NCBI GenBank assembly: GCA_018062305.1
Contig: JAGOSK010000002.1
Coordinates: forward strand, 5,495-69,494
Direction: 5' to 3'
DNA length: 64,000 nt
Source: Minisyncoccota bacterium
GTDB lineage: Bacteria; Patescibacteriota; Minisyncoccia; Phycocordibacterales; CAIZLB01
Part shown: piece after piece, positions 1 through 64,000 of the stretch
Numbering within the stretch: the stretch's first letter is position 1
Layout of the letters: every line of letters begins with the position of its first letter
Translations under genes and position numbers: made by a program
Notes under the pieces: model-generated
Database searches by the model: none
What the model was told of the DNA's origin: nothing
Seen by the model: the letters and a program-made list of their open reading frames with translations, nothing else

Positions 1-948
1 AAAGCCCCTACGTATTCTCGAGCTTCAGGTATCTGTCCTGCGAGTACAACATGCTCAGAACCCAGGTGAGAAAGATTTTTTATAGTCGATTCTAACTCTG
101 CTCGCAATTCACCCTCACCAATAATTACATATGCTATTTTTTGAGTAGGGTATTGTTCTACATATGAATTGAGACCTTCGAGTGCAAAAGTGATGCCTTT
201 ATTTTTATGTAACTCCGAAATAGTCCCTATAATAAGCCTTTTTTCAGCTATCCAGGCTTCTGCTTTTTGTTCACCTACAAGTCTTGCTAGTGCAGTTTTT
301 TTATCAAATATATTAAACGTACTTACTCCATTTGGAATAATAACAAACTTTTTCTGCACAAAAGGCCAACCTCGCACATCATTTCGTTCAGTATCTCCAA
401 GTACTATAGTCGTCCCTCCAAGAAAAACAGTGAGCCAAGAAAAGATTCTAATGAGGATTTGTTGCCATTCAGGACGAGGTTCATTGAACGGCCATCCATG
501 ATTTGTGTATATTATTTTTCCACCCTTAGTGCGATTGATGATATATGCCATCCGTGCGGCGATAGCTCCGAGACCGCCAATTTTTGGACTATTGAGATGT
601 ACTATTGTTGGTTTGTATTTGCGGATAATTGAAAAAATTCTCCAGAGAACTTGTACTTCTTTTGTGATACTAATATCGCGTTGCGCACCAGTGATACTAA
701 AGACCTCCACGCCTTCTTCCTCAAGTTTGGTTTTGAGTGATCCATTTCCACCAAGTGCCACTGCTACAGTGTGCCCATCTTTTCTAAACCGAGTGGCTAG
801 TTCGAACACATATCGTTGCGCACCGCCGAAGTTTGATTTTGTAATTATGAATAAAATTTTTGCAGGCCTGTCAACGCATTGAGCGTCTCGTTCTGTGTCT
901 CGTCCAGTTTGAGCTGTGACTTCAGTGTGTGTCGTCTTTTCTTTCATA
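1..948 (-). CDS. Glycosyltransferase family 4 (GT4), partial; C-terminus runs off the left edge of the window
   Basis: Reverse-strand translation from ATG (complement of 946..948) gives MKEK...KILFIITKSNFGGAQRYVFELA...GEGELRAELE, the typical GT4 N-terminal Gly-rich motif followed by a GT-B fold. The gene is absent from the ORF track because it has no in-window stop. Confidence 0.8.
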
Positions 949-974
949 GTAGATATAGTATAGTATCTCACAGT

Positions 975-2357
975 ATGGCTACAACACGCAAAAAACAATT
1001 CATAACTCTTTTACTAGGGGATACTGTGGTATTTATTGCTTCACTTTGGTTGACGCTCGCTATTAGAAACTTGACGCTACCTACGCAAGCGAGCTTTATA
1101 GAGCTGTTTGTACCTTTTACTCTTTTGTTTGCTGTTTGGCTATTAGTATTCTTTATTTCTGGTTTGTATGATGCTCATACGTTACTTATCAAAAGTAAGC
1201 TCCCAAAGCGAATTTTTACTGCACACATCTCAAACCTCGTACTCGCAACTTTATTTTTCTATTTGATTCCATATTTTGGAGTAGCTCCTAAAATCATCCT
1301 ATTTCTATATCTCATTGTCTCTTCAGGTATTATTGCTTCGTGGAGATTTTTCCTCTATCCAAAATTGGTTAAGCAAAGTAGCATTCCTCTTATTATTCTT
1401 GCGGAAGGACCAGACATTGAATATCTTGATCAAAAAATTAAGTCATCAACGAATTCACCGATACAAATTTTAGAAATATTAAAGCCTTCTGAGTTTGAGA
1501 ATGAAAATGGGAGTATGAGTGGAAGTGTGAGTGGAAATGAAAATATAAGCATGGTGGAAAGAATAAGAGGCTTCATTTCTCATAATCCCAATGCTGTTAT
1601 TGCTGTTGATTTGATTAATCCGTATATTCAAAAACATGCGGACAGTTTGTATAGTCTGATTTTTAATAATGTTCAATTTGTTGAGATCCAAAATGTCTAT
1701 GAAGATATTACAGATAAAGTTCCACTCGGACTTATCAATGAAGTTTGGTTTTTGAAACACGCATCTATTGAACCAAATATTATTTATGATTTCCTAAAAC
1801 GAGCTATGGATATAGCCATTTCACTGCCTCTCATTGTTTTGTCACTTGTTGCATATCCATTCGTCTGGCTTGCAATAAAGATGGAAGACAGGGGTGTATT
1901 GTTTTATACACCTGAAAGAATAGGAGAATCAGGACGTCCAATGAAGATATATAAGTTTCGAACTATGAGTATTATGGACTCAGGAAATCAACTCGGACAA
2001 AATGCCAATAAAATAACTCGTCTTGGGAAAATACTTCGAATATCTCGTATTGATGAGCTTCCACAGCTTTGGAATATTTTAAATGGTGATATGTCACTTA
2101 TTGGTCCACGTCCTGAATTTCCATCGCTAGTGGATTTGTATAAAAAAGAAATTCCTCATTACAATGTTCGACATCTCATCAAACCAGGTCTTTCAGGTTG
2201 GGCACAGATTCACCATGAGAAACCACCTCATTCAGTTGAGGAGACCAAAGAAAAACTTGCGTACGATTTGTACTATATAAAGCATCGATCACTCTGGCTT
2301 GATCTAAAGATTGCACTACAGACGATAAAGACACTACTTTCGAGGGTGGGGGCTTAG
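975..2357 (+). CDS. Polyprenyl-phosphate sugar phosphotransferase (WbaP/bacterial sugar transferase family), initiating enzyme of glycan assembly
   Basis: N-terminal multi-TM region (MATTRKKQFITLLLGDTVVFIASLWLTL...). The C-terminal Bac_transf-type motifs are ISLPLIVLSLVAYP, PMKIYKFRTM, RIDELPQLWNILNGDMSLIGPRPE and KPGLSGWAQI. ATG at 975 is preferred over the upstream TTG at 879. Confidence 0.85.
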   Translation: MATTRKKQFITLLLGDTVVFIASLWLTLAIRNLTLPTQASFIELFVPFTLLFAVWLLVFFISGLYDAHTLLIKSKLPKRIFTAHISNLVLATLFFYLIPYFGVAPKIILFLYLIVSSGIIASWRFFLYPKLVKQSSIPLIILAEGPDIEYLDQKIKSSTNSPIQILEILKPSEFENENGSMSGSVSGNENISMVERIRGFISHNPNAVIAVDLINPYIQKHADSLYSLIFNNVQFVEIQNVYEDITDKVPLGLINEVWFLKHASIEPNIIYDFLKRAMDIAISLPLIVLSLVAYPFVWLAIKMEDRGVLFYTPERIGESGRPMKIYKFRTMSIMDSGNQLGQNANKITRLGKILRISRIDELPQLWNILNGDMSLIGPRPEFPSLVDLYKKEIPHYNVRHLIKPGLSGWAQIHHEKPPHSVEETKEKLAYDLYYIKHRSLWLDLKIALQTIKTLLSRVGA

Positions 2358-2509
2358 GTATTTCTCAACAATTTTGTCCATAAAACTCGTGAGGCTACTA
2401 GTTGCTCTAGGGGTAATTCTCTGTATAATTGACCCATATTTATCAATAAGCCTAACGTCGCACACTGTCGTCATACACAGTGAGACGCTAGGTAATAATT
2501 CAGATTGTA

Positions 2510-3850
2510 ATGTTAAAGAAACGAATCTCTGCAATAGCACTTCTTGTCATCGGCGTAGCCCTTGGTTTTTTTGTGCACTATTCGCAGCTACCAGGAAACG
2601 GTTTTATATCAAAGTTCCCATTCAAGCTTGGTCTCGACCTTAGTGGTGGTACTCATCTTGTGTATCAAGCAGACACTTCAAAAATCCCAGCAAACGATGT
2701 CACTGGTGCTATGGAAAGTCTCAAGATGGTTATTGAATCAAGAATCAACGCCTTCGGTGTCGCGGAGCCAATTATTCAAACTGAGAAAGGTACTGCCGGT
2801 GGAGTACAAATTCAGAAGCTCATTGTGGAACTTCCAGGTATCACTGATGTAAATAAAGCAGTTGAGCTCATTGGAAAAACTCCAGTTCTCGAATTCAAAA
2901 CTGAAAAAGCTGTGAGTTCAGCCGCGGCGGCAGCAAATGCCAATGCATCTACAAGCTCAGCGTACGCCGTAGAGTACGAAACATCTCCACTCACTGGACG
3001 ATTCCTCGAATCTGCTCGAGTAGAGTTTGATCCAAATACAAGACAGCCATTGGTTGCGCTTTCATTCAATGAAGAAGGAAAAAAACTCTTCGGACAACTT
3101 ACAACTGCAAATATTGGAAAAACTATTGCAATCTTCCTCGATGGACGAGCTATTTCTACTCCAGTAGTTCAAACTGCTATCACTGATGGCAAGGCTGTCA
3201 TCTCAGGACGATTTACTCCTACAGAAGCTCGAGACCTTGCTCGTGATCTCAAGTATGGTGCACTCCCTGTGCCTATTGAACTCATCGGTACACAGTCTAT
3301 CGGTGCTTCACTTGGAGTTGATGCTCTTCACGCAAGTGTTGCTGCTGGTATTTGGGGACTTATTATAATCAGTATTTTCTTGCTCTTCTGGTACAGACTT
3401 CCTGGTGTACTAGCGATTATTTCACTCGCACTCTATACAGTTATTACACTTACATTGTTCAAATTATTTGGTATCGTATTGACATCAGCCGGACTCGCAG
3501 GACTCATTATCTCTCTGGGTATGGCAGTGGATGGAAACATTCTCATCTTTGAAAGAATGAAAGAAGAGTTTGCACGAGGTCTTTCAGTAGAAGATGGAAT
3601 CAAAGAAGGTTTTGCTAGAGCATGGCTTTCTATTCGAGATAGTAATACTTCAAGTATTATCACAGGTCTCATCCTCTTTTTCACAGCAACGTCTCCACTC
3701 ATCAAAGGTTTCGCACTTGTATTTATTCTTGGTGTAATTGTATCAATGTTTACAGCTATCACAGTTTCTCGAACATTGCTTATGGCGCTCGGTGTAAAGA
3801 AGTATGAGGGTATGTCCAAATTTTTATTTGGTAATGGTCTACGGAAGTAG
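2510..3850 (+). CDS. secD: Protein translocase subunit SecD
   Basis: 446 aa. The N-terminal TM helix, the LGLDLSGGTHLVY motif, a periplasmic domain and the C-terminal 6-TM SecD/SecF region are all present. Confidence 0.9.
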   Translation: MLKKRISAIALLVIGVALGFFVHYSQLPGNGFISKFPFKLGLDLSGGTHLVYQADTSKIPANDVTGAMESLKMVIESRINAFGVAEPIIQTEKGTAGGVQIQKLIVELPGITDVNKAVELIGKTPVLEFKTEKAVSSAAAAANANASTSSAYAVEYETSPLTGRFLESARVEFDPNTRQPLVALSFNEEGKKLFGQLTTANIGKTIAIFLDGRAISTPVVQTAITDGKAVISGRFTPTEARDLARDLKYGALPVPIELIGTQSIGASLGVDALHASVAAGIWGLIIISIFLLFWYRLPGVLAIISLALYTVITLTLFKLFGIVLTSAGLAGLIISLGMAVDGNILIFERMKEEFARGLSVEDGIKEGFARAWLSIRDSNTSSIITGLILFFTATSPLIKGFALVFILGVIVSMFTAITVSRTLLMALGVKKYEGMSKFLFGNGLRK

Positions 3851-3909
3851 CCTAGTGTGTAACATTATTCATAAAACTAGATTTATAAAAAAATTATAAA
3901 AATAAAAAC

Positions 3910-4851
3910 ATGTACATCGTAAAACACAGAAAAATATTCTACATACTCTCAGTTATCCTCATCGGATTCGCAGTATTTTCAGTTTCAAAATACGGGTTGA
4001 ATCTCGGTATCGACTTCAAAGGGGGAACAATCGTAGAGGTTAGATATGCAGAGATGGCTGGTAAGACTGCTACAAGTTCAACTTCCGCGACAACGGCGAC
4101 CATTACAACAGATACTGTAAAAAAATCACTCGAATCTCTTAATCTCGGTGAATATGTAGTTCGACAAGCAGGAACAGATGGCTTTATTATTCGAACAAAA
4201 GCGCTTAGTGAAATCGAACGACGGCAGGTAGTGGAAACTCTCGGTGGGGAAGTAAAACGATTTGACTCAGTCGGTCCAGTACTTGGAAAAGAACTCCAAG
4301 GTAAGGCTATCTGGTCAATTATCCTCGTGGTACTCGCAATCATTATCTTCATTACATATGCATTCCGTGGTGTTTCAAAACCAATTTCTTCATGGAAATA
4401 TGGTGTTGTAGCAATCGTTGCACTATTCCACGATGTGATAGTACCTATAGGAATCTTCTCATTTTTAGGACGATCTGGTGGATATGAAATAGATGCACTC
4501 TTTGTCACCGCACTTTTGGTAATTCTTGGATTTTCAATTCACGATACTATTGTAGTGTTTGACCGAACTCGTGAGAACCTCAAAAACTTTGCTTTCGGAA
4601 CATCTTCAAATAAAAAGTCATTTGAAGACATCGTAGGTCTCAGTGTCTCTCAGACAATTGCTCGATCTATTAACACTTCACTTACCACAATACTTGCCCT
4701 CGTCGCATTGTATGCATTTGGTCCAAAGACAACAGAACACTTCGCACTTGCACTCATACTCGGTATTGCAGTTGGAACATATTCATCAATCTTCATCGGC
4801 TCACCGTTGCTAGTCACATGGCAGAAATGGCAGGAGAAAAAGCGACCATAG
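3910..4851 (+). CDS. secF: Protein translocase subunit SecF
   Basis: 313 aa with GIDFKGGT and VGPVLGKEL motifs, followed by the C-terminal SecF TM bundle. It lies immediately downstream of secD. Confidence 0.9.
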   Translation: MYIVKHRKIFYILSVILIGFAVFSVSKYGLNLGIDFKGGTIVEVRYAEMAGKTATSSTSATTATITTDTVKKSLESLNLGEYVVRQAGTDGFIIRTKALSEIERRQVVETLGGEVKRFDSVGPVLGKELQGKAIWSIILVVLAIIIFITYAFRGVSKPISSWKYGVVAIVALFHDVIVPIGIFSFLGRSGGYEIDALFVTALLVILGFSIHDTIVVFDRTRENLKNFAFGTSSNKKSFEDIVGLSVSQTIARSINTSLTTILALVALYAFGPKTTEHFALALILGIAVGTYSSIFIGSPLLVTWQKWQEKKRP

Positions 4852-4866
4852 TCGCTTTTTCGGGAG
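4836..4866 (+). terminator. Rho-independent terminator after secF
   Basis: aaaaagcgac-cata-gtcgcttttt: a 10-bp perfect stem with a 4-nt loop, then a T-run. Confidence 0.6.
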
Positions 4867-5130
4867 TGCCAGACATGGTGCAGGATAGTCGCTCATAAAT
4901 AGAAATAACAGGAGTACGGATATTTTCCTGCTAGAAAATTCCTCGTGCTCGTGCCAGTCGCACTCGCAAGTCTCCTGTCATTTTTATTTACTCGCTCCCT
5001 AATAGGAGGCTACAACCTATTTACAATATATCTAAAAAGAGTATCTTTTTCGTAGAGCTCTTTGGAAACAAGGCGCACCTAGCAATCCGTAGCTTATTCG
5101 GTAAACCAATACAATTCAGGAGGAATATAT

Positions 5131-5430
5131 ATGTGTGACATTGTCAGATGTCGTTGTGGAAGAGAACCAGAAAAGGATACGAACACTTGTGGAGCAAAAT
5201 TTTCGCTTTCATGTAAATGCGGAAGAAATCAGGTGGTACTTTTTGCTCGTTCAGACGACCCTCAGAGGGTTTGTGATAATTGGAGATCTCTGGTTCAACA
5301 ATTACCTTATCTTCATGGGCTTCCACGAGATTTATCAGATGTCCCTGATGAACAGGTCTTACTATCTTGGCCAGCACGTTCCGGAATGGAAGATTATTAC
5401 TCTGAGGTTGGTGGTAGTGGGGCTTGCTAA
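5131..5430 (+). CDS. Small Cys-rich protein (putative zinc ribbon, 99 aa), hypothetical
   Basis: Three ORFs overlap here in three frames. This frame has the AT-rich third-codon positions typical of the window and two CxCG pairs (CRCG...CKCG). It is preceded by AGGAGG at 5120..5125. Function unknown. Confidence 0.35.
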   Translation: MCDIVRCRCGREPEKDTNTCGAKFSLSCKCGRNQVVLFARSDDPQRVCDNWRSLVQQLPYLHGLPRDLSDVPDEQVLLSWPARSGMEDYYSEVGGSGAC

Positions 5431-5485
5431 AAAAATCCACCATCAAGCACAGTTAATCCCTGTCGCATGATGGTGGATTTTCTGT

Positions 5486-6142
5486 TTACTCCTTCCTCGT
5501 CACCACCACCGAATATGTCTTATCACGCAAAATCACTTCAGAATTTCCAAATAGGGTATTGAAATTTTTTCGGGCCATTATCTCGAGTTGTTTAATAACA
5601 ACTACGACAAAATATCCGTCAGTTTCGAGATGATCAAAGGCTTCGCCAAATAATATCCAGAAGAATTCTTTACTCACTTTTGCTGGTAGATTTGAAACAA
5701 TCAGGCCATATTTTTTATCCGTAGGAACATGTGAAAATCCATTTGATAAATAGGCGCTTACATTTTCTGTACCATTTTCGAGTGCGTTCTTTTTAGAGTA
5801 ATCTACTGCCACAAAATCTTTATCTATAAGATCTACAGAAGTAGTAGGGAATGCTTTAGCGATGGCGATTCCGATAGGTCCATATCCACATCCGATGTCT
5901 AGAACATTAACTGTTTCGTCCTCACTAGCGTTCGAAACTGCACATGAATTTTTGTTCCCATCGGTGAGGATTTGTATTATTTTTTCATCCTCCGAAATCG
6001 CCTTTAAAAGAAGCTTTGTACCTACATCTATTTCCTCAGGACAGAACAATCCCCAGGTTGTCTTAAAAGTAAGGGATTTATCCAGCAGAAATGCCTTAAT
6101 TTGCATGTCTTTTTTAAGGTCTTCGAGAGGGATTTTAGGCAT
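5486..6142 (-). CDS. Class I SAM-dependent methyltransferase, RsmC/RlmG-like small MTase domain (possible rRNA guanine-N2 methyltransferase)
   Basis: Motif I is VLDIGCGYGPIGIAIAK. The downstream IVSNLPAKV resembles the NPPF-type motif IV. The gene is divergent from and adjacent to the 16S rRNA gene. Confidence 0.6.
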   Translation of the reverse strand: MPKIPLEDLKKDMQIKAFLLDKSLTFKTTWGLFCPEEIDVGTKLLLKAISEDEKIIQILTDGNKNSCAVSNASEDETVNVLDIGCGYGPIGIAIAKAFPTTSVDLIDKDFVAVDYSKKNALENGTENVSAYLSNGFSHVPTDKKYGLIVSNLPAKVSKEFFWILFGEAFDHLETDGYFVVVVIKQLEIMARKNFNTLFGNSEVILRDKTYSVVVTRKE

Positions 6143-6211
6143 ATTTTAAGGCTTTTTATGGGTTTTCTTGTATACGTTGTAATAAAGTCATGATACAGGT
6201 ATCTGCCTTAT

Positions 6212-6239
6212 TTGACAAAGGTTCTCATGTGCGTATAAT
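6212..6239 (+). promoter_or_regulatory. Consensus sigma70-type promoter, candidate 16S rRNA promoter
   Basis: TTGACA (6212..6217), a 16-nt spacer, then TATAAT (6234..6239), roughly 290 nt upstream of the 16S 5' end. Confidence 0.55.
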
Positions 6240-6521
6240 GCTAATCACGCCTTGTAGAAAGGGCGTTTTTAGATAAGTTGTCTGGTCGAATCGATACTGA
6301 CGTTAACTGACAGAAGTATCGACCAAGTGGTTCGTTCCACCCTCCAATCAACCAATGTCATCATGCATCGGAAAACTGCAAAGTTACCATTTGAAAATAG
6401 AATAAGTTACAGCATCATATTCTTTTGTCATCTAGTGTGTTAAGAAGATAAAGTTTACTTTATTTTCGTGACACACGACGATGAAATACAAAGATAAAAT
6501 CTTTGTTTATTAATTTGAGTT

Positions 6522-8545
<2,024 letters not shown>

Positions 8546-8776
8546 AATTCATATTATACATACCTTACGGTTGTCACTAATATACTTGTCGATCGTTCGA
8601 GTCCTGCATATGCGGATTTGAACAAAAGTTCATGACTTTCGAAACATGGAGACTAAGCGTCTTAAAAGCTTTGACAGTGGAGAAAGATCCATACTCAATG
8701 AAAGAATAGTGCGGAGATAGAGTATATCTCGTAAGCTTTAGATGTTGTAACTTATTCTGGTTTTAAATACCGAAAA

Positions 8777-8815
8777 ATCCACGCTGTGTAATAACAGGGT
8801 GGATTTTTCTTTGCT
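8777..8815 (+). terminator. Rho-independent terminator downstream of the 16S gene
   Basis: ATCCACGCTG-tgtaataa-CAGGGTGGAT: a 10-bp stem with one mismatch, followed by TTTTTCTTT. Confidence 0.55.
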
Positions 8816-8845
8816 TAATTTACTATTGGACCTATAATTATAGTC

Positions 8846-9940
8846 ATGTTTGAATCTCCGATAATTAATGATACAGTTTCCGAAGACATTACTGTTGGAG
8901 AATTAAAACCTGAATCTAGAGAGATCGAAGAACCTCTACAGGTGGCTAGAAGGATTAATAATTACACCAAAGAAGATCTTCTTAAATTTTCTAATGAGCA
9001 ATTGTTTGAAAGCTTGAACTCTTTAAGGTGGTCATCAGATGAGCTTGTGCCTGAAGAAATTCTCGATGCAGAAGCTCGTATTTATTCTGTGTATGAACCA
9101 AGTGTCGCCTTACAACTTCGGCATAAACAGGTGAACACTGAAGTAGTAGATTCCTACAATCCAAAAGATCTGTTGTCATTAAAGGAAAAATGGAAAACTG
9201 AAGTCGAAACAGATAAAAAAATTGCGTTCATAAAGAGTTACGTCGAAAAGTTAGCAGAACAATATGGATTAAATCAGAGCATTGATATTGTTGTTTATGA
9301 TGAACCTTTTGATAGTGAGGGGGCAATGTGGCTGGCTTCACATGAATCAGATAGAATTGGTGTCTTAATATTGTATAAAACTGTAATTGAAAAAAGTAAT
9401 CTTAATACAATTTTGAGTGATATTTCACACGAAATGGCACATGCTTTTCAAGAATCCATCAGAAAAGGGATTGTCCCAGATATTGATAACTTTAAAAATG
9501 ATCAAGAGTGGTTCAATGTCTATGCTTCGAGATATGATCAAGGTAAATCAAAATACCTAGATGCCTTTAAGTCTTCTCGTGCTAGATACTTAGCCATACC
9601 GATTGAGCGAGATGCATGGGCTATGCAACTTACGGCGTACAATGAGATTGATAGAGCTTCAGATCAATATGCAGATGAGGTACTAGCACAAGCAGGTCTT
9701 GATACTTATTCTAATATAAAAAAGCAATCAGTTTTGGCTAAGTGGATTCGACGGAACTTAAAAGAGGATACTGACCCAGACTCTTTAGTTGAACTTGCAA
9801 GGAGGTCTACTTTTTCAAGTTTTGTTGAGCAGGTTGAATCTTTTGTTTCAGGAAAGAATATGAATCAAATTATACCCGCTATAGAAACAATAGAGGAAAA
9901 GAGGCAAAAGGCTGATGAATTATTGGGTCTGGCAGCTTAG
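8846..9940 (+). CDS. Hypothetical protein with a zincin-like HEXXH motif (HEMAH at 9428..9442)
   Basis: 364-aa ORF with AT-rich codon usage. ISHEMAHAFQE is the only recognisable motif. No homing-endonuclease motifs are present. Confidence 0.6.
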   Translation: MFESPIINDTVSEDITVGELKPESREIEEPLQVARRINNYTKEDLLKFSNEQLFESLNSLRWSSDELVPEEILDAEARIYSVYEPSVALQLRHKQVNTEVVDSYNPKDLLSLKEKWKTEVETDKKIAFIKSYVEKLAEQYGLNQSIDIVVYDEPFDSEGAMWLASHESDRIGVLILYKTVIEKSNLNTILSDISHEMAHAFQESIRKGIVPDIDNFKNDQEWFNVYASRYDQGKSKYLDAFKSSRARYLAIPIERDAWAMQLTAYNEIDRASDQYADEVLAQAGLDTYSNIKKQSVLAKWIRRNLKEDTDPDSLVELARRSTFSSFVEQVESFVSGKNMNQIIPAIETIEEKRQKADELLGLAA

Positions 9941-10079
9941 AAAGTATCTAGTTTTCCTTGAGTGCTTATTTCAGTATGTCATAATGTACCTTGTTTTTGG
10001 GTCATTTTTTTGATATGGTAATGGTCACGTCGTGGCTGGAATGCGAGTTTAAATGGCTCGCTTGTCGGAACGTAAATAT

Positions 10080-10152
10080 GCGCTTGTAGCTCAGTTGGTA
10101 GAGCACATCACTGATACTGATGGGGTCCCAGGTTCGAATCCTGGCAGGCGCA
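10080..10152 (+). tRNA. tRNA-Ile (anticodon GAT)
   Basis: Cloverleaf by hand: acceptor GCGCTTG/CAGGCGC, D-arm TAGCTCAGTTGGTAGAGCA, anticodon stem CATCA/TGATG with loop CTGATAC, T-arm CCAGGTTCGAATCCTGG, discriminator A. CCA is not encoded. Confidence 0.9.
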
Positions 10153-10158
10153 CACGAC

Positions 10159-10188
10159 AAAAAAGACCGGACTGCTCCGGTCTTTTTT
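10159..10188 (+). terminator. Rho-independent terminator after tRNA-Ile
   Basis: GACCGGA-ctgc-TCCGGTC followed by TTTTTT. Confidence 0.7.
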
Positions 10189-10274
10189 CGTACGTGGGCG
10201 AGTCGGGGTCGAAGGTTCCGAGTTACAACGAGGAAACCTGTGACCACTAGTCTAAGTTATGCTATGCTCGATAT

Positions 10275-11045
10275 ATGGAAACCTTCATCAAAGACACTGT
10301 ATTTCAAGCTGGCGACATTATCCTCAGCTTTTTTGGAAAAGCCGAATCTCTTTACGCCAAAGAGTTGGTAACTGACATCGTAACAGAGGCAGACCTCGCT
10401 TCAAACAAATTTATTTGTGAAGCGATAAAGAAAAGTTATCCAGACCACGGAATCGTATCTGAAGAAGGAGAAGGGTATCAACTTGATTCAGATAATGTTT
10501 GGTATATTGACCCGCTTGATGGCACAAAAAACTTTGCATCGCACACTCCACTTTTTGGTATAAACATAGCGCTCATGTGTAAGGGAGAAATAATATACGC
10601 AGCTATTTATCTCCCTATTGTTAAAGAATTTCTATACGCAGAAAAAGGAAAAGGTGCTTTCCTGAACGGAGTAAAAACAATATGCTCGCAAAAGGAGGAT
10701 TGGAAGGGGAGTTTCGGTCTAGGAACTATAACCTTTAAGCCGGCCTATGAGAATTTTCAAAAAGGCATGAGCGAACTTTCAGGAGGTACCGGTTGGACAA
10801 ATGCAGTGGCTAGTTCTGCTGTGTCAGGAATGTGGGTTTCGACAGGCAGAAGAGATTGGTATATAGGTCCAAGTAAAAATGCATGGGACTATGCAGCGAC
10901 ATCGCTTATAGCGCAAGAGACAGGTTGTATGGTCTCGAACTTTGAAGGAGCACCATACAAACCGGGCGATAAGGGTCTAGTGGTTGCGAACAAGTTCTTA
11001 TTTCCGGAACTCGTAGAGTTAGTAAAGAAAAGTTATTCTAATTAA
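10275..11045 (+). CDS. Inositol monophosphatase family protein (SuhB/IMPase-like)
   Basis: WYIDPLDGTKNF matches the canonical IMPase WxDPxDGT motif. The rest of the 256-aa protein matches the family layout. Confidence 0.85.
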   Translation: METFIKDTVFQAGDIILSFFGKAESLYAKELVTDIVTEADLASNKFICEAIKKSYPDHGIVSEEGEGYQLDSDNVWYIDPLDGTKNFASHTPLFGINIALMCKGEIIYAAIYLPIVKEFLYAEKGKGAFLNGVKTICSQKEDWKGSFGLGTITFKPAYENFQKGMSELSGGTGWTNAVASSAVSGMWVSTGRRDWYIGPSKNAWDYAATSLIAQETGCMVSNFEGAPYKPGDKGLVVANKFLFPELVELVKKSYSN

Positions 11046-11057
11046 TAAACGTAATTT

Positions 11058-11465
11058 ATGAACATCCTATTTTTATGCAGAGGAAATGTCGGTAGAAGTC
11101 AGATGGCTGAAGGTTTACTGAAAAAACACAATCCTAATCTAAATGTGTCTTCTGCGGGGACAAAGCTAAGTGGCCCAGAACAAAAGCTTATTGATTTAAT
11201 GCCGGCTATAAGTGAAGTGTTGCAGGTTATGAAAGAAGTCGATATAGATGTTTCAGACAATATTAGAAAACAAGTAACAGAAGAGATGGTGGACAAGGCT
11301 GACAGGATAATTATGGTAATAGATGAACGAGATCCAGTACCAGAATATTTAATCAATAACCCAAAAGTAATCACTTGGAATGTTCTTGACCCAAAAGGGC
11401 AGTCGCTCGAATTTACTCGAAACACTAGAAAGCAGATTGATGCTTTGATTAAATCTCTATTCTAA
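11058..11465 (+). CDS. Low-molecular-weight phosphotyrosine phosphatase / ArsC-type arsenate reductase family protein
   Basis: LFLCRGNVGRSQMAEG gives the CX5R(S) P-loop of the LMW-PTP fold, in a 135-aa protein. Confidence 0.8.
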   Translation: MNILFLCRGNVGRSQMAEGLLKKHNPNLNVSSAGTKLSGPEQKLIDLMPAISEVLQVMKEVDIDVSDNIRKQVTEEMVDKADRIIMVIDERDPVPEYLINNPKVITWNVLDPKGQSLEFTRNTRKQIDALIKSLF

Positions 11466-11476
11466 ATTTTATTTAG

Positions 11477-11737
11477 TTACTCATACAATTCACTGTGTGA
11501 TCCGATTGCTATAAAGTGTGCAACTGATCCATCTGTATCTTTGTAGACTGCCCGAATATCTCCACTAATATTAATACTTCTATAGTCGGACCATTCACCT
11601 TTAAGTTGGTGATTATTAAGTGAAGTATGAAATGGTTCGACTATAAATAATTCTAGCCGTGCGATCGTTTTGCTTTTTATTTTTCGCGGTAATTTAGAGA
11701 ATTGTTTCTCAAATGTTTTAGATATGCTATATCTCAT
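11477..11737 (-). CDS. relE: Type II toxin, RelE/ParE family
   Basis: 86 aa. The pattern KLP..IKSK...ELFIVEPF..LNNHQLKGEWSDYRSINISGDIRAVYK...HFIAIGSHSELY fits the RelE/ParE fold consensus. It lies immediately downstream of a RelB-like gene. Confidence 0.75.
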   Translation of the reverse strand: MRYSISKTFEKQFSKLPRKIKSKTIARLELFIVEPFHTSLNNHQLKGEWSDYRSINISGDIRAVYKDTDGSVAHFIAIGSHSELYE

Positions 11738-11776
11738 AGACTTACAGCATTAAAGCATTTCCGGTATAAAATTTCC

Positions 11777-12052
11777 CTAAAGTTTTTTTAATTTTTTTAT
11801 GAAGTTTTTCCCCTCAAGCGGGCTGTCACCATTCTTATTATCCTTTGCAGTTTCGATTTCTGATTCCCTAATTACTGATTGCAAAAAAGGAGTGGGTTCG
11901 TAAGACATGTTAAGAGATATCTCTTTTGTGCGTACAAACTGACGGAGAAGGGCATTAACAATAGTACCGAGGGGAATACCAAACCCTTCAGCAACAAGCT
12001 GAGCCTCAGTTTTGAGAGTTTTATCTATCTTCAAATTTAATACTGTCTTCAT
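11777..12052 (-). CDS. relB: Type II antitoxin, RelB/DinJ family (ribbon-helix-helix)
   Basis: MKTVLNLKIDKTLKTEAQLVAEGFGIPLGTIVNALLRQFV is DinJ/RelB-like. The internal ATG at 12052 is preferred over the track start at 12109 because a promoter and operator sit just upstream of it. Confidence 0.7.
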   Translation of the reverse strand: MKTVLNLKIDKTLKTEAQLVAEGFGIPLGTIVNALLRQFVRTKEISLNMSYEPTPFLQSVIRESEIETAKDNKNGDSPLEGKNFIKKLKKL

Positions 12053-12090
12053 AAACCAAAGTATATACTTTGGTTGGACATTGTCAATCT
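12053..12090 (-). promoter_or_regulatory. relBE promoter with palindromic operator
   Basis: On the minus strand: TTGACA (complement of 12082..12087), a 16-nt spacer, then TATACT. The perfect 18-bp palindrome CCAAAGTATATACTTTGG (12056..12073) overlaps the -10, and ATG follows about 7 nt after it, so the transcript is probably leaderless. Confidence 0.55.
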
Positions 12091-12203
12091 CTGTTAATTT
12101 AAAAAACATAAAGTTGGCTCTGCACAGCTTTGCATAAGTTAGCGTTGCATAAGTGTAAGTGTACCCTTAAGTATTCCCTTGTCCGGTGGACAAGTGTTTC
12201 ACC

Positions 12204-12232
12204 TTGAATAACCCCCAAATCCTTGCTAGAAT
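12204..12232 (+). promoter_or_regulatory. Candidate promoter for pyk
   Basis: TTGAAT (12204..12209), a 17-nt spacer, then TAGAAT (12227..12232), about 60 nt upstream of the pyk ATG. Confidence 0.4.
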
Positions 12233-12292
12233 GGACCCCTGTTTAAAAAATTAACCCAGCTACCACAGATAGCCAATTCACCAATAAATCAT

Positions 12293-13729
12293 ATGCACCT
12301 AGGAAAGAAAACAAAGATTGTAGCAACAATCGGTCCTGCAACATCAAGTCAGGAACAACTCGAGAAACTCCTCAAAGCAGGACTCAATGTTATTAGACTT
12401 AACTTCTCACACGGAGATTTTGCTGAACACCAGGAAAAAGTAGACAATGCAAAGGCCGCGTCAAAGAAAACTGGTATTCCAGTAGCTATTCTCCAAGATC
12501 TTAGTGGTCCTAAAATCCGAACAGGAACATTCCAGAATGATCCAGCAGTTCGAATCAATCTTAAGGCAGGTCAGAAGTTTACATTTTCTACAAATGAAAA
12601 AACTGTAGGTGATGAAACTAAGGCATACATCAACTATTCAAAGCTTCCTGCTGAAATCAAAAAAGGTGAAGCAGTTCTCGTTGATGATGGAAAAGTGCGA
12701 ATGGTTTGTACTGATATCAAAGGTGATGAAGTTATCTGTAAAGTTGTAAACGGTGGTGAACTCAAAGGGCGACGAGGAGTAAACCTTCCAGATTCTGATC
12801 TTTCTATCAGTGCTCTCACTGCAAAAGATAAAAAAGACATTGAGTTCGGTGAAAAGAATAATGTTGATTATGTTGCATTCTCATTTGTGCGAAAAGCCTC
12901 AGAAGCAGCAGAGCTCCGAAAGATCCTCAACAAGCGAGGTATGAATCACACAAAGATTATTGCCAAGATTGAAACTCCACAGGCTCTTGAAAACTTTGAT
13001 GAAATTCTAGAGATTGTAGATGGTGCTATGGTTGCTCGAGGAGACCTTGCTGTAGAAATTCCAGCTGAAAAAGTGCCTCTTGCTCAGAAAATGATTATCG
13101 AAAAATGTAATGCTGCAGGTAAGCCAGTTATCACAGCTACACAGATGCTTGAATCTATGATCAAAAACCCAGTTCCGACTCGTGCTGAAGTTTCTGATGT
13201 TGCAAACGCAATGCTTGATGGTACAGATGCAGTGATGCTTTCTGAAGAAACAACTCTTGGTTCATACCCAGTCCAAGCTGTTGAAATGATGGCAAAAATT
13301 GCCGGTGAAGTTGAAAACGATGTTCGACACTCTATTCTTCTTGCTCACCCTGAGCGACTTGAGTCAGACACTCTCAGCAAAGCTATCGGAGGGGCAGCGG
13401 CTCATACAGCTGAACAGATTGGTGCTAAATATATTGTAGCCCTCACTGAGTTCGGTCATGCGGCAGCCCTTGCTTCACGACAACGAGTTTCAGTTCCTGT
13501 ACTTGCTCTTACTCCAAATCAAAAGACTCTCAATCAGATGTGTATGTACTTCGGTGTATACCCAATGATGATTAAGACTCACGTAGGTTTCCGAGAAGCT
13601 CACGAAGATGCAAAGAAAATGCTCATCGCTGAGAAGCTTGTGAAGAAGGGTGACAAGCTTGTGTTTATCTCAGGTACTCCATTCAAAGAGGCTGATGAGA
13701 CAAACATGGTTATGGTTGAGCAGATATAG
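12293..13729 (+). CDS. pyk: Pyruvate kinase
   Basis: 478 aa. KKTKIVATIGPA and NFSHG motifs, the catalytic core and a C-terminal allosteric domain are present. Confidence 0.95.
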   Translation: MHLGKKTKIVATIGPATSSQEQLEKLLKAGLNVIRLNFSHGDFAEHQEKVDNAKAASKKTGIPVAILQDLSGPKIRTGTFQNDPAVRINLKAGQKFTFSTNEKTVGDETKAYINYSKLPAEIKKGEAVLVDDGKVRMVCTDIKGDEVICKVVNGGELKGRRGVNLPDSDLSISALTAKDKKDIEFGEKNNVDYVAFSFVRKASEAAELRKILNKRGMNHTKIIAKIETPQALENFDEILEIVDGAMVARGDLAVEIPAEKVPLAQKMIIEKCNAAGKPVITATQMLESMIKNPVPTRAEVSDVANAMLDGTDAVMLSEETTLGSYPVQAVEMMAKIAGEVENDVRHSILLAHPERLESDTLSKAIGGAAAHTAEQIGAKYIVALTEFGHAAALASRQRVSVPVLALTPNQKTLNQMCMYFGVYPMMIKTHVGFREAHEDAKKMLIAEKLVKKGDKLVFISGTPFKEADETNMVMVEQI

Positions 13730-13778
13730 TCAGTATTTTAAAGGTAAAATCTGTGCGTAGGAATCGCAGGGATGAATT

Positions 13779-13812
13779 AAAAGCTCTAGTCTAGTGCTAG
13801 GGCTTTTGATGT
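13779..13812 (+). terminator. Putative terminator after pyk
   Basis: AAAGCTCTAG-tctagtg-CTAGGGCTTT: a 9/10 stem followed by TTTTGAT. Confidence 0.35.
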
Positions 13813-13883
13813 TCACCTAGTGTGTATCAAGTATCCAACGTGTATCCTTTAGATACTTGATACACATCGATACATAATTCAGT

Positions 13884-14717
13884 TTGGTTTATATAAATAG
13901 TATTGACCAAATGATATTGCTGTATACAATGGTCGTAATGACACAACAAAGAAAACCCCTAAAAATAGAAAGATTCTTCGATGCGACGACGACTGCAAAA
14001 GAAGCAGGAAAGTATATCAATGATATTCTGACTCAGTATATTGAAAAGCCAGTCCTTTTTCTCGTGGCTGGTGGCTCATCGACCACTGTGCTCGAACATG
14101 TTAATCCAGAGTATTTGAGTCCCGATCTCACTGTCACCACAACAGACGACCGATTCTCAACTGAATTAGATATAAATAATTTTTCAATTTTACAGAGTCT
14201 GAGCTTCTATAATAATCTCGTGGAAGCAGATGCTTTTTGTATAAGTACCGAGCCTTTTGAAGATGAGATTTTGGAGCAATATCGAGCTCGATTTGAGAAA
14301 AATCTCCGAGAATGGAAACAAGATTTCCCAAAAGGCACTATCGTGGGCTTATATGGAATGGGAGCAGATGGACATACTGGTGGAATGATCCCCGGCCTAT
14401 TGAGTAAAGAAGAATTCGATGCTGAGTTCAATGATGCCGATAGACTTGTTGGAACTTTTGATGCTGTTGCGCATGGTGGGGGAGTCAAAGCTAGTCAATA
14501 CGAATTTCCACAAAGGATTTCAACGACCATCCCATTTATGCGAGATTGGGTAGACCATGCGGTGTTCTATATTACTGGTGAAAATAAAAAGTTGGCACTT
14601 GATGCTGTGTTGCAGATTTCTGATGAGACACTTTCAACTGATGTCGATTTTAGTAAAGCTCCGATAGCGATAGCTCGATTTATGAAGGATACGACGATCT
14701 TTACCGATATTCAGTAG
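13884..14717 (+). CDS. 6-phosphogluconolactonase / glucosamine-6-phosphate deaminase family protein
   Basis: GLYGMGADGHTGGMIPG is the LGMGxDGHTASL-type motif of the Pgl/NagB fold. The true start may lie downstream of the track start, for example at MTQQRK. Confidence 0.65.
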   Translation: MVYINSIDQMILLYTMVVMTQQRKPLKIERFFDATTTAKEAGKYINDILTQYIEKPVLFLVAGGSSTTVLEHVNPEYLSPDLTVTTTDDRFSTELDINNFSILQSLSFYNNLVEADAFCISTEPFEDEILEQYRARFEKNLREWKQDFPKGTIVGLYGMGADGHTGGMIPGLLSKEEFDAEFNDADRLVGTFDAVAHGGGVKASQYEFPQRISTTIPFMRDWVDHAVFYITGENKKLALDAVLQISDETLSTDVDFSKAPIAIARFMKDTTIFTDIQ

Positions 14718-14789
14718 CTTTATCTTTTCTTGATATGTTCTTCAGCGGTAGGGTGATATATTATTAAATACATAATATAATAGAAACAT

Positions 14790-15578
14790 ATGACAACATA
14801 TACACGCACAGACAGCGATTTATTGATGACCACAGGATTTATAGGGGCGACGTCCTTAGGGTCTCCTTCGGATCACTCGAGCGGGGAAGCCGGAGAGCCT
14901 AGACAGTACATCCTCAAGCTTCGAGATCTACCCACAGACGACAAACCTCGTGAGAAGCTTATAGAGCAAGGGGTTCAGGCACTGTCTCTCCAGGAGCTCA
15001 TATCAGTCGTTTTAAACACTGGTACAAAGAAAGAGGACGTTACAGCTATGTCACAGAAGATTGTCCGAGAATACGGCAACAGCGCCCTTACAGGCACTGT
15101 TGACCCTACGACTATGGCAGAGGAGCTCGACATACCACTTGGTAAAGCATGTCAGGTTGTGGCGTGTAGTGAGATAGGGAGACGTCTATACAAAAAGAGC
15201 GATGTTGGTCTTGCGGTGATTCGCACAGCTGATGATGTGTACAAGTTTTTGGCTGAGATGCAGACATTGCCAAAAGAGCAACTTCGAGGTTTATATCTCG
15301 ATACTCACAATAGAGTAATTCACCAAGAGATCATTTCTATGGGTACTATTAATTCAAATATCGTGCATGCACGAGAAGTCTTCCGGCCAGCTCTTGAGTA
15401 CAATGCAGCCGCTGTGGTGCTCGCACACAATCACCCATCTGGTGTAGTGACTCCGAGTCTGTCGGACTCACAGATTACAAAACAGATTATAGAGGCAGGA
15501 AAAATCATCGGCATACACCTCCTCGACCACGTCATCATTACAAAAGACGGCTTTGCTAGTGTGCCAGCGGAGTACTAA
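14790..15578 (+). CDS. radC: RadC-family JAB/MPN-domain protein
   Basis: N-terminal LRDLPTDDKPREKLIEQG helix-hairpin-helix region. The C-terminal AHNHPSG JAMM motif follows. Confidence 0.85.
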   Translation: MTTYTRTDSDLLMTTGFIGATSLGSPSDHSSGEAGEPRQYILKLRDLPTDDKPREKLIEQGVQALSLQELISVVLNTGTKKEDVTAMSQKIVREYGNSALTGTVDPTTMAEELDIPLGKACQVVACSEIGRRLYKKSDVGLAVIRTADDVYKFLAEMQTLPKEQLRGLYLDTHNRVIHQEIISMGTINSNIVHAREVFRPALEYNAAAVVLAHNHPSGVVTPSLSDSQITKQIIEAGKIIGIHLLDHVIITKDGFASVPAEY

Positions 15579-15625
15579 AAAATGCTATACTAAATGTCAG
15601 AGACATCGCCGCGCCAAGAGGACGG

Positions 15626-15820
15626 TTGCGCGGCATGATTTCGCTAAATCAAATGAAAAAAAGAACACTCATTATTATATTAGGTATTTGGATCGCACTT
15701 ATTCCAGTCCTTGGACTTCCAAATGTTTGGAAAAATAGAATTGTTTCAGTATCTGCACTCATTGTGGTGTATCTCGCATATACGCGAAGCGCATCTCCAA
15801 AACCAACTAGTCAACAATAG
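15626..15820 (+). CDS. Small hypothetical membrane protein (two predicted TM helices)
   Basis: TLIIILGIWIALIPVLGL and IVSVSALIVVYLAY are hydrophobic segments. It sits between radC and the ATPase gene. Support is weak. Confidence 0.25.
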   Translation: MRGMISLNQMKKRTLIIILGIWIALIPVLGLPNVWKNRIVSVSALIVVYLAYTRSASPKPTSQQ

Positions 15821-15866
15821 TAATCTATTCTAATAAAAGATATTTGATATAGTCTGCGACACGACT

Positions 15867-18104
15867 TTGATATATAATGTTATTCATAAAGCTCTTATGA
15901 ATCCTAATGAAGATTTTTTAAATGATGATGAACAAGTAACGTACTTCGGTGAGACCGACGCGCGAAATCGACGTCTGCGTTTTGGTATAAAAAGAAAAGA
16001 TAGAGCGAAACATTTGTACGCCATCGGTAAAACAGGTATGGGTAAATCAACTCTGCTTGAGAATCTTGCTGTCCAAGATATTTTGAATGGGGAAGGGCTT
16101 TGTTTCCTTGATCCTCACGGCAAGTCTGCTGATCTATTGCTTGAATATGTTCCAGAACATCGTATAAAAGACGTCATCTACTTTGCACCGTTTGACATGG
16201 AGCACCCAATATCTTTTAACGTAATGGAAGACGTTGGACCTGAACAGCGATATCTTGTAGCAAGTGGAATGATGTCAGCCTTCAAGAAAATTTGGGTAGA
16301 CGCATGGTCGGCTCGAATGGAATATATTCTTGGAAATATTATGCTTGCACTTTTGGAGTATCCTGGTTCGACACTTGTGGGTGTAAATAGAATGCTCACA
16401 GACAAAGATTTTCGTAAAGAAGTTGTGAATCATATTTCTGATCCATCAGTAAAATCTTTTTGGGTGAATGAATATGCAAACTATACCGAAAAGTTTGCCG
16501 CTGAAGCCGCGCCTGCTATTCAAAACAAAGTAGGGCAGTTTGTTGCTAACCCGCTTATTCGAAATATTATCGGCCAGCCGAAATCATCTTTTGATATCCG
16601 AGACATTATGGATAACCGAAAGATACTCATTATCAACCTTTCAAAAGGTAGAGTGGGTGAAGCGAATGCAAATCTCCTGGGTTCAATGTTGATTACCAAA
16701 ATATATCTTGGCGCTATGAGTCGTGCTGATCTTGGTGAAAAAGAGCTAGAAAAGGCGCCAAACTTCTATCTCTATGTAGATGAGTTTCAATCTTTTGCAA
16801 ATGAGTCTTTTGCCGATATACTTTCTGAAGCTCGAAAATACAAGTTGGCTTTATGTATTGCTCACCAGTACATTGAACAAATGACCGAAGAGGTACGAGC
16901 GGCGGTGTTTGGAAACGTAGGTACTATGGTGACTTTTCGAGTGGGGGCATATGATGCTGAGATTCTTGAAAAAGAATATGCGCCACACTTTTTAGCCGAG
17001 GATATAGTGAGTCTCCAAAAATATCAAATGTATTTGAAGCTGATGATTGATGGGGTAACATCTCCGCCATTTTCAGCCGCAGGCATGGCACCTATTCCGC
17101 GTCCTGAAATAAATTATACCAATGAGATTTTGGCATCATCACGTGCTTTGTATGCAAAACCTCGACAGCAAGTAGAGGATGAACTTTTGGCATGGATTCA
17201 AAAGAAGTTCGGGGGAGGGGGTGGTAATTCTGGTGGTAGTTCATCGGGTGGTGGCAATGGCGGCGGAAATGGTTCTGCGGGCGGTAATGGCGGTGCTTCC
17301 TCAAACGGAAATGGTGGCTCAGGCAGTAGAGGTGGCGCATCGTCGACACCATACTCAAGTGGTCCACGGTCTGGTGGGGGATCTGGTGCTGGTGGAGTGA
17401 GATCTAGCGGTACGGGAAGTAGTTCTAGCTCATCATCTAGTACATCAAGTGGGGGATATTCATCTCCACGCCCTTCAGCGAGTGGAAGTAGTACTGGAAG
17501 TGCTATGCGCGACAGTCGCGGAAATACTCAACAATCAGGTCCAAGTTCACGCCCTGCTCATGCGCAATCTGATAATAGGGATCGTACAGCAACAAATCAC
17601 GTGACGACATCAAGTCATTCAATTAAACCATCACAACCAACCCACGGAATTCATTCAACCCAATCACCCCACGCAATTCCTTCAGCCTCCAGAAATCCAG
17701 TTCAAGCTAGTGGCGCAGTTGCTGCAGCGAATGTAGTACAAGGAAACGAACGCGAGCAAGAATTACGAAACGCAATGTCACTTAGTTATTTAAAAACTGA
17801 GCCCACACCGCCGAAGCACGAGAAAGTTCCAAAGCCAGAAAATATCGCAGCTTTACGTGAAGCACTGCTGTCTGTGATGAATCAGGATCAGTCAAAGAAT
17901 CTAATTCAAAATGAGGAAAAGCAGAGTGTTACTCCTGTACCTGAAACACCGGTTGATCATAAAAAAGAAGAGAAGTCAGATCCATCCGAAAAATCAGAAA
18001 CAAAACCTACTGCTCATACAAAACCAAATGATACGAGGGTGAGTGAAAAAAATGATAAAAAAGAGGTTCAAGAATCTGAGTTGAAAGATATTTTTGCAGA
18101 GTAG
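15867..18104 (+). CDS. Soluble P-loop ATPase of the TraD/TraG/VirD4 coupling-protein type (TrwB_AAD_bind-like) with a long disordered C-terminal tail
   Basis: Walker A is AIGKTGMGKST, Walker B is LYVDEFQSF, and LCIAHQYIEQM is a coupling-protein-like AHQ motif. There is no N-terminal TM. About 330 C-terminal residues are low-complexity (Gly/Ser/Asn, then Ser/Thr/Pro/His, then Lys/Glu-rich). The start may be the ATG at 15897 rather than the TTG at 15867. Confidence 0.7.
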   Translation: MIYNVIHKALMNPNEDFLNDDEQVTYFGETDARNRRLRFGIKRKDRAKHLYAIGKTGMGKSTLLENLAVQDILNGEGLCFLDPHGKSADLLLEYVPEHRIKDVIYFAPFDMEHPISFNVMEDVGPEQRYLVASGMMSAFKKIWVDAWSARMEYILGNIMLALLEYPGSTLVGVNRMLTDKDFRKEVVNHISDPSVKSFWVNEYANYTEKFAAEAAPAIQNKVGQFVANPLIRNIIGQPKSSFDIRDIMDNRKILIINLSKGRVGEANANLLGSMLITKIYLGAMSRADLGEKELEKAPNFYLYVDEFQSFANESFADILSEARKYKLALCIAHQYIEQMTEEVRAAVFGNVGTMVTFRVGAYDAEILEKEYAPHFLAEDIVSLQKYQMYLKLMIDGVTSPPFSAAGMAPIPRPEINYTNEILASSRALYAKPRQQVEDELLAWIQKKFGGGGGNSGGSSSGGGNGGGNGSAGGNGGASSNGNGGSGSRGGASSTPYSSGPRSGGGSGAGGVRSSGTGSSSSSSSSTSSGGYSSPRPSASGSSTGSAMRDSRGNTQQSGPSSRPAHAQSDNRDRTATNHVTTSSHSIKPSQPTHGIHSTQSPHAIPSASRNPVQASGAVAAANVVQGNEREQELRNAMSLSYLKTEPTPPKHEKVPKPENIAALREALLSVMNQDQSKNLIQNEEKQSVTPVPETPVDHKKEEKSDPSEKSETKPTAHTKPNDTRVSEKNDKKEVQESELKDIFAE

Positions 18105-18142
18105 TAAAAAAAGAGTAGGGCGATTAAGCTACAGTTTGCAAA

Positions 18143-18952
18143 CTATAGTTTAAAAATAAATTTACGAACAATACGAATATATGCTTTTACAAGTGCTTTA
18201 TAGTAGTTCGGATAGACATGCCTATATTTTTTAACTAATTCTAATACAACAAGTGCAAGTTTAATCCTCTCTTTTCCGTTTGATCCAGAGGCACTGTTTA
18301 TGCGAACAGTATATCGTGTTTCGGTATCAGGAATATTTGTAATGTCACCTATCTGGGCAAGACGAAGCCATAAATCGTAGTCTTCAGCTAGACGCATACT
18401 TGTGAGACCTCCCACTTTATTGTATGCGTCCCTTCGAAATACGACTGAAGAATTAATAATCGGACACCGTAGAAGCATTTCATCATGAATAACTTTTGGA
18501 TCAGTCTTGTGATAAAACCACCACATACGTGTTCCGCTTTCTGTGACGAATTCAGTTTTCTCTGCACCTACCACTAGCACATTTGGATTCTTTTCGAGAT
18601 ATGAAATTTGGTTCTCAAGCTTCTTTGGGTTGATCCAACTATCATCATCATCAAGAATAGCGATGTAGGGGTTCTGCATCTCTGATTGTGCGATACCTTT
18701 TGCACGAGCAGACCCTGGACCTACATTTTGTGCTAGCTCTATTAGTTTAACTCGAGGGTCTGTAGCGCCAATTTCACGTACTATTTTTGCTGTGTTATCT
18801 GTGCTCCCATCTGATACTACTACAATTTCAAAACCTGGGTACTCTGTAGGGTCTTGTGCATTTTGTACAGCAACACTCTGTTCGAGTGCACTTTGAATAG
18901 CACGCGCTATGTATTTTTCTCCATTTTTTGTTGCGATGATTACTGAGATCAT
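18143..18952 (-). CDS. Glycosyltransferase family 2
   Basis: MISVIIATKNGEKYIARAIQSALEQ, VVSDGSTDNT and ILDDDDSW are GT-A fold DxD motifs. Confidence 0.85.
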   Translation of the reverse strand: MISVIIATKNGEKYIARAIQSALEQSVAVQNAQDPTEYPGFEIVVVSDGSTDNTAKIVREIGATDPRVKLIELAQNVGPGSARAKGIAQSEMQNPYIAILDDDDSWINPKKLENQISYLEKNPNVLVVGAEKTEFVTESGTRMWWFYHKTDPKVIHDEMLLRCPIINSSVVFRRDAYNKVGGLTSMRLAEDYDLWLRLAQIGDITNIPDTETRYTVRINSASGSNGKERIKLALVVLELVKKYRHVYPNYYKALVKAYIRIVRKFIFKL

Positions 18953-19013
18953 GTTGGTTGGTACAATTATATAACTCTAGGAATTTCTGTGTGGCACTAG
19001 TATCCCAATTATA

Positions 19014-19955
19014 CTATAATTTTAGCCACTTTTCAGGGATAATATTTGGGTGATCTGTGCCGCTTACAGTCCATTGTTTCGGCGCAATTACTATTTTATC
19101 CGGATTACTATTCAGCCATGCACCCCACCAACTGAAAGAGCTATTGGCAATAATATTATGCTTGCATAAAGACATAAGGGCGAGCTCTTCGTAATCTTGG
19201 AGCTCTGGATTTGAAATATAGGTTACAGGACTTAGTACGCCCCCCTCGTTTTGACTAGAAGGGCTGTTTATAGGGATATTTTTCTTAACCCACTCAATAT
19301 CATCTGAAAATACAAAAAAATGTGGATTCGAGATATGTTGTTTAATGTGTGCTATTGCGTCAGTATAATACTGTATTGAACAAAGCCCTTGAGTTTTGTT
19401 TGCTGATGGATTTGTAACATAATCGCCTCGGCGGACATGAAGTGAAACTGAATTTTCGAAGTCGGATGCTGGATTTCCCATGGCTTGAATTTGATCCATA
19501 TATATTTTCATAACAGGGGATATATGCTCAGGCTTAAGTTGAAAGTCGTTCTGTATCATTTCTCGAAAATCGTTACTACCCACTGTATAGTATTTTTCAG
19601 ATTGAAAAAAACCATCTAGATATAGCGTGCCTGATGTGGCACTTTTTCTCTCGAGTAATTCTGGATGATAATCAATATAGTTCTTTCTAAGAATTTTTTG
19701 ACTGAATGCTCTCAAAACTTTTGAAACTATACCAAATGGATATTTTGCTCGCAGAACGTCTTCTGGCGTTGCGATATCCCCTTGTATATTAAAAAATTGA
19801 AGCCGGTACGAGCGGGGAGTGTCACCTTGAACCTTCGTAGCATAGCCAGTTGTGTCGAGCCTCAGTTCTTCATTGTGAACCTTTGATATGACTCGTCCGA
19901 GTGCATATTGAAACATTTGATTGCCGAGTCCTCCTCGGAGACGTGTGAGTATCAT
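19014..19955 (-). CDS. Alpha-1,2-fucosyltransferase (glycosyltransferase family 11)
   Basis: Carries the GT11 signature motifs GGLGNQMFQYA, HVRRGDY and FSWWGAWL. Confidence 0.85.
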   Translation of the reverse strand: MILTRLRGGLGNQMFQYALGRVISKVHNEELRLDTTGYATKVQGDTPRSYRLQFFNIQGDIATPEDVLRAKYPFGIVSKVLRAFSQKILRKNYIDYHPELLERKSATSGTLYLDGFFQSEKYYTVGSNDFREMIQNDFQLKPEHISPVMKIYMDQIQAMGNPASDFENSVSLHVRRGDYVTNPSANKTQGLCSIQYYTDAIAHIKQHISNPHFFVFSDDIEWVKKNIPINSPSSQNEGGVLSPVTYISNPELQDYEELALMSLCKHNIIANSSFSWWGAWLNSNPDKIVIAPKQWTVSGTDHPNIIPEKWLKL

Positions 19956-20746
19956 GAGATTTTTTTCTTAAACCAGAAACATCCGCATCCATAATTCTCT
20001 GCGTCAGCTTGAGACTTGGTCGCATTGATAAGTATACCGCCGTTTTGAGCGTTTTTATCATCTCGATCATTACGAGCATTCTCGGGAATAAGTGAAAATT
20101 CTACCAATTCAAGGTCTTTGAAATATTCAACAATGTAGATGTATGTATAGATCCGGTGAGCATTATATTCAATCTTGGCTGTGCCTCCGATAGGTGTAAC
20201 AAAAAGAATTGATCCGCCTGGTTTTGTCACACGGATGAGTTCGCGTATCGCCTTCAAATCTGCTTCTGGATCGATCGGATCACCATATCTTCCTAGTCCA
20301 ATATGCTCGATAGTGTGCATACAGGAAATAGACTCGAGGCTATTATCTTCGAAGGGGAGATTCATTAGATTTCCAGGTTTACTTTCAAGATTTGAGAGAT
20401 TCAACTCTGCAGGGCGATAGTCGTAGAATTTTACTGGAATAAAAGCTGAGACGATTCCACAAAAATAGAGACTCGAAGATATATCAGTATGAAATGATGG
20501 GTTTATCTCTTTTACTTTTCGAGCAGCCCATGCAGTGTGAAATACATAGTGTCGGTCAAATCCTGTTGTAATTGTCTTATCTTTGACACAAGGGTAAGCA
20601 TCACTGATGTTGAGAGAAAATCTTGCCGGAGTGCCCGCCTTGCTCGATTGTAGTATTGCTTTCTTGTACTTCATCCAGTCATGTAGGATGAGGGGTGTTT
20701 GGGCGTATCTGATCAATCGTTTGAGTATGTGTTTTAGGTTATTCAT
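19952..20746 (-). CDS. SAM-dependent methyltransferase (DUF268-like) in the glycan cluster
   Basis: ISCMHTIEHIGLGRYGDP...LIRVTKPGGSILFVTP is a Methyltransf_11-like core. It overlaps the GT11 gene by 4 nt. Confidence 0.65.
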   Translation of the reverse strand: MNNLKHILKRLIRYAQTPLILHDWMKYKKAILQSSKAGTPARFSLNISDAYPCVKDKTITTGFDRHYVFHTAWAARKVKEINPSFHTDISSSLYFCGIVSAFIPVKFYDYRPAELNLSNLESKPGNLMNLPFEDNSLESISCMHTIEHIGLGRYGDPIDPEADLKAIRELIRVTKPGGSILFVTPIGGTAKIEYNAHRIYTYIYIVEYFKDLELVEFSLIPENARNDRDDKNAQNGGILINATKSQADAENYGCGCFWFKKKIS

Positions 20747-21939
20747 GGATGTAGTATAGCAAAAAGTGCCTCAATTTCTTTAACTGCATCTGACACTGAT
20801 ATATTGCGAATGCAAGGGGCAATTTCTCCAGCTCTGAGATTTTGGCTGCATTTCCAATCGTCACCCCTACAGCTAACATTTTCATCTGCAATGTATCGAT
20901 TAGTGATAGGATTTCCATAAGGAAAAAATCTATTAAAATGTCCACCACCTAAAATGCAAACTACAGGGGTGCCGACCGCAATTGCTAAGTGAAGTGGTCC
21001 AGTTTCGCTTCCAAAATAGAAAAGTGAACGCTGCAATATATGTGCAAAATTTGGTAGATCCGTAAGTCCTGTAATATTAAATATCTTTTCCTTATTTTTT
21101 ACATCAGCAAATATCTTTTCTGATAAATGTATATCTCCTTTACTTCCAGAGATAAGCACTGATAATCCATATTTCTCAACTACGTAGTCTGCGATTTGTA
21201 CAAACTTTTCCAATTGCCATGTTCGATATGGCGCTCCAGCTCCTGCGAGAAGTACACAGTATTTTTTTTCTTTTAGATTGAATTTTGAAAATACTTCATC
21301 AGCCTCACTGTGATCAAACTTTTGTATATCTAAAGAGGGAAAGGTGAGTGTGCACTGCAGACCTGTCACTGCTTGTGCAAAAAACATATTTCGCATGGGT
21401 TCATTGAGATCTGCGGGTGTTATGATTATTCTCGAGTAGTCACCATCTGTCGACATATTTCCAAAAGCGCTCTCAAATGCAATGGTCTCTTTTGCTCCTG
21501 TAGCTCTCACCATGCGGTCTCCAATATATTCGCGGGAGTATACCGCATGCACGACGGTATCAAAACCCTGCTTCGCTAAATTATGCATAAAATTCCTTCT
21601 GTAAAAAAAGTTTGTTCTAAACTTTTTGCCATCGTAAGGGATAATCTTGTCTATAAAGGAGAATTGATTCAATAATTCCAATGCTACTGTGTTTACCACA
21701 AGACTAATCTCAGCTTCTTTGTAGTATTCTCTATAATACGTAAGTGTCGGTATAAATAGTATAAAATCACCAATTACATCTTTGCGTAGTATGAGAACTT
21801 TTTTCTTATGCGCGGCATTGGTATGAGGTGAGCGAAGAGAAAAACTTCGAGCGGTTCTTAAGATCCAACATTCGATACTGATATATGTATCCATGATGCC
21901 TTTAAAGATAGATCTAGTGATAGTACGAACAGAGCTCAT
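20743..21939 (-). CDS. Glycosyltransferase family 9 (heptosyltransferase-like)
   Basis: KKVLILRKDVIGDFILFIPTL at the N-terminus and GSETGPLHLAIAVGTPVVCILGG near the C-terminus are the classic GT9 motifs. Confidence 0.8.
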   Translation of the reverse strand: MSSVRTITRSIFKGIMDTYISIECWILRTARSFSLRSPHTNAAHKKKVLILRKDVIGDFILFIPTLTYYREYYKEAEISLVVNTVALELLNQFSFIDKIIPYDGKKFRTNFFYRRNFMHNLAKQGFDTVVHAVYSREYIGDRMVRATGAKETIAFESAFGNMSTDGDYSRIIITPADLNEPMRNMFFAQAVTGLQCTLTFPSLDIQKFDHSEADEVFSKFNLKEKKYCVLLAGAGAPYRTWQLEKFVQIADYVVEKYGLSVLISGSKGDIHLSEKIFADVKNKEKIFNITGLTDLPNFAHILQRSLFYFGSETGPLHLAIAVGTPVVCILGGGHFNRFFPYGNPITNRYIADENVSCRGDDWKCSQNLRAGEIAPCIRNISVSDAVKEIEALFAILHP

Positions 21940-21949
21940 TGTATTATAA

Positions 21950-22738
21950 TTATATTATTCCTCGTCTCTTTAATTCTTGATTATCACTATATGTCTTTGT
22001 TTTTAGAAAAATCTTCTTCAAGAACAAATCAAGTTCAAATTTTGTAGAGAACATGAGAAGTTTAAATAGCCATTGTGGGAAGTTTTTATTTGAGAACAAG
22101 TGTATGTTTTTTCCATCAGTGTAGAAATGCACACCATGTTGCTTGGCAATATAGGAGAGTGATTCTTTTGAGTAAAAAGCTACATGTTGACCATGATTGA
22201 GTCCATAGTATTCCCAATCTGAAGCGGGTGGAGTTTCCTTTGGTAACAAGACTGTTGAAAAGAAAATATTTTTTGTAATAGAAAACATTTTGTCTATCTC
22301 TTCCTTGGGGTTGGGGAGGTGTTCAAAACATTCAAACGTACTGAGTAGCTCAATCGGCGTGTTCTGTTCCTTCTTATATTCAAATCCTTGAGCAAATAGA
22401 TTCTTGGTGTAAATATCATCCCATAAGAAATTTAATCCATAATCTCTCATAAGACGTGTAAGCATACCGTAGCCTCCTCCATAATCTAGATAAGTTTTAT
22501 CAGTTCCAAAAATGAGTGAACAGAGAATAAGTGTCTTTCGAGAAAGATAGACATTTCGCATTACATAACCTGTGTCTGTGATATTTATAGGAGCCTCATA
22601 AGCTTCTGTAAGCCATGTTGGATTATCTATAAACATAAAACCACACGATTGGCAGAGATAATACTCAGCCTGATGGGTATTTCGGACAGTAAGTGTTTTT
22701 ACATGTTTTGATTCTGAATCGCAGATTTTACATTTCAT
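21950..22738 (-). CDS. SAM-dependent methyltransferase with N-terminal C4 zinc ribbon (sugar C/O-methyltransferase-like)
   Basis: CKIC...CQSC forms a Zn ribbon. Motif I is LDYGGGYGMLTRLM, with a Methyltransf_13-like layout. Confidence 0.7.
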   Translation of the reverse strand: MKCKICDSESKHVKTLTVRNTHQAEYYLCQSCGFMFIDNPTWLTEAYEAPINITDTGYVMRNVYLSRKTLILCSLIFGTDKTYLDYGGGYGMLTRLMRDYGLNFLWDDIYTKNLFAQGFEYKKEQNTPIELLSTFECFEHLPNPKEEIDKMFSITKNIFFSTVLLPKETPPASDWEYYGLNHGQHVAFYSKESLSYIAKQHGVHFYTDGKNIHLFSNKNFPQWLFKLLMFSTKFELDLFLKKIFLKTKTYSDNQELKRRGII

Positions 22739-22746
22739 AGGTATAA

Positions 22747-23673
22747 CTATATAACTGATTTGAACTTATCCCAAATTTTTCTATATATAGATTTTATATA
22801 TAATCTATGGGATACAATAGAATCTAAGTCTTGTCGTATAGGTAGTTCGGCTTCAAGGTGAGGGCTTGGTAGCTCCTGTATATCAATACTGGACAGCTTC
22901 TTCGAGAATTGACTAAATGATGATTGAGCTTGAGTATGTGTCCCTTCAGATCCAAATCCAATATTTTCTATAAGATTCTGTACTGGTGTTATGCAAACCC
23001 CATTCGATTTAAGTATTGTGTACGCCCACTGTGCATCCCAAGTATTAATCTGCTTATTTCTTATGTGTTTAAATAATGAAATCCAGAATTTACCAATTCT
23101 TCTGTCTTTAAATTGAGATAAAATATGTTTTTGTGTTGTAGATTCTTCAATCCCTGTCATCTCTATGTCGTATGCATTCCAAGCACGGCGCCAGGAAGCC
23201 CAACCCCAAACGTGAACATTTTTAGAAAAGTAATACGAGTCGTGAGTGCCAATATTTTTATTCAACTCATCAGCTATAAAATTACTTCCATTTATATGAA
23301 AAATTCTACTGTCATTTGCGTACTGTGAAAGCATGAGACCTGCAAAATCGAAGAATGTTGGATCAGGTAAACAATCGTCCTCTAGAATAATTCCTTGTTC
23401 TTCATTTTCAAAAAACCAAGTAATAGCGCTAGAAACTGCTTTTTTACAGCCTAAATTTTTATCTCTATATAGTCTTTTGACCTCACAAGGCCAATCGATA
23501 GTTTCAGTAATAGCTCTCACTGCGTCGCATTTTTCTTTTTCCCCAGGCCTGTCCTGACGAGGTCCGTCTGCCGATATATAGAGCTTCTCTGGTTTTGCCT
23601 TTCTTATCACTTCAAAAACACGCTCAGTTGTATCCTTACGATTGAATATTATAAATAAGATAGGGGTTTCCAT
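22747..23673 (-). CDS. GT-A fold nucleotide-sugar transferase (HlpA-like)
   Basis: PILFIIFNRKDTTERVFEVIRKAKPEKLYISADGPR and IILEDDCLP are motifs seen in HlpA-like glycosyltransferases. The family assignment is tentative. Confidence 0.55.
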   Translation of the reverse strand: METPILFIIFNRKDTTERVFEVIRKAKPEKLYISADGPRQDRPGEKEKCDAVRAITETIDWPCEVKRLYRDKNLGCKKAVSSAITWFFENEEQGIILEDDCLPDPTFFDFAGLMLSQYANDSRIFHINGSNFIADELNKNIGTHDSYYFSKNVHVWGWASWRRAWNAYDIEMTGIEESTTQKHILSQFKDRRIGKFWISLFKHIRNKQINTWDAQWAYTILKSNGVCITPVQNLIENIGFGSEGTHTQAQSSFSQFSKKLSSIDIQELPSPHLEAELPIRQDLDSIVSHRLYIKSIYRKIWDKFKSVI

Positions 23674-23718
23674 GTTGGTTATTTAGGCACGATTTCTGTG
23701 GTTGTATTTTAGTTTTAA

Positions 23719-25695
23719 TTATCTAACATAGTAACCACTAGATTTTTTAAATGTAAAAATATCTACACTCCCTCCATGTATATTATACGGTAATACTGCT
23801 GTAAATGGCTTAGGTAGAGCCGCAGCAACAGCGGCACCTCCAGAAAGTACGGTTATGAAATAGTGGCATGAAGAAATCATATCCACGTATTGGAAAAGAT
23901 TTTGTTTTGTAGGATTAATCTCTTCAATTTTTAGATTTCTATTGTCACTCAATCTCTTTTCAATTTCATTATCAAATGTTTTGTCTTTGTAGAACCACCC
24001 CAATTTTTTACCACTAATATAATTTTTATCCACTAAAATTGTATCTGAGTATTCATTTAGAATATTTGGTCTGTAATAGATTTCAGGGATTCCTTCGCCA
24101 TTCAAACCAAATTGTCTTTCTACTATTTCTGTAAGAGCGCAACCTCTTTGGTCTGTAATGATGTTGTAGATTGACTTATCTGAAGCAAATATTTCAAACT
24201 CAAAGAAATTGCCATCGTCTCGTACCCCTTTAAAATAGGGATTCATCTCAAAGCATAATTTAAAAATGTCATTATTTCTCAACGAAGCGATACATCTAGT
24301 TGTTAGATAAAATTTTATTCCGTACTGCTCATGTAATAATCTAGGTAGACTTGTAAACGCCATCCAGTCACCGAGACCTCCGAAACGAATATCAAAGATA
24401 ATTTCCTTTGTCTTTTTAATATATTCTATTCGCTCATAGTAGAATGCTCGTTCCGATTTTCTTTGATAAAGATCAATGAGATTGTTTTTAAATGAAAGAG
24501 CACCGAATATTACTTTAGATAGTGCTGAGTTGTTTTTTATAATCTTTTTTGCTTTGCGTAACATTTTAGACACGATTGATTCTGCATCACCGCGCTTAAC
24601 ATAGTTGCGGATATTTTCTATCTTTTTATATGCTTCACGTTGTGATGTTCCTTCTCGACATAGCTGTGCCATCTGTATTTTTTCCTTCAGAGCAGGATAA
24701 GGAAATTCAGTTTCCGATAGTGTGTTTAAAATGGCTAATGCCTCATTATATAAACCTTTTCTAATATATTCAGAACCGGCCCAGTATCTCTCAGTCATGA
24801 TTTGTGATTTTGATAACCTCTTTACAGTTTCAATAGAATAATTTTGATCAAGATTTGAAGTAAATTCTGTATTGAAAATTTCTGGATAGCTCTTAATTAA
24901 ATCCATCAAACCGATTGTAGTTTGTGTGAAATTGAATGAAAGTATTTCTTTTTGGACATGTTCTTTAAAAAGGATCAAAAACTCATCAAGCACCTCAAAC
25001 CAGTTATAGTTTGTCTTGCCACTTTCATATTCACGCACATAGTATGATTTGTTGAAATGTTGACGGTGAAGATAGGTTGCCTCGGGACACGTGCTTGCAT
25101 ACAAACCGTGTGCTAAAAAACGCCAGGCAAAGGATTGAGTGTCGAACCCATGGAATTCCGTATAGCCATTAGTTATTTCAAATGCCTTTTTTGTATGCAT
25201 GAATGTTGAATAGAGTGGGTTGAAGGGTCCTTTGGTATTCTCAATTAATGCATTTAGTGGAATTTTTTCATTTACATATCCAAATTCATCAACTCTAAAT
25301 ACATCTGACACGTCCGCACCTTTAAATTTAATCGATTTGTGAATACCAACTCCATCGCAATTCAATCTTTTCATATGTGTAAGCATCAATGAAAGTGTGT
25401 TTTCGGGTAACAGATCATCACTATCAAGACAAAAAATAATTTCAGCGGCGCTTTCTTTGATAGCACGGTTCCGCGTTGCCCCACCTCCAAGGTTCTTTTC
25501 GTTTCTATAAATACGTATTTCAGGGTATCTTGATGTGAGAATTTGCATTAAGTTCCATGTTGAATCTGTTGACCCGTCATCTACCATTATAATTTCAAAA
25601 GAACTGAGGTTTTGGATGAAGCATGATTCAACAGCCGCTTCCAGGGTTTCGTAACAGTTGTAGCAAGGGATTATTATAGTTAGCTCAGGTTTCAT
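23719..25695 (-). CDS. Multidomain glycosyltransferase: N-terminal GT2, central helical/TPR-like segment, C-terminal GT9-like domain
   Basis: N-terminus: TIIIPCYNCYETLEAAVESC and IMVDDGSTDST (GT2). C-terminus: FDIRFGGLGDWMAFTSLP and LSGGAAVAAALPKPFTAVLP (GT9-like). 658 aa. Confidence 0.7.
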   Translation of the reverse strand: MKPELTIIIPCYNCYETLEAAVESCFIQNLSSFEIIMVDDGSTDSTWNLMQILTSRYPEIRIYRNEKNLGGGATRNRAIKESAAEIIFCLDSDDLLPENTLSLMLTHMKRLNCDGVGIHKSIKFKGADVSDVFRVDEFGYVNEKIPLNALIENTKGPFNPLYSTFMHTKKAFEITNGYTEFHGFDTQSFAWRFLAHGLYASTCPEATYLHRQHFNKSYYVREYESGKTNYNWFEVLDEFLILFKEHVQKEILSFNFTQTTIGLMDLIKSYPEIFNTEFTSNLDQNYSIETVKRLSKSQIMTERYWAGSEYIRKGLYNEALAILNTLSETEFPYPALKEKIQMAQLCREGTSQREAYKKIENIRNYVKRGDAESIVSKMLRKAKKIIKNNSALSKVIFGALSFKNNLIDLYQRKSERAFYYERIEYIKKTKEIIFDIRFGGLGDWMAFTSLPRLLHEQYGIKFYLTTRCIASLRNNDIFKLCFEMNPYFKGVRDDGNFFEFEIFASDKSIYNIITDQRGCALTEIVERQFGLNGEGIPEIYYRPNILNEYSDTILVDKNYISGKKLGWFYKDKTFDNEIEKRLSDNRNLKIEEINPTKQNLFQYVDMISSCHYFITVLSGGAAVAAALPKPFTAVLPYNIHGGSVDIFTFKKSSGYYVR

Positions 25696-25699
25696 CTTT

Positions 25700-26506
25700 T
25701 TATAGTTTTACAATAAGAACAGATCCGCTTTTGTCTGGCATCGGGATTGGTATTTCTTGCTTGTCTCTAAAGAATGTATCAACAGCCTCTCGTGCGCCGA
25801 TCCAAGAATTATAGTCATGCACAACAATCATTGCACCCGTACTCATTTTTGGATAAAACATTTCAAGCCCTTTGAATGTGGGTTCATATAGATCAGCATC
25901 AAGATGTACAAATGAAAAATTCATACTGTCGAAAGATGTAGGCAGTATGTCAGGGAAGTAGGCTTGGTAATAAGAAACATTAGCATTGCCATCAATATAT
26001 TTTTGTACACTCTCGAGGTTTGTATCTGCGAAGTGGTTCTGTGATATTGAAAGGCCTGTTAGACTTTTTTCAGCGTTTACGCTTCGTTCTTTAAAACCCG
26101 CAAACGTATCAAACAAATGCAATTTTCGTTCAGGGGCATATTTATGTAAAAGCTTCGCTGTTGATCCCTTATATACACCAACTTCAGCAAAATCTCCAGG
26201 AATGTTATTCTCTGTGATTGTACGTAAAAAAAGTACGAGCATGTCTCTACGTGTTGTGTCCCAGGGTTCAATGTCAGTTATCGTTCTCTCGATGCAATCA
26301 TTTTTTGGAAAATAACCATGAGTGATATCTATAAAATCTTTTTTGTACCATAAAGATTTAGGCTGTAAGTCCATCTGTCCTTGAAGATAGAATGCAGACT
26401 TTTTCACTAAGCCTGCCATTGTCTTGCCGTGCATTCTTATTAAGCCATAAAAAAACTCTGATGGATCTTTAATTGATTTAATAATATTTAATAGTATTTT
26501 ATTCAT
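25700..26506 (-). CDS. TylF/MycF/NovP-type sugar O-methyltransferase (macrocin O-methyltransferase family)
   Basis: Motifs GDFAEVGVYKGSTAKLL and VHLDADLYEPTFKGLEMFYPKMSTGAMIVVHDY are characteristic of this family. Confidence 0.8.
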   Translation of the reverse strand: MNKILLNIIKSIKDPSEFFYGLIRMHGKTMAGLVKKSAFYLQGQMDLQPKSLWYKKDFIDITHGYFPKNDCIERTITDIEPWDTTRRDMLVLFLRTITENNIPGDFAEVGVYKGSTAKLLHKYAPERKLHLFDTFAGFKERSVNAEKSLTGLSISQNHFADTNLESVQKYIDGNANVSYYQAYFPDILPTSFDSMNFSFVHLDADLYEPTFKGLEMFYPKMSTGAMIVVHDYNSWIGAREAVDTFFRDKQEIPIPMPDKSGSVLIVKL

Positions 26507-26515
26507 ATGTTTATC

Positions 26516-27463
26516 TTAATGAAGCTTCTTTGCTATCTCCTGATCTATTTTAATTCTTTTTATCCAATAATCCATCCGTAGTGGCTCCCAATTCGGATTC
26601 TTCATAAGCTCATTGTATTTTTGAGATAGAGATTCAGGTGTCTGATAATCGTCTAGTTCCTTCCAATCTTTCACAATCCACATTGGTAATCCAAGCGAAA
26701 CAAAATATCTATAAGCAACAAAGTCTTTGACTATAGGTACTGTACGTAGCTCTAATGCCTCCCAAGTCCTATGGCTTTCTATAGAGTTTCCAGGAGGTGA
26801 GGCGACAAATTTATATGTCATTAATTTTCGCAGATGAAGACTTGGAGGTAGCATCTGCGAAAAAGTTTCCATTAAAGGGTGTTTAAAAAAGAGCTCAAGA
26901 GCTGGCTTTCTTTCTGTTGGATTTGTATACACACTAAATCTAAAAAGAATTTTATCTTGCTTGACTAGAGGGTTGCACCTCATCTTCTTAATCAAACGAT
27001 TGAATACAGCCGGAATACCATTCATGTAATATCTTTTGTTTTCCAGCGAAATCCCAATCGGGACAATCTTATCATGTTTAAAGACAACGTCCTGTGCGTA
27101 GCATTTTACAATCTTATCGTCGATCATATTCGCAAAGGTTTGGTCGATTGCATTATCACCGTTATGTACGAGAAGTATATACGGGTATTTAATTTGTTTA
27201 TGCAAAGTCTGCATGTATTTATGTGCACAGCTATTTGATGCAAAAACGATGTCTCCTTGCTTTACGTCTTTTGGATTGAATGCAGTTTCTTCATCATATA
27301 TATGTTGCGCCAGTAGCCTAAAAGAATCTCCACTTATGAAAGGATAACTTCCAGGACGACTGTCTCTGGTTATTTTCATCCATATTTTTCTATAGATACC
27401 ACGTCGGAGAATCATAATATATTTACTTAAAGTAAATGTAAGTGGGCTTATTTTTGCTTCCAT
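26516..27463 (-). CDS. Hypothetical protein of the glycan cluster (possible transferase)
   Basis: 315-aa ORF co-oriented with flanking glycan genes. No confident motif was found. Confidence 0.55.
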   Translation of the reverse strand: MEAKISPLTFTLSKYIMILRRGIYRKIWMKITRDSRPGSYPFISGDSFRLLAQHIYDEETAFNPKDVKQGDIVFASNSCAHKYMQTLHKQIKYPYILLVHNGDNAIDQTFANMIDDKIVKCYAQDVVFKHDKIVPIGISLENKRYYMNGIPAVFNRLIKKMRCNPLVKQDKILFRFSVYTNPTERKPALELFFKHPLMETFSQMLPPSLHLRKLMTYKFVASPPGNSIESHRTWEALELRTVPIVKDFVAYRYFVSLGLPMWIVKDWKELDDYQTPESLSQKYNELMKNPNWEPLRMDYWIKRIKIDQEIAKKLH

Positions 27464-27670
27464 ATGAGTAATAGTATATCTTATAATATATGTTTTGCGA
27501 GGTGTGTTTCTACGTGTCGTAATGTGTGTAGTCTAAGGCTTGTGTTTGCTTGACTACTGTAGAAGCCCCTCATTATGCACCACATATGCAACTTTAATAT
27601 ACAAGTATAGAATGAGATATTCAATACGTATATTCTTAAACTTGAGGCATAAGTAAACGCCTTGCCGAAA

Positions 27671-29209
27671 TTATCCGCGTCGGAGTGTTTTCTTTGCAAA
27701 ACCCAATATATCCCGCACATCCTCCTTTTCGAAAAACCCGAAGATAAAATAAATACCGAGAAATAAACTTCCAGATACAGCTCCGAATACTAGTACCGTT
27801 GGAAAATTGTATATAAATTGTTTGAATATTAACTGGTTTAATACAAACACAATGACACCAGTAGACAAGAGCTTAGCGGAAAGTGCGACATAATGAATTT
27901 TTCGCCCAGTTAAATTAAGTAATTTGTATTCTATCCAATAGAGGAGTAATAGATATGGTATGAAGCAAAAGAGATATGCCCAGGCTGCTCCGATTATACC
28001 CATCTTTGGAAGGAATATAAAAAGTAGTATTGCGTTTATAAAAGCTGATGTGAGTGACGTCATTGTGAGTTGTTTGAGTCGTCCTAAGCCAGTTAAAAAA
28101 CCTGAAAGAGTACCTGACAATGAAATGATCCAGTTTGTGAGAGCTAATATAACAAGAATACCAGTGGTTTTTTCAGCGACGTCAACGCTTATCCAATATT
28201 TGAGCATAAGGTAAGGGAAAGAGATGATCGTCACCGTAATAGCTGTCGAGAATACGGCAATTAATCTAGTTGTTCTTATATACAGTGTTTTGACCCGTTC
28301 GCGGTCACCAACACTCTCAAAACTCGCTGTCATAGGGAACACCACACTGGTAAATGTCTGTGAGAGTCCTGGAGTCTTGCTTGCTATACTGCCAGCCAAA
28401 CTGTAGTAAGTAAGATTTGATGGACCTATAAATACAGGTATTATGGCCTTATCAAGATAAGCCAAAAGTGAACCTGCAATGTTATTAAAAAAAACTCCAA
28501 AGCCAAAAGTGTATACCTGAAGAAGCTCTCTTTTGTCAAAACCGAATTGGTGCAGATCTTTTTGAGTCTCTACTGGTAGTATGTGTGTAGAATTGTCTCT
28601 ATATAAAAAATAAAAACACGCATACAAAACTGCCAGTGCAATAAAAATATTGTTTAGTCCAATGTGAAATATTACACCTAAGACAATAACAGTTTGTTGA
28701 AATGTAAAGAATGCTATGCCAATTTTTGTACCAACATCTACTCTCTGTAAGGCTGTTGGTATGACTATATATAATGTCACCATAGAGTTTATAAAAAACA
28801 TAATCCCCGCTGATATAAAAGCAGGGTAATAGTGCATATAATTGACGATTGCTTCTGGAAAAAATATATTTCCAATATATAGAGTAGAGATTATTAGTAG
28901 TCCTCCAAATATCCCAATAAAAAATAAAATGGTGTTACCAGTCTTAAATAGGGAAGATAAGCCTAGATAGTTTTTTGTACTGTGCCGTTCTGCTATGAAT
29001 TTAGCAAAGGCAGAAGAGACACCTATTTCAATCAGCCCTACTATACTTATGAGAGTACTAATAAATACATATATACCGTATTCTTTTACACCCAGACCAA
29101 TAACAACTATTGGTGTAACAAAAATTGCTATGAGTATAGGCCAACCAAAACCTATTAGACTAAAAGAAATATTTTTTAAAGCCCTGTGAGTTATGCTAGT
29201 TTTATCCAT
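27671..29209 (-). CDS. wzx: Wzx-type oligosaccharide flippase (polysaccharide biosynthesis protein, MOP superfamily)
   Basis: 512 aa with about 14 predicted TM helices. The N-terminus LKNISFSLIGFGWPILIAIFVTPIVVIGLGVKEYGIY is typical of PF01943 proteins. Confidence 0.85.
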   Translation of the reverse strand: MDKTSITHRALKNISFSLIGFGWPILIAIFVTPIVVIGLGVKEYGIYVFISTLISIVGLIEIGVSSAFAKFIAERHSTKNYLGLSSLFKTGNTILFFIGIFGGLLIISTLYIGNIFFPEAIVNYMHYYPAFISAGIMFFINSMVTLYIVIPTALQRVDVGTKIGIAFFTFQQTVIVLGVIFHIGLNNIFIALAVLYACFYFLYRDNSTHILPVETQKDLHQFGFDKRELLQVYTFGFGVFFNNIAGSLLAYLDKAIIPVFIGPSNLTYYSLAGSIASKTPGLSQTFTSVVFPMTASFESVGDRERVKTLYIRTTRLIAVFSTAITVTIISFPYLMLKYWISVDVAEKTTGILVILALTNWIISLSGTLSGFLTGLGRLKQLTMTSLTSAFINAILLFIFLPKMGIIGAAWAYLFCFIPYLLLLYWIEYKLLNLTGRKIHYVALSAKLLSTGVIVFVLNQLIFKQFIYNFPTVLVFGAVSGSLFLGIYFIFGFFEKEDVRDILGFAKKTLRRG

Positions 29210-29288
29210 TAGGACTGAATTATACTATAAAAATAGATATGATATACTCCATCTTATATCAAATTAAGCTACATTTAAGAAGATTAAA

Positions 29289-31721
29289 ATGTCCAAAAAC
29301 ACCAAAAACATCCTTTTATACAGCATAATGACCCTTATCTACGCTGTATTTTTCACCCCGCTCATTATATCGACATCTCTCTTTTTCCCATACATCACCG
29401 GAAAAGCATTCGCTTTTAGACTTCTTGTTGAGCTCGCAACCGTACTATATATAGTACTCGTGGTTTCTGATCGCTCATTTTTGCCAAAGAAAGGTACTAT
29501 TCTTGCCTCTATCGTAGTTTTCACCGCAGTTCTTGGTATCTCCACACTCACTGCCGAAGATCCGACAAGAAGTTTTTGGAGTAACTTTGAGCGAATGGAA
29601 GGGTATGTTACAGTGTTACACCTATTCTTTTTCTTTGTAGTTACGACTTCATTGTTTCGAGCAAAGCAAACTTGGTATGCATTATTCAACACTAGTCTTG
29701 TCATCAGTATTATCATCGGACTTCGGGCTTTTGCTGATTATGACCCATCACGTGATGCTTCACTCGTCATTGAATTTTTTAAAGGGATCAAACACTTTTT
29801 TTATGTAGTCTTTAACGGCTATGACCAGACAGTACGAATTGCTGGTACACTCGGCAACTCAAGTTATCTTGGAGTCTATTCGCTTATACATGCGTTTTTG
29901 GCTGGGTTAATGCTGACGACGCTTATGGGGGTAAAGAAGTTCAAAGAAGCTCCAACTCGTTATATAGTCTATATTCTCGCGTTATTGTTCAACATCGTCG
30001 TACTCTATAACACTGGAACACGAGGATCATTTGTTGGTCTCGTTGCTGGTGCTTTTGTAACAGCACTCATTCCTCTCGCACTCATTCTTTTTGGAAAAAA
30101 TGGAACTGGAGGAGAATCGTTTAACCAATCCATTTCAGAACATATCAAGAAGAAAATAAAAATTGCGAGTGGTGTTTCTCTGGTAGTGATTCTACTTGCT
30201 GTAGCGCTCCTTGGTCTCAACAAAGAATCATCTTTCGTAAAAAGCTCAAACTTACTCAGTCGATTTAGTTCACTGATAACACTCGACATCAAACATGTAC
30301 TTGCGACTCAAGGTGAATCGCGAACGCTCTTGTGGGGTATGTCGTGGAAAGGAGTTCAAGAGAGACCGCTCCTAGGATGGGGGCAAGACAATTTTCCATA
30401 TGTATTTTCGAAATACTATGATCCAAAAATGTATGCACAAGAACAATGGTTTGATCGTACACACAATGTATTCTTTGACTGGTTGATCGCAGCTGGATTT
30501 CTTGGACTACTCAGTTATCTTGGACTTTTTGTAGCGCTACTATATGTACTTTGGAAAAAGACAGTTCTAAACAAAGAAAACATCGTATATGATTTTCTCG
30601 AAAAATCTATACTCACTGGACTCTTGACTGCATACTTTGTGCACAACGTCTTTATCTTCGACAACCTGGCCAGCTATATTCTCTTCTTTATATTGCTCGC
30701 ATATGTACATCAGCAGAGTAATGCAAGTGTACTATTTTCAGCAACGGAGATGTCGAGTACAAAAACAAGTACGAAATTCAATACATACGCATCGAATCCT
30801 ACAGTACAATGGGCCATCATCTTTATTGCAATCCTTACTTTTGGATATGTTTCAAATAAAGCAATATATAGACCATACATGGCAGGACGGACACTTATAC
30901 AAGCGCTACAGCTCGCTCATCCTGATGCGGCCACATACTATGGTCAGGAAAAAGCTTCCCCTAAAAATGTTTTAGCGCTTTTCCAAAAAGCACTTGCGTA
31001 CGATACATTTGCTAATACTGAGATCAGAGAACGCCTTGCTGAAGTTGTGCCTACGCTCCTCAACGGAAGTAAAGATGCAGAACTAGTGACCGCTTTCACC
31101 GCACTTGTGTCTAATGAATACCAACGTGCAATAAAGGAAACACCGAAAGATCCACGCCCATTGGTTTTTCTCGGTATGTACTTACAAAAGTTCGGGCTAT
31201 ACAAAGAATCAGCCATCTATTTTGATCAAGCTATTGCGCTCTCACCGACCAAGCAATCATTCTTGTTTCAGAAAGGGATAGTTGAAGTTACAGTCGGTCA
31301 GTATCCACAGGCGGTAGAAACATTTAAAAAAGCATATGAACTTGAACCAGCAAGCAATGAATCGAAAGTCTTGTATGCACTAGCACTTACGTATGCAAAT
31401 AGATTTACTGAAGGAAAAAAGATACTGACAGGAGATCTAGTTGCACTGACCGACCCGAGATTGCTCAACGTATTAATAGAAAAGAATATGTTTAAGGAGA
31501 TTATTGAAATTGCAGAACTTAAGATAGCAGCTGAGCCTAAAAACCCACAAGCGTATATGTCACTCGCTGGCCTATACCTCAAGATGAATAGAAGAACTGA
31601 GGCAATTACACAAATACGAAAAGTAATGGAACTCGCACCTGATTTCAAGGAGACTGGTGAATTCTATATCAGAGAAATACAAGCAGGAAGAGACCCTTCA
31701 GCCCCAGCAGTGAAGCCGTAG
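29289..31721 (+). CDS. O-antigen ligase/polymerase-like membrane protein (Wzy_C domain) with C-terminal TPR repeats
   Basis: About 12 TM helices, with a Wzy_C-like block near HNVFFDWLIAAGFLGLLSYLG. The last roughly 270 aa form TPR repeats. Confidence 0.8.
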   Translation: MSKNTKNILLYSIMTLIYAVFFTPLIISTSLFFPYITGKAFAFRLLVELATVLYIVLVVSDRSFLPKKGTILASIVVFTAVLGISTLTAEDPTRSFWSNFERMEGYVTVLHLFFFFVVTTSLFRAKQTWYALFNTSLVISIIIGLRAFADYDPSRDASLVIEFFKGIKHFFYVVFNGYDQTVRIAGTLGNSSYLGVYSLIHAFLAGLMLTTLMGVKKFKEAPTRYIVYILALLFNIVVLYNTGTRGSFVGLVAGAFVTALIPLALILFGKNGTGGESFNQSISEHIKKKIKIASGVSLVVILLAVALLGLNKESSFVKSSNLLSRFSSLITLDIKHVLATQGESRTLLWGMSWKGVQERPLLGWGQDNFPYVFSKYYDPKMYAQEQWFDRTHNVFFDWLIAAGFLGLLSYLGLFVALLYVLWKKTVLNKENIVYDFLEKSILTGLLTAYFVHNVFIFDNLASYILFFILLAYVHQQSNASVLFSATEMSSTKTSTKFNTYASNPTVQWAIIFIAILTFGYVSNKAIYRPYMAGRTLIQALQLAHPDAATYYGQEKASPKNVLALFQKALAYDTFANTEIRERLAEVVPTLLNGSKDAELVTAFTALVSNEYQRAIKETPKDPRPLVFLGMYLQKFGLYKESAIYFDQAIALSPTKQSFLFQKGIVEVTVGQYPQAVETFKKAYELEPASNESKVLYALALTYANRFTEGKKILTGDLVALTDPRLLNVLIEKNMFKEIIEIAELKIAAEPKNPQAYMSLAGLYLKMNRRTEAITQIRKVMELAPDFKETGEFYIREIQAGRDPSAPAVKP

Positions 31722-31772
31722 TATTGAGCGCTATATCTATATCTATCACCATTAACAGTCACGCCAAATTAC

Positions 31773-32915
31773 ATGAAAAAAACTGAAAAAGTTTCGCAAA
31801 ATGTTTCTTCGAAAAAATCTAAAGTTGCACTCATTACAGGTATCACCGGACAAGACGGTATGTATCTTGCAGAACTACTCCTCAATAAAGGATATATTGT
31901 TCATGGTCTCAAAAGACGTTCATCTTCACTAAACACAGAACGTATAGATCATCTCTATCAAGATCAGCATGAAAAGAGTGTTCGATTTTTTCTACATTAT
32001 GGGGATATGACTGACTCAACGAACTTAATCCGTATAGTTCAGCAAGTTCAGCCAGATGAAATATATAATCTCGCAGCGCAATCACATGTACAGGTTTCTT
32101 TTGAGACACCAGAATATACAGCGAACGCCGATGGAATAGGAGTGCTTCGAATCCTTGAGGCAATACGAATTCTTGGTCTCGAAAAAAAGACACGGTTTTA
32201 TCAAGCGTCGACTTCAGAGTTGTATGGATTGGTTCAAGAGGTTCCACAAAAAGAGACCACACCCTTTTATCCGCGTTCACCATACGGTGTTGCCAAACTC
32301 TACGGATTTTGGATTACTAAAAACTACAGAGAAGCATATGGAATGTATGCGTGTAATGGAATCTTGTTCAATCACGAGAGTCCTGTTCGTGGAGAAACAT
32401 TCGTAACTCGAAAAATTACTCGTGCGGTTGCGCGTATCTCACTTGGTTTACAAGACTCATTGTATTTAGGTAATCTCGATTCAGAGCGCGACTGGGGACA
32501 CGCAAAAGACTATGTAGAAGGAATGTGGCGCATGCTACAGCAAAAGAGTGCAGAGGACTACGTGTTGGCAACTGGAGTAAAATATACCGTGCGAACATTT
32601 GTAGAAAAAGCTTTTGCACACGTTGGTATTACTATTGTATGGAAAGGTAAAGGAGTTAACGAAGTTGGATATGATGCGAAAGATGCCTCAAAAAATAAAA
32701 GACCACTCGTAAAAATCAGTAAAAAATATTTCAGACCTGCAGAAGTTGAACTACTTATCGGTGATGCAACAAAAGCTCAGACGAAGCTTGGATGGAAACC
32801 AAAATACACACTTGATGAACTTGTGAAGGAAATGGTTGAAGCAGATGTACTACTTATGAAGAAAGAAATATATTTAAAGGAAAATGGATTCAAGACACTA
32901 AAGAAATATGAATAA
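31773..32915 (+). CDS. gmd: GDP-mannose 4,6-dehydratase
   Basis: [20 protein letters not shown] is the Rossmann GxxGxxG motif. The YxxxK catalytic region and the full-length 380-aa layout match Gmd. Confidence 0.95.
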
Positions 32916-33891
32916 TCTTGCACAAGCAGATTCCGATATGAAGAAAGATTCAAAAATATATGTAGCGGGGCACAATGGTATGGTAGGTTCAGCAATTCTT
33001 CGGAAACTTCAAACCGATGGATACACAAATATACTTGTACGTACTCGAGCAGAACTTGATCTCACAAATCAAAAACAAGTTCATGAGTTTTTTATTCAAG
33101 AAAAACCAGAGTATATATTTCTTGCTGCTGCAAAAGTTGGGGGAATTGTAGCAAATAATACATATCGTGCGGACTTCTTATACGAAAATATTATAATTGA
33201 GGCAAACGTAATACATGCTACAGCTGAATTAAAAAACAATTCAAAGGAAATAAATCCCAAACTTCTCTTTCTTGGTTCATCTTGTATATATCCAAAACTT
33301 GCACCTCAGCCACTCAAAGAAGAGTATCTATTGACGGGTCCACTCGAAGAAACAAACGAGCCGTATGCTATTGCTAAAATTGCGGGAATAAAAATGTGTG
33401 AAAGTTATAGAAGACAATATGGTTGTAATTTTATCTCCGTGATGCCCACAAATCTCTACGGTCCGAATGATAATTATAATGCACAGACTTCGCATGTACT
33501 TCCTGCACTTCTACGAAAATTTCATACTGCAAAAATTTCAAACGCTTCGACAGTAGAGTTGTGGGGGACAGGTACACCACTACGAGAGTTCATGCATGTA
33601 GATGATCTTGCTGATGCCTGCATTTTTCTTATGCAAACATATAACGAAGAGGGAATAGTAAATATTGGGGTGGGTGAAGACCTTACTATAAAAGACTTGG
33701 CACATATGGTGCAAGAGGTTGTAGGCTTTGGAGGTAAAATAGTATTTGACGCAACAAAACCAGATGGAACTCCTCGAAAACTTATGGATGTTACAAGACT
33801 CACAGCTCTTGGATTTAAAGCAAAAATAAATTTAAAAGATGGAATTGCTGCGGTATATAAAGATGTGATTGAAAATAAATTGTTCGAATAA
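32908..33891 (+). CDS. fcl: GDP-L-fucose synthase (GDP-4-keto-6-deoxymannose 3,5-epimerase/4-reductase)
   Basis: [19 protein letters not shown] at the N-terminus. An 8-nt overlap (ATGAATAA) with the gmd stop indicates translational coupling. Confidence 0.95.
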
Positions 33892-34102
33892 AGAAAATAT
33901 TTTTAAAAATAAAATTCAGAATAAAACTTTCGCAAAAAACTTTCTGAAAAATAAAAATAAAATAAAAAAAGTTATCCACAACATTTTTAAAAAAAATATT
34001 GCTTGTAATTGAATTGTGAAAGATAATTAGTACATGCATAGAGATGAACGGTCATCATCACTATCACTTACCAATAATTGTTCCTTACTTCAAATAAATT
34101 TT

Positions 34103-34177
34103 ATGGCAGCAAAGAAAAAAGCTAAGAAGGCAGCAAAGAAGACAGCAAAAAAGAAAGCTACAAAGAAGCGAAAATAA
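34103..34177 (+). CDS. Micro-ORF encoding a 24-aa Lys/Ala-rich peptide (MAAKKKAKKAAKKTAKKKATKKRK)
   Basis: ATG to TAA in frame, immediately followed by a strong terminator. There is no SD. Whether it is coding is uncertain. Confidence 0.3.
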   Translation: MAAKKKAKKAAKKTAKKKATKKRK

Positions 34178-34196
34178 TTTTATTTTCTCACTTCAT

Positions 34197-34230
34197 AAAA
34201 ACCACTATCGCAAGGTAGTGGTTTTTATGT
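34197..34230 (+). terminator. Rho-independent terminator
   Basis: AAAAACCACTA-tcgcaagg-TAGTGGTTTTT. Confidence 0.6.
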
Positions 34231-34368
34231 TTATTCTAAGACTTCATGAAATATTCATCATTCGGCTGAGTGTGGGTAGGGGTATATCGTCTTATTTGTA
34301 CAGTGATATAATTATGGGGTATAAAAAGCAGTAAAATTTGGCACCATATTAATAAATTTAAAAATCAA

Positions 34369-37167
34369 ATGATTAAATTACTTCGGCTGGTATTAGTTCT
34401 TGCCCTCACGCTTCCGGTCATCTCTATTATTCCTAAGAGCTTGTATGCACAAACGGCGCAACCTACACCTCCACCACTAACAGGATCAACATCGATATCA
34501 TGTAACAACTTTGCATCAGACCTATACTACAAATTGGAGTATCCATTTATGGCAGGTGGCCGGTACGCGTATGTAAATCCAGTGTATGTGACGTTCAAGA
34601 AAGATATGAACACTTTGCACCAGATACTCGCATCCAAGAGTATCTCAGTTTCCGACAGCGAAAAAGGAAATATACCAAAGTTCGGTAAATCGACGACAGA
34701 GGCGGTAATTCAATTTCAAGAGCAATTTAAAAGTCAGATAGGTCTGACTCGACCAAGTGGTATTGTCGATGAAAAGACACGACAGTATTTGAATCAACAG
34801 TATGGTTGTATTGATAAGGCTCTAGTAACATTAACTGAGCCAAATAAAAATACTATTCGAGCTCGAGGAGAAAGCCTTGCTATCAAATGGACTGCTTCAA
34901 AAGTTCCAAATACAACTGACATCACAGCCAAGTATATAAACGCTACTAATCCAAGTGCTAGTTCAACTATTATTACTCTGCCAAATATTAGAAATGGAAA
35001 AGGGGAATACCTCTGGACTATTCCGTCAACACTCCCTGCTGGAAGCTACAAGATAGTTGTTGCGCTCACAGGTTCTGTAAAGAGCGACGAAAGTAATGCA
35101 CCCTTTGAAGTTCGAGAAACAGCTCTTGAGATATTGACTCCAAATACCGAAGTCGCACTCACTGCTGGTAGCAGACTTCCTATTACATGGAAGACATCAA
35201 CTGCACTCAAGTCTTCTGATAAAATTAAAATCAATCTTCAAGGAACACTTATTTCCGATGGTCAGTCACTTATAAATGTAGAAATAGCCAAGGTTCCAAA
35301 CACAGGCTCATATATATGGACAGTTCCAGATAGAATCAATAATAAAATCGTGACAACTACAAGTGCCTTCCGTATTATTCTTCAATCTGAGGTTGGAAAT
35401 TATACAAGTACTTCAAGTCCAGTAGTCCAGATCAATCCATCACCAAGTGTGCAAACAAGCTCTGTCGCTGTGAGTCAGCCAACTTCAAGCGCTCAATATC
35501 AGACTGGTCAAACGATTCCAGTGAGATGGACTTCAAAAGGGCTCAAGACAACTGACGATGTCCAGATATCATTGATTGCAAAGACAGGGGCGAATGCTGG
35601 AACTTACATTATTGGAAATACTAAGAATAATGGTGTGTTCAATTGGGTTATCCCAACAAGTTTGAGTTCATTCAATCTAGCTACGACTACACTAAATCAA
35701 TATCAAGTCCTTATCGTTCCAACTGCAAACACAGCGGTGCGAGCAACAAGTTCTACGTTTAGTATTGTGCCCGTGCCTGTGACCCTACCAGCTCCTATGG
35801 TTGTCAGTGGGATTTCATTTACACCTCAGCCTGCCCAAGTCGGATCACAGATGACTGCATATTTTAAAAACGGTGGAAGTTTCGGAAGTGTGATGTTAAA
35901 GACACTCGATGGAACAAAGAGATGGTTTGTACCATATAGGACTGATACGGTAGTATCTAATGGCTTTGTTCGTTACGATGGAAATAAAATCACTTTCACT
36001 GTGCCTTCAACTATTGGTCTCGGACAACTTCCTGAAAATACTGGCTATGAAGCTCCAATCCCACTCACAACTGGAACTTATAATGCATCTATTTGGTTCA
36101 GCCAGAGTGATAACACAACGGCTGAGAGTAAAATTACACCTATAAAAATTAATGCAATCAGTCAGACGCCATTTACAGTAGTTACTCCGATTCGAAATTC
36201 AGCGCTACAAACAGGGTCAACATATAACACAACATGGACAGGAGGAGATGTCGGAGTAGACGAATATGCAGTGTATCTTGTCGGTGGAGCGTTAGGTGAC
36301 ACCGGTTCATTACCTTTAGGTACAGCGTCTTCTAATAGAAAGACTTTCTCTTTCACTATTCCATCAACTGTTCAGCCAGCAGATAATTATCGTATTCAAT
36401 TCAGTGGAAGATGGGTTACGGGAGGTGAAAGTCCTGTATTCAAAATTGTAGCACCTGCCCCAGCACCTCAGATGACTGCAACTCTCGATAAAACTTCAGT
36501 TGTAAGAGGAAGTACAATTACAGCTCTATTTACAGGATCAGTTCCTGTGCTGTCACGAGTGATAGCTACTATTGTAAAAGCTGATAATAGCCCAGTTGTA
36601 GGTGCTCCAAGTATAAATACAGTAATGAATGCCGGACGAGCCACCATGACAGTTCCAGCATCACTTCCAGCAGGTCAGTATAAGATATATCTAAGTTCAA
36701 CTGTTAATGGAGCGCTTGTACAAGCATACTCACCAGAATTTGCAGCGGTGAATCCGTATCCAGTGTTTACAATTGATGGAACTCCGTTTACTGCAGGTAT
36801 ACTTGGCAACACCGGAAAGACCACCTCGCTAACTACAGTGTTCAACATAAAAGCAAAGGCAAATGGAGCGGTCTTGGCAAAACTTGTACCAGCCAATTTT
36901 GCAGTTGTATTCCAAGATGATGTCACTGGTTCAACTACTCCAGCTTCAACGATTGTAGTTACGAGTGCAGGTGTTGCAAATGGTGCGACAGGAAACATCA
37001 AAGTAACTGCAACTATACAAGGAACAGCGCTACCTACGACAAGTTACTATAAGACAAAAATAAACAGTATCGCATGGACAATGGGTACAGCTCCAAATAT
37101 CACAACAGGTACAGAAACAGCCAGTCTCTCAACTTTTGTGACACCTACAACACCATTTATAAAGTAA
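34369..37167 (+). CDS. Secreted cell-surface protein: signal peptide, peptidoglycan-binding domain (PG_binding_1-like), then at least 6 tandem Ser/Thr-rich beta-sandwich repeats
   Basis: Signal peptide MIKLLRLVLVLALTLPVISIIPKSLYA. The PG-binding-like block is KFGKSTTEAVIQFQEQFKSQIGLTRPSGIVDEKTRQYLNQQYG. Repeats of roughly 95 aa carry W-T-x-x and YxWTVP-like motifs (KWTASK...YLWTIPS, ITWKTS...YIWTVPD, VRWTSKG...FNWVIPT). Confidence 0.8.
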   Translation: MIKLLRLVLVLALTLPVISIIPKSLYAQTAQPTPPPLTGSTSISCNNFASDLYYKLEYPFMAGGRYAYVNPVYVTFKKDMNTLHQILASKSISVSDSEKGNIPKFGKSTTEAVIQFQEQFKSQIGLTRPSGIVDEKTRQYLNQQYGCIDKALVTLTEPNKNTIRARGESLAIKWTASKVPNTTDITAKYINATNPSASSTIITLPNIRNGKGEYLWTIPSTLPAGSYKIVVALTGSVKSDESNAPFEVRETALEILTPNTEVALTAGSRLPITWKTSTALKSSDKIKINLQGTLISDGQSLINVEIAKVPNTGSYIWTVPDRINNKIVTTTSAFRIILQSEVGNYTSTSSPVVQINPSPSVQTSSVAVSQPTSSAQYQTGQTIPVRWTSKGLKTTDDVQISLIAKTGANAGTYIIGNTKNNGVFNWVIPTSLSSFNLATTTLNQYQVLIVPTANTAVRATSSTFSIVPVPVTLPAPMVVSGISFTPQPAQVGSQMTAYFKNGGSFGSVMLKTLDGTKRWFVPYRTDTVVSNGFVRYDGNKITFTVPSTIGLGQLPENTGYEAPIPLTTGTYNASIWFSQSDNTTAESKITPIKINAISQTPFTVVTPIRNSALQTGSTYNTTWTGGDVGVDEYAVYLVGGALGDTGSLPLGTASSNRKTFSFTIPSTVQPADNYRIQFSGRWVTGGESPVFKIVAPAPAPQMTATLDKTSVVRGSTITALFTGSVPVLSRVIATIVKADNSPVVGAPSINTVMNAGRATMTVPASLPAGQYKIYLSSTVNGALVQAYSPEFAAVNPYPVFTIDGTPFTAGILGNTGKTTSLTTVFNIKAKANGAVLAKLVPANFAVVFQDDVTGSTTPASTIVVTSAGVANGATGNIKVTATIQGTALPTTSYYKTKINSIAWTMGTAPNITTGTETASLSTFVTPTTPFIK

Positions 37168-37215
37168 GTAAAATCTATGTGAAAAGTGGTTATTTTGTGA
37201 TAAAGTAGTACAACT

Positions 37216-39948
37216 ATGGCATTACTTACATCGATTTTTGGTACCCGTTCAAGTCGCGAGATTAAGCGATATCAGAAAATAGTACAGCAAATTAACGCAT
37301 TAGAGCCTTCTATTAAGGCACTTTCTGATGTTGAGCTCAAAAATAAAACTCAAGAATTTCGGACTATTATCCAAGAGAGGCTCGCAGGTGTCAAATCTCA
37401 TGATGGCACGCTCGCAGATAAAAGACGCCTAAAAGGGGAGGTGCTGGCTATTCTCGACGCGGTGCTTCGTGAGCTTCTTCCTCAAGCTTTTGCAGTAGTA
37501 CGAGAAGCATCACATCGAACTCTCGGACAACGACACTATGATGTTCAGCTTATCGGAGGAATGATTCTGCACGAAGGAAAAATAGCGGAAATGAAAACTG
37601 GAGAAGGAAAAACACTCATGGCAACTCTTGCGGTGTATCTCAATGCACTTTCTGGAAAGGGAGTACATGTTATTACTGTCAACGATTATCTCGCACGTCG
37701 AGACGCATCTTGGATGGGTCAGATCTATCATGCACTAGGACTACGCACCGGTGTTATCAATGACAGCTCATTTGTATTTGATATCGAACACCAGGCGCCG
37801 TCACAGGGAGAATCAGCGTCAGATTCAACATTGGAAGATGCACAAAAAGAAGAAGCGGAAGAGGGTTCATTCAAAGTCGGATATGAATTCTTGAAACCTG
37901 CTACAAAACGAGAAGCGTATCACGCAGATATTACCTATGGTACAAACAATCAGTTTGGTTTTGATTACCTCCGAGACAATATAGAACACTCGGTCAACGA
38001 ACTCCGTCAGCTTGATTTCAATTTCGCAATTGTGGATGAAGTAGACTCAATTCTTATCGACGAAGCACGAACACCTCTTATTATTTCAGCGCCCACTGTT
38101 GAATCAGAAAATTTGTATGTGACATTTGCACAGATTGCAGAGTCACTCAACAAAGATGAACACTACGCAGTTGACGAAAAGTTTAAAACTATTTCTTTGA
38201 CTGATGCGGGTATAGACGAAGCTGAGAAAAAACTAGGTGTGTCAAACATTTATACAGAAGGTGGCATCAAATATGTGCATCACCTTGAAACCGCTGTGCG
38301 AGCCAAAGCACTATATAAGAAAGAGGTAGAGTATTTGGTAAAAAATGGTGAGGTTCTGATTGTTGATCCATCAACTGGTCGTCTCCAGCCAGGACGACGA
38401 TGGTCTGAAGGGTTGCATCAAGCTATAGAGGCAAAAGAGGGTGTGACTATTCAAAAAGAAAGTCGTACGTATGCTTCTATTACATTCCAAAACTATTTTA
38501 GAATGTATCCAAAGCTTGCAGGTATGACAGGTACTGGTATGACAAGTTCCGAAGAGTTTCTCAAGGTATATGGTCTTGATGTTATTGAAGTTCCCACTCA
38601 TCGACCAGTATCTCGTCTTGATAAACAAGATCTTATTTTCCAAACTGAAAATGGAAAGTTTAAGGCTATTGCTCGAAAAATAAAGGAGCTCCATCAAAAA
38701 GGTCAGCCTGTCCTTATTGGTACAGTTTCTATTGAAAAAAATCAGTTGCTTTCAGAATTCCTAAAAAAAGAGGGAGTACCTCATGCACTTTTGAATGCAA
38801 AACCAGAATTCGCTGAAAAAGAAGGTGAAATTGTCGCAGAAGCTGGTAAAAAGGGTGCTGTGACTATTGCTACAAACATGGCAGGACGAGGAGTTGATAT
38901 TAAACTTGGAGGAGCACCTCGAGTAGATGTATCTGCTGATGAAGAAAAACGAAGATACGAGGAAATAAAATCTCTTGGGGGGCTTTTCGTACTTGGTACT
39001 GAGCGACACGAAGCACGACGTATAGACAATCAGCTTCGAGGAAGATCAGGACGACAAGGAGACCCTGGCGAAACGCAATTTTTTGTATCACTCGAGGATG
39101 ATCTCATGCGTATCTTTGCAAACGATACCATCAAAAAGATGATGGGTCGTCTTAATATGCCGGAAGATGAGCCTATTCAACATAGCATTATTAGTCGTTC
39201 ACTTGAGTCTGCTCAGCGAAAAATAGAAGGCTTCCATTTTGATTCAAGAAAGCATGTATTGGAGTACGATGATGTCCTCAATCAACAACGACTCAAGGTA
39301 TATGATCGAAGACGAAAGATTCTTGTAGGGGAACCGTCAGACGTTCAGTCTGTTCTCGATACGCTGATGTTGAAAGCATCTGAAGATCAAAAGAAGGCAA
39401 TCGATGCCAATGCAGAAAATTTCAAAAAAGCATCTGAGAAAACATCAGGCGATGAATCTGGCAGCGAAGCCTCATTCCTTCGAACTGTACGAGGCGTCAT
39501 GCTCCAGACTATTGACCTATTTTGGATTGATCATTTGGAAGTCATGGACTATATGCGATCAAGTGTAAACCTCCGAGCATACGGACAAAGAGATCCACTT
39601 GTAGAATACCGAAGAGAAGGGCTCAAACTATTCAAAGAGATGGAACATTCTGTTGATCAAGAGATTATTCGTATTCTGGCCAATGTTGAGGGACAAGTTG
39701 AGGGTGGAAAAAATATGCCAGTTGTAGAGCTTCGTCCAAGTTTTGAAAATATGGGCATCGGCGGCGTAGGCAATGGTATTGCAGGAAGTGGTATGAACGA
39801 TACAGGTGGTATGGCAAGTGGTATGGTGGCTGATGCAATTCGCGAGGCAAAGACAATTCCAATCATATCAGGGCAGGAAAAAGTGGGTAGAAATGACCCT
39901 TGCCCTTGTGGAAGTGGAAAGAAGTACAAGAAGTGTCACGGGGTATAA
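37216..39948 (+). CDS. secA: Preprotein translocase ATPase SecA
   Basis: 910 aa with DEAD-like motor domains, and the C-terminal zinc-binding [14 protein letters not shown]. Confidence 0.95.
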
Positions 39949-40062
39949 AACACACCATGGAGCATAAGTAAGCTGTATTATTAGTATTCTGAAAGTGATA
40001 TAATTTGTGAGCTTAGTATAAGGAATGATTTTTAAATAGCTGTAAAATAACTTTCAAAAAAC

Positions 40063-41070
40063 ATGAATCCACACGAACACGCTCGATATCAAACAGTTTT
40101 CTTTAGTATGGTGTTTTTGACTCTGGGTGTTCTCTCGGTGTTTATTTTCTGGCCATTTTTGACTCCATTGGCACTCGCCGGTATCGTCGCGATCCTTATT
40201 TCGCCAGTATACAAAAAGATTCTAAAAACACTTAAGTCAGAATCCCTTTCATCCATGGTGACTATTTTGCTTTTGGTGATTTTGATACTCGCTCCACTTG
40301 CTGTTGTTTCAAATAAAATCATATCCGAAGCTCAAGGTTTGTATGTATCAGTTACATCAGGAGAAACTATTTCATTTGATTTTATTACTTCAAAGATTGA
40401 ATCAGCAGTTCAAACATATATACCAGAATTTAAATTTAACACTCGAGAATATCTCTCTGGCTTCGCATCTTGGGTAGTAGACAGATTGGGTGGAATCTTC
40501 TCAGGCACTCTAGACTTGGTTGTGAAGTTTGTATTGGGACTTGTGGCACTCTTCTATTTCCTACGAGATGGTGATGAGTTCAAAAAGCAAATCATCTCAT
40601 TTAGTCCTTTATCTGAAGATAAAGATAAATTTATTTCAGATTCATTGAAGTCATCTATCAACTCCGTACTCATGGGATCACTTGCGGTCGCAGTAGTACA
40701 AGGCCTTCTTAGTGGTATAGGTTTTGTTCTCTTTGGTGTACCGAACGCTACCCTCTGGGGAACAGTAGCAGGTGTGGCTGCGCTTGTCCCTGGCGTTGGT
40801 ACAGCCCTTGTGTGGATTCCTGCGGTTATCTATCTATATTTCTATGGCTCTGTAGGTGTTTGGATTGCACAGCTGCTTTGGTCAGTACTACTAGTAGGAT
40901 TGATAGATAATTTCCTTGCACCTTTTATTATAAATAAAGGGGTTAATATTCATCCACTTCTTATCCTCTTTTCTATTCTCGGTGGTCTTCAATTTTTCGG
41001 GGCAGAAGGATTTCTCCTTGGTCCACTTGTTGTCGGCCTATTGTTTGCTCTCATCAAGATCATCAAATGA
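40063..41070 (+). CDS. AI-2E family transporter (PerM/UPF0118)
   Basis: 8-TM architecture with a conserved GLLSGIGFVLFGVPNA...GVAALVPGVG region. Confidence 0.85.
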   Translation: MNPHEHARYQTVFFSMVFLTLGVLSVFIFWPFLTPLALAGIVAILISPVYKKILKTLKSESLSSMVTILLLVILILAPLAVVSNKIISEAQGLYVSVTSGETISFDFITSKIESAVQTYIPEFKFNTREYLSGFASWVVDRLGGIFSGTLDLVVKFVLGLVALFYFLRDGDEFKKQIISFSPLSEDKDKFISDSLKSSINSVLMGSLAVAVVQGLLSGIGFVLFGVPNATLWGTVAGVAALVPGVGTALVWIPAVIYLYFYGSVGVWIAQLLWSVLLVGLIDNFLAPFIINKGVNIHPLLILFSILGGLQFFGAEGFLLGPLVVGLLFALIKIIK

Positions 41071-42077
41071 TTTTACGACCAATACTCATATTGCTCATAT
41101 TTTTTGGCGCACTCTTTTATTTCAAAGAGCCTATTTCTACTATCGCACCAAGTTTCGATCAGCTTCATTCTGCATATGCCGATTCATTTAAAAAACTGTT
41201 CAAGGATATAACTTCTGCTACCTCAAGTGCTGTACTAAATGGCAAACAAAATTTTATTCCATCTTTTGCGGGTACTAACTCTACTTCATCAAGTGTAAAG
41301 ACATCGACAGTCGATGTGTTGGATCAAAACAGTTATGATGCAGATAGATCGACAGTATCAAGTGTCCTCGGTTCAACCCAATCCAATAGGGAATTACTCC
41401 CTGTGGTATCAAATCAAGTCGAACAAAATTTGAATGTGGCTGGAATTGTTTCTGCTACGAACTTCGAAAGAAAAAAAGCGGGATTACCTGATTTAATTCG
41501 AGACCCACTACTGTCAAAATCTGCCGAGATAAAACTACAGGATATGTTTCAAAAGCAGTATTTCCAGCATGTGTCGCCATCAGGAGATAGTGTATCTGAT
41601 GTAGTCCGTAAAACAGGGTATGAATATATTGTAGTAGGTGAAAACCTAGCGCTCGGTGTGTTCGCGGGTGATGCACAAGTTGTAGCTGCGTGGATGGCAA
41701 GTCCAGGGCACAAGAAAAATATTCTTGACTCACGATATCAAGAAATCGGTCTCGCGGTAGGGCAGGGAGTGTATCAGGGTAGAAAACAGTGGCTTATCGT
41801 TCAACATTTTGCAAAGCCTCTCAGTTCATGTGTTTCACCGAACGGTGCCATAAAAAAGACTGTAGATATACAGAAGGCAGATATAGTAGTATTGGAAGCT
41901 AATATAAGCCGTATACGAGCAGAGATAGAGGGCGAAACAGGTGATGCTTACGTACAAAAGGCAAATGAATATAATACGCTGGTTATTGAGTACAATGCAC
42001 GTTTGACAACGCTCAAACAAAGTATTGATGAATACAATACAGCAGTTCGAGTATTCAATGCGTGCGCGGGTATCTAA
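41067..42077 (+). CDS. Membrane-anchored CAP/SCP/PR-1 domain protein with coiled-coil C-terminus
   Basis: N-terminal TM. The CAP core is VVGENLALGVF...WMASPGHKKNILDSRYQEIGLAV. It overlaps the AI-2E gene by 4 nt (ATGA). Confidence 0.75.
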   Translation: MILRPILILLIFFGALFYFKEPISTIAPSFDQLHSAYADSFKKLFKDITSATSSAVLNGKQNFIPSFAGTNSTSSSVKTSTVDVLDQNSYDADRSTVSSVLGSTQSNRELLPVVSNQVEQNLNVAGIVSATNFERKKAGLPDLIRDPLLSKSAEIKLQDMFQKQYFQHVSPSGDSVSDVVRKTGYEYIVVGENLALGVFAGDAQVVAAWMASPGHKKNILDSRYQEIGLAVGQGVYQGRKQWLIVQHFAKPLSSCVSPNGAIKKTVDIQKADIVVLEANISRIRAEIEGETGDAYVQKANEYNTLVIEYNARLTTLKQSIDEYNTAVRVFNACAGI

Positions 42078-43243
42078 TCCCTAAGAAGTAGAGCGTATCG
42101 TACGCCAACTAACATCAGTAATCCAGCAACAAAAAAGATATATGGAAAACCAGCTACGAGGAGTGTTAGACCTACTATTGGAGGAATGACGAAGTAGGGA
42201 AGCGCTCTGGTCATTCTAAAAAAACTCATAAAACCAGTATTGGTTGGACTAATGTGTTTAAAGAAATAACTTTCAGTGGATACTTCTACGATGCTCGCTC
42301 CAATACGGCTAATAAACAGTATGGCAGCCCAAAGGATGAGACTTTTCTCATGAATGAATGGTATGAGCATAAAAGACGCCGCCATGATACTGAAGCCTAG
42401 CACCAGTACATGTTTTTCATCATGGTATTTGTCTTCCATTCTACCGATAGGAATTTGAAATATGATAAAAGGAAGCAACATAGCGCTCAAAATAATACCA
42501 ACCTCACTCCAATTGAACCCAATATGATTTATGAGATAGAGGGGTAGATAGATAACTGTCCATCCGTAAAAGACGTGCAATAAAAATTGATCAATAAATA
42601 CATCAAATATATTTTTATTATCAAAAAACTTACGCGCAGCACTCTTCAAATCGATAACGGGGTATTCAGGATCTTTGAAGTTACGAAAGTTAGAGATTAT
42701 AAGTATAAAAAATGGTACTAAAAAGAGTGCACCAATGAGATATATTTTCCAGTACTCAGGCTTTATGAGTATGAGTCCTACTATTGCTGGAGTAACTATT
42801 GGAGGAATATTTTGCATGGTCAAATAGATACCGCGAATATTACCCATATCTTCAGGCGAAGAAAAACTCTCGGTAAAAATGTCCATACAATAAAACAAGG
42901 CTGGCCCAACCGCTTGGTGGAGTATAAAAAGAATGATGATCAATCCAGGTGACGTGGCAAAGGCGAGACCGAGGAGTGCGATGAGTTCAAATAGTCCAAG
43001 CGTCAACGTCAATTTGAAGTTTCCAAATGTACGTAAGAATGCTGGGGCATAAACAAAGATGATGATGTTGATGAGCGATCCAACTGCATACGTATACCCG
43101 ATTGTCTTTTCATTTAAAATCCCTGAAAGATATTTTGAGTTAATAAAATATACAAAAAAGAAGTGAAACGAGAGTAAAAGCACTGACATAAAAATCAGTA
43201 GCATTGCCTGAAGGTTTTTGAGCTTACCAAAGAGTTGATCCAT
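42074..43243 (-). CDS. MFS transporter
   Basis: 389 aa with 12 predicted TM helices and MFS-like loop motifs. Confidence 0.8.
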   Translation of the reverse strand: MDQLFGKLKNLQAMLLIFMSVLLLSFHFFFVYFINSKYLSGILNEKTIGYTYAVGSLINIIIFVYAPAFLRTFGNFKLTLTLGLFELIALLGLAFATSPGLIIILFILHQAVGPALFYCMDIFTESFSSPEDMGNIRGIYLTMQNIPPIVTPAIVGLILIKPEYWKIYLIGALFLVPFFILIISNFRNFKDPEYPVIDLKSAARKFFDNKNIFDVFIDQFLLHVFYGWTVIYLPLYLINHIGFNWSEVGIILSAMLLPFIIFQIPIGRMEDKYHDEKHVLVLGFSIMAASFMLIPFIHEKSLILWAAILFISRIGASIVEVSTESYFFKHISPTNTGFMSFFRMTRALPYFVIPPIVGLTLLVAGFPYIFFVAGLLMLVGVRYALLLRD

Positions 43244-43316
43244 GTATTTCAGTAGTACCTAAATTGTATCACAAATGCTATATCCAAATCCTTTAGCAAT
43301 AGGCTACTGCTAAAAG

Positions 43317-43685
43317 CTACCGCGCTTCAGTGTTGTTACGGATTATTTGATCTGCTTCCTCAGTCGTCAGTGTGCCCTCAAGACTTGCACTTGTATTTCC
43401 TTTCAAGATAGATTCTATATCTTTTGAACCTAGCTCATCATTTGGATTGGCTTTTGGCATAGACTCAACAAGTTTATTGTATTCTTCATCTGCACGAATT
43501 CGTTCTAGTTCTATATATGCTGATATTTCTTCATTTTTTACTACGTATATATAATAGGCGTAGCCTCCAATCATGCAAATAAGTCCAATGATAGTAACCC
43601 ACAAAACAAATGACTGAACACCTTTTGAAATCCCTCCTTGTGATAGCTGTGAAGATTCGTTCATGATATCTGTATTATATAGCAC
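43317..43685 (-). CDS. Hypothetical small membrane-anchored protein
   Basis: One TM helix (FVLWVTIIGLICMIGGYAYYIYV), then an acidic tail. Confidence 0.45.
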   Translation of the reverse strand: MLYNTDIMNESSQLSQGGISKGVQSFVLWVTIIGLICMIGGYAYYIYVVKNEEISAYIELERIRADEEYNKLVESMPKANPNDELGSKDIESILKGNTSASLEGTLTTEEADQIIRNNTEAR

Positions 43686-43769
43686 ATATTGGTCTAAAGT
43701 AGATAACTTAAATACTTTGCCTGTGAATAACTATTGGATATTGTATGTATTAGATATATAATTGTAGGT

Positions 43770-44564
43770 ATGAAATTTCCAAAAACTTTAAATAAAGAAC
43801 ATCTATTATCATTCGTTTCAGCAATTATTCTTTTTGCCGGTACTACAGCAGTTTTGGCATGGACTGCACCTGGTGCAAATCCTCCAGATGGAAATGCCCC
43901 TGCACCTATAAATGTTAGTGGAAATGGACAAATCAAAAACGGATTTTTGGGTCTCTATGGTAAGAATGATGGAAATGGTACAAATGTCGGATTGGCAATT
44001 TCAAAAAATGACACAAATTATGGATTGTTGAATAATCTTTCCTTGGGTGTTAAGGGGAAAATTGGTGCAGATTGGTACTGTGATGCACAGGGGAATAATT
44101 GTGTTGATATACTTACTTTACGGGGGGCTGTAACTAATATAAATAATCATGTAACAAATAACAGTACTACCACTGGTGGTTGTATCACAACTCAACAGAC
44201 TTATACCTCGAATGCCTCGGTTACTAGTAATTCCGGTAATCAGGTACCAAAAGTAATTGCCAATTTGGACGCTGGGACTTGGACCGTTGCAGGCTCAGGT
44301 ACAGCAAATAGAACAGACGTCCAGGGTTCAATGTCTGTATGGATCAAAGTTTCCAAAAGCGGCTCAATACCTAATGGTTTGTTTCTTCTCAAGAAGGGTA
44401 CGGTCCTAACCGGTATCAGACCGACATATCCAGCCTCTATGTCATGGGAGGTTCCTACAACCACATTCACTATTACTGGATCCGAAAGGGTTGAAGTAAT
44501 TACTGCCCGTGCCACAGTTGGAGGAAGTGTTACCTTTACTGGACCAAAAACAGTTTGTAACTAA
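43770..44564 (+). CDS. Hypothetical secreted Asn/Thr/Gly-rich protein
   Basis: Signal peptide MKFPKTLNKEHLLSFVSAIILFAGTTAVLA. The ATG at 43770 is preferred over the track start at 43734. Confidence 0.55.
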   Translation: MKFPKTLNKEHLLSFVSAIILFAGTTAVLAWTAPGANPPDGNAPAPINVSGNGQIKNGFLGLYGKNDGNGTNVGLAISKNDTNYGLLNNLSLGVKGKIGADWYCDAQGNNCVDILTLRGAVTNINNHVTNNSTTTGGCITTQQTYTSNASVTSNSGNQVPKVIANLDAGTWTVAGSGTANRTDVQGSMSVWIKVSKSGSIPNGLFLLKKGTVLTGIRPTYPASMSWEVPTTTFTITGSERVEVITARATVGGSVTFTGPKTVCN

Positions 44565-44577
44565 TAAAACAAAAATA

Positions 44578-44640
44578 AAAACACCCTGCTGTGTATGGAT
44601 GTAATCCCGGATACACAGCAGGGTGTTTTTATTTTTATGA
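44578..44640. terminator. Strong bidirectional terminator between convergent genes
   Basis: ACACCCTGCTGTGTAT (44581..44596) pairs perfectly with ATACACAGCAGGGTGT (44611..44626) to give a 16-bp stem. An A-run lies on one side and TTTTTATTTTTAT on the other. Confidence 0.75.
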
Positions 44641-44643
44641 AGC

Positions 44644-46809
44644 CTATACACAAATCATCACTGGAATCACAATAGGTCGTTTTGCTGTGTGTTGGAAGAT
44701 AAACTTACTTAATGCTTCTGAAACAACATCTTTAATGTAATCAATGTTGATAGGATGCATATTTTCAGTATTTTGTTCAACTACGTATTTTACAAGGTGA
44801 CGTGTTTCTCGAAGGAGGTCTTGCGACTCTCGTAGGTACACTGAACCTCGTGAAATTATGTCTGGAGATTTCTTGAGCTTACCTGTAGCGGCGTTGATAA
44901 GAGCAATAACCACGAAGATACCGTCTTGTGAAAGTACTTGTCGATCTCGGATAACCACATCCTGGATATCACCAATAGTGAATCCATCCACCATTACCAC
45001 GTTGTCAGGAGCTTTTTCAGTCATACGTACGAGCTTTGTACCTTCTTCTCGTATTTCAATAATAGTACCGTTGTCAGGCACTACAATGTGATCTGCAGGC
45101 ATTCCCATTATTTGCATTGCAAGTTCAGCATGTTGTCGAAGCTTGTAGTGAGTTCCGTGAATAGGGATAAAGAATCGAGGCTTGAGCTTTTTGTGCAACC
45201 ACTCGATTTCTCCTCGGTTTGCATGTCCTGTCGAGTGGATGAAAACTTCAGATGTTCGATAGTGAATAATCTTTGCTCCAGCACGTGCAATCTTATCCTT
45301 GAGCTTGTCTACTGCTTTTTCATTTCCTGGAATAATAGAAGCAGAAAGGAGAATAGTATCTCGATTTGAAAGCTTGAAGTGTTTGTATGTCCCTGAAGCC
45401 ATTCGCATAAGAGCGGCGAACTCATCACCTTGTGCACCTGTTGCAAGTACTACCACTTTGTCTGGTGGATATTTTTCAATATCCTGTGGAGCAATGAGAG
45501 TTTCCTTTTTAACAACAAGCATACCAGCTTGAATAGCAATATCGATGTTGTTCTTCATACTTCGTCCTTCAATAAGAACTTTCTTTCCATATTTCTCTGA
45601 AGATTCTACAATCTTTGCGATACGGTGGAAGTGTGAGGCGAACATACCTACAATAAGTCGTCCCTTGATATCTCGTACGATACCGTCGAGGTTTTCGAGT
45701 ACGAGACGTTCTGGAGTAGAGAAGCCAGGGTTTTCGATGTTCGTAGATTCACCAAGAAGCATGAGTACTTTTTTATCATTGAAAAATGAATAAAGCTTTT
45801 CCTCTTCGGCTGTTGGGACTTCATCTACGTGATCGAGTTTGAAGTCACCAGGGTTTACTACATATCCATATGGAGTTTCGATTGCGATACCGATTGCATC
45901 AGGAATAGTGTGAGTTACTCCAAAAAATTGTACAACAATGTCACCTATTCTAATTCGGTCATTTTGTTCTACGATTTTAAAATCAATAGGTTCAAGGTGA
46001 GGGAATTCAGATTGTCTTTTCTTCACCATGAGAGCTGTAAGGTTTCGTGTGTACATTGGTGGGTTACCGATACGATCCATGATGTATGGAATTCCCCCGA
46101 TGTGGTCGAGGTGACCGTGAGTGATGATGATAGCTTTTACTCGATCTTTTCGTTCTTCGAGGTACTTTGTGTTTGGCAAAATATAGTCCACGCCCGGCGT
46201 ACTTTCTTCACTGAAACCGAAGCCTGCATCGATAACGATAATGTCGTTACCAATTTCGATGGCGGTCATGTTCATACCAATTTTTTCTACACCTCCAAGT
46301 GGGATGATTCGGATATTTCCAGATCCTACAAGTGGAAGGTGACCACTCTCTGCAAGACGAGCACCAGTATTAATAAGACTCTTTTGTGGCGGTTCAGGAC
46401 GTCTCATTGGTCTATTTCGATTCATGATGCCACGATTGCCATGACCTGCTGTTTTTGATGCTGAGGCTGTCGGTCGATTTGTAGATGTCGTTTGTGTTTT
46501 TTGTTCTGCTACATTGTCATCATTTAGATTTGATGATGGCTCGCCCATATCTTCCCAGTGCGTCTTACCTTTAAATTCATTCAAAGCATCAGTGTGATTT
46601 ATTGAAGCATTACTTGAGCTAGGGGATTTTGCAGAAGCAGGTACTACCGTACTTCTTGGGCTTGTAGATGTAGAAACCGATGCACTTTGCCCAATAGGCG
46701 CGATGATAGGTCTGTTGTCTATTCTGTTATTTCTTGGTCCATTAGTGTGTCCTCCGGCATTATTACCGTATTGTGGTCGTCCGTGAAATGGTCGTCTGTC
46801 GTTGTTCAT
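44644..46809 (-). CDS. rnj: Ribonuclease J (beta-CASP metallo-beta-lactamase RNase) with an N-terminal disordered extension of about 165 aa
   Basis: IRIIPLGGVEKIGMNM, HGHLDHIGG and beta-CASP motifs. The N-terminus is rich in N, R, P, S and T; an internal start is possible. Confidence 0.9.
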   Translation of the reverse strand: MNNDRRPFHGRPQYGNNAGGHTNGPRNNRIDNRPIIAPIGQSASVSTSTSPRSTVVPASAKSPSSSNASINHTDALNEFKGKTHWEDMGEPSSNLNDDNVAEQKTQTTSTNRPTASASKTAGHGNRGIMNRNRPMRRPEPPQKSLINTGARLAESGHLPLVGSGNIRIIPLGGVEKIGMNMTAIEIGNDIIVIDAGFGFSEESTPGVDYILPNTKYLEERKDRVKAIIITHGHLDHIGGIPYIMDRIGNPPMYTRNLTALMVKKRQSEFPHLEPIDFKIVEQNDRIRIGDIVVQFFGVTHTIPDAIGIAIETPYGYVVNPGDFKLDHVDEVPTAEEEKLYSFFNDKKVLMLLGESTNIENPGFSTPERLVLENLDGIVRDIKGRLIVGMFASHFHRIAKIVESSEKYGKKVLIEGRSMKNNIDIAIQAGMLVVKKETLIAPQDIEKYPPDKVVVLATGAQGDEFAALMRMASGTYKHFKLSNRDTILLSASIIPGNEKAVDKLKDKIARAGAKIIHYRTSEVFIHSTGHANRGEIEWLHKKLKPRFFIPIHGTHYKLRQHAELAMQIMGMPADHIVVPDNGTIIEIREEGTKLVRMTEKAPDNVVMVDGFTIGDIQDVVIRDRQVLSQDGIFVVIALINAATGKLKKSPDIISRGSVYLRESQDLLRETRHLVKYVVEQNTENMHPINIDYIKDVVSEALSKFIFQHTAKRPIVIPVMICV

Positions 46810-46894
46810 GTGTCTGTTTTGTTAATTTTTTTTGTAATTTTTCTAATATGTAAATTTGATATCGGAATCTCGTCTCATTACTGAATCTTTGTCT

Positions 46895-48952
46895 TTACTT
46901 TGCAAAAATTTTCCAAACTTTTTCTGTTTCTAAATACCACTTGTGGACATTCATAAAACGTTCCGATGGGGTAGTTATGTTAGAAATTTCTAGATTGTGA
47001 ATGTCTTTGCTTGTGGCGTAAATATAATCAGGAGAATAGAGGAAAATAGCAGGAATGTCGTTTTGAATTTCGTTTTCAAACACACGATATGCTTCAAGTC
47101 TCTTTGTCTCGTCTGATGTGGTTCTGATAGTTTCGAGTACCTTATCTGCCTTTATATTGGTATATAGTGCAATATTTAACCCTGGGTCATTTCTTTGTGA
47201 AGAGTGCCAAAAAGGATAGAGGTCAAGGTCTCGTCCGACTACGTTTCCAAAGAGGAGAGAGTCATATTTTCGGGGACGGATTACCTTTTGAGTCAGGTCA
47301 GATGGTTCGAATATCTCAACTTTAACATCTGCACCAAGTTTTGTCCATGTCTCCTTCAAAATCTCTGCAGAACGCTTAAGTTCAGGGACATTTGAGGTAG
47401 AGATGCTAAATCGGAGCGTTTGGGTCTCGTTAGATTTGGCAGTTTTGGTCTGCTTTTCAAAAATCCCAGACGAGTTCAATTTCCAGCCTTTTGCAAGGAG
47501 AATCTTCTTGCCAGCCTCAATATATTCATCGTCTAGAGTGCTTGACGCTGTGCCTGAGATTTCAGTATTTTGTGAAAGTCCCCGCGGGATAGCACCTTTT
47601 GATACAGCACCCCAACCTTGCAAGATTGTATCAATAAGTGAAAGTCGATTTACTGAGACGTTCAATGCATCTCGAACTTCTCGGTTTACCAAAACTGGTG
47701 CACTACTTTGATTGAAAAATAATGCAAATACTCGTGGTAGAGGAGTACTCTGTAAATTATACTGATTACTTTTTAGTTTGTTTGCTTCGTCAGGTGCTAC
47801 GCCACCAAGAGCTTCGATACTTCCTTCAGAATAAGCTGTGAGAGCTTCGGCTTCGCTTTTATAAAACTTTACTATTAGATGTTGAATATATGCATTTCCT
47901 AAACTGTATTCTTCGAAAGGAACCAAATCATAGTGCTCATATATTCCTGTATCGTCTCGATAGGCCTTTTTAATTTTGTAAGGACCTGATCCAACAGGTT
48001 CTCTGTTGTATGTATTAATATCGAAAGCCTCGTTCTCAATATTTGACCAAATATGTTTAGGTAATATCCCGAGTGTCATATTTTCAAGAAAAGATGCATA
48101 AGGTCTTTTGAGAATAAATTTAATTTCAGTCGGACTAACTTTTTCTAAAGCGACACCTGTCCAATTTTCAGCTCGAGGACTTTTGATAAGTGGATCTTGT
48201 GCTTTTGTAATAGTGAATTCAATATCATCAGTTGTTAGAGGTTTACCATCTTGAAAAGTCAGACCATCTTTAAGTTTGAATGTATATGTAAGGCCATCGT
48301 CTGAAACCTCCCAAGATTTTGCTAAGTCTGCTACAAGACGACCTTCTGGTGTAGCTTTGAGTAGTCCAGAATATACAAGACTAATCATGTCTTTGTCTGC
48401 ATCAGTATATCCAAGTAGAGGATTGATGAATCGTGCGTATCCAACTATACCTTCAGTATATGTACCACCACGAGCAGGAAGTTCTACTGAATAAAAATTA
48501 TTAACCCCTGAAAGAATGGAAAGAGTACTTATTACAAGAGTAATACCCGCGATTATAAAAATCAGTTTTTCGGTTGGCCGAAATGCTTTGTATAATGTCT
48601 TAATTTTAGAAAACTTATTTGTTTCTAATGTGGGTGGGTGAATAGGTACTGAAATAGTACTCGCATTGATAGAAGTAGGAGTGGAGATACTCTCAGGAAC
48701 TAATTCCGGTAGAGATGTTTCTTTTGCAAGGTTTGTAGAGTTACCCTCAAAAACCTTCTTTTTTCTTGGAGCTCGAGGTTTTTTTGGAATCTCTTTTGAA
48801 ATTTCTGGTTGAAATTGTGACGATTCAGGTATTTCAGTTGTCTCGGGAATTGTGGCCTCAAGAACTACATCTTGAACTATATCTTTGGGTGCGGTTTCAG
48901 GTACAATTTCTAAATCTATCTCACCATCTTTTGGAATAAGGTTTGAAGTCAA
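46895..48952 (-). CDS. ABC transporter substrate-binding protein, family 5 (OppA/DppA-like), with N-terminal extension and TM anchor
   Basis: SBP_bac_5-like core (LVADLAKSWEVSDDGLTYTFKLKDGLTFQDGKPLT). No permease or ATPase gene is adjacent. Confidence 0.8.
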   Translation of the reverse strand: MTSNLIPKDGEIDLEIVPETAPKDIVQDVVLEATIPETTEIPESSQFQPEISKEIPKKPRAPRKKKVFEGNSTNLAKETSLPELVPESISTPTSINASTISVPIHPPTLETNKFSKIKTLYKAFRPTEKLIFIIAGITLVISTLSILSGVNNFYSVELPARGGTYTEGIVGYARFINPLLGYTDADKDMISLVYSGLLKATPEGRLVADLAKSWEVSDDGLTYTFKLKDGLTFQDGKPLTTDDIEFTITKAQDPLIKSPRAENWTGVALEKVSPTEIKFILKRPYASFLENMTLGILPKHIWSNIENEAFDINTYNREPVGSGPYKIKKAYRDDTGIYEHYDLVPFEEYSLGNAYIQHLIVKFYKSEAEALTAYSEGSIEALGGVAPDEANKLKSNQYNLQSTPLPRVFALFFNQSSAPVLVNREVRDALNVSVNRLSLIDTILQGWGAVSKGAIPRGLSQNTEISGTASSTLDDEYIEAGKKILLAKGWKLNSSGIFEKQTKTAKSNETQTLRFSISTSNVPELKRSAEILKETWTKLGADVKVEIFEPSDLTQKVIRPRKYDSLLFGNVVGRDLDLYPFWHSSQRNDPGLNIALYTNIKADKVLETIRTTSDETKRLEAYRVFENEIQNDIPAIFLYSPDYIYATSKDIHNLEISNITTPSERFMNVHKWYLETEKVWKIFAK

Positions 48953-49120
48953 AGTAGTTAGGTATTAGATACTAATAGTCGAAGTACTAGTCGTTGTGCG
49001 AAGAGAATCGGAAAAAACACAATAAAAGGGGTGCACAGACGTTAGGATAGGGAACTCTCGAGTTTAAGCTTGAATAAGTTTAGAACTGAACGTTAAGGCC
49101 GGTCTTAAAATTGGACAGCC

Positions 49121-49351
49121 TTAAAATCGGATCAGTGCCATAAGTGCTGACACTACAAATAGTACAGCTAAGACAATAGTCGCTGTAAACAAAAACTTTT
49201 CAAATCCTCTTCGAGTTCTCCATGACGAAACAGAATCAGTGCCACCAAATGCTCCACCAGCACCAGCTTCAGATTGCTGAAATAGAACAGCTACCGTGAG
49301 AAGTACAGCTAGGACAATTTGTATAATAGGTAAAATGGCGTTGATTTCCAT
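49121..49351 (-). CDS. secG: Preprotein translocase subunit SecG
   Basis: 76 aa. Two TM helices flank a Gly-rich loop (LFQQSEAGAGGAFGGTD...RRGFEKFL). Confidence 0.75.
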   Translation of the reverse strand: MEINAILPIIQIVLAVLLTVAVLFQQSEAGAGGAFGGTDSVSSWRTRRGFEKFLFTATIVLAVLFVVSALMALIRF

Positions 49352-49558
49352 CGTTGGTATCTATGGTAGCAGAAAGGGGTTTTTTTGGCAATCTTCAATT
49401 TATGATAATAGAGTGTGTTGAGTCTCCTGAGTATGTGTATCCTCACATAATGGGACTACTTTGCTGAGAAAACGGATCAAAGTTCCAGGTGCTGATTTTA
49501 TAGTGGTAATTTCCCAAAAAGAAGGTAATAAAATAACTATAATCACGTCATACATTAT

Positions 49559-49840
49559 ATGAACATAACGACAGATAAAATTTCACAGGCTACGTATATT
49601 TCTTTTTCAGATGAAAAAGTGTTTAAAACGAGAGCTTTTCTCAATAGTAAGATTATTGTTGATTTTGGAATTAAGAATAGAATTCTTGGAATTGAAATTC
49701 TTGGTCCAGTATTTTCTTTCAAAAGATTACTAGAATCAAAACTAAACAAATGGCATATCATTAAGAATTTTTCTAGATCAAAGAAAGCAGAACCCGCTAG
49801 TGTGGTCAGTGTGAGTGATCGTATCCAAAATATACAATAA
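49559..49840 (+). CDS. DUF2283-like small protein
   Basis: ATYISFSDEKV...KIIVDFGIKNRILGIEIL resembles the DUF2283 consensus (YDxEADALYI...GxxVGIEIL). Confidence 0.5.
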   Translation: MNITTDKISQATYISFSDEKVFKTRAFLNSKIIVDFGIKNRILGIEILGPVFSFKRLLESKLNKWHIIKNFSRSKKAEPASVVSVSDRIQNIQ

Positions 49841-49861
49841 TATGATATAGTCATCATATAT

Positions 49862-51064
49862 ATGGCTTTTATCGATGAAATGACAGTACATGTGCGAGCG
49901 GGGCGTGGTGGAAACGGCGTTGTTCGATGGCTGCATGAAAAATTTAAGGAATTCGGAGGACCTTCTGGAGGTGATGGTGGGCGTGGTGCACATGTCTATG
50001 TAAAAGCTGTGCGAGATACGACACAACTTGCGCGATACAAAAATATAAAAGAGTTCAATGCTCCAAATGGTGAAGCTGGCGGAAATAATAGCAAGCATGG
50101 AGGCAATGGCGAAGATATGTATATTGATCTGCCTGTCGGAAGTGTTATCACAAACAGATCTACAAAAGAGGTTTATAGACTCAACCAAGAGGGCGAAAAA
50201 ATACAAATTTTAAAAGGTGGAAATGGTGGTCTTGGAAATGAGAGATTTAAATCTTCTACCAATCAGACGCCTGAAGAGTGGACTCCTGGAAAAAATGGAG
50301 AAGAAGCGGATTTTTATATTGAAGTAGAACTCATTGCTGACGCTGGACTTATTGGTCTTCCAAATGCTGGAAAGTCATCACTTCTGAATGCTTTGACAAA
50401 AGCTCATGCAAAAATCGGTGCATACCAATTCACAACACTTGAGCCAAACCTCGGCGCGCTCTACGACTATGTACTTGCAGATATTCCAGGACTCATCGAA
50501 GGTGCATCAGAAGGACGAGGGCTTGGGCACAAATTTCTCCGACATATAAAACGGACAAAAATGTTGTTCCATTGTATCTCTCTCGAGCATGAAACTGTAG
50601 ATGAAATTCAAGCAGTGTATAAAACGATTCGAAAAGAACTTGAAGACTATCATCCTGATATGATTCTTAAAAAAGAGGTCATTTTACTTACTAAAAGTGA
50701 TGTGTATACTCCGACTCTATTAGCTGAGAAAGTCGCCAAGATTAAATCAAGCATGAAGGAATGGAAAGGAAAAGACGTGCTCGTCGTCTCTGTGTACGAT
50801 ATTGATTCGCTCAAACAGCTAAGTGATTTTTTGACCAAAGAATTTGCTGAAGCAAATAAAAAAGAAATGGAAGAAAAAGAAATAAATGATGCACAAGCCG
50901 AGAAAGATGCGAAGATTGGTAATTTTGAGGGCTTTGAGAACAATGGAACTCAAAAGGCTGCTAAAGCCATGAAAAAAATAGCTAGAAAACCAAGAGTTAT
51001 AAAACCTAAGAAAGATAGTAAGACAAATGCTGGGGGTGCAAAAAGTAGAACAAATAAAAAATAG
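49862..51064 (+). CDS. obg: GTPase Obg/CgtA
   Basis: The Obg fold begins FIDEMTVHVRAGRGGNGVVRW. The GTPase G1 motif is GLPNAGKSSLL. The C-terminal tail is Lys-rich. Confidence 0.95.
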   Translation: MAFIDEMTVHVRAGRGGNGVVRWLHEKFKEFGGPSGGDGGRGAHVYVKAVRDTTQLARYKNIKEFNAPNGEAGGNNSKHGGNGEDMYIDLPVGSVITNRSTKEVYRLNQEGEKIQILKGGNGGLGNERFKSSTNQTPEEWTPGKNGEEADFYIEVELIADAGLIGLPNAGKSSLLNALTKAHAKIGAYQFTTLEPNLGALYDYVLADIPGLIEGASEGRGLGHKFLRHIKRTKMLFHCISLEHETVDEIQAVYKTIRKELEDYHPDMILKKEVILLTKSDVYTPTLLAEKVAKIKSSMKEWKGKDVLVVSVYDIDSLKQLSDFLTKEFAEANKKEMEEKEINDAQAEKDAKIGNFEGFENNGTQKAAKAMKKIARKPRVIKPKKDSKTNAGGAKSRTNKK

Positions 51065-51088
51065 ATATTTAATCTGGTATTCAATCCG

Positions 51089-52702
51089 ATGACAAACGAA
51101 GCAAAAAACGAAAAATCAAACACAATAACTGGTCCATCAGGAACAGTGTACTATCCGGTTATTGGACTCGAAATTCACGCTGAACTCAAGACGCAATCAA
51201 AGATGTTTTGTGCATGTCGAAATAATCCAGATGAACCACAACAAAACAAAAATATTTGTGCGATATGTATGGGTCATCCAGGAACTCTCCCTGTTCTAAA
51301 TAAGGCTGCAATTAAGCACGTAATTCGTGTTGGGGTGGCTGTTGGTGCTGATATTGCGGACTACACCGAATGGGATAGAAAGAACTATTTTTATCCAGAT
51401 ATTCCAAAAGGATATCAGATCAGTCAGTATGCATATCCGCTGATAAAAAACGGTTCAATCACTATCGGCGATAGTGAAATAAAATTGACGCGTATTCATC
51501 TCGAAGAAGATACTGCAAGTTCTTCTCATGATCATCCGCAAGATGCAAAGGGGCAGTCGTACAGTTTGGTCAATTTCAATCGTGCAGGAGTTCCATTGAT
51601 GGAACTTGTGACGGAACCAGTGATTCACGATGCAAAGACTGCTGGAAATTTTGCAAAAGAATTGCAATTGCTTTTGCGTGAGCTCGGAGCAGGGGATGCA
51701 AATATGGAAAAAGGGGAGATGCGTGTAGAAGTAAATATTTCTGTTTCGACAGACCCAAGAGCACATGATTTTCCATATGATTTTAAACATTTCGGGAAAA
51801 AAGTAGAGGTAAAAAATATTAATTCATTCCGTTCAGCAGAGCGTTCTATCGAGTTTGAAATCGCACGCCACATCGATATTTTGGAAAGAGCTGCACAAAA
51901 ATCGCAAGATTCCCAAAAACTCCAAGACCCAACACTGGTTATTGTCCAAGAGACACGTGGTTTCGACGAGACTACGGGAAAAACATTTTCACAAAGAGCA
52001 AAAGAAGATTCACATGACTATCGATATTTTCCTGATCCTGATTTACCAAAACTATTTCTCAGTGAAATTCCAGAATTCAATTTGGAAACTATAAAAGCTG
52101 AACTTCCAACACTTCCATGGCAACGCCGTGCAAAGTATCTAACTGATTTTGAGATGAAGGAAGAGGATGCGGAAATGTTTGTGCAGAATCCGATGTTCAG
52201 AGATTTTTTTGAAGCATTTGCAAGTGAAATTGATGTCGCAGAGAAGGACAAAGTCAAAGCTATTGAGCTAATTAAGCTTGGTATCAATTACATTACGTCT
52301 GATATTGCCGGGCTTGTGAAGAAAACTGGGTCAGAGATCCTTGTGCCGGCTCAGACTCTCAGCGAAATTGTCGAATTACTCAAAGCTGGAGAGCTTTCAT
52401 CAAGAGGAGCAAAGGATTTGATAGCATTATTTTGGCAAGAAGATAAAAAAACACTCGTGCAGGGAAAATCTGCGAATCAAATTGCCGAAGAAATGGGAAT
52501 TCTCATAAAAAATGACCCAGAAGCATTGGAAAAAATGATTCATGAAGTCATAGATGCAAATCCAACAGTACTTGCTAGCTACAAAGCAGGAAAGGAAGCA
52601 TCATTACAGTTTTTTATTGGTCAAATTATGAAATTGAGCAAAGGTTCAGTGAATCCAACTACTGCAAAGGAAGAAATCTTGAGAATTATTGCCTCAAAAT
52701 AG
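51089..52702 (+). CDS. gatB: Asp-tRNA(Asn)/Glu-tRNA(Gln) amidotransferase subunit B
   Basis: GLEIHAELKTQSKMFCAC at the N-terminus. The central conserved block is ICMGHPGTLPVLN...NYFYPD. Confidence 0.95.
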   Translation: MTNEAKNEKSNTITGPSGTVYYPVIGLEIHAELKTQSKMFCACRNNPDEPQQNKNICAICMGHPGTLPVLNKAAIKHVIRVGVAVGADIADYTEWDRKNYFYPDIPKGYQISQYAYPLIKNGSITIGDSEIKLTRIHLEEDTASSSHDHPQDAKGQSYSLVNFNRAGVPLMELVTEPVIHDAKTAGNFAKELQLLLRELGAGDANMEKGEMRVEVNISVSTDPRAHDFPYDFKHFGKKVEVKNINSFRSAERSIEFEIARHIDILERAAQKSQDSQKLQDPTLVIVQETRGFDETTGKTFSQRAKEDSHDYRYFPDPDLPKLFLSEIPEFNLETIKAELPTLPWQRRAKYLTDFEMKEEDAEMFVQNPMFRDFFEAFASEIDVAEKDKVKAIELIKLGINYITSDIAGLVKKTGSEILVPAQTLSEIVELLKAGELSSRGAKDLIALFWQEDKKTLVQGKSANQIAEEMGILIKNDPEALEKMIHEVIDANPTVLASYKAGKEASLQFFIGQIMKLSKGSVNPTTAKEEILRIIASK

Positions 52703-52878
52703 TTCAAACGGCCGTAAATAGCTCCAAATAGTTCAAAAATAGCTCGAAAACAATTTGCATTTGAATTAGTAATCAAACACTGTTTATCTTTTGTGGTGTA
52801 TTGTCAAAAAGCCTTAAAACTGTGGGCAACTTGGTATTAAAACGCTCAAAAATATTGTAAAATAAGCAGTAATACGAG

Positions 52879-55800
52879 ATGAAACAGAGGAACTTAACAA
52901 TCCGGAATCTTTTTGGCATTACCCTCACGGTTTTCATGTTTCTTTTTGCACCAAAAAGTGCCAACGCAGATACTCAGCTTTCGACCTTTCTCTCAGATGC
53001 CTCTAATCTTAAAAGCTTCTCCATTTCCAACCTTTCTATCCTTCCTGCTTTTTCAGATCAATTAAATTCTTTCAATTCATATACCAAAGAGTTGGTAGGA
53101 ACGACGGCTGGTGTCACTGAAGAAATTACTAAAAATGTATCAGAGGTAAAATCTCTCGCTGATGCGGTGATCACACAAGTGTCACAAACAATCGGTGGAG
53201 TGTCTAGCGAAATGTCACGTACAGCAGTGTCGCAGATTGCTTCACAATCCGCACAGGTTTCTGCCTCGGTATCGGATTCAGTTAATGGTAGTCTAGAAAA
53301 AGCATACGGATTTCTAATTGATAAAACTGCAAACATGTTTGGTCTGTTCTTCAACGTTGCAAACGACGAGTCAAAAGATGTGCCAGAAGATGCACTGTTG
53401 GATAATAAAAATATAATTGAAGATGTTACAGACGGTAGTACTGGAAATGAAATTTCTAATCCAACACAAATACCTCCTCGAACGACGACATATACCATAA
53501 CTAATTCGCCTGTTACATCTAAAACATCAAACACAAATACCGCATCAAATCTCTTAAATAACAATTTTATTCAAAATATTCTCAAAAGAATAAGCGCTCT
53601 TGAGAATTCACTTCAGAATACAATTGACAAAAGTTCTATCGGCGGTACTCCACTCAATTCCGCATATCCAGCTCCAATATATCAATACATTACTAACAAC
53701 TATGCAGGTGGAGGCGGAAGCTATAGTGTCCCTGCAGATACGACAGCGTCTACTAACGCAATAGTTACTTCTGCCGTGAGTACTTCAGCAGCATCACTGC
53801 AACAACAAATAGATGTACTTTCAACTTCTGGATCGGGATCAGGAAATGCAACAAATACATTTGCGTATATTATTGCAACATCGACGAGTGCAACGTCTAC
53901 CTTTGCAGGAAATATTGATATAGGGGGGAATTTGATTGCTGGTGGAAACTTGATAGCTACGGGCAATATTCAGGCGAATGCTTTCTATGGTGATGGATCA
54001 AATCTTACAGGTATTACTTCTTTTTCTACATCGACCACTCGAGGTGTATTATCATCGAGTGCAACGGGTCTCACCTATAACGACTCGACTGGAGATTTTT
54101 CACTTACATCTGGATATAATATTCCGCTCACCGCATCGACAACGGAGTGGGCTACTGCATATGCCAGCACAACAAATCTCACGACTTTTTGGTCAACACC
54201 TTCAACTCGTATCACAGCTGGTACTGGTTTGTCTTGGACTGGAAATACACTTAACAGTACAGGTGTAACTTCTATTGGTGGACTAACTGGAGTAGTGGCG
54301 ACATCCTCGCTTGGTATCACTTCAAGTCAGTGGACAACAAATGGATCAAATATTTCGTACTCTGCTGGCAACGTCGGTATAGCCACAACAACTCCCGGCT
54401 CTGCACTGACTGTGGCAGGAGATGTTCTCTCTACAGGCTCCTTGACTATTGGAACCACTTTAGTAAGAACAGGACAAGGAACACTTTTTGATGGAAATAA
54501 TTTTATTGCATTAGGTGGAAATGCTGGTTTCAGGAGTAATGGTGGCAACATGACTTTGGGTAACGGAACAGACCCATATGTTTTAACAATTCGTGGAGCA
54601 TCAGGACTATACGCTGCTAGTACTGCGGCAATTGGATTTACTTCATCTACTTCTTATGGTGGGACGCTCGATACAAACATTTCGAGAATTTCAGCTGGAG
54701 TTATAGCTGTAGGCACGGGAGCTACTGGTAGTAGCGCAGGTACACTTCTTGCGACTGCTATCGGCATAGCCACCACGACACCAGGCTACGCACTCACAGT
54801 TGCGGGAGACATTTCCCTGACAGGCGCACTTCGTGCAAATGGAGATGCGGGAACTTCGGGTATGGTACTTCTATCAAACGGATCAAGCGCACCAACGTGG
54901 GTAGCTACATCAAGTCTTGGTATTTCTGGAGGAGGTGGAGGAAGTGGAACTGTAAACTCAGGTCTCACAGGACAAGTGGCGTACTATGGCGCTGATGGTA
55001 CAGCAGTGAGTGGTACTTCAACATTATTCTTCTCCGGCGGAAATATCGGAATCGGTACAACAACTCCAGGCTCAATGCTTACAGTTTCTGGAAATGCATT
55101 TATCGGAGGGACCTTAACAGCAACAGGAACAGTAAGTGTAGCAGCCCTTATCACTGGAACTGTTGCAAGTGCACCCACGATTGATTTTGGTGCAGACATG
55201 AGCAATGTATTAATGATTTCCGGCGGAACTGGTGGTCGTATAGCAGGATTTGGAAATATGGGAGGAGGTCATCTAGCAGTACGATTAAGCAGTGCAGTTT
55301 TCCTTGAATGGTCTGCACCAAATGATCCGCGTCAGGGAGTTGACACAGCATTTCAACGTCTTGCTGCTGGTAAAATTAGCTTAGGTAATGGAACATCAAA
55401 TGATATAAGTGGAACCCTTGCTTTGGGTAACCTTGGTATCGGATCAAGTACACCAACAGCAAGATTGAGTATTGTTGGGACGTCAGGTGCGACTACAGCT
55501 TTGATAAATATTGCTTCATCTACAGGTACATCTTTATTTAATGTGTTGTCCAGTGGAAATGTAGGAATCGCTACAACAACTCCTGGCTACGCACTCACTG
55601 TGGCAGGAGATTTTTCTCTAACAGGCGCACTTCGTTCGAGTGGAAACGCTGGTACATCAGGAATGGTTTTGCAAACTACTGGAACAGGTACACAATGGGT
55701 AGCTACATCAAGTCTTGGTATTTCTGGAGGAGGAGGTGGTAGTTTAACTGGTACAACAGGTCAAGTTGCATACTTTTCAGGAACGGACACAGCAGTAGGT

Positions 55801-57291
55801 ACATCCTCGCTCTTTATAGCAACAGGTGGAAATGTGGGCGTGGGGACTGTTTCTCCATCTGCTCGGATTCATGCTCTGTCAACAACCGAGCAGCTCCGCC
55901 TTGGATATGACGCTTCAAATTACTCTAAATTTACAGTAGGTTCAGCTTCAGGTCTAACGATAACTCCCGGTGTAAACGGTACATCTGCATTCAACTTCAC
56001 AAAAGCAGATGGTACAACATCGATCTTGAATGTTGATTCGACAAATGAATATGTAGGAATCGGTACAAGCGCATCAGGTGCAAAATTAGATGTCTATAGC
56101 GCAACTAATGGTCTTGCAACCTTAAGACTTGAACATACTTTCGGAAAATATGGCGCAACATCTCCTTTTTTGAGATTTAAATATGGTTCTGATTCATTTT
56201 TAACTGATATTTACACAGGTACATTCAATCAATTTACTATTGATCATTCTGGAAGTGATATGTATATATTCACGGATTCGAACAGAAATATGTCTTTACA
56301 AAAAGACGGAGGTAATGTTGGTATTGGGGAGACCTCACCGGGTTCTATTCTATCTGTCTCAGGTGGAGGAACTTTTGGTACCTCTTATGACACTACAGTC
56401 TCTCCTGCCAACGGCCTTCTTATTGAGGGAGACGTTGGGATAGGTACGACGACCCCTATAGCAAAACTTTCTGTTGTAGGTTCTATCAACGCTACGAGTC
56501 TTCTTGGAGGATCAACGAATCTTACTGTTGATGCAAACGGAAATATTATTCGAGACCCATCAGACCAGGCACTTAAAGAAAATATCATAACCCTTGAAGA
56601 TTCACTCACGAAGATATCACAACTCAGAGGTGTAAGATATGAATGGAAAGATAAAGTACGATTTGGTAGTTCGACAGAAATTGGAGTAATTGCACAAGAG
56701 GTTGAACTTGTTGTACCTGAAGTTGTATCATCGGGAGGCTCGTACAAGTCAGTAAATATAAAAAACCTTGTGGCTCTTCTTATAGAAGGTGTCAAAGAAT
56801 TAAAAGTTCAATTTGATGTGGTTAAAGAAAAAGTTGTAGCAATTTCTTCATGGTTTGGTACAGACGGAGATAGATTCAATGTGAAAGGTCTTGTCTGTGT
56901 AGATGATGTGTGTTTGACAAAAGATCAGTTCAAACAATTACTAATCAATACCGGAGGAACGAGCGGTGTGGATCCTGTTGTGCCTACTCCTAGTGCTGGT
57001 GATTCTGAAACTTCTCAGAGCTCTGGAGACGAAGAAAATACAGAAAATGGAACGAGTACACAGAGTGGTGATATAGATAGCGGTGCAAATAGCAATGCGA
57101 CCAACGGAACAAGTACAACGGCACCACCCCCAACATCAACTCCAACCCCACCCGAAACTGAAACTCCTGAACCAACACCCGAGCCGACTCCTGCTGTAGT
57201 GGAACCTGCCCCTACACCAGAACCTGCTCCCGCACCCGCACCCGCACCCGCACCTGAACCCGCGCCAAGTCCTGCCTCCGCCGCCGAATAA
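52879..57291 (+). CDS. Giant (1470 aa) secreted phage-tail-fibre-like protein with an internal intramolecular-chaperone (Peptidase S74/endosialidase ICD-like) domain and a Pro-rich C-terminal tail
   Basis: Signal peptide MKQRNLTIRNLFGITLTVFMFLFAPKSANA. At least 4 GN(V/I)GI(A/G)TTTPG..LTV.G repeats are present. The C-terminal block DPSDQALKENIITLEDSLTKISQLRGVRYEWKD...EIGVIAQEVELVVPEVV matches the SDxxLKENI...GxIAQEV consensus of self-cleaving tail-spike chaperone domains. Confidence 0.85.
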   Translation: MKQRNLTIRNLFGITLTVFMFLFAPKSANADTQLSTFLSDASNLKSFSISNLSILPAFSDQLNSFNSYTKELVGTTAGVTEEITKNVSEVKSLADAVITQVSQTIGGVSSEMSRTAVSQIASQSAQVSASVSDSVNGSLEKAYGFLIDKTANMFGLFFNVANDESKDVPEDALLDNKNIIEDVTDGSTGNEISNPTQIPPRTTTYTITNSPVTSKTSNTNTASNLLNNNFIQNILKRISALENSLQNTIDKSSIGGTPLNSAYPAPIYQYITNNYAGGGGSYSVPADTTASTNAIVTSAVSTSAASLQQQIDVLSTSGSGSGNATNTFAYIIATSTSATSTFAGNIDIGGNLIAGGNLIATGNIQANAFYGDGSNLTGITSFSTSTTRGVLSSSATGLTYNDSTGDFSLTSGYNIPLTASTTEWATAYASTTNLTTFWSTPSTRITAGTGLSWTGNTLNSTGVTSIGGLTGVVATSSLGITSSQWTTNGSNISYSAGNVGIATTTPGSALTVAGDVLSTGSLTIGTTLVRTGQGTLFDGNNFIALGGNAGFRSNGGNMTLGNGTDPYVLTIRGASGLYAASTAAIGFTSSTSYGGTLDTNISRISAGVIAVGTGATGSSAGTLLATAIGIATTTPGYALTVAGDISLTGALRANGDAGTSGMVLLSNGSSAPTWVATSSLGISGGGGGSGTVNSGLTGQVAYYGADGTAVSGTSTLFFSGGNIGIGTTTPGSMLTVSGNAFIGGTLTATGTVSVAALITGTVASAPTIDFGADMSNVLMISGGTGGRIAGFGNMGGGHLAVRLSSAVFLEWSAPNDPRQGVDTAFQRLAAGKISLGNGTSNDISGTLALGNLGIGSSTPTARLSIVGTSGATTALINIASSTGTSLFNVLSSGNVGIATTTPGYALTVAGDFSLTGALRSSGNAGTSGMVLQTTGTGTQWVATSSLGISGGGGGSLTGTTGQVAYFSGTDTAVGTSSLFIATGGNVGVGTVSPSARIHALSTTEQLRLGYDASNYSKFTVGSASGLTITPGVNGTSAFNFTKADGTTSILNVDSTNEYVGIGTSASGAKLDVYSATNGLATLRLEHTFGKYGATSPFLRFKYGSDSFLTDIYTGTFNQFTIDHSGSDMYIFTDSNRNMSLQKDGGNVGIGETSPGSILSVSGGGTFGTSYDTTVSPANGLLIEGDVGIGTTTPIAKLSVVGSINATSLLGGSTNLTVDANGNIIRDPSDQALKENIITLEDSLTKISQLRGVRYEWKDKVRFGSSTEIGVIAQEVELVVPEVVSSGGSYKSVNIKNLVALLIEGVKELKVQFDVVKEKVVAISSWFGTDGDRFNVKGLVCVDDVCLTKDQFKQLLINTGGTSGVDPVVPTPSAGDSETSQSSGDEENTENGTSTQSGDIDSGANSNATNGTSTTAPPPTSTPTPPETETPEPTPEPTPAVVEPAPTPEPAPAPAPAPAPEPAPSPASAAE
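54781..55750 (+). repeat. Intragenic direct repeat: two copies of about 170 bp, about 85 % identical (54781..54948 and 55582..55750), about 800 bp apart in the giant gene
   Basis: ccaggctacgcactcacagttgcgggagac...gtagctacatcaagtcttggtatttctggaggagg recurs with few substitutions. At protein level both copies read PGYALTVAGD.SLTGALR...WVATSSLGISGGGGGS. Confidence 0.8.
56551..56870 (+). other. Putative autoproteolytic intramolecular chaperone domain within the giant protein (predicted Ser-Lys dyad Ser1228/Lys1233; Ser codon at 56560..56562)
   Basis: The SDQALK motif is aligned by eye to the S-D-x-x-L/V-K cleavage motif of endosialidase-type ICDs. Confidence 0.55.
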
Positions 57292-57360
57292 TTTTAAAAA
57301 TAACTACGAAACTGCTATACTATATATATAGTAGTTTTAACTTTTCACACAGAAATTTAC

Positions 57361-58404
57361 ATGACATCAAACACGGGCACAGTAAAAAAAGTAGCAATTA
57401 ACGGAGGAGGACGAATTGGACGAGCATTCTTGAAACTCGCGGTTATGGAACCGTCACTTGAAGTGGTAGCTATCAACGACCTCGCTGATATCGGCAACAT
57501 CGCGTATCTCATGAAATATGACAGTGCATATGGACGGAGTAATCTCGATATCAAAGTTGATGTGGAAAAAAATTCGTTCATCATCAATGGTAAAGAAGTT
57601 AAATATGTCAGTGAAAAAGATCCTGCAAATCTTCCATGGGCAGCACTTGGCGTGGACATCGTCCTCGAATCTACTGGACTCTTTACTTCATATGAGAAAG
57701 CGAGTGCTCATATCAAAGCTGGTGCGAAGCGAGTCGTCATATCAGCTCCTGCAAAAGACGAAGCGGGTGCAACTCAAGCGGTAACAGTTCTCATGGGAAT
57801 CAACACTGGGGATATGCCAACATGCGAAGTGTCATCGAACGCATCATGTACTACAAACGCGGCATCTCCACTCATCTCTATATTGAATGATAAAATTGGT
57901 ATCGAAAAAGCAATTCTCAATACAACTCACGCATACACAGCAAGTCAGGCACTTGTAGATGCTCCAAACAAAAAAGACTGGCGAGAGGGTAGAGCGGCCG
58001 CTATGAACATGGCTCCATCATCAACAGGTGCAGCAAAAGCAGTGACGCAAGTTATCCCTGAACTCAAAGGTAAGTTTGACGGTATTGCAGTACGAGTGCC
58101 GGTTATCACGGGTTCTCTTGTAGATGTTACATTTATTGCGAAACGTGCGACGACAGTAGAAGAAGTAAACCAAATCCTTCGAGATGCTGCAGCAAGCGCT
58201 AACTGGAAAGGAATCTTCGATGCAACTGACGATGAGCTCGTGTCACGGGATATTGTAGGAAATCCTCATGCATCTATTGCAGACCTCAAGATGACACGAG
58301 TGGTGGATGGAAATCTCGTGAAAGTACTTGCATGGTATGACAATGAAGGAGGGTATACGCATACTCTCATCCAGCATGTGGTGGAGGCGGGGAAGTTGAT
58401 ATAA
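57361..58404 (+). CDS. gap: Glyceraldehyde-3-phosphate dehydrogenase (type I)
   Basis: NGGGRIGR for NAD binding. The active-site segment is SNASCTTNAASPL, retaining the catalytic Cys. Confidence 0.95.
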   Translation: MTSNTGTVKKVAINGGGRIGRAFLKLAVMEPSLEVVAINDLADIGNIAYLMKYDSAYGRSNLDIKVDVEKNSFIINGKEVKYVSEKDPANLPWAALGVDIVLESTGLFTSYEKASAHIKAGAKRVVISAPAKDEAGATQAVTVLMGINTGDMPTCEVSSNASCTTNAASPLISILNDKIGIEKAILNTTHAYTASQALVDAPNKKDWREGRAAAMNMAPSSTGAAKAVTQVIPELKGKFDGIAVRVPVITGSLVDVTFIAKRATTVEEVNQILRDAAASANWKGIFDATDDELVSRDIVGNPHASIADLKMTRVVDGNLVKVLAWYDNEGGYTHTLIQHVVEAGKLI

Positions 58405-58424
58405 AAATAATAATACACAATCAC

Positions 58425-58703
58425 ATGCCAAAAGAAACTTTTGTAGAAGGAATATTTGTAGGTTCGGAGAGTCCTGTTGGAAAAGAGTTTGCCAAACTTT
58501 CTCCAGAAGATCAGCAGCTCATTGCGGATGCGTTAGCCGAGATAACACATGATGGTCCAGGTGTATGCGATATTGTCCCAGAAGATGGCGTAAATGCCTT
58601 CGTACAACACCTCCGAAATTATATGTCAGTTGAAGGTGAAGATCCAACAGGTCTAAGAAATGACGCTGCCATGGCAGTTAAAAGGATGTTGATGTTGGAG
58701 TAG
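58425..58703 (+). CDS. Hypothetical acidic small protein
   Basis: 92-aa ORF with window-typical codon usage and no recognisable motif. Confidence 0.4.
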   Translation: MPKETFVEGIFVGSESPVGKEFAKLSPEDQQLIADALAEITHDGPGVCDIVPEDGVNAFVQHLRNYMSVEGEDPTGLRNDAAMAVKRMLMLE

Positions 58704-58705
58704 GA

Positions 58706-59236
58706 GTGATGAATAAGAAGGTAGTATGTTATAATTCACACATGAACCTCGATATATTTAAAAAAAAGATTCCATATGTGCTCGCTATAAGTAGTATCCT
58801 TGTTGTCTCAGTACTATGTGTTTCTTATATTATGATAAGCCAAAAAATAACCCCCGATATACTTTTTAGTAACAGCACTTTTATGAGAAAAGATCTAAAA
58901 CAAACTCAAGGTGAGGAAACTCAAGTTGATCCAAATCCAAATGTAGTACCTTGGGTGCCACAGGAGATGACAGAACTTGAGGCAAAAGATTTAGCAAAAG
59001 ATAAGGCTATAGAGGCTGGCCTCACAACTGCACCTAGAGAGTGCCTCAGTGTAACTTTGAAGAAGAGGGATACAGATGAATTTGGAGATACTGTTACTTA
59101 TGTGGTACGTGAACTGAAAAATAAGACATGTGGTGGCGTCGCTGGAGACCCTGTATATGTTAATAAATTCAGCGCTAACTTAAAGACCGGTGAGGTTTCT
59201 TGGACGATGTATGACACTGAGGACAGTATAATATAA
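58706..59236 (+). CDS. Hypothetical membrane-anchored protein
   Basis: TM helix IPYVLAISSILVVSVLCVSYIMI. The real start is probably the internal MNLDIF. Confidence 0.45.
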   Translation: MMNKKVVCYNSHMNLDIFKKKIPYVLAISSILVVSVLCVSYIMISQKITPDILFSNSTFMRKDLKQTQGEETQVDPNPNVVPWVPQEMTELEAKDLAKDKAIEAGLTTAPRECLSVTLKKRDTDEFGDTVTYVVRELKNKTCGGVAGDPVYVNKFSANLKTGEVSWTMYDTEDSII

Positions 59237-59360
59237 GCCAATTTTCAAAAGCTAGCCCATTTCAGACAAAATTATCCACAGCCCCAGGGTGGGTTGCTTG
59301 CCCTAGAGATATAAGGCGAGTTATACTTTAATTGCATTTTACTAATACAATATAAATTAA

Positions 59361-60935
59361 ATGATTAAATCAGCACTTGCGGTTTTTGGAGCTATCGGAT
59401 ATTTTTTTGCCGGATTAACAGGACAAGTAGACACTTCTAATTCTAAAGCACAGGTTGCAGACCCTGTTGCTATAGAGGCTTCAACAACCCCTCCTGTTTT
59501 GACTAGTACCGCAACTTCTACTGGTACGACAACTCCCACAACCACAACAGATCCAATTATTACCACTGCAACTGTTGATAAACAAACTTTTGATAAGCCA
59601 TCTACTGTTACTGTTTCATGGGTAGGAAAAAATATAGTAGCGACAACTCCAATCTCAGTATCAGTTGTTAATGCGAGTACAAATGTACAAGCTATCGCTC
59701 CAACAAACACTGCTTTTTCAGTAGGTAAAAAAGCACTTACTATTCCAAATACATTCAAAGATGGAGGATATAGTATTCTATTGAAGGCGACTATAAACAA
59801 AAAAGTACTTACACTCGCTTCTGTTCCGTTTACAGTAACTTCTCCAGCTATACCTGATGCTCAGATTTCTGTAATCTACCCTATGAAGGGATACACTTTT
59901 AAAGGAGAAAGGAATCAGCCTATTGAAGTGAAGTGGGATTTTAAAAATATCCCAGCGACTACTCCTGTAACGTTTGTGCTTGTTAATTCTGCTACGGGTG
60001 AGGAAGTACCAGTCACTACAACAGCAACAGTCCTTTCGGTTAAAACTAAATTAGTTAAAATTACCGGTGACCTGAAAAAACAATTATATTTAGATGAGGC
60101 GCCACCAGGTTTATACAAAATGAAAGTTAGTGCTCATCCTCTTGGAAAATCGAGTGTACATGCATACTCTGAAGAATTTGTTCTTGGGTACGCTCCTGGC
60201 GCAACAAGTTATCCTCGTTCAGATATAATGGTTTTATCTTCTACAAGTACTGAATATACAACAGGAGATACAGTTAAAGTAGGTTGGACTGGTAATTTTA
60301 ATGCTAATCCGAGTGATAAAATCACCCTAACGATGTGGTCGAATGGTTATATTGCTGGTAATCTTTCAGTCCCAATACTGCTCGGATCAGCGCCTATTCT
60401 GAATCATTCAGCTGAGTTTAAAATACCAGCAGGTGCTTCCACTGGAGAATACGATATTAAAGGACGTATTGCTCCAATGGGCAGCCCGTATCCTCATAGT
60501 GTAGAGTCTATTGATAAAAAATCTGCAATAATTAAATTCAACAAGAATAAAGGATCAACACTTCCTGTAAAAATTGTCCTAACTTCGCCAGTAGCTTCAA
60601 ATATTCTGATCAATACTGACTTTGGTACTCAATATGTAAATTTAGCTTGGACAGCATCAAATTATGGACCAAGTGATAAAGTAGACATATATGTGGCCCC
60701 AAAAGGATACGATCCATCTACTCTTGAAAATTGGCTTGTTATAAAGAATTCACCTGTTGCAATTATGGGTAGAATCGGTGGCTCCACTCCAACTTTAAAC
60801 AATAGATTAAGTATGCATAATTCTTCTCTAAGAAAACTCCCTATTGGCACATACAATGTCATTCTAAAACCAAATTTCGCTAATGTTGCCAGTACATCTG
60901 TCTTGGTCTCAGGAGATATAAAGGTAACTAAATAA
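59361..60935 (+). CDS. Secreted Ser/Thr-rich repeat protein, paralogue of the 34369..37167 protein
   Basis: N-terminal hydrophobic segment and a poly-Thr linker. Repeats carry the same W-T/D...WT-type motifs (VSWVGKN, KWDFKNIPATTPV, KVGWTGNF, NLAWTASNYGPSDKV). Confidence 0.7.
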   Translation: MIKSALAVFGAIGYFFAGLTGQVDTSNSKAQVADPVAIEASTTPPVLTSTATSTGTTTPTTTTDPIITTATVDKQTFDKPSTVTVSWVGKNIVATTPISVSVVNASTNVQAIAPTNTAFSVGKKALTIPNTFKDGGYSILLKATINKKVLTLASVPFTVTSPAIPDAQISVIYPMKGYTFKGERNQPIEVKWDFKNIPATTPVTFVLVNSATGEEVPVTTTATVLSVKTKLVKITGDLKKQLYLDEAPPGLYKMKVSAHPLGKSSVHAYSEEFVLGYAPGATSYPRSDIMVLSSTSTEYTTGDTVKVGWTGNFNANPSDKITLTMWSNGYIAGNLSVPILLGSAPILNHSAEFKIPAGASTGEYDIKGRIAPMGSPYPHSVESIDKKSAIIKFNKNKGSTLPVKIVLTSPVASNILINTDFGTQYVNLAWTASNYGPSDKVDIYVAPKGYDPSTLENWLVIKNSPVAIMGRIGGSTPTLNNRLSMHNSSLRKLPIGTYNVILKPNFANVASTSVLVSGDIKVTK

Positions 60936-61014
60936 GATTAGTACTTTCATAAACTGTATTGTGAACAAAAACTGTCGGCTTACATAATCATATGAAAGTA
61001 CTAATTGAATCAAT

Positions 61015-61494
61015 ATGCCCAACAACCCCTGGAAAATATCAGATGATGAAAGTTTTCTAACAAGCTCAGACGGCACAGCTACTGTTAGATATGAGCAGTT
61101 ATCTGAATGGCGTATGAACGCACCACTTGGTGGAGAGTGTTATATAGATGTGAAATTGAACGTCAATGATGTAAAATCATACAAAGTTTCCGATATGGCA
61201 GGATATCCCGCTGTTTGGAAAAATGATGGAAAAAGTTTTGCAATACCACTTTGGATTATTGTAAAAAATGAAGATGAAGAACAATCACAGACAGTGTTTC
61301 AGAGACTTGGTGTGGTTGATGTCGAAAAGCTTACATTGACGACGTATCAGAGAAAGTTTGAGGTGCTCAACATCGAGTCATTTGTATCTAGTACAGTCAC
61401 GGCTATTGATAGCCCTATTTATCTGCCAAAAAATATTGAGTTCGATATTGAAAAAGAGGCTGTTGAGAGCGTTGTAGAATTGAGGTTCGTTTAG
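61015..61494 (+). CDS. Hypothetical protein
   Basis: 159-aa ORF with no motif. Confidence 0.4.
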   Translation: MPNNPWKISDDESFLTSSDGTATVRYEQLSEWRMNAPLGGECYIDVKLNVNDVKSYKVSDMAGYPAVWKNDGKSFAIPLWIIVKNEDEEQSQTVFQRLGVVDVEKLTLTTYQRKFEVLNIESFVSSTVTAIDSPIYLPKNIEFDIEKEAVESVVELRFV

Positions 61495-61540
61495 AATATG
61501 GTATTTGAGAGCTTTACAACATCATAATAATACCAAACCC

Positions 61541-62251
61541 ATGCCACCATCAAACCTAGAACTCTTAAAAAATATGTTTACAGAAGGCTACACGCACACA
61601 CCTGGCGGGCTTTTTCCGGCTACTGCACAGTTTATATGTAGTACTTTGCCTGTATGCGACCTTTCTTTGGGGAAAAGTAAAGACGTCGTAATTCATGGAG
61701 AAGTCACAATTCCGCAAACCAATCAACGTGCGAGTGCATTGCATATTGTATGCGCAGGAGTCACGGGTGACGTGTTCGGTTATTTTAGACCAAATAACAC
61801 CTTGGTAGGTGCTGTGAAGATTGTATTCGTCCATGAAAGTAATGCTGGCGAAAACTCCACCCCAGTAGACGAGTCTAAGCTGACATTTACAGAAATCGGC
61901 ACAGTTAGAGTTGATTCATCGATGGTACAGGTTGCTACGTCTGGTTTTCAGAAACTATGTGAAGAGGCTGATCAAAGCCTTGAGAATTCAGGCGGAGATC
62001 CAGCTGAGTTTCTTGAAAAATTGCAGAGTTCAGAAATCCCAGGGTTTACCTCTGCAAAGTCTGATGACACAGGGTATTCGTCTGTGACGACTATAAATGA
62101 TGAGTCATCTGTTGATATAAGTGCTGGATATGGTGATGGCCAATATCCAGTGGTGCTCGGTGTAGATGAAAAAGGTGACACACAAATCGTATATATTGAT
62201 TTCTTATTGTTTCAGAGAGCGGATATTATTGAAAGGATTATTAAGGGTTAA
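61541..62251 (+). CDS. Hypothetical protein (C-terminus GYGDGQYPVVLGVDEKGDTQIVYIDF, reminiscent of DUF4241)
   Basis: The ATG at 61541 is preferred over the track start. The family assignment is a recollection, not a search result. Confidence 0.4.
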   Translation: MPPSNLELLKNMFTEGYTHTPGGLFPATAQFICSTLPVCDLSLGKSKDVVIHGEVTIPQTNQRASALHIVCAGVTGDVFGYFRPNNTLVGAVKIVFVHESNAGENSTPVDESKLTFTEIGTVRVDSSMVQVATSGFQKLCEEADQSLENSGGDPAEFLEKLQSSEIPGFTSAKSDDTGYSSVTTINDESSVDISAGYGDGQYPVVLGVDEKGDTQIVYIDFLLFQRADIIERIIKG

Positions 62252-62272
62252 GGTATAATTGTAATATCCACC

Positions 62273-63070
62273 ATGCCTACAAAAAGTAAAATCATCCTCA
62301 TAGTACTCGGGATACTGGTTTGTATAATATGGTCTCCAATTGTTTTTAAATTTGTTGCAAATATGTTTGTTGATGAAGCGGGTACCTCTCAGTCAATACA
62401 TGCGACTGACAAGACACTCAAGGTCTCCAAAATAGAATATAAAATGGTCCCTGGAAAATACACGACCATCTCTAGTGCATCCGCATCATCTAGTTCATCG
62501 TCTACCTTGTATACATACCCTCAAATTATCAACTATCTGAATGTCGAGTCTATGAAAATGGCGAATGCGGTCATCAGAGATGAATTGCATGATATAGGCT
62601 GTGAAGACAAGTTTGAAGTGAAGTCGATGAACGTGAATTACAACCAGAATGATATTTTTGATGTGAGTACTAGGTTTTTTACTGATGCCTGTAACAGTAT
62701 ATGGCAAGGTGCATATCCTGTAGATAGTATCAAAATACAGATACTGATAGACATGAAGACGGGCGAGCGAGTCTATTTTGAAGATATTTTTGCAGATTAT
62801 GAGAGGGATGAAGATGAGATATTGAAGACAATATATAAGACGCTGATTGAGGAAAGTGCAGGCCTAAGTGCAGATGCAGGTACCTGCAATACTCTAGAGA
62901 ATCTAAAGAGTGTCTCACATTGGATTACTTTATCTGCATCAACAAGTGAGCTAATTGTTACTGCAGATTACCCTCATGTCGCAGAAGCTTGTACAGAGAC
63001 TGTCACTATTCCTGTCAAAAAACTCTTACCTTTTACTTCTGATGATTCTATATTGAGACGAATAAAATGA
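62273..63070 (+). CDS. Membrane-anchored hypothetical protein (RsiV-like DUF4163/DUF3298 architecture suspected)
   Basis: N-terminal TM (IILIVLGILVCIIW), then an extracellular domain beginning YPQIINYLNVESMKMANAVI. Confidence 0.45.
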   Translation: MPTKSKIILIVLGILVCIIWSPIVFKFVANMFVDEAGTSQSIHATDKTLKVSKIEYKMVPGKYTTISSASASSSSSSTLYTYPQIINYLNVESMKMANAVIRDELHDIGCEDKFEVKSMNVNYNQNDIFDVSTRFFTDACNSIWQGAYPVDSIKIQILIDMKTGERVYFEDIFADYERDEDEILKTIYKTLIEESAGLSADAGTCNTLENLKSVSHWITLSASTSELIVTADYPHVAEACTETVTIPVKKLLPFTSDDSILRRIK

Positions 63071-63087
63071 TATAATTAGGTTTATAC

Positions 63088-63630
63088 ATGAACATCTTCA
63101 TTGCAGCAGATCACGCAGGATTCGAACTCAAAGCAATACTAGTTGAGGCATTGTCTGAAATTGGCCACACAGTTATAGACTGTGGTAGCTATGCATATCA
63201 CGAAGGAGACGATTATCCTCCATTTATAGCAAAAGCCGCTCGAGCAGTATCTGAAGCAGAATCAATAAAAAGCAATGAAGATGACACTTTTCAGCTTACT
63301 GCTGATCAAAATCGCGACGTACAAGAAACCCGCGGAATCGTAATCGGAGGATCGGGAACAGGTGAAGCGATAGTTGCAAATAAATATCCACATGTCAGAT
63401 GCGCAATATGTTATGGTGGATATTCCGCTTTGGAAATTGTAAAACTCAGCCGAGAGCATAATAACTCAAATATGCTATCGCTTGGGGCACGGTTTTTAGC
63501 ACATGATGAAGCTATAGAGCTTGTACTTGAATGGCTAAACACTCCTTTTACAGGCGATGAACGTCATGTTAGACGACTTCACGAAGTGGATATTATTGAA
63601 CAACATAAAAACTCACCACTATATGAATAG
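63088..63630 (+). CDS. rpiB: Ribose-5-phosphate isomerase B (RpiB/LacAB family) with an internal insertion of about 27 aa
   Basis: MNIFIAADHAGFELK at the N-terminus. GIVIGGSGTGEAIVANKYPHVRCAICY holds the catalytic Cys region. Confidence 0.85.
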   Translation: MNIFIAADHAGFELKAILVEALSEIGHTVIDCGSYAYHEGDDYPPFIAKAARAVSEAESIKSNEDDTFQLTADQNRDVQETRGIVIGGSGTGEAIVANKYPHVRCAICYGGYSALEIVKLSREHNNSNMLSLGARFLAHDEAIELVLEWLNTPFTGDERHVRRLHEVDIIEQHKNSPLYE

Positions 63631-64000
63631 AGAATATCACCACCCGCGATCTGTGCTCGCAACACATGTCACTCCTGCTATTTTGCCAACTGACTACAAA
63701 GATTTAACATCCAAGCTCCACAAAATCACTTCGATAGTTGATTGGGTACAAATAGATGTAGTAGACGGTGAATATGCGCCGAACAAAACATGGCCATTTA
63801 CTGAAGAGGCTAATGGAATGTTTACAAGTATCGTAAAGCAGGACGAACCAATGCCGTATTGGGATGATATGAGTTTTGAAATTGACCTGATGGTTAAAAA
63901 TCCTGCGTTTGAAGTTGATCGATGGATTGCTGCTGGAGCGATGCGACTTGTCGTCCACTTGGACAGTATTGAGTATGATGCATTTCTTGATTTGGCTCGA
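63623..64000 (+). CDS. rpe: Ribulose-phosphate 3-epimerase, 3'-partial (runs off the window)
   Basis: IDVVDGEYAPN and IDLMVKNP correspond to the VDVMDGHFVPN and HLMV motifs. There is an 8-nt overlap with rpiB (ATGAATAG). Confidence 0.85.
   Translation, partial: MNREYHHPRSVLATHVTPAILPTDYKDLTSKLHKITSIVDWVQIDVVDGEYAPNKTWPFTEEANGMFTSIVKQDEPMPYWDDMSFEIDLMVKNPAFEVDRWIAAGAMRLVVHLDSIEYDAFLDLAR

Follow-up and report, generated by a model that had tools for sequence, protein, structure and literature searches.

A soluble coupling-protein-like ATPase with conserved tail motifs and its independent gene neighbours in a Paceibacteria-type chromosome

The DNA analysed here (the window) is a 64-kb stretch of chromosomal DNA from a Paceibacteria-type (CPR/Patescibacteria) bacterium. 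It shows no compositional anomaly over its length, and no T4SS, relaxase, integrase, com or pil genes were found in it, including the com and pil genes that the original prediction had proposed to look for. Three open reading frames (ORFs), all on the + strand and all at the places originally predicted, encode a RadC-family protein, a micro-protein and a P-loop ATPase. Their features are as follows, with ATPase residues counted from the ATG at 15897.

14790..15578, + strand: RadC-family protein, 262 aa, above the Pfam and NCBIfam cutoffs
15653..15820, + strand: micro-protein, about 55 aa, two TM helices joined by an LG-x-P..WK loop (hydrophobicity scan, 12-orthologue alignment)
15897..17210, + strand: ATPase core, aa 1-438, a RecA-like nucleotide-binding domain without a TM segment
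16026..16052, + strand: Walker A, GKTGMGKST, aa 44-52 (G44, K45, T46, G49, K50 and S51 invariant)
16248-16613, + strand: all-alpha insertion in the nucleotide-binding domain, aa 118-239
16764..16787, + strand: Walker B, FYLYVDEF, aa 290-297 (D295 and E296 invariant)
16854..16883, + strand: AHQ motif, CIAHQYIEQM, aa 320-329, after Walker B, aligning to TrwB GLQSTSQL
17211..17711, + strand: disordered linker of the ATPase, aa 439-605 (pLDDT <50, composition)
17712..17792, + strand: conserved tail motif 1, ELRxAxSLxYLK, predicted helix within aa 606-632
17823..17894, + strand: conserved tail motif 2, KPENxxALRxALLSVM, predicted helix aa 647-666
18054..18101, + strand: conserved C-terminal peptide, EVxExxLKxIFxE, predicted helix aa 726-734
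18102-18104, + strand: ATPase stop codon

The longest ORF of the ATPase (15867-18104, + strand, 745 aa) opens with a TTG codon. Because a database protein (P0001) that is 100% identical over 99% of the query has 735 aa, the ATG at 15897 is the probable start (735 aa, 15897-18104), and the same start position is found in all 80 orthologues. A hidden TM anchor or an alternative start was considered and rejected, as no 19-residue window reaches TM-level hydrophobicity (maximum Kyte-Doolittle 1.23) and the ORF, which begins after a stop codon, cannot be extended upstream in frame. The Walker A, Walker B and AHQ motifs and the lack of a TM anchor, all noted in the original prediction, were thus recovered.

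The designation of this protein as a soluble TraD/VirD4-like ATPase is supported by two Pfam T4CP families, PF10412 (29.6 bits, cutoff 20.5) and PF02534 (22.4, cutoff 20.1). With T4CPs it shares the Walker A/B motifs, recognition by the profiles, the all-alpha insertion and a TrwB-like fold, but it lacks the N-terminal TM domain (TMD) and the association with a T4SS (virB4) or relaxase, neither of which was found in the 64-kb window or within ±6 kb at 80 related loci. Among the NCBIfam T4CP equivalog models (TraD, CD1115, TrbC and similar), the best match reaches 42 bits where the cutoff is 366, and membership is therefore claimed at the superfamily level only. The AlphaFold model resembles TrwB, DotL, Cagβ, VirB4 and HerA much more closely than it does FtsK, although this fold comparison does not separate T4CPs from VirB4, DptH or HerA. 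Of the three comparisons originally proposed, that with TrwB held for both fold and profile, whereas FtsK matched far more poorly and the HerA-type DUF87 profile remained below its cutoff (18.4 versus 23.2). Identity with FtsK/SpoIIIE translocases was rejected on the motor profile and fold, the gamma domain and the N-terminal membrane domain. HerA was also rejected, as the N-terminus consists only of a β-hairpin at aa 14-32 where HerA would have a HAS barrel, and no NurA-like neighbour was found in the window or at the related loci. Compared with the C-terminal domains of DptH (DndH) and VirB4, the ATPase is accompanied by no Dnd/Dpt genes and has no VirB4 N-terminal domain. We conclude that it is very probably a TMD-less (soluble) orphan T4CP homologue of the VirD4/TrwB/TraD superfamily.

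A disordered tail of about 297 aa follows the folded core, which reaches to about aa 438. The tripartite low-complexity composition predicted for this tail was confirmed: aa 439-540 contain 36% G, 34% S and 6% N, aa 541-605 are rich in S, T, P, Q and H, and aa 606-735 contain 15% E and 12% K. However, the tail is shorter than the 330 aa first proposed, and it carries in its last third three short motifs that are conserved across homologues. The linker (aa 439-605) varies widely among homologues in length and composition, and nearly all of the approximately 60 homologues listed end with the C-terminal peptide. Neither the tail nor the micro-protein matches a known domain in Pfam (E≤10). At the DNA level, the only repeat in the tail is a trivial one of 12 nt.

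The ATPase has more than 8000 database matches, with 5979 cluster representatives matching at E<1e-30 and homologues in at least 590 GTDB species genomes, the best 80 of which are 70-96% identical. Its conservation exceeds that of SecA (71-74% versus 63-65% identity in the same genomes) and of pyruvate kinase (72-80% versus 53-58%, likewise). The gene has been passed on vertically, with very strong purifying selection acting on it. A sister form, distinct from the anchor-less long-tailed one, has an N-terminal TM segment and a DUF8128 domain. Relatives are also found on plasmids, in Sulfitobacter (42% identity) and in a bona fide Embleya T4SS locus (28%).

Soluble TraD-like ATPases had been described in the original prediction as recurrent but uncharacterised. 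Orphan T4CP homologues in Patescibacteria were already known from a 2025 survey by Quiñonero-Coronel et al. (PMC12102498). The survey counts 5,713 VirD4-type homologues distributed over 2,918 of the 3,035 Patescibacteria genomes (96%), only 148 of them near virB4, compared with 80% of genomes containing VirB4, and suggests that these proteins have been exapted (PMC12102498). Patescibacteria account for much of bacterial diversity. Their T4SS-like machine is essential in the one species tested, Ca. Southlakia epibionticum, in which the T4CP homologue, which may or may not be the soluble form, is dispensable (PMC12102498). The ATPase described here resembles the surveyed homologues in belonging to the same phylum-level group, in matching VirD4/TrwB profiles and in being chromosomal, far from virB4 and without a relaxase. 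The sections of the survey drawn on here make no distinction by architecture, whereas the present protein is an anchor-less form with a long three-motif tail. What is new here is that the core is more conserved than SecA, that the tail contains three helical motifs, and that a membrane-anchored DUF8128 sister form exists. Among the homologues that 96% of Patescibacteria genomes encode apart from the T4SS-like machine, one major class is shown here to consist of soluble proteins whose conservation exceeds that of SecA and whose tails carry three conserved peptides.

The first gene of the region encodes a genuine RadC-family (UPF0758, HhH + JAB) protein, as had been predicted. It matches PF04002 (RadC; 6e-41), PF20582 (UPF0758_N; 1.6e-15) and PRK00024/NF000642 of NCBIfam (199.7 bits, cutoff 180), with an N-terminal UPF0758_N domain and a JAB domain bearing the HxHxxxxxxxxxxD signature. 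Its JAMM motif, HNHPSGx7D, is present (HNHPSGVVTPSLSD). The ORF is full-length with the metal-binding motif of the family, its only unusual feature being about 40 additional aa at the N-terminus. Linkage of radC to the ATPase gene was scored by tblastn and ORF clustering at the 80 related loci, 61 of which have more than 3 kb of upstream DNA. The proposed pairing across relatives did not survive this comparison: radC lies upstream in 12 of the 61, all of them nearest relatives, and is absent from the other 49. Where present, it is usually 1.8-3.2 kb from the ATPase gene, the intervening DNA carrying rsmI, the micro-protein gene and DUF4015, and the tight arrangement occurs at only three loci (L001, L003 and L004). 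As radC travels with pyruvate kinase and pgl, the linkage is plain synteny. A promoter-like site lies directly upstream of radC, and a TATAAT seen by eye, but not called by the promoter scan, stands 18 nt before the ATPase ATG. RadC is a neighbour of the ATPase by a lineage-specific accident of gene order, not a conserved partner, and a functional module involving radC can be dismissed with considerable confidence. The tie of RadC to competence and repair, on which the original prediction drew, is itself disputed (PMC3239186). A misleading lead is thereby removed.

The longest ORF of the micro-protein (15626-15820, + strand, 64 aa) also starts with TTG, but homologues begin at MKKR, so the ATG at 15653 (55 aa) is probably the true start. 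The predicted two-TM topology is in keeping with two hydrophobic helices, between which the LG-x-P..WK loop is invariant in 12 aligned orthologues. The family is present at 38 of the 80 related loci as well as in the window, and its sequence matches no Pfam or NCBIfam family. In relatives, its stop codon overlaps or abuts the start of DUF4015 (in 27 of 29 cases the gap lies between -56 and +25 nt), whereas the gaps from DUF4015 to the ATPase gene vary from 46 to 1400 nt; this spacing ties the micro-protein to DUF4015, not to the ATPase. The long spacers contain no Rfam matches (11 loci) and no conserved non-coding block, and the ORFs within them are mutually unrelated. The ancestral order is rsmI, micro-protein gene, DUF4015 hydrolase-like gene, ATPase gene and glycosyltransferases. 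DUF4015 lies upstream of the ATPase gene at 49 of the 80 loci, and at about ten loci without it the micro-protein gene still adjoins the ATPase gene. An upstream radC is found only in the clade of the window, where rsmI and DUF4015 have gone from the site. Downstream, an LTD gene directly follows the ATPase gene at about ten loci, and it overlaps the ATPase stop codon in a relative at 49% identity. A consistent operon partner was sought among more distant soluble homologues and rejected, as their contexts differ. The three genes are thus independent chromosomal genes, and the DNA-handling module originally envisaged is not borne out by either the radC linkage or the attachment of the micro-protein to DUF4015.

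Compared with TrwB (R388), TraD (F) and DotL (Legionella), to which it is 15-19% identical, the ATPase lacks the N-terminal TM domain and has no cognate T4SS or relaxosome genes nearby. Its tail is far longer and mostly of low complexity, and its gene is vertically inherited and extremely conserved, whereas the canonical genes are plasmid-borne and fast-evolving. Within the family, forms without a TMD and forms with an acidic C-terminal domain that binds partners are both recognised variants (PMC7434980). A parallel in layout, TraJ and TraI of pIP501, also combines a TMD-less coupling ATPase with a nearby gene for a small membrane protein (PMC7434980). However, TraJ belongs to a plasmid T4SS operon with a relaxase, a context missing here, and the micro-protein, coupled to DUF4015 in relatives, has no detectable sequence relationship to TraI.

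By analogy with its structural relatives, the ATPase core most likely forms a ring and works as an ATP-driven motor. The C-terminal tail, long and flexible, would serve as a tether, with the three helical motifs docking partner or substrate proteins, by a logic like that of the acidic C-terminal extensions through which TraD binds TraM and DotL binds its adaptors. The likeliest client would be the T4SS-like apparatus of Patescibacteria (VirB4, TrsD, VirB3, VirB6 and VirB2-like pilins), encoded elsewhere in the genome; since the ATPase has no anchor, its recruitment would be through protein contacts. We propose such a T4SS-coupled role only tentatively. No T4SS gene lies near the ATPase gene in the window or at the 80 related loci, T4CP homologues are more widespread than VirB4 in the published survey, the Southlakia homologue, possibly of another form, is dispensable (PMC12102498), and an accessory secretion factor would not usually be more conserved than SecA. 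Taken together and weighted, a TMD-less T4CP homologue, no radC module and a T4SS-coupled role form the best overall explanation, in which we have moderate confidence. The vague annotation of the locus can now be replaced by concrete questions, namely which proteins bind the tail peptides and whether the ATPase co-varies with the T4SS. A bolder scenario, which we regard as unlikely, is that Paceibacteria have exapted the ATPase from conjugation as an essential housekeeping motor, which might either power or gate the import of host-derived macromolecules through the T4SS-like apparatus or work on the chromosome independently of any T4SS; the tail peptides would then be a new partner-recruitment code, and the DUF8128 form the "true" coupling protein of a pilin-array T4SS.

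Several other explanations were weighed against the T4SS-coupled role. It is possible, if rather doubtful, that the protein was exapted without reference to any T4SS, as a soluble cytosolic housekeeping motor working on DNA or nucleoprotein in chromosome processing, segregation or the handling of imported DNA. HerA, DptH and FtsK-type relatives work in this manner; however, no DNA-binding domain was identified in the ATPase, its conserved neighbours include no nuclease, NurA or recombinase partner, and the tail design fits the partner-recruiting C-terminal domains of T4CPs. Moreover, FtsK is present in one Saccharibacterium, TM7x, so that a replacement for it is not obviously needed. We consider it improbable that the micro-protein is the detached membrane anchor of a split coupling protein, as TraI has been proposed to be for TraJ of pIP501 (PMC7434980). 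Its two-TM topology resembles that of T4CP N-termini, the two genes lie side by side in the same orientation in the window, and the micro-protein gene is upstream of the ATPase gene at 38 of the 80 related loci, still adjoining it at about ten that lack DUF4015. Against this stand the intervening DUF4015 gene in most genomes, with its close junction on the micro-protein side and variable gap on the other, the failure to detect the micro-protein at about half of the loci, and the lack of a family match.

Less credit still can be given to a part for the ATPase in energising the assembly or export of surface structures together with DUF4015, glycosyltransferase arrays and the LTD surface protein, a reading we judge quite unlikely. 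It draws on the conserved order of micro-protein, DUF4015, ATPase and then a GT4 array, LTD/PKD protein or O-antigen-ligase-like gene, on the membrane-anchored, glycoside-hydrolase-like nature of DUF4015, and on the adjacent or overlapping LTD genes. However, glycan export is known for no member of the ATPase clade, DUF4015 is absent from the window, neighbour spacing is variable, distant homologues have other neighbours, and long-range housekeeping synteny requires no functional link. The original view that RadC, the micro-protein and the ATPase act jointly in DNA uptake or processing now appears very improbable. The genes are indeed close and co-directional in the window and at the three tight loci, T4CPs handle DNA in conjugation, and RadC has an HhH domain and, elsewhere, genomic contexts suggestive of a nucleic-acid role (PMC3239186); but the frequent absence or distance of radC, its synteny with pyruvate kinase and pgl, the promoter-like site before radC, the TATAAT seen by eye before the ATPase gene and the lack of com and pil genes in the window all count against it. 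Finally, a defence ATPase (MADS mad8-like or DptH/HerA-type) or the relic of an integrated conjugative element is exceedingly improbable, in spite of a PADLOC mad8 match of 51 bits (at the level of the ATPase only), the DptH C-domain among the top structural matches and the plasmid-borne relatives in Sulfitobacter and Embleya. The surroundings contain no further defence genes and no integrase, relaxase or VirB genes, and the composition is normal, while the fixed chromosomal position across 80 species and the extreme conservation of the ATPase run directly counter to the pattern of defence islands and mobile elements.

Three co-directional genes make up the locus in the ORF listing, which confirms the original prediction apart from small corrections to a start codon and a tail length.

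Co-directional genes at the locus
14790-15578, + strand: full-length RadC/UPF0758 protein (Pfam, NCBIfam)
15626-15820, + strand: small ORF of the two-TM micro-protein (ORF listing)
15867-18104, + strand: large ORF of the ATPase, longest version from TTG (ORF listing)

The first ORF matches Pfam RadC at 6e-41, plus UPF0758_N, passes the NCBIfam equivalog for RadC (199.7 bits; cutoff 180) and carries a complete JAMM motif, HNHPSG...D. The micro-protein most likely starts at ATG 15653, which gives 55 aa; its two hydrophobic helices and the invariant LG-x-P..WK loop linking them are kept in 12 orthologues, which marks the ORF as a genuine gene rather than a chance reading frame. For the ATPase, the matching database protein, P0001 (100% identity across the aligned 99% of the query), is 735 aa long, which points to a start at ATG 15897 instead of TTG 15867; residue numbers given here count from this ATG.

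The assignment of the ATPase as a soluble TraD/VirD4-like protein holds. Both Pfam TrwB_AAD_bind and T4SS-DNA_transf exceed their gathering thresholds, the HerA DUF87 profile stays under its own, FtsK_SpoIIIE is absent from the Pfam matches, and the NCBIfam equivalogs for type IV coupling proteins (T4CPs) match only the surroundings of the P-loop, far under their cutoffs. A PDB sequence search recovers TrwB and DotL. The AlphaFold2 model, built with 73 homologues and confident over aa 10-350, shows an all-alpha segment (aa 118-239) inserted into a RecA-like core; for this model, Foldseek ranks DotL, HerA, TrwB and Cagβ at the top, with a target-normalised TM score of 0.53-0.57 for TrwB. These profile, PDB and structural results place the core in the VirD4/VirB4/HerA clade rather than with FtsK, and the sequence profiles favour its coupling-protein branch. 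The predicted Walker A (GKTGMGKST), Walker B (FYLYVDEF) and AHQ-type (CIAHQYIEQM) motifs are all invariant across the 73 homologues. A hydrophobicity scan of the whole protein found no TM-grade window, and no anchor is concealed upstream, since the ORF opens directly after a stop codon. In contrast to classical T4CPs, which have an N-terminal TM domain and linkage to a T4SS or relaxase, the ATPase is without the former, and no T4SS or relaxase gene lies in the window or within ±6 kb in 80 related loci; T4CPs without a TM domain are a recognised subfamily (PMC7434980).

The C-terminal tail has the tripartite composition proposed for it (G/S/N-rich, then S/T/P/H/Q-rich, then E/K-rich), but measures ~297 aa and not 330 aa. 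Among homologues its length ranges from ~150 to >400 aa and its composition varies freely. Three segments are conserved, namely ELRxAxSLxYLK, KPENxxALRxALLSVM and, at the extreme C-terminus, EVxExxLKxIFxE; each is predicted by AlphaFold as an isolated helix (pLDDT ~75-79) amid disordered sequence, and none has a Pfam family match. Partner recruitment by a heterogeneous, Glu-rich C-terminal domain is familiar from other T4CPs, as in the TraD tail, which binds TraM, and the DotL tail, which binds IcmSW and other adaptors (PMC7434980). By analogy, the ATPase tail may be a flexible tether bearing docking peptides.

The family is extensive and unusually conserved. There are >8000 word-indexed matches and 5979 cluster representatives at E<1e-30, and the ATPase occurs in at least 590 GTDB species genomes, with core identity of 70-96% over the best 80 of them. 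The ATPase is more conserved than two other proteins encoded in the same loci: 71-74% identity against 63-65% for SecA, and 72-80% against 53-58% for pyruvate kinase. As ~200 columns are also invariant in the alignment of 73 sequences, conservation and family size together indicate a core gene that is inherited vertically under strong constraint, unlike a mobile accessory gene. Its close relatives all come from Patescibacteria (Paceibacteria/Parcubacteria) metagenome-assembled genomes. The window is a stretch of CPR bacterial chromosome, with a bacterial 16S rRNA, tRNA-Ile, SecD, SecF, SecA, pyruvate kinase, GAPDH, Obg, GatB and RNase J; composition does not shift at the ATPase locus, and the 64 kb hold no integrase, relaxase, VirB4 or VirB6 gene, nor any com or pil gene.

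The gene order of relatives bears on the suggestion that RadC, the micro-protein and the ATPase form a DNA-handling module. Every ORF was clustered in 80 related loci, with neighbours identified by Pfam. The prevailing order is rsmI (TP_methylase), micro-protein, a TM-anchored DUF4015 putative glycoside hydrolase and ATPase, followed by a GT4 glycosyltransferase array, an LTD/PKD surface protein or an O-antigen-ligase-like gene. Upstream of the ATPase, DUF4015 is present in 49 of the 80 loci, the micro-protein family in 38 (and the window) and rsmI in 35; radC is found in only 12 of the 61 loci with >3 kb upstream, where it is accompanied by pyruvate kinase and pgl. Eleven of them belong to the closest relatives (at least 76% ATPase identity), and the twelfth, L038, stands at 72%. 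Loci L006-L011 read radC, rsmI, (micro-protein), DUF4015, ATPase, and the tight arrangement of the window is common to L001, L003 and L004 only, so radC and the ATPase became neighbours in the window through the loss of rsmI and DUF4015 from this site, or their relocation, in one narrow lineage. In 27 of 29 cases the micro-protein stop lies -56 to +25 nt from the DUF4015 start, overlapping or abutting it, and the DUF4015-to-ATPase gap runs from 46 to ~1400 nt. In many Paceibacteria loci (L016, L023, L032, L039 and others) this spacer measures 300-1400 nt; the ORFs in the spacers are unrelated, and the spacers share no conserved ORF, conserved RNA (no Rfam match in 11 loci) or conserved DNA block. 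Given the radC count, the intervening genes and the micro-protein/DUF4015 spacing, linkage of radC to the ATPase is not conserved, and the module is not supported. The link of RadC to competence and repair is itself disputed; some role with nucleic acids is suggested by its HhH domain and by where its gene lies in other genomes (PMC3239186). The significance of the locus lies in the conservation and tail architecture of the ATPase, not in the gene cluster that first drew attention to it.

The ATPase is a member of an already-noticed, uncharacterised group of Patescibacteria VirD4-type homologues. A 2025 survey counts 5,713 of them in 2,918 of 3,035 genomes, only 148 being near virB4, and VirB4 in 2,417 genomes; it reports that in Ca. 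Southlakia epibionticum the VirD4-type homologue is dispensable and the T4SS essential, and raises exaptation of such homologues as a possibility (PMC12102498; related: PMC12857230, PMC11665869). The present comparison adds that this group comprises at least two architectures. The form seen here, soluble and with a tail, reaches down to ~45-57% identity; a sister form, from ~55% identity down (~45-55%), has N-terminal TM helices and a ~350-aa DUF8128 before the ATPase.

More distant homologue loci
L084/L085, 10001-22826: DUF8128 sister-form examples (proteins P0182, P0184, P0187, P0205)
L081, 8986-10173: 395-aa homologue, alphaproteobacterial Sulfitobacter mediterraneus plasmid NZ_CP081110.1

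One genome has two DUF8128-form genes flanking an array of ~10 small unannotated ORFs, one with a weak T4SS_pilin match, and this form may be the T4CP actually serving the Patescibacteria pilin-array T4SS. The nearest plasmid relative outside CPR is the L081 protein, which is soluble and tail-less and shares 42% identity with the core of the CPR ATPase; a lone gene beside a DUF3768 gene and transposases, it may be a horizontally transferred soluble form. A T4CP from an Embleya plasmid in a genuine T4SS context (PrgI, VirB4-like ATPase, relaxase) is only 28% identical to the ATPase.

By analogy with the TrwB, HerA and VirB4 families, the core would assemble into a ring and use ATP to act on a polymer or on client proteins, with the tail recruiting partners. 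We tentatively consider it possible that the ATPase is coupled to a distant T4SS-like apparatus, and almost equally possible that it has a cytosolic role independent of any T4SS. Lesser candidates are a split T4CP anchored by the micro-protein, a defence system or ICE relic, and an envelope-related role, with which the DUF4015, glycosyltransferase and LTD synteny is consistent. Not all of these readings, coupling to a distant apparatus included, are mutually exclusive.

Several other features were observed. A recurrent neighbour is the gene for a secreted, membrane-anchored lamin-tail-domain (LTD) protein, often with PKD, which follows the ATPase directly in ~10 of the 80 loci (including L018, L019, L021-L023, L027, L058, L061 and L063); it also does so at L086 (10057-11586), where the ATPase is 49% identical and its stop overlaps the start of the LTD gene. 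Linkage of the rRNA genes appears to be absent: the 16S gene is compact (1403 nt over the full 1533-position Rfam model; region 6522-10153), no 23S or 5S gene lies in the 64 kb, and a 364-aa ORF (8846-9940) with just a weak DUF6055 match separates the 16S gene from tRNA-Ile(GAT) (10080-10153). A 110-aa ORF on the minus strand (11777-12109) has a RelB-antitoxin match under threshold (20.6 bits against 22.4). Immediately downstream of the ATPase, a large surface-glycan cluster (18143-33891) encodes GT2, GT11 (fucosyltransferase-type) and GT9 enzymes, several methyltransferases, a Wzx-like flippase, a Wzy_C-TPR protein and GDP-mannose 4,6-dehydratase with an epimerase/reductase, which suggests a fucose-containing polysaccharide as product. 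Finally, a 1470-aa protein (52879-57291) with a Peptidase_S74 (endosialidase-chaperone) domain close to its C-terminus looks like a surface protein of the fibre or adhesin type.

Follow-up and report, generated by a model that had tools for sequence, protein, structure and literature searches.

The window, a stretch of 64,000 nucleotides, carries 13 open reading frames (ORFs) at 18143-33891, and the ORF listing places them exactly as the initial annotation had claimed, with ten on the minus strand (18143-29209) and three on the plus strand (29289-33891). These genes and the other features considered here are given below; the Pfam matches quoted for genes of the locus are all above gathering cut-offs.

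1..899, minus strand: GT4 glycosyltransferase, 3' part past the window edge, divergent from the priming transferase
975..2357, plus strand: polyprenyl-phosphate glycosylphosphotransferase (PGT, priming enzyme), Bac_transf 2e-56 (ORF 879-2357)
18143..18952, minus strand: GT2 (GT-A) glycosyltransferase, conserved distal end of the island, Glycos_transf_2 2.5e-31
19014..19955, minus strand: GT11-family fucosyltransferase, Glyco_transf_11 1.6e-35 (123 bits, cut-off 23.9), nearly full length
19952..20746, minus strand: ORF3, DUF268/Methyltransf_11 class-I SAM methyltransferase, DUF268 2.4e-14, Methyltransf_11 9.8e-07
20743..21939, minus strand: GT9 (heptosyltransferase-family, GT-B) glycosyltransferase, Glyco_transf_9 3.9e-16
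21950..22738, minus strand: ORF5, Methyltransf_23 SAM methyltransferase with N-terminal Zn-ribbon, 1.7e-16
22747..23673, minus strand: ORF6, probable glycosyltransferase of GT-A type, from a very large family outside Pfam, with a GnT-I-like hint
23719..25695, minus strand: ORF7, two-module glycosyltransferase, Glycos_transf_2 1.4e-29 at the N-terminus only
25700..26506, minus strand: ORF8, TylF-family sugar O-methyltransferase, cassette gene, TylF 5.5e-24 (85 bits, cut-off 23)
26516..27463, minus strand: ORF9, GT114 (A075L/exostosin-like) inverting GT-B glycosyltransferase, from its family profile against the PDB
27671..29209, minus strand: Wzx-type (Polysacc_synt/MOP) flippase, cassette gene, Polysacc_synt 4.8e-13 plus MatE
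29289..31721, plus strand: Wzy_C + TPR membrane protein (Wzy_C-TPR), Wzy_C 6.3e-18 plus TPR, conserved core gene
31773..32915, plus strand: GDP-mannose 4,6-dehydratase (gmd), GDP_Man_Dehyd 3.4e-158, TIGR01472 598 bits (cut-off 415)
32908..33891, plus strand: GDP-L-fucose synthase (fcl), Epimerase 2.3e-65, 8-bp overlap with gmd
34194..34229, plus strand: terminator-like hairpin (16-bp stem and T-run; consensus scan only), closing the Wzy_C-gmd-fcl unit
34369..37167, plus strand: secreted 932-aa Ser/Thr-rich Ig-like-repeat surface protein, candidate glycan acceptor, three Kre9_KNH matches, 1.3e-19

Nine of the ten minus-strand genes overlap or lie 61 bp or less apart (4-bp overlaps or gaps of 4-61 bp), the exception being the 207-bp gap between ORF9 and wzx, and the divergent intergenic region between wzx and the Wzy_C gene is 79 bp. 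Co-transcription is argued from this tight spacing and these overlaps. Across the region, the consensus scan shows no overall enrichment of terminator-like sites. The 16-kb locus is best read as one for a fucose-containing, methylated surface sugar chain in an uncultivated ultra-small Patescibacteria bacterium, which agrees with the earlier view of a surface-glycan cluster with co-oriented genes in a small genome of monoderm type.

Up to eight glycosyltransferase modules are present: GT4, GT2, GT11, GT9, ORF6, the two modules of ORF7 and the GT114 protein ORF9. In a profile search the GT4 gene matches Glyco_transf_4 (4.2e-20), Glyco_trans_4_4 (3.2e-15) and, partially, Glycos_transf_1. The GT2 at 18143..18952 has same-position orthologs of 45-56% identity in three other loci (L003, L004 and L087). 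The GT11 sequence shows the motifs HVRRGDY and SSFSWWGAWL, and 13 of 63 distant loci also have a GT11 gene upstream of Wzy_C-TPR. The GT9 gene matches heptosyltransferase models at 1e-19 to 1e-14, all under equivalog cut-offs. The Pfam searches reassigned none of the GT11, TylF and GT9 calls. ORF6, previously called an HlpA-like GT-A, is weakly GT-A-like only: the single sequence has no match in Pfam, NCBIfam or PDB, its family (11,528 cluster representatives at E≤1e-3, with E98-D99-D100 invariant) aligns with GT2 over 112 N-terminal columns (P=0.001, hhalign), and its profile finds in the PDB only GT13 GnT-I/POMGNT1 (E about 1, over the EDD motif). As for ORF7, the GT2 part of the proposed GT2-TPR-GT9 fusion holds (residues 1-227). 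A linker of helices spans residues 228-429, and the C-terminal domain (430-658) is Rossmann-like; profile searches detect neither TPR nor GT9 at significance downstream of GT2, and both labels are still unproven.

ORF9, described initially as an unknown protein, is a GT114 glycosyltransferase. Its family profile matches PBCV-1 A075L in the PDB (8q8i, 8avq, 8asa; E=2.5e-36, about 210 residues), and family members match RXYLT1_C (24/30) and Exostosin_GT47 (8/30). The A075L catalytic residues Asp73, Asn153, Arg158 and Arg208 (PMC11571054) align to D103, N181, R185 and R232 of ORF9, all of which are invariant. The chlorovirus enzyme, the only characterised relative, is a Fuc-O4 beta-xylosyltransferase. 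Because this relative glycosylates O4 of fucose, the fucose of the locus may not be terminal, and the earlier prediction of a terminal alpha-1,2-fucose is unsafe. GT114 and GT11 do not co-occur significantly after removal of close relatives (p=0.11).

The assignment of fcl is close to the NCBIfam model NF047922 (E=1.6e-149; 497.4 bits, 2.6 bits short of the cut-off of 500). Both gmd and fcl adjoin a fucosyltransferase gene, in this locus as in many distant ones, and the claim of GDP-fucose synthesis genes beside GT11 with sugar methyltransferases stands. Three methyltransferases were found instead of the four proposed, namely ORF3 (DUF268 type, 58-98% identity in relatives), ORF5 (Zn-ribbon CKIC...CQSC at residues 3-32) and ORF8.

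The priming transferase is separated from the locus by 16 kb containing rRNA, SecDF and glycolytic genes. Its listed ORF opens at TTG 879, and ATG 975 is the likely start. It has the large WbaP/WcaJ-type architecture with 4-5 N-terminal TM segments, and in NCBIfam it passes the polyprenyl glycosylphosphotransferase model TIGR03025 (302.8 bits, cut-off 295.55) and scores below the cut-off of the WbaP-specific TIGR03022 (169 bits, cut-off 403). The priming transferase and GT4 of the initial annotation are both present. L032 has a homologous divergent GT4-PGT pair immediately 5' of its Wzy_C-TPR gene, and in L035 a PGT adjoins this gene; synteny in only these two distant genomes suggests that the priming transferase belongs to the glycan pathway. 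Candidates for the parts of the claimed priming, elongation, flipping and ligation pathway are present, and its completeness is at most presumable, as the window yielded no genes for GDP-mannose supply.

In strain L085, Wzy_C-TPR, gmd and fcl are 97.8% identical to those of the window at the DNA level, whereas 23667-29287 of the window (ORF7, TylF, ORF9 and Wzx) has no DNA similarity there. Other genes stand in its place, among them a Wzx with 28% identity to the Wzx of the window (about 12 TM segments). The strain-variable cassette, of which ORF7 is the first gene, has a GC content of 0.351 vs 0.395 for the window, a difference that bears on its origin. Relatives whose Wzy_C-TPR is 57-70% identical again differ in the middle of the island. 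The backbone of GT2-GT11-DUF268 through Wzx, facing Wzy_C-TPR, repeats in L003, L004 and L087, and the neighbours found in relatives do not refute the initial annotation. This is a fixed-site variable island, in which the putative ligase and flanks are conserved and a cassette with Wzx and several transferases is exchanged among strains.

The constancy of Wzy_C-TPR bears on its function. Its closest solved structure is WaaL in a PDB set in which Wzy structures may be under-represented, and it has the WaaL ligase fold. R245, R345 and H392, which fall in the Wzy_C region and the large outer loop, are invariant, and their positions within Wzy_C suggest that they correspond to the R/R/H triad on which WaaL and PglL depend (PMC3643930). 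The conserved residues are on the outer face, as they are in all GT-C(B) lipid-PP-sugar transferases (PMC10920833), and the TPR domain is also predicted to be outside the membrane. These make Wzy_C-TPR a candidate WaaL-fold glycan ligase or O-oligosaccharyltransferase (O-OTase). The Wzx flippase, the ligase-like Wzy_C/TPR protein and the distant priming transferase with GT4 are all supported, and the label Wzx/Wzy-type is overstated, since the sole Wzy_C protein has a WaaL fold and stays 98% identical beside a swapped cassette. The cluster yielded neither a Wzy polymerase nor Wzz/PCP, and Wzx and Wzy_C-TPR are the only polytopic membrane proteins seen in it.

A classical Wzx/Wzy system, in which Wzy_C-TPR polymerises fucosylated, methylated repeats into a capsule-like or secondary-cell-wall polysaccharide and the TPR domain serves as a scaffold or a chain-length determinant replacing Wzz, is nevertheless to be considered, though we regard it as unlikely. 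Pfam Wzy_C spans polymerases and ligases, and polymerase activity is compatible with the WaaL fold because the clan includes some Wzy families and SEDS proteins, the inverting Wzy families sharing clan GT-C1 with WaaL (PMC10920833). A PGT, Wzx and many glycosyltransferases are also the standard Wzy-dependent layout (PMC12004945), and a reference cited in PMC2943079 places TPR modules in scaffolds for polysaccharide export. However, the sequence of Wzy proteins follows the repeat unit and is notorious for its divergence, with identity as low as 16% between serotypes of one species (PMC10920833; PMC12004945). Wzy_C-TPR does the opposite: it is 98% identical between strains with different cassettes and Wzx, persists in relatives with other glycosyltransferase sets and is conserved full-length across a whole class. 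Moreover, Wzz/PCP, BY-kinase and LCP ligase were not found in the window, and a repeat unit built by as many as eight transferase modules would be of unusual size.

This conservation extends to the neighbourhood. Across Paceibacteria, secA lies within six genes downstream of Wzy_C-TPR in 44 of 52 loci, often with murB between. Of 63 loci, 45 have two or more glycan-family genes in the eight-gene stretch upstream and 12 have none of the labelled families there. Because Wzy_C-TPR is linked to secA and murB even with few glycan genes near, its primary role could be a housekeeping envelope function independent of this glycan. As an alternative, the enzyme might ligate the flipped glycan to peptidoglycan or to a glycolipid of the membrane, such as a lipoglycan or LTA-like anchor, in a housekeeping step of envelope assembly analogous to WaaL acting onto lipid A-core. 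Such a core function would be expected to show the murB and secA synteny, and WaaL as the nearest structure and the absence of the PglL-specific motif PF15864 (PglL_A; Pfam) from Wzy_C-TPR agree with it. Yet TPR domains are protein-protein interaction modules, and to our knowledge CPR bacteria are without lipid A. GT121 ligases exist in Gram-positives and capsule-peptidoglycan ligation has been hypothesised (PMC10920833), but the searches turned up no precedent for a WaaL-type enzyme with peptidoglycan as its acceptor, a role that PMC7831098 gives to LCP enzymes in monoderms, and the Wzy_C plus C-terminal TPR architecture has been described for the protein O-OTases WsfB and PglL (PMC2943079). 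A non-protein acceptor seems improbable. Far less probable still is a generic sugar-gene neighbourhood whose transferases and methyltransferases serve unrelated products, with Wzy_C-TPR a mere neighbour: the tighter linkage of Wzy_C-TPR to secA than to any glycan gene, the distance of the priming enzyme, an uninformative promoter scan of the region and the gap between wzx and ORF9 would agree with it, but the close packing of the minus-strand genes, the recurrent backbone, the association of gmd and fcl with a fucosyltransferase and the swapping of the entire Wzx-containing block as a unit all argue against it.

We favor, with a probability of about 0.55, a Wzx-dependent pathway to a lipid-linked heteroglycan, with en bloc transfer of the product by a WaaL/WsfB-like ligase, probably onto surface proteins. 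The glycosylphosphotransferase at 975-2357 would prime undecaprenyl phosphate, the likely lipid carrier, and the glycosyltransferase modules would lengthen the chain on the cytoplasmic face. In the order of sugar addition that we infer, GT11 would add fucose from the GDP-fucose made by gmd and fcl, and GT114 may glycosylate that fucose, by analogy with its relative. The three SAM methyltransferases would methylate sugars, and Wzx would flip the finished unit. Wzy_C-TPR would then move the glycan en bloc to its acceptor on the outer face, with relaxed donor specificity and no repeat-unit polymerisation, and its outward TPR domain would most likely recruit a protein, such as an S-layer protein, a pilin or another secreted protein rich in Ser and Thr. 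In WsfB, an S-layer O-OTase of monoderms, Wzy_C is likewise combined with a C-terminal TPR, and WsaB has a TPR protein next to it (PMC2943079). The 932-aa protein is a putative acceptor of this kind, having an N-terminal hydrophobic signal-like segment, 23.5% Ser+Thr (9.5-15.6% in 23 other window proteins) and a same-position ortholog in L088. CPR cells bear an S-layer and pili without an outer membrane (bioRxiv 10.1101/2020.05.14.094862). In such a host, a Paceibacteria (CPR/Patescibacteria) bacterium, cassette exchange would produce serotype-like surface variation between strains.

The ten minus-strand genes (18143-29209) and the three plus-strand genes (29289-31721, 31773-32915 and 32908-33891) are arranged just as the initial annotation had mapped them. 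An intergenic stretch of 79 bp separates the two divergently oriented blocks, and the minus-strand genes are separated by 4-bp overlaps or gaps of 4-61 bp, the sole exception being 207 bp between ORF9 and wzx. In a scan of 17800-34500, promoter-like sites did not exceed chance (50 vs 58 ± 7) and are uninformative on operon structure; a hairpin at 34194-34229 is the single notable terminator-like site. Most of the family calls also pass Pfam curated cut-offs (GT2, GT11, DUF268/Methyltransf_11, GT9, Methyltransf_23, TylF, Polysacc_synt, Wzy_C plus TPR and the gmd/fcl families), and we infer function wherever a statement goes past family membership.

Features of the locus
18143-29209, minus strand: ORF1 to ORF10, in the order GT2, GT11, DUF268 methyltransferase, GT9, MT23, ORF6, ORF7, TylF, ORF9 and Wzx
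ORF2, minus strand: GT11; Pfam PF01531 at 1.6e-35, 123.2 bits against a cut-off of 23.9, profile positions 2-280 of 298
ORF4, minus strand: GT9; Pfam PF01075 at 3.9e-16, 59.6 bits against a cut-off of 22
ORF5 (MT23), minus strand: Methyltransf_23; Zn-ribbon CxxC...CxxC read directly from the translation
ORF8, minus strand: TylF; PF05711 at 5.5e-24, 85.3 bits against a cut-off of 23
ORF10, minus strand: Wzx; Polysacc_synt at 4.8e-13, above cut-off; about 12 TM segments
29289-31721, plus strand: Wzy_C-TPR protein; Wzy_C (PF04932) at 65.4 bits against a gathering cut-off of 31.7
31773-32915, plus strand: gmd; GDP_Man_Dehyd at 3.4e-158; NCBIfam gmd at 598 bits against a cut-off of 415
32908-33891, plus strand: fcl; SDR epimerase by Pfam; NCBIfam GDP-L-fucose synthase at 497.4 against a cut-off of 500 (E = 1.6e-149), marginally below

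Both genes of the de novo GDP-L-fucose pathway, gmd and fcl, are present, fcl falling just short of its equivalog cut-off. The ORF2 translation contains HVRRGDY, which we take to be a GT11 motif, and the GT11 motif SSFSWWGAWL; from its GT11 membership, ORF2 may at most be predicted to form an alpha-1,2 linkage to terminal galactose. Where four methyltransferases had been claimed, three were found. The earlier prediction that the fucose is terminal is unsafe because ORF9, which had been left as an unknown protein, can be assigned to glycosyltransferase family GT114. ORF9 has about 276 homologs, none bearing a name. A 30-sequence ORF9 profile matches crystal structures of chlorovirus PBCV-1 A075L (E = 2.5e-36), and the family members match RXYLT1_C in 24 of 30 cases and Exostosin_GT47 in 8 of 30. 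A075L is the founding CAZy GT114 member, an inverting GT-B beta-xylosyltransferase that adds xylose onto O4 of L-fucose, with Asp73 as the catalytic base and Asn153, Arg158 and Arg208 binding the donor phosphates (PMC11571054). In the HMMER alignment, these four residues correspond to D103, N181, R185 and R232 of ORF9, which are invariant across the family. The profile match, together with the retained catalytic and phosphate-binding residues, identifies ORF9 as a GT114 glycosyltransferase. The two proteins share the GT-B fold, the catalytic Asp, the phosphate-binding Asn/Arg/Arg and a fucose-containing glycan context, whereas the product is a viral capsid N-glycan for A075L and would be a bacterial lipid-linked glycan for ORF9. 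No UDP-xylose synthase (UXS) gene is evident in the 64-kb window. GT114 and GT11 co-occur in 5/6 against 11/60, counts that are not phylogenetically independent. As evidence for a xylose-on-fucose linkage this pairing was rejected and kept as a lead, because its significance depends on counting close relatives (P = 0.0025 with them, P = 0.11 without).

The GT-A family call made for ORF6 (22747-23673) finds no profile match: with the threshold relaxed to E ≤ 10, the single sequence still hits nothing in NCBIfam, Pfam or PDB. Its family comprises 11,528 50%-identity cluster representatives at E ≤ 1e-3 (3,362 at E ≤ 1e-30) and lies outside every Pfam-A model, with 3 of 30 members touching GT2 weakly. 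An E-D-D motif is invariant in the family, the likeness of ORF6 to the GT2 profile is weak (hhalign P = 0.001 over 112 N-terminal columns), and the PDB matches of a 30-sequence profile are non-significant, all being GT13 GnT-I/POMGNT1. The motif, the weak GT2 likeness and the GT13 hints make a GT-A fold probable for ORF6, whose family appears to be a large, uncurated GT-A-like one with an invariant EDD. ORF7, described as a GT2-TPR-GT9 fusion, keeps its GT2 part, but its TPR and GT9 parts were not detected; its C-terminus scores against GT9 at Pfam E = 0.13, NCBIfam 2e-3, hhalign P = 0.012 and BLASTP E = 1, and in the fold search it was masked by the GT-A domain. Members of the ORF7 family vary in their modules: GT2 with a helical stalk stands alone (about 390 aa) or is fused to a Rossmann-like domain (window 23719-25695), DUF6492 (PF20102) or Methyltransf_11 (4340-6091 of L085, the homologous locus of a close strain).

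Close relatives were gathered through exact-protein look-ups, and a protein identical to the GT11 occurs in MAG GCA_017993115.1 (on one contig) and in a Logan assembly. L085 and L086 represent a strain whose Wzy_C-TPR protein is 98% identical to that of the window. The DNA of L085 is 97.8% identical to window 29288-34982, which takes in Wzy_C-TPR, gmd, fcl and the beginning of the gene after them, and 82.9% identical to 20206-23666, with protein identity declining towards the breakpoint (DUF268 98%, GT9 93%, MT23 80%, ORF6 65%). Window 23667-29287, a cassette of ORF7, TylF, ORF9 and Wzx, shows no detectable DNA similarity to L085, where the replacement genes encode a GT2-methyltransferase fusion, an ORF6 paralog, LicD, another methyltransferase, a polysaccharide deacetylase and a Wzx of 28% identity. 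The GC content of the cassette (0.351) is the lowest in the region (window 0.395, flanks 0.40-0.41), and its right-hand breakpoint lies one base ahead of the Wzy_C-TPR start codon.

Four relatives (L003, L004, L087 and L088) with Wzy_C-TPR proteins 57-70% identical to that of the window have a chromosomal backbone in common: a VirD4-like ATPase, the minus-strand block (GT2-GT11-DUF268 ... GT114-Wzx), Wzy_C-TPR, variable gmd/fcl, and SecA-AI2E-CAP-MFS-RNase J. Within the minus-strand block, the central genes are different in each of the four, and one relative carries GDPD, NTP-transferase and HAD genes without GT11. In L003 and L004, identities are 66-93% for housekeeping neighbours, 57-67% for Wzy_C-TPR and 31-34% for GT11, with Wzx below BLAST detection. 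L087 (70% Wzy_C-TPR identity) bears GT11 and GT10 (FucT_N) fucosyltransferases with gmd/fcl at 1075-4830, so a doubly fucosylated glycan is predicted there. The VirD4/TrwB-like coupling ATPase (15867-18104) has a low-complexity tail, rich in Gly/Ser and about 300 aa long; it flanks the island on the left and is conserved there in L003, L007, L008, L011, L060, L069 and L087.

At greater distance, 80 loci were taken from GTDB species representatives with Wzy_C-TPR identity of 33-44%, the best being 44% identical, among the matches listed; gene calls in these loci are simple longest ORFs, and family labels come from local iterative profiles. Among the matches listed, secA lies at most six genes downstream of Wzy_C-TPR in 44/52 loci, often with murB between, the eight upstream genes include at least two of glycan families in 45/63, a divergent Wzx is at most three genes away in 18/63, and GT11, with or without gmd/fcl, is upstream in 13/63. 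A divergent GT4 and priming-transferase pair homologous to the pair at window 1-2357 abuts Wzy_C-TPR in L032, as does a priming transferase in L035. The Wzy_C-TPR homologs are labelled Patescibacteria, Paceibacteria or Parcubacteria by their sources. In many Paceibacteria, a MurB-like gene of about 340 aa (e.g., L020 12257-13291) sits between Wzy_C-TPR and secA, and 28 of 46 intervening genes form one MurB-like family, among the matches listed; the window lacks this gene, and gmd, fcl and the gene for a 932-aa protein fill its place.

The window carries typical housekeeping genes and a 16S rRNA gene. The 16S rRNA gene, within 6522-10153, is 1403 nt long yet covers the full span of the bacterial model (1-1533); it is followed by a 364-aa ORF (8846-9940, weak DUF6055) and then tRNA-Ile(GAT), and there is no 23S rRNA gene anywhere in the 64-kb window. 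These suggest an unlinked or atypical rRNA operon. Amid the housekeeping genes, 52879-57291 encodes a 1470-aa protein with Peptidase_S74, a domain that serves phage tailspikes and endosialidases as intramolecular chaperone.

The large priming enzyme (975-2357), 16 kb from the cluster, matches Bac_transf at 2e-56. Its designation as WbaP-type stands as far as polyprenyl glycosylphosphotransferase (TIGR03025, 302.8 against a cut-off of 295.55), but the WbaP-specific model failed. The GT4 gene at the left edge of the window (1-899, minus strand) is, as described earlier, on the opposite strand, divergent from the priming gene, and truncated by the edge. Of the proposed Wzx/Wzy-type pathway, the priming enzyme and Wzx are present, but neither a dedicated, co-varying Wzy nor Wzz was found in the window. 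The only Wzy candidate is Wzy_C-TPR, 98% identical across the cassette swap and hence no dedicated Wzy co-varying with the glycan; the cluster encodes no other polytopic membrane protein besides Wzx and Wzy_C-TPR, no Wzz/PCP or BY-kinase Pfam family occurs in the approximately 48 ORFs scanned across the 64-kb window, and neither LCP nor manB/manC lies within it. Because the cluster has no second polytopic protein and the window no Wzz/PCP, Wzx-dependent assembly of a single oligosaccharide is the better description: up to eight transferase modules and the primer would build one large oligosaccharide, and Wzy_C-TPR would transfer the finished product en bloc. A low-molecular-weight phosphotyrosine phosphatase (11058-11465) was rejected as a Wzb-like regulator because it has no BY-kinase or Wzz partner and is far from the cluster; it adjoins an inositol monophosphatase, and no tyrosine kinase or Wzz-like gene occurs in the window.

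The Wzy_C-TPR protein has a WaaL-type fold; as in the O-antigen ligase family (CAZy GT121, GT-C(B) fold), its TM domain bears a large outer loop towards the C-terminal end. From helix boundaries and the positive-inside rule, 13 TM helices and an inward-facing N-terminus are predicted: K+R number 12 among the 59 residues of the short inner loops, against 6 among the 70 of the short outer loops. Invariant residues outside the helices lie on the outer face in 48 of 49 cases, 22 of them in the 83-residue outer loop 311-393 (including R325, R345 and H392), and the 280-residue TPR domain is predicted to lie outside the membrane. An Arg/Arg/His triad is essential in WaaL and PglL (PMC3643930). In 24 Wzy_C-TPR sequences R245, R345 (also R325) and H392 are invariant, and the Wzy_C match contains R245, R345 and H392; by position within that match, they are proposed as plausible equivalents of the triad, with E. 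coli WaaL R215, R288 and H338 as reference. A phmmer search against PDB sequences returned TPR proteins only, and nothing when the membrane domain served alone as query.

WaaL/PglL-type enzymes are conserved and tolerate many glycans. Wzy polymerases are repeat-unit specific and diverge so strongly that serotypes within a single species may share as little as 16% identity (PMC10920833; PMC12004945). The WaaL fold, the class-wide conservation and the persistence of Wzy_C-TPR unchanged across a swap that replaces the flippase thus argue that it behaves like a ligase or oligosaccharyltransferase rather than Wzy, and true polymerisation by this protein is unlikely. In cryo-TEM images, groundwater CPR cells carry pili and an S-layer but lack an outer membrane (bioRxiv 10.1101/2020.05.14.094862), which bears out the earlier view of a small monoderm genome; since there is no outer membrane, the acceptor cannot be lipid A-core and a different one must serve.

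The closest architectural precedent is WsfB, a monoderm S-layer O-oligosaccharyltransferase with Wzy_C and a C-terminal TPR, WsaB being accompanied by a neighbouring TPR protein (PMC2943079). The window likewise combines Wzy_C and C-terminal TPR with a host free of an outer membrane and an adjoining glycan cluster. Immediately downstream of the locus, 34369-37167 encodes a secreted 932-aa protein with three Kre9_KNH Ig-like domains and a Ser+Thr content of 23.5%, against 9.5-15.6% in 23 other window proteins; in L088 an ortholog of 39-47% identity (11282-14389) likewise lies between Wzy_C-TPR and secA. This protein is a candidate glycoprotein acceptor. The WsfB precedent, the outward TPR domain, the S-layers and pili of CPR and the adjoining Ser/Thr-rich protein favour a protein acceptor, and on this comparison we favour protein O-glycosylation with modest confidence. 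Ligation of the glycan onto peptidoglycan or a glycolipid is a less probable alternative. The most far-reaching reading, to which we give a probability of roughly 0.35, is that Wzy_C-TPR may serve Paceibacteria and related CPR as their general protein O-oligosaccharyltransferase, a class-wide core enzyme coupled to secA/murB that would put the glycan of the adjacent exchangeable cassette on S-layer, pilin and other secreted Ser/Thr-rich proteins.

By gene content, the locus would be of the same kind as slg, Bacteroidota O-glycosylation and O-antigen loci. The Firmicutes slg loci (Paenibacillus alvei WsfB; Geobacillus stearothermophilus WsaB/WsaA/WsaP/WsaE) resemble it in architecture, with a WbaP-family primer, several GTs, O-methyltransferase activity, a last transfer by a Wzy_C-domain O-oligosaccharyltransferase and an S-layered host without outer membrane (PMC2943079). 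Geobacillus, however, exports via an ABC transporter, where the window locus would use Wzx; here the ligase gene is a class-wide core beside secA/murB, and the adjoining cassette is strain-variable. The Bacteroidota loci (Tannerella forsythia, 27 kb; Bacteroides lfg) also form a single polycistronic cluster, which holds Wzx with about five GTs and three methyltransferases, has conserved ends and a middle variable among strains and species, and makes a glycan containing L-fucose, xylose and O-methyl sugars; they differ in diderm hosts, Pse/Leg nucleotide-sugar pathways, no Wzy_C-TPR neighbour and no OTase gene among those listed for the 27-kb cluster (PMC6120980). Gram-negative O-antigen clusters with WaaL are similar in the priming enzyme, GTs, Wzx and gmd-fcl with GT11; in both, variable cassettes of low GC occupy a fixed site on the chromosome, and both have a WaaL-fold enzyme, for which relaxed donor specificity is predicted here. 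In contrast, CPR have no lipid A-core acceptor or outer membrane, no Wzy/Wzz was identified here, and Wzy_C-TPR has an extra TM helix and the external TPR domain relative to WaaL. PglL/PilO share the Wzy_C domain and, putatively, the conserved Arg/Arg/His; they transfer Und-PP-linked glycans en bloc with relaxed glycan specificity, and their genes are often beside protein substrates (PMC3643930), as would hold for Wzy_C-TPR. Unlike in PglL, the PglL_A motif (PF15864, defined in PMC3643930) is not among the Wzy_C-TPR Pfam matches at E ≤ 0.01, and the characterised PglL enzymes are all Gram-negative. The literature searched yielded no description of such a system in CPR/Patescibacteria, whether Wzy_C-type ligases, Wzy, Wzx, O-antigen ligase or glycosylation loci. 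Beyond the initial annotation, this analysis adds the GT114 assignment of ORF9, the WaaL fold and outward TPR of the ligase, its secA/murB-linked core status and the strain-level cassette exchange; none of these is categorically new biology.

CPR/Patescibacteria, which make up a large, mostly uncultivated share of bacterial diversity, live on other microbes, and next to nothing has been described of their surface chemistry. The locus predicts a testable fucosylated and methylated surface glycan, with fucose possibly glycosylated further; for the whole class, attachment would probably fall to one conserved WaaL-fold/TPR enzyme. Practically, fucose-binding lectins or antibodies could serve for labelling or sorting cells, and the ligase is a candidate promiscuous enzyme for glyco-engineering. 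Near-identical strains that differ by a swapped glycan cassette bear a signature of diversifying selection, as in O-antigen and capsule loci, which points to surface glycans as determinants of host and phage interaction in episymbionts. If the general protein O-oligosaccharyltransferase reading is true, cassette swaps that include Wzx would generate serotype-like surface diversity in these obligate episymbionts, governing host attachment and phage evasion.

Follow-up and report, generated by a model that had tools for sequence, protein, structure and literature searches.

A chromosomal, phage-tail-fibre-like S74 protein with a lineage-specific C-terminal extension in a Patescibacterium: a candidate self-cleaved surface adhesin

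The stretch of DNA analysed here, 64 kb in length and hereafter called the window, contains on its plus strand an open reading frame that runs exactly from 52879 to 57291 with an ATG start. It encodes, as the first-pass annotation had stated, a protein of 1470 amino acids (147.8 kDa, pI 4.5), which is predicted to be a secreted fibre precursor. The flanking genes lie on the same strand and were assigned from NCBIfam matches: obg (49862-51064) and gatB (51089-52702) occupy the upstream flank (49862..52702), and gap, encoding a type I GAPDH, lies downstream (57361..58404). Both the identity of these neighbours and the lack of nearby phage genes had been claimed beforehand, and both hold, there being no match to phage, reverse-transcriptase or defence families in the other scanned ORFs of the 64 kb. 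The obg-gatB-[fibre]-gap slot is held by four relatives, the obg and gatB genes of which are 65-84% identical to those of the window and the gap genes 83-98% identical; gap is also found downstream of ICD-bearing fibres (the ICD being the chaperone domain described below) in six more distant loci. A virion tail fibre or tailspike was rejected as an assignment for the gene, given the absence of any phage structural module from the 64 kb and the conservation of the slot in four genomes.

Relatives of the protein number 151 and are labelled by NCBI, in the Patescibacterial cases, as ‘tail fiber domain-containing protein’. Since these relatives are almost all Patescibacterial, including the syntenic orthologues, among which are genomes named Pacebacteria and Taylorbacteria, the earlier assignment of the source organism to a CPR-like group is supported, a Patescibacterium of the Paceibacteria/Parcubacteria lineage being the probable source. 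The source cell is probably tiny and host-dependent, although, to our knowledge, not every member of the Paceibacteria is a proven episymbiont. Patescibacteria are also generally regarded as having no outer membrane.

Residues 1-30 form a Sec-type signal peptide (52879..52968, +), which was read by inspection as MKQRNLTIRNLFGITLTVFMFLFAPKSANA followed by D, with a basic n-region, a 14-residue hydrophobic core and a cleavage site A-N-A immediately before that D. In this regard, hydropathy gives the same picture, the signal peptide being the sole hydrophobic stretch of the 1470 residues (KD19 above 1.6 only at residue 6), as does an N-terminal pattern, M-K-x-R-N-L-T-I-R-x-x-F...P-x-x-x-x-A, common to the query and its positional orthologues. 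The earlier description of the protein as secreted is thereby upheld. The region that follows (aa 31-345; 52969..53913, +), delimited by alignment with eight orthologues and by AF2, is common only to positional orthologues and contains the conserved islands QSASV..LN..LEK.YGF.IDKTA..L.PFF (aa 127-158), IQNIL.R..ALE (aa 230-242) and QYITN.Y.GG.SYSVPADTT (aa 269-289). Its AF2 model has a mean pLDDT of 37.8 and displays helical propensity only. By analogy with the MAT fibres of Bdellovibrio (see below), this region presumably lies nearest the cell and may have an anchoring role. In some Patescibacterial relatives an HTH domain at the N-terminus replaces the signal peptide and, if a membrane span follows the HTH in these proteins, this would fit an orientation with the N-terminus at the cell.

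Hydropathy and motif checks of the fibre protein revealed no TM helix, lipobox or LPXTG anchor motif. With no recognisable N-terminal anchor, and an AF2 model that is uninformative at this end, the fibre could therefore be shed into the medium. These two features, together with predicted cleavage of the signal peptide, favour a reading in which the protein would undergo the same processing and yet be a released extracellular fibre or an envelope or matrix component (part of a cell coat or biofilm matrix, a general attachment fibre, or a shed product) rather than a host-recognition organelle; moreover, a housekeeping slot, such as every positional orthologue occupies, is also where a constitutive structural component might be expected. 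We hold this reading to be unlikely, albeit the most substantial of the alternatives, inasmuch as the HTH-bearing relatives, which have no signal peptide, are putatively membrane-tethered at their N-termini and the characterised cellular homologues are adhesins (PMC10769870).

Beyond the N-terminal region, aa 365-500 (53971..54378, +) make up a shaft repeat unit of high conservation, defined from homologue alignments, with the sequence FYGDGSNLTGI ... TGLTYN..TG.FSLTSGY.IPLTASTTEW ... TPSTRITAGTGLSW.GNTLN. It is present as one copy in the query and as one to nine in relatives (264 copies across 84 proteins), and over aa 391-420 a total of 78 of 120 homologues align with 74% identity. From 54367 to 56559 (+) motif positions and profile matches then delineate a putative beta-helical shaft with nine capping loops, each with the motif G-N-V-G-I-G-T-T-T-P-x-x-x-L-x-V-x-G (aa 499, 628, 723, 852, 895, 986, 1059, 1147 and 1186); in a six-frame translation of the 64-kb window the motif occurs nowhere outside the fibre gene. 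The first-pass annotation had described these repeats as collar-like. The nine copies are real, but they correspond to the beta-helix capping loops of Bdellovibrio MAT and MyRF (PMC10769870) and not to phage Collar domains. Within the shaft, aa 628-715 and aa 895-982 are duplicates of each other, and its DNA repeats are diverged (66-85% identical). In the segment conservation table the least conserved block is aa 986-1145, and the fibre tip that follows it (aa 1146-1227) is among the better conserved segments. A well-conserved tip ahead of the cleavage site is contrary to what would be predicted for a host-specific receptor-binding tip; it counts against the host-adhesin reading and favours the released or matrix fibre.

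The shaft is succeeded by a Peptidase_S74 intramolecular chaperone domain (ICD; aa 1228-1323; 56560..56847, +), identified by Pfam, PHROG, AF2 and Foldseek. The PF13884 match covers aa 1228-1283 and scores 56.9 bits (cut-off 22; E 2.6e-15), and aa ~1146-1320 align with the C-termini of tail-fibre and baseplate proteins in PHROG at E values down to 3e-28, such that the tail-fibre-like build and the S74 domain proposed earlier are borne out, as they are by profile matches to MAT and MyRF. AF2 gives a pLDDT above 90 across the ICD in a monomer model, the predicted fold of which agrees with the ICD structures solved for MyRF, endosialidase (endoNF) and phi29 gp12; in a Foldseek search with the model, 7dc3 was the best match (E 3e-7, target-normalised TM 0.68), followed by 3gw6 and 3gud. 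At the N-terminal edge of the domain is the S-D-x-x-x-K motif, within which conservation and alignment with MyRF place a predicted autocleavage site between P1227 and S1228 and a catalytic dyad S1228...K1233 (SDQALK; 56560..56577, +). The dyad sits in the sequence SDQALKENI. All 72 ICD-bearing sequences (the query and 71 relatives) retain both S1228 and K1233, 65 of them retain D1229, and P1227-S1228 aligns with the cleavage site of the MyRF ICA domain. Cleavage at this point would yield a C-terminal fragment, S1228-E1470, of 25.3 kDa, matching the earlier estimate of ~25 kDa. Indeed, on each of the points upon which the first-pass annotation had staked its proposal and which could be checked, namely profile matches, conservation of the dyad and a location other than the cytoplasm, the evidence agrees with it, the last by way of the signal peptide.

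Phage tail fibres are the best annotated sequence matches of the protein, and from this it might be supposed that the gene is a degenerate prophage or tailocin remnant, i.e. a stranded tail-fibre gene with no cellular role. This is strongly disfavoured, to the extent of being highly improbable: 64 kb of sequence hold no other phage gene, the 4.4 kb ORF is intact, at least four genomes, with flanks diverged to 65-84% identity, have a fibre gene in the same slot, and the phage matches do not exceed 48% identity and reach no further than the end of the ICD. The Sec signal peptide also stands against it, since we know of no virion fibres that have one.

From homology and AF2, the ICD is not at the extreme C-terminus, its Pfam core ending at 1283 and its last helix at ~1323. 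Necessarily, therefore, 147 residues lie beyond the whole ICD (187 beyond the Pfam match), close enough to the ‘about 170’ given previously. The first part of this extension is a two-Cys hairpin and helix module (aa 1324-1362; 56848..56964, +; WFG.DGDRFNV.G.VCVDDVCLTKDQFKQLL), recognised from Cys conservation, AF2 and a cluster search. C1340 and C1345 are the only cysteines of the whole protein and are invariant in 33/33 sequences, and AF2 models the segment as a hairpin followed by a helix (pLDDT 70-83). The module has no match to a Pfam family and is uncatalogued; it is carried by 1799 cluster representatives, in 90% of those tested directly after an S74 ICD, and was not found in the phage records searched. 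The remainder is an acidic low-complexity tail (aa 1363-1470; 56965..57288, +), characterised by its composition (P 24%, T 16%, A 14%, S 12%, E 11%; net charge -17, no K or R), in which motif and Pfam checks detected no TM helix, LPXTG or known wall-binding domain. Comparable tails occur in 26/27 complete Patescibacterial loci and in 0/9 Bacteroidota or Bdellovibrionia loci, the residues beyond the ICD numbering 81-220 in the former 26 and 7-46 in the Bacteroidota and Bdellovibrionia. From these comparisons, a non-terminal ICD appears to be the rule in Patescibacteria.

The near-universality of this extension in Patescibacteria, and its absence from diderm lineages, raises the question of its function. 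One answer, on analogy with MyRF leaving the ER membrane, is that S74 cleavage acts as a release switch, in which the post-ICD cassette would hold the precursor at the envelope or export site until the cut frees the assembled fibre. In keeping with this, the hairpin is 87% identical in a case where the adjoining ICD is only 30% identical, and it is also placed after non-S74 C-terminal domains. We nonetheless regard the release switch as improbable, the tail being devoid of a TM helix, sortase signal or known wall-binding domain, and a role as an aid to solubility or assembly accounting for the same data. A more elaborate proposal, and one that we judge equally doubtful, is that the S74 fibre system of phages has been remodelled in Patescibacteria for assembly outside a cell with no outer membrane: the added lineage-specific, disulfide-capable C-x4-C hairpin and acidic Pro-rich tail would keep the three chains tethered or stapled to the envelope for as long as the ICD takes to fold the fibre, whereupon S74 autocleavage would arm a host-recognition fibre. 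Were this so, the shuffling gene in the obg-gatB-gap slot would be a main host-range determinant in Paceibacteria.

The fibres that share the slot are mosaic, from 1171 to 2093 aa in length, and only ~33-42% identical over the N-terminal part in the best alignments; by comparison with its neighbours, the fibre gene evolves far faster. Moreover, in the closest genome, with a GAPDH 97.7% identical, the ICD shares just 30% identity with that of the query, whereas the ICDs of more distant genomes are 79-84% identical. Such a pattern, of a near genome with a distant ICD and distant genomes with a near one, amounts to cassette exchange, as is expected for a receptor-binding protein. Evolution at a faster pace than the neighbours, combined with cassette swapping, is what interaction proteins typically show, which argues against the released or matrix component described above.

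The overall emerging picture, which we consider probable, is that the gene encodes the Sec-exported precursor of a homotrimeric, phage-tail-fibre-like, cell-retained and self-cleaved adhesin, a MAT homologue in a fixed slot. Following export, the signal peptide (aa 1-30) would be removed and three C-terminal S74 domains (aa 1228-1323) would come together, templating the folding of the beta-helical shaft, the edges of which would be closed by the nine capping loops. Lys1233 would then activate Ser1228, such that the chain is cut between P1227 and S1228. The cut would expose the fibre tip and set free the 25-kDa fragment, made up of the ICD, the Cys hairpin and the acidic tail. The mature 119-kDa chain (aa 31-1227) would be held on the cell via its N-terminal region with the tip outward as an adhesin, for which a host cell is the putative ligand. 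Over evolutionary time the gene in its obg-gatB-X-gap slot diversifies by module shuffling and change of length.

Several known systems bear comparison with this proposal. In other CPR bacteria (Absconditicoccaceae, Vampirococcus), very large signal-peptide-bearing proteins have been proposed as host-interaction factors, with FN3, Ca-stabilised adhesin repeat, ConA, fibrinogen C and integrin domains; the searched portions of the text of these two reports make no mention of an S74 fibre architecture (PMC13059738, PMC8080830). The phage S74 fibres and spikes (K1F endosialidase, 3GW6; the T5 L-shaped tail fibre pb1, 4UW8; phi29 gp12, 3GUD) share with the query the ICD fold and the Ser-Lys dyad, and have a trimeric beta-helix ahead of the ICD where the query has its putative beta-helical shaft. 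In these phage proteins the ICD is released once folding is done. They are, however, virion components encoded in structural modules, without signal peptides and with a terminal ICD, none of which applies to the query, and no phage record matched its post-ICD cassette. The MyRF ICA domain (7DC3) is the best PDB match by both sequence and structure, and MyRF likewise has the capping-loop motif ahead of its cleavage site and an ICD that is not C-terminal. MyRF is a eukaryotic ER-membrane transcription factor, with a TM helix and luminal domain after the ICA, the cleavage of which releases a DNA-binding trimer, whereas no TM helix follows the ICD in the query.

The closest counterparts are the MAT (mosaic adhesive trimer) fibres of Bdellovibrio bacteriovorus, chromosomally encoded surface trimers with an S74 end (Caulton et al. 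2024, Nat Microbiol, PMC10769870). When a profile was built on the C-terminal 226 aa of the query, it matched the shafts of Bd2133 (7e-15), Bd3182 (3e-9), Bd1334 (8e-8) and Bd2439 (6e-5), in alignments on the capping loops, as well as the MyRF stalk (3e-14). Homology to the MAT shafts is thereby shown, and the query is probably a homologue of the S74-type MATs. A MAT such as Bd3182 resembles the query in being encoded on the chromosome, in carrying a signal peptide and in measuring ~1000 aa or more; its beta-helical shaft bears the capping-loop motif seen in the query (the printed consensus being V-G-G/N-pi-x-x-P-x-x-x-L; PMC10769870), its S74 domain is C-terminal and includes SDxxxK, and its evolution is likewise mosaic, with swapping of tips. 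The two differ in that the MATs belong to a diderm predator and form a 21-member repertoire, as against one copy in the window of a Patescibacterium; in that the S74 domain ends the MAT protein, where the query has 147 more residues of Cys hairpin and acidic tail; and in that an invariant beta-rich domain of ~130 aa directly follows the MAT signal peptide, where by Pfam and AF2 no such domain was detected in the query, which looks helical or disordered at this end (pLDDT 37.8). Bd3182 self-cleaves at its S74 serine, S782A blocking the cleavage, and the MATs are surface-located, with one of them binding prey glycans (PMC10769870). A chromosomal, S74-ended surface fibre is, in other words, a design with precedent, and the counterpart of a prey-binding Bdellovibrio fibre in a CPR cell provides a testable candidate for the means by which such a cell may grip its partner.

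The fibre gene lies at 52879..57291 on the forward (+) strand and encodes 1470 amino acids, exactly where the first-pass annotation had placed it. On inspection its N-terminus (MKQRNLTIRNLFGITLTVFMFLFAPKSANA, with the predicted cut just before DTQ) has the full three-part layout of a Sec signal peptide; by hydropathy no other stretch of the protein is hydrophobic, and the positional orthologues in relatives start with the same pattern. The predicted mature chain (aa 31–1227, 119 kDa) is rich in Thr, Gly and Ser, and the fibre contains nine copies of the repeat G-N-[VIL]-G-I-[GA]-T-T-T-P-x-x-x-L-x-V-x-G, at aa 499, 628, 723, 852, 895, 986, 1059, 1147 and 1186; outside the fibre, the repeat is absent from the six-frame translation of the window. 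Neither NCBIfam nor PADLOC matches the protein, looking it up by exact identity likewise gave no entry, HxH metal-binding fibre motifs are absent from it and found in some relatives, and promoter and terminator scans gave signals at or under shuffle expectation. The fibre's most widely conserved part is aa 365–500 (53971–54378; TGLTYN..TG.FSLTSGY.IPLTASTTEW...TPSTRITAGTGLSW.GNTLN), a unit without family assignment that is present in 1–9 copies per relative and in which aa 391–420 are aligned by 78 of 120 homologues at 74% identity.

Pfam recognises a single domain in the fibre, Peptidase_S74 at aa 1228–1283 (56.9 bits, cut-off 22), and aa ~1146–1320 match tail-fibre and baseplate families of PHROGs at their C-termini. 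An AF2 model of aa 1140–1365, built from 27 sequences, has pLDDT >90 throughout the intramolecular chaperone domain (ICD, aa 1228–1323) and resembles solved ICDs, the best PDB match being the ICA chaperone domain of myelin regulatory factor, MyRF (E 3e-7, target-normalised TM 0.68), with the K1F endosialidase and phi29 gp12 chaperones among the other best matches. The ICD is present in 71 of the 120 relatives listed (151 were collected), from which all ICD counts are taken, and across these and the query Ser1228 and Lys1233 are invariant (72/72), with Asp1229 kept in 65/72. Processing between P1227 and S1228 is likely by homology, and would release a fragment from S1228 to the end with a computed mass of 25.3 kDa, in line with the piece of about 25 kDa foreseen from the sequence. 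The initial structural reading, of a secreted tail-fibre-like protein with an S74 chaperone and a Ser/Lys dyad, was right, including its expectations of profile matches to tail-fibre or ICD families and of a dyad conserved in homologues, and the signal peptide speaks against a cytoplasmic protein. The protein is very probably a secreted, S74-chaperoned fibre of the tail-fibre kind, or of the kind of the mosaic adhesive trimer (MAT) fibres of Bdellovibrio.

That the ICD is not terminal had also been noticed, and this arrangement proves systematic among Patescibacterial relatives. The last helix of the ICD ends at ~aa 1323, after which come a 39-residue module (aa 1324–1362) and a 108-residue tail (aa 1363–1470). 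The module (WFG.DGDRFNV.G.VCVDDVCLTKDQFKQLL) is predicted by AF2 to form a beta-hairpin and a helix (pLDDT 70–83) and contains the fibre's only two Cys residues, both invariant in 33/33 sequences; the tail is 24% Pro, has no Lys or Arg and carries a net charge of -17. This Cys-hairpin module is found in 41/72 ICD-bearing sequences, query included, an alternative two-Cys module (GITIYD..TG.PYC...G.C) in 6/72, and an essentially terminal ICD in only 15/72. No Pfam model exists for the Cys-hairpin module; its profile, run against 1.84 billion proteins, retrieved 1799 cluster representatives, in which it always stands ~80–170 residues from the C-terminus. An S74 ICD precedes it, with a median gap of 1 residue, in 87 of the 97 new representatives having enough upstream sequence, the others showing the module after another C-terminal domain or as tandem copies in small proteins.

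The length of what follows the ICD was compared across 38 named genome loci, on which alone the taxonomic range of the module also rests and which form a biased taxonomic sample, the locus scan having used only two peptide patterns. Bacteroidota have 7–24 residues after the ICD, Bdellovibrionia and Bacteriovorax 32–46, and Patescibacteria 81–220 in 26/27 complete loci, nearly always with an acidic Glu/Pro/Thr-rich end; phage matches to the fibre end where the ICD ends. Since cleavage would cut off module and tail together, any function of this cassette must be exerted either before the cut or in the released fragment; most plausibly it would help to assemble or tether the chains while they fold outside a cell that has no outer membrane.

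The C-x4-C hairpin and helix unit (56848–56964, seen also in P0191, P0209, P0242 and P0169; consensus LCVxDxCVTKxQFKxLL) is repeated 2–5 times in tandem, with no ICD, in a few small proteins, and so apparently folds on its own. In fibres without S74 (P0091, P0113, P0074, P0211 and P0231) this Cys module and an acidic tail follow another conserved C-terminal domain (…GRVPVKV..ENG.IK.GD.L..S..PGYAMK…; no Pfam match), which may serve assembly in place of the ICD.

The chromosomal setting is that of a bacterial housekeeping region, the window containing 16S rRNA, tRNA-Ile, secD/F, secA, pyruvate kinase, a surface-polysaccharide cluster, RNase J, an oligopeptide-binding protein, obg, gatB and gap. 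The flanking of the fibre by gatB, obg and gap is confirmed, and the lack of phage genes holds over the full 64 kb: phage, reverse-transcriptase and defence families are all absent from the window, and it is very unlikely that the gene is a prophage remnant. The order obg-gatB-fibre-(0–2 small genes)-gap recurs in four relatives (P0004 in a 'Pacebacteria' MAG; P0001; P0002; and P0010 in a 'Taylorbacteria' MAG), preceded as in the window by an RNase J-SBP-SecG block wherever the contig reaches, and the linkage of fibre to gap is seen again in six more distant Patescibacterial loci. Across the four syntenic loci the flanks are well conserved (identity to the window of 69–84% for Obg, 65–84% for GatB and 83–98% for GAPDH), whereas the fibres, of 1171–2093 aa, have diverged to 33–42% in their best alignments, which cover the N-terminal part. 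The locus is therefore stable and vertically held, with fast-changing content.

The surroundings of this slot vary. The locus of the closest relative (L003) has an insertion between secG and obg (2578–4610), made up of a restriction enzyme of the Eco47II type and a DNA methylase, neither of which is present in the window. Gap and rpiB are adjacent in two syntenic relatives (L001 and L006) and separated in the window by six ORFs (58425–63070), among them a single-pass membrane protein (58706–59236), a DUF4241 protein and a secreted protein of 524 aa, rich in Thr and with a weak match of MG2-like type (59361–60935); a second variable region therefore adjoins the fibre slot. Small single-pass membrane proteins of 156–178 aa, mutually homologous at 31–37% identity, flank S74 fibre genes at the unrelated loci L005 (9959–10495) and L006 (7380–7850 and 12827–13321), those of L006 lying one on either side. 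The window showed no counterpart, and a conserved small partner gene was discarded as a candidate, these proteins not being homologous to the window's 176-aa ORF or the 194-aa ORF of L001.

Comparison segment by segment shows a fibre gene of mosaic make-up. In the genome whose flanks are most like the window's (GAPDH 97.7%), identity to the window fibre is 45% in the N-terminus, 80% in the aa 365–500 module, 87% in the post-ICD module and just 30% in the ICD; more distant genomes have ICDs of 79–84%. DGR or phase variation was rejected as a source of change, there being no reverse transcriptase in the window and the internal DNA repeats being just 66–85% identical. The least conserved block in every comparison is aa 986–1145, and the tip adjoining the cleavage site is not the fibre's most variable part. 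The latter is a point in favour of the main rival reading, a shed or structural fibre, as are the lack of an anchor motif in the sequence (sortase, lipoprotein and transmembrane anchoring were each dismissed, with no LPXTG, N-terminal Cys or second hydrophobic segment) and an uninformative AF2 model of the N-terminal 345 aa (nine sequences, pLDDT 37.8). Such a fibre is nevertheless rather unlikely. A secreted, chaperoned and cleaved fibre that is retained on the cell and adhesive toward a host is the probable reading, retention through the N-terminal region and the adhesive role being suggested by analogy: in MAT fibres an N-terminal domain, which is invariant, is believed to lie at the predator's surface, prey being bound by C-terminal tips that vary (PMC10769870). 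The host-attachment function guessed in the first-pass annotation may be called reasonable.

Elsewhere in the window, a short 16S rRNA gene (in the 6522–10153 region; 1403 nt align to the complete model of 1533 positions) is followed by a 364-aa ORF (8846–9940) and tRNA-Ile (10080–10153); with no 23S gene in the remaining 54 kb, the rRNA genes seem unlinked. A lone VirD4/TraG-like T4SS coupling protein (15867–18104; 745 aa, weak TrwB and T4SS-DNA_transf matches) adjoins radC, with no further T4SS genes nearby. The polysaccharide cluster (18143–33891) encodes several GT2/GT9/GT11 glycosyltransferases, methyltransferases, a flippase, a Wzy_C-TPR protein, and GDP-mannose dehydratase and epimerase; GC is 0.35 over 22–30 kb against ~0.40 elsewhere. 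Two more likely exported proteins are encoded immediately before secA (34369–37167; 932 aa, three Ig-like domains of the Kre9/KNH type) and at 41067–42077 (with a CAP, or cysteine-rich secretory protein, domain). Among the homologues, seven Patescibacterial S74 fibres (P0023, P0026, P0031, P0036, P0044, P0046 and P0111) start with an HTH domain and lack a signal peptide, the assignment resting on Pfam MerR/HTH_17 matches for P0046 and P0111 and on N-terminal sequence or source name for the other five. A DNA-binding domain joined to an S74 chaperone is the combination of eukaryotic MyRF.

Little is known of the means by which CPR/Patescibacteria recognise a partner and keep hold of it, except for the Saccharibacteria in culture, in which type IV pili have been implicated; Paceibacteria are mostly uncultured. 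In this regard, a fibre homologous to prey-binding MAT fibres, in a fixed and easily located slot, is a concrete, expressible candidate, whose mature tip, if made recombinantly, could be used to find the partner cell or glycan, and whose variable cassettes could allow host range to be predicted from metagenomic data. The cassette specific to Patescibacteria, with ~1800 module cluster representatives lacking a Pfam entry, marks a minor but real gap in domain catalogues, and raises the testable question of how a trimer that depends on a chaperone comes together outside a monoderm cell.

Among the closest known systems are the 21 chromosomal MAT fibres of B. bacteriovorus, 13 of which have an S74 end with SDxxxK (Caulton et al. 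2024, PMC10769870). Bd3182 cleaves itself at S782, blocked by S782A, and MAT shafts are trimeric beta-helices whose edge capping loops share a consensus motif also present in MyRF (PMC10769870). Crystallised MAT fragments of 334–370 residues measure 95–142 Å (PMC10769870), on which basis the window fibre would, very roughly, be 25–35 nm long. Foldseek gave weak matches to Bdellovibrio fibres, and a profile of the fibre's C-terminal alignment matched PDB structures of Bd2133 (7e-15), Bd3182 (3e-9), Bd1334 (8e-8), Bd2439 (6e-5) and MyRF (3e-14), the Bd2133 match comprising three stretches, each on a GNVGIG..P..KL.V.G loop. The repeats earlier described as collar-like are therefore real, the collar label giving way to MAT/MyRF capping loops, and the fibre is a MAT homologue. 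The supplementary list of MAT-like proteins elsewhere names Micavibrio, Uabimicrobium, Omnitrophica and Dokdonia and no Patescibacteria (PMC10769870); the literature searched contained nothing pairing S74/endosialidase chaperones with Patescibacteria/CPR, and CPR papers discuss giant adhesins of other kinds (PMC13059738, PMC8080830). What is new here is the lineage-specific post-ICD cassette with its uncatalogued Cys-hairpin module, the conserved obg-gatB-gap slot and the documented shuffling of cassettes. The design itself is not new in kind, several relatives being already labelled 'tail fiber domain-containing protein' by NCBI: with S74 chaperone, capping-loop shaft and chromosomal gene in both, the fibre is a Patescibacterial version of a class established in Bdellovibrio.
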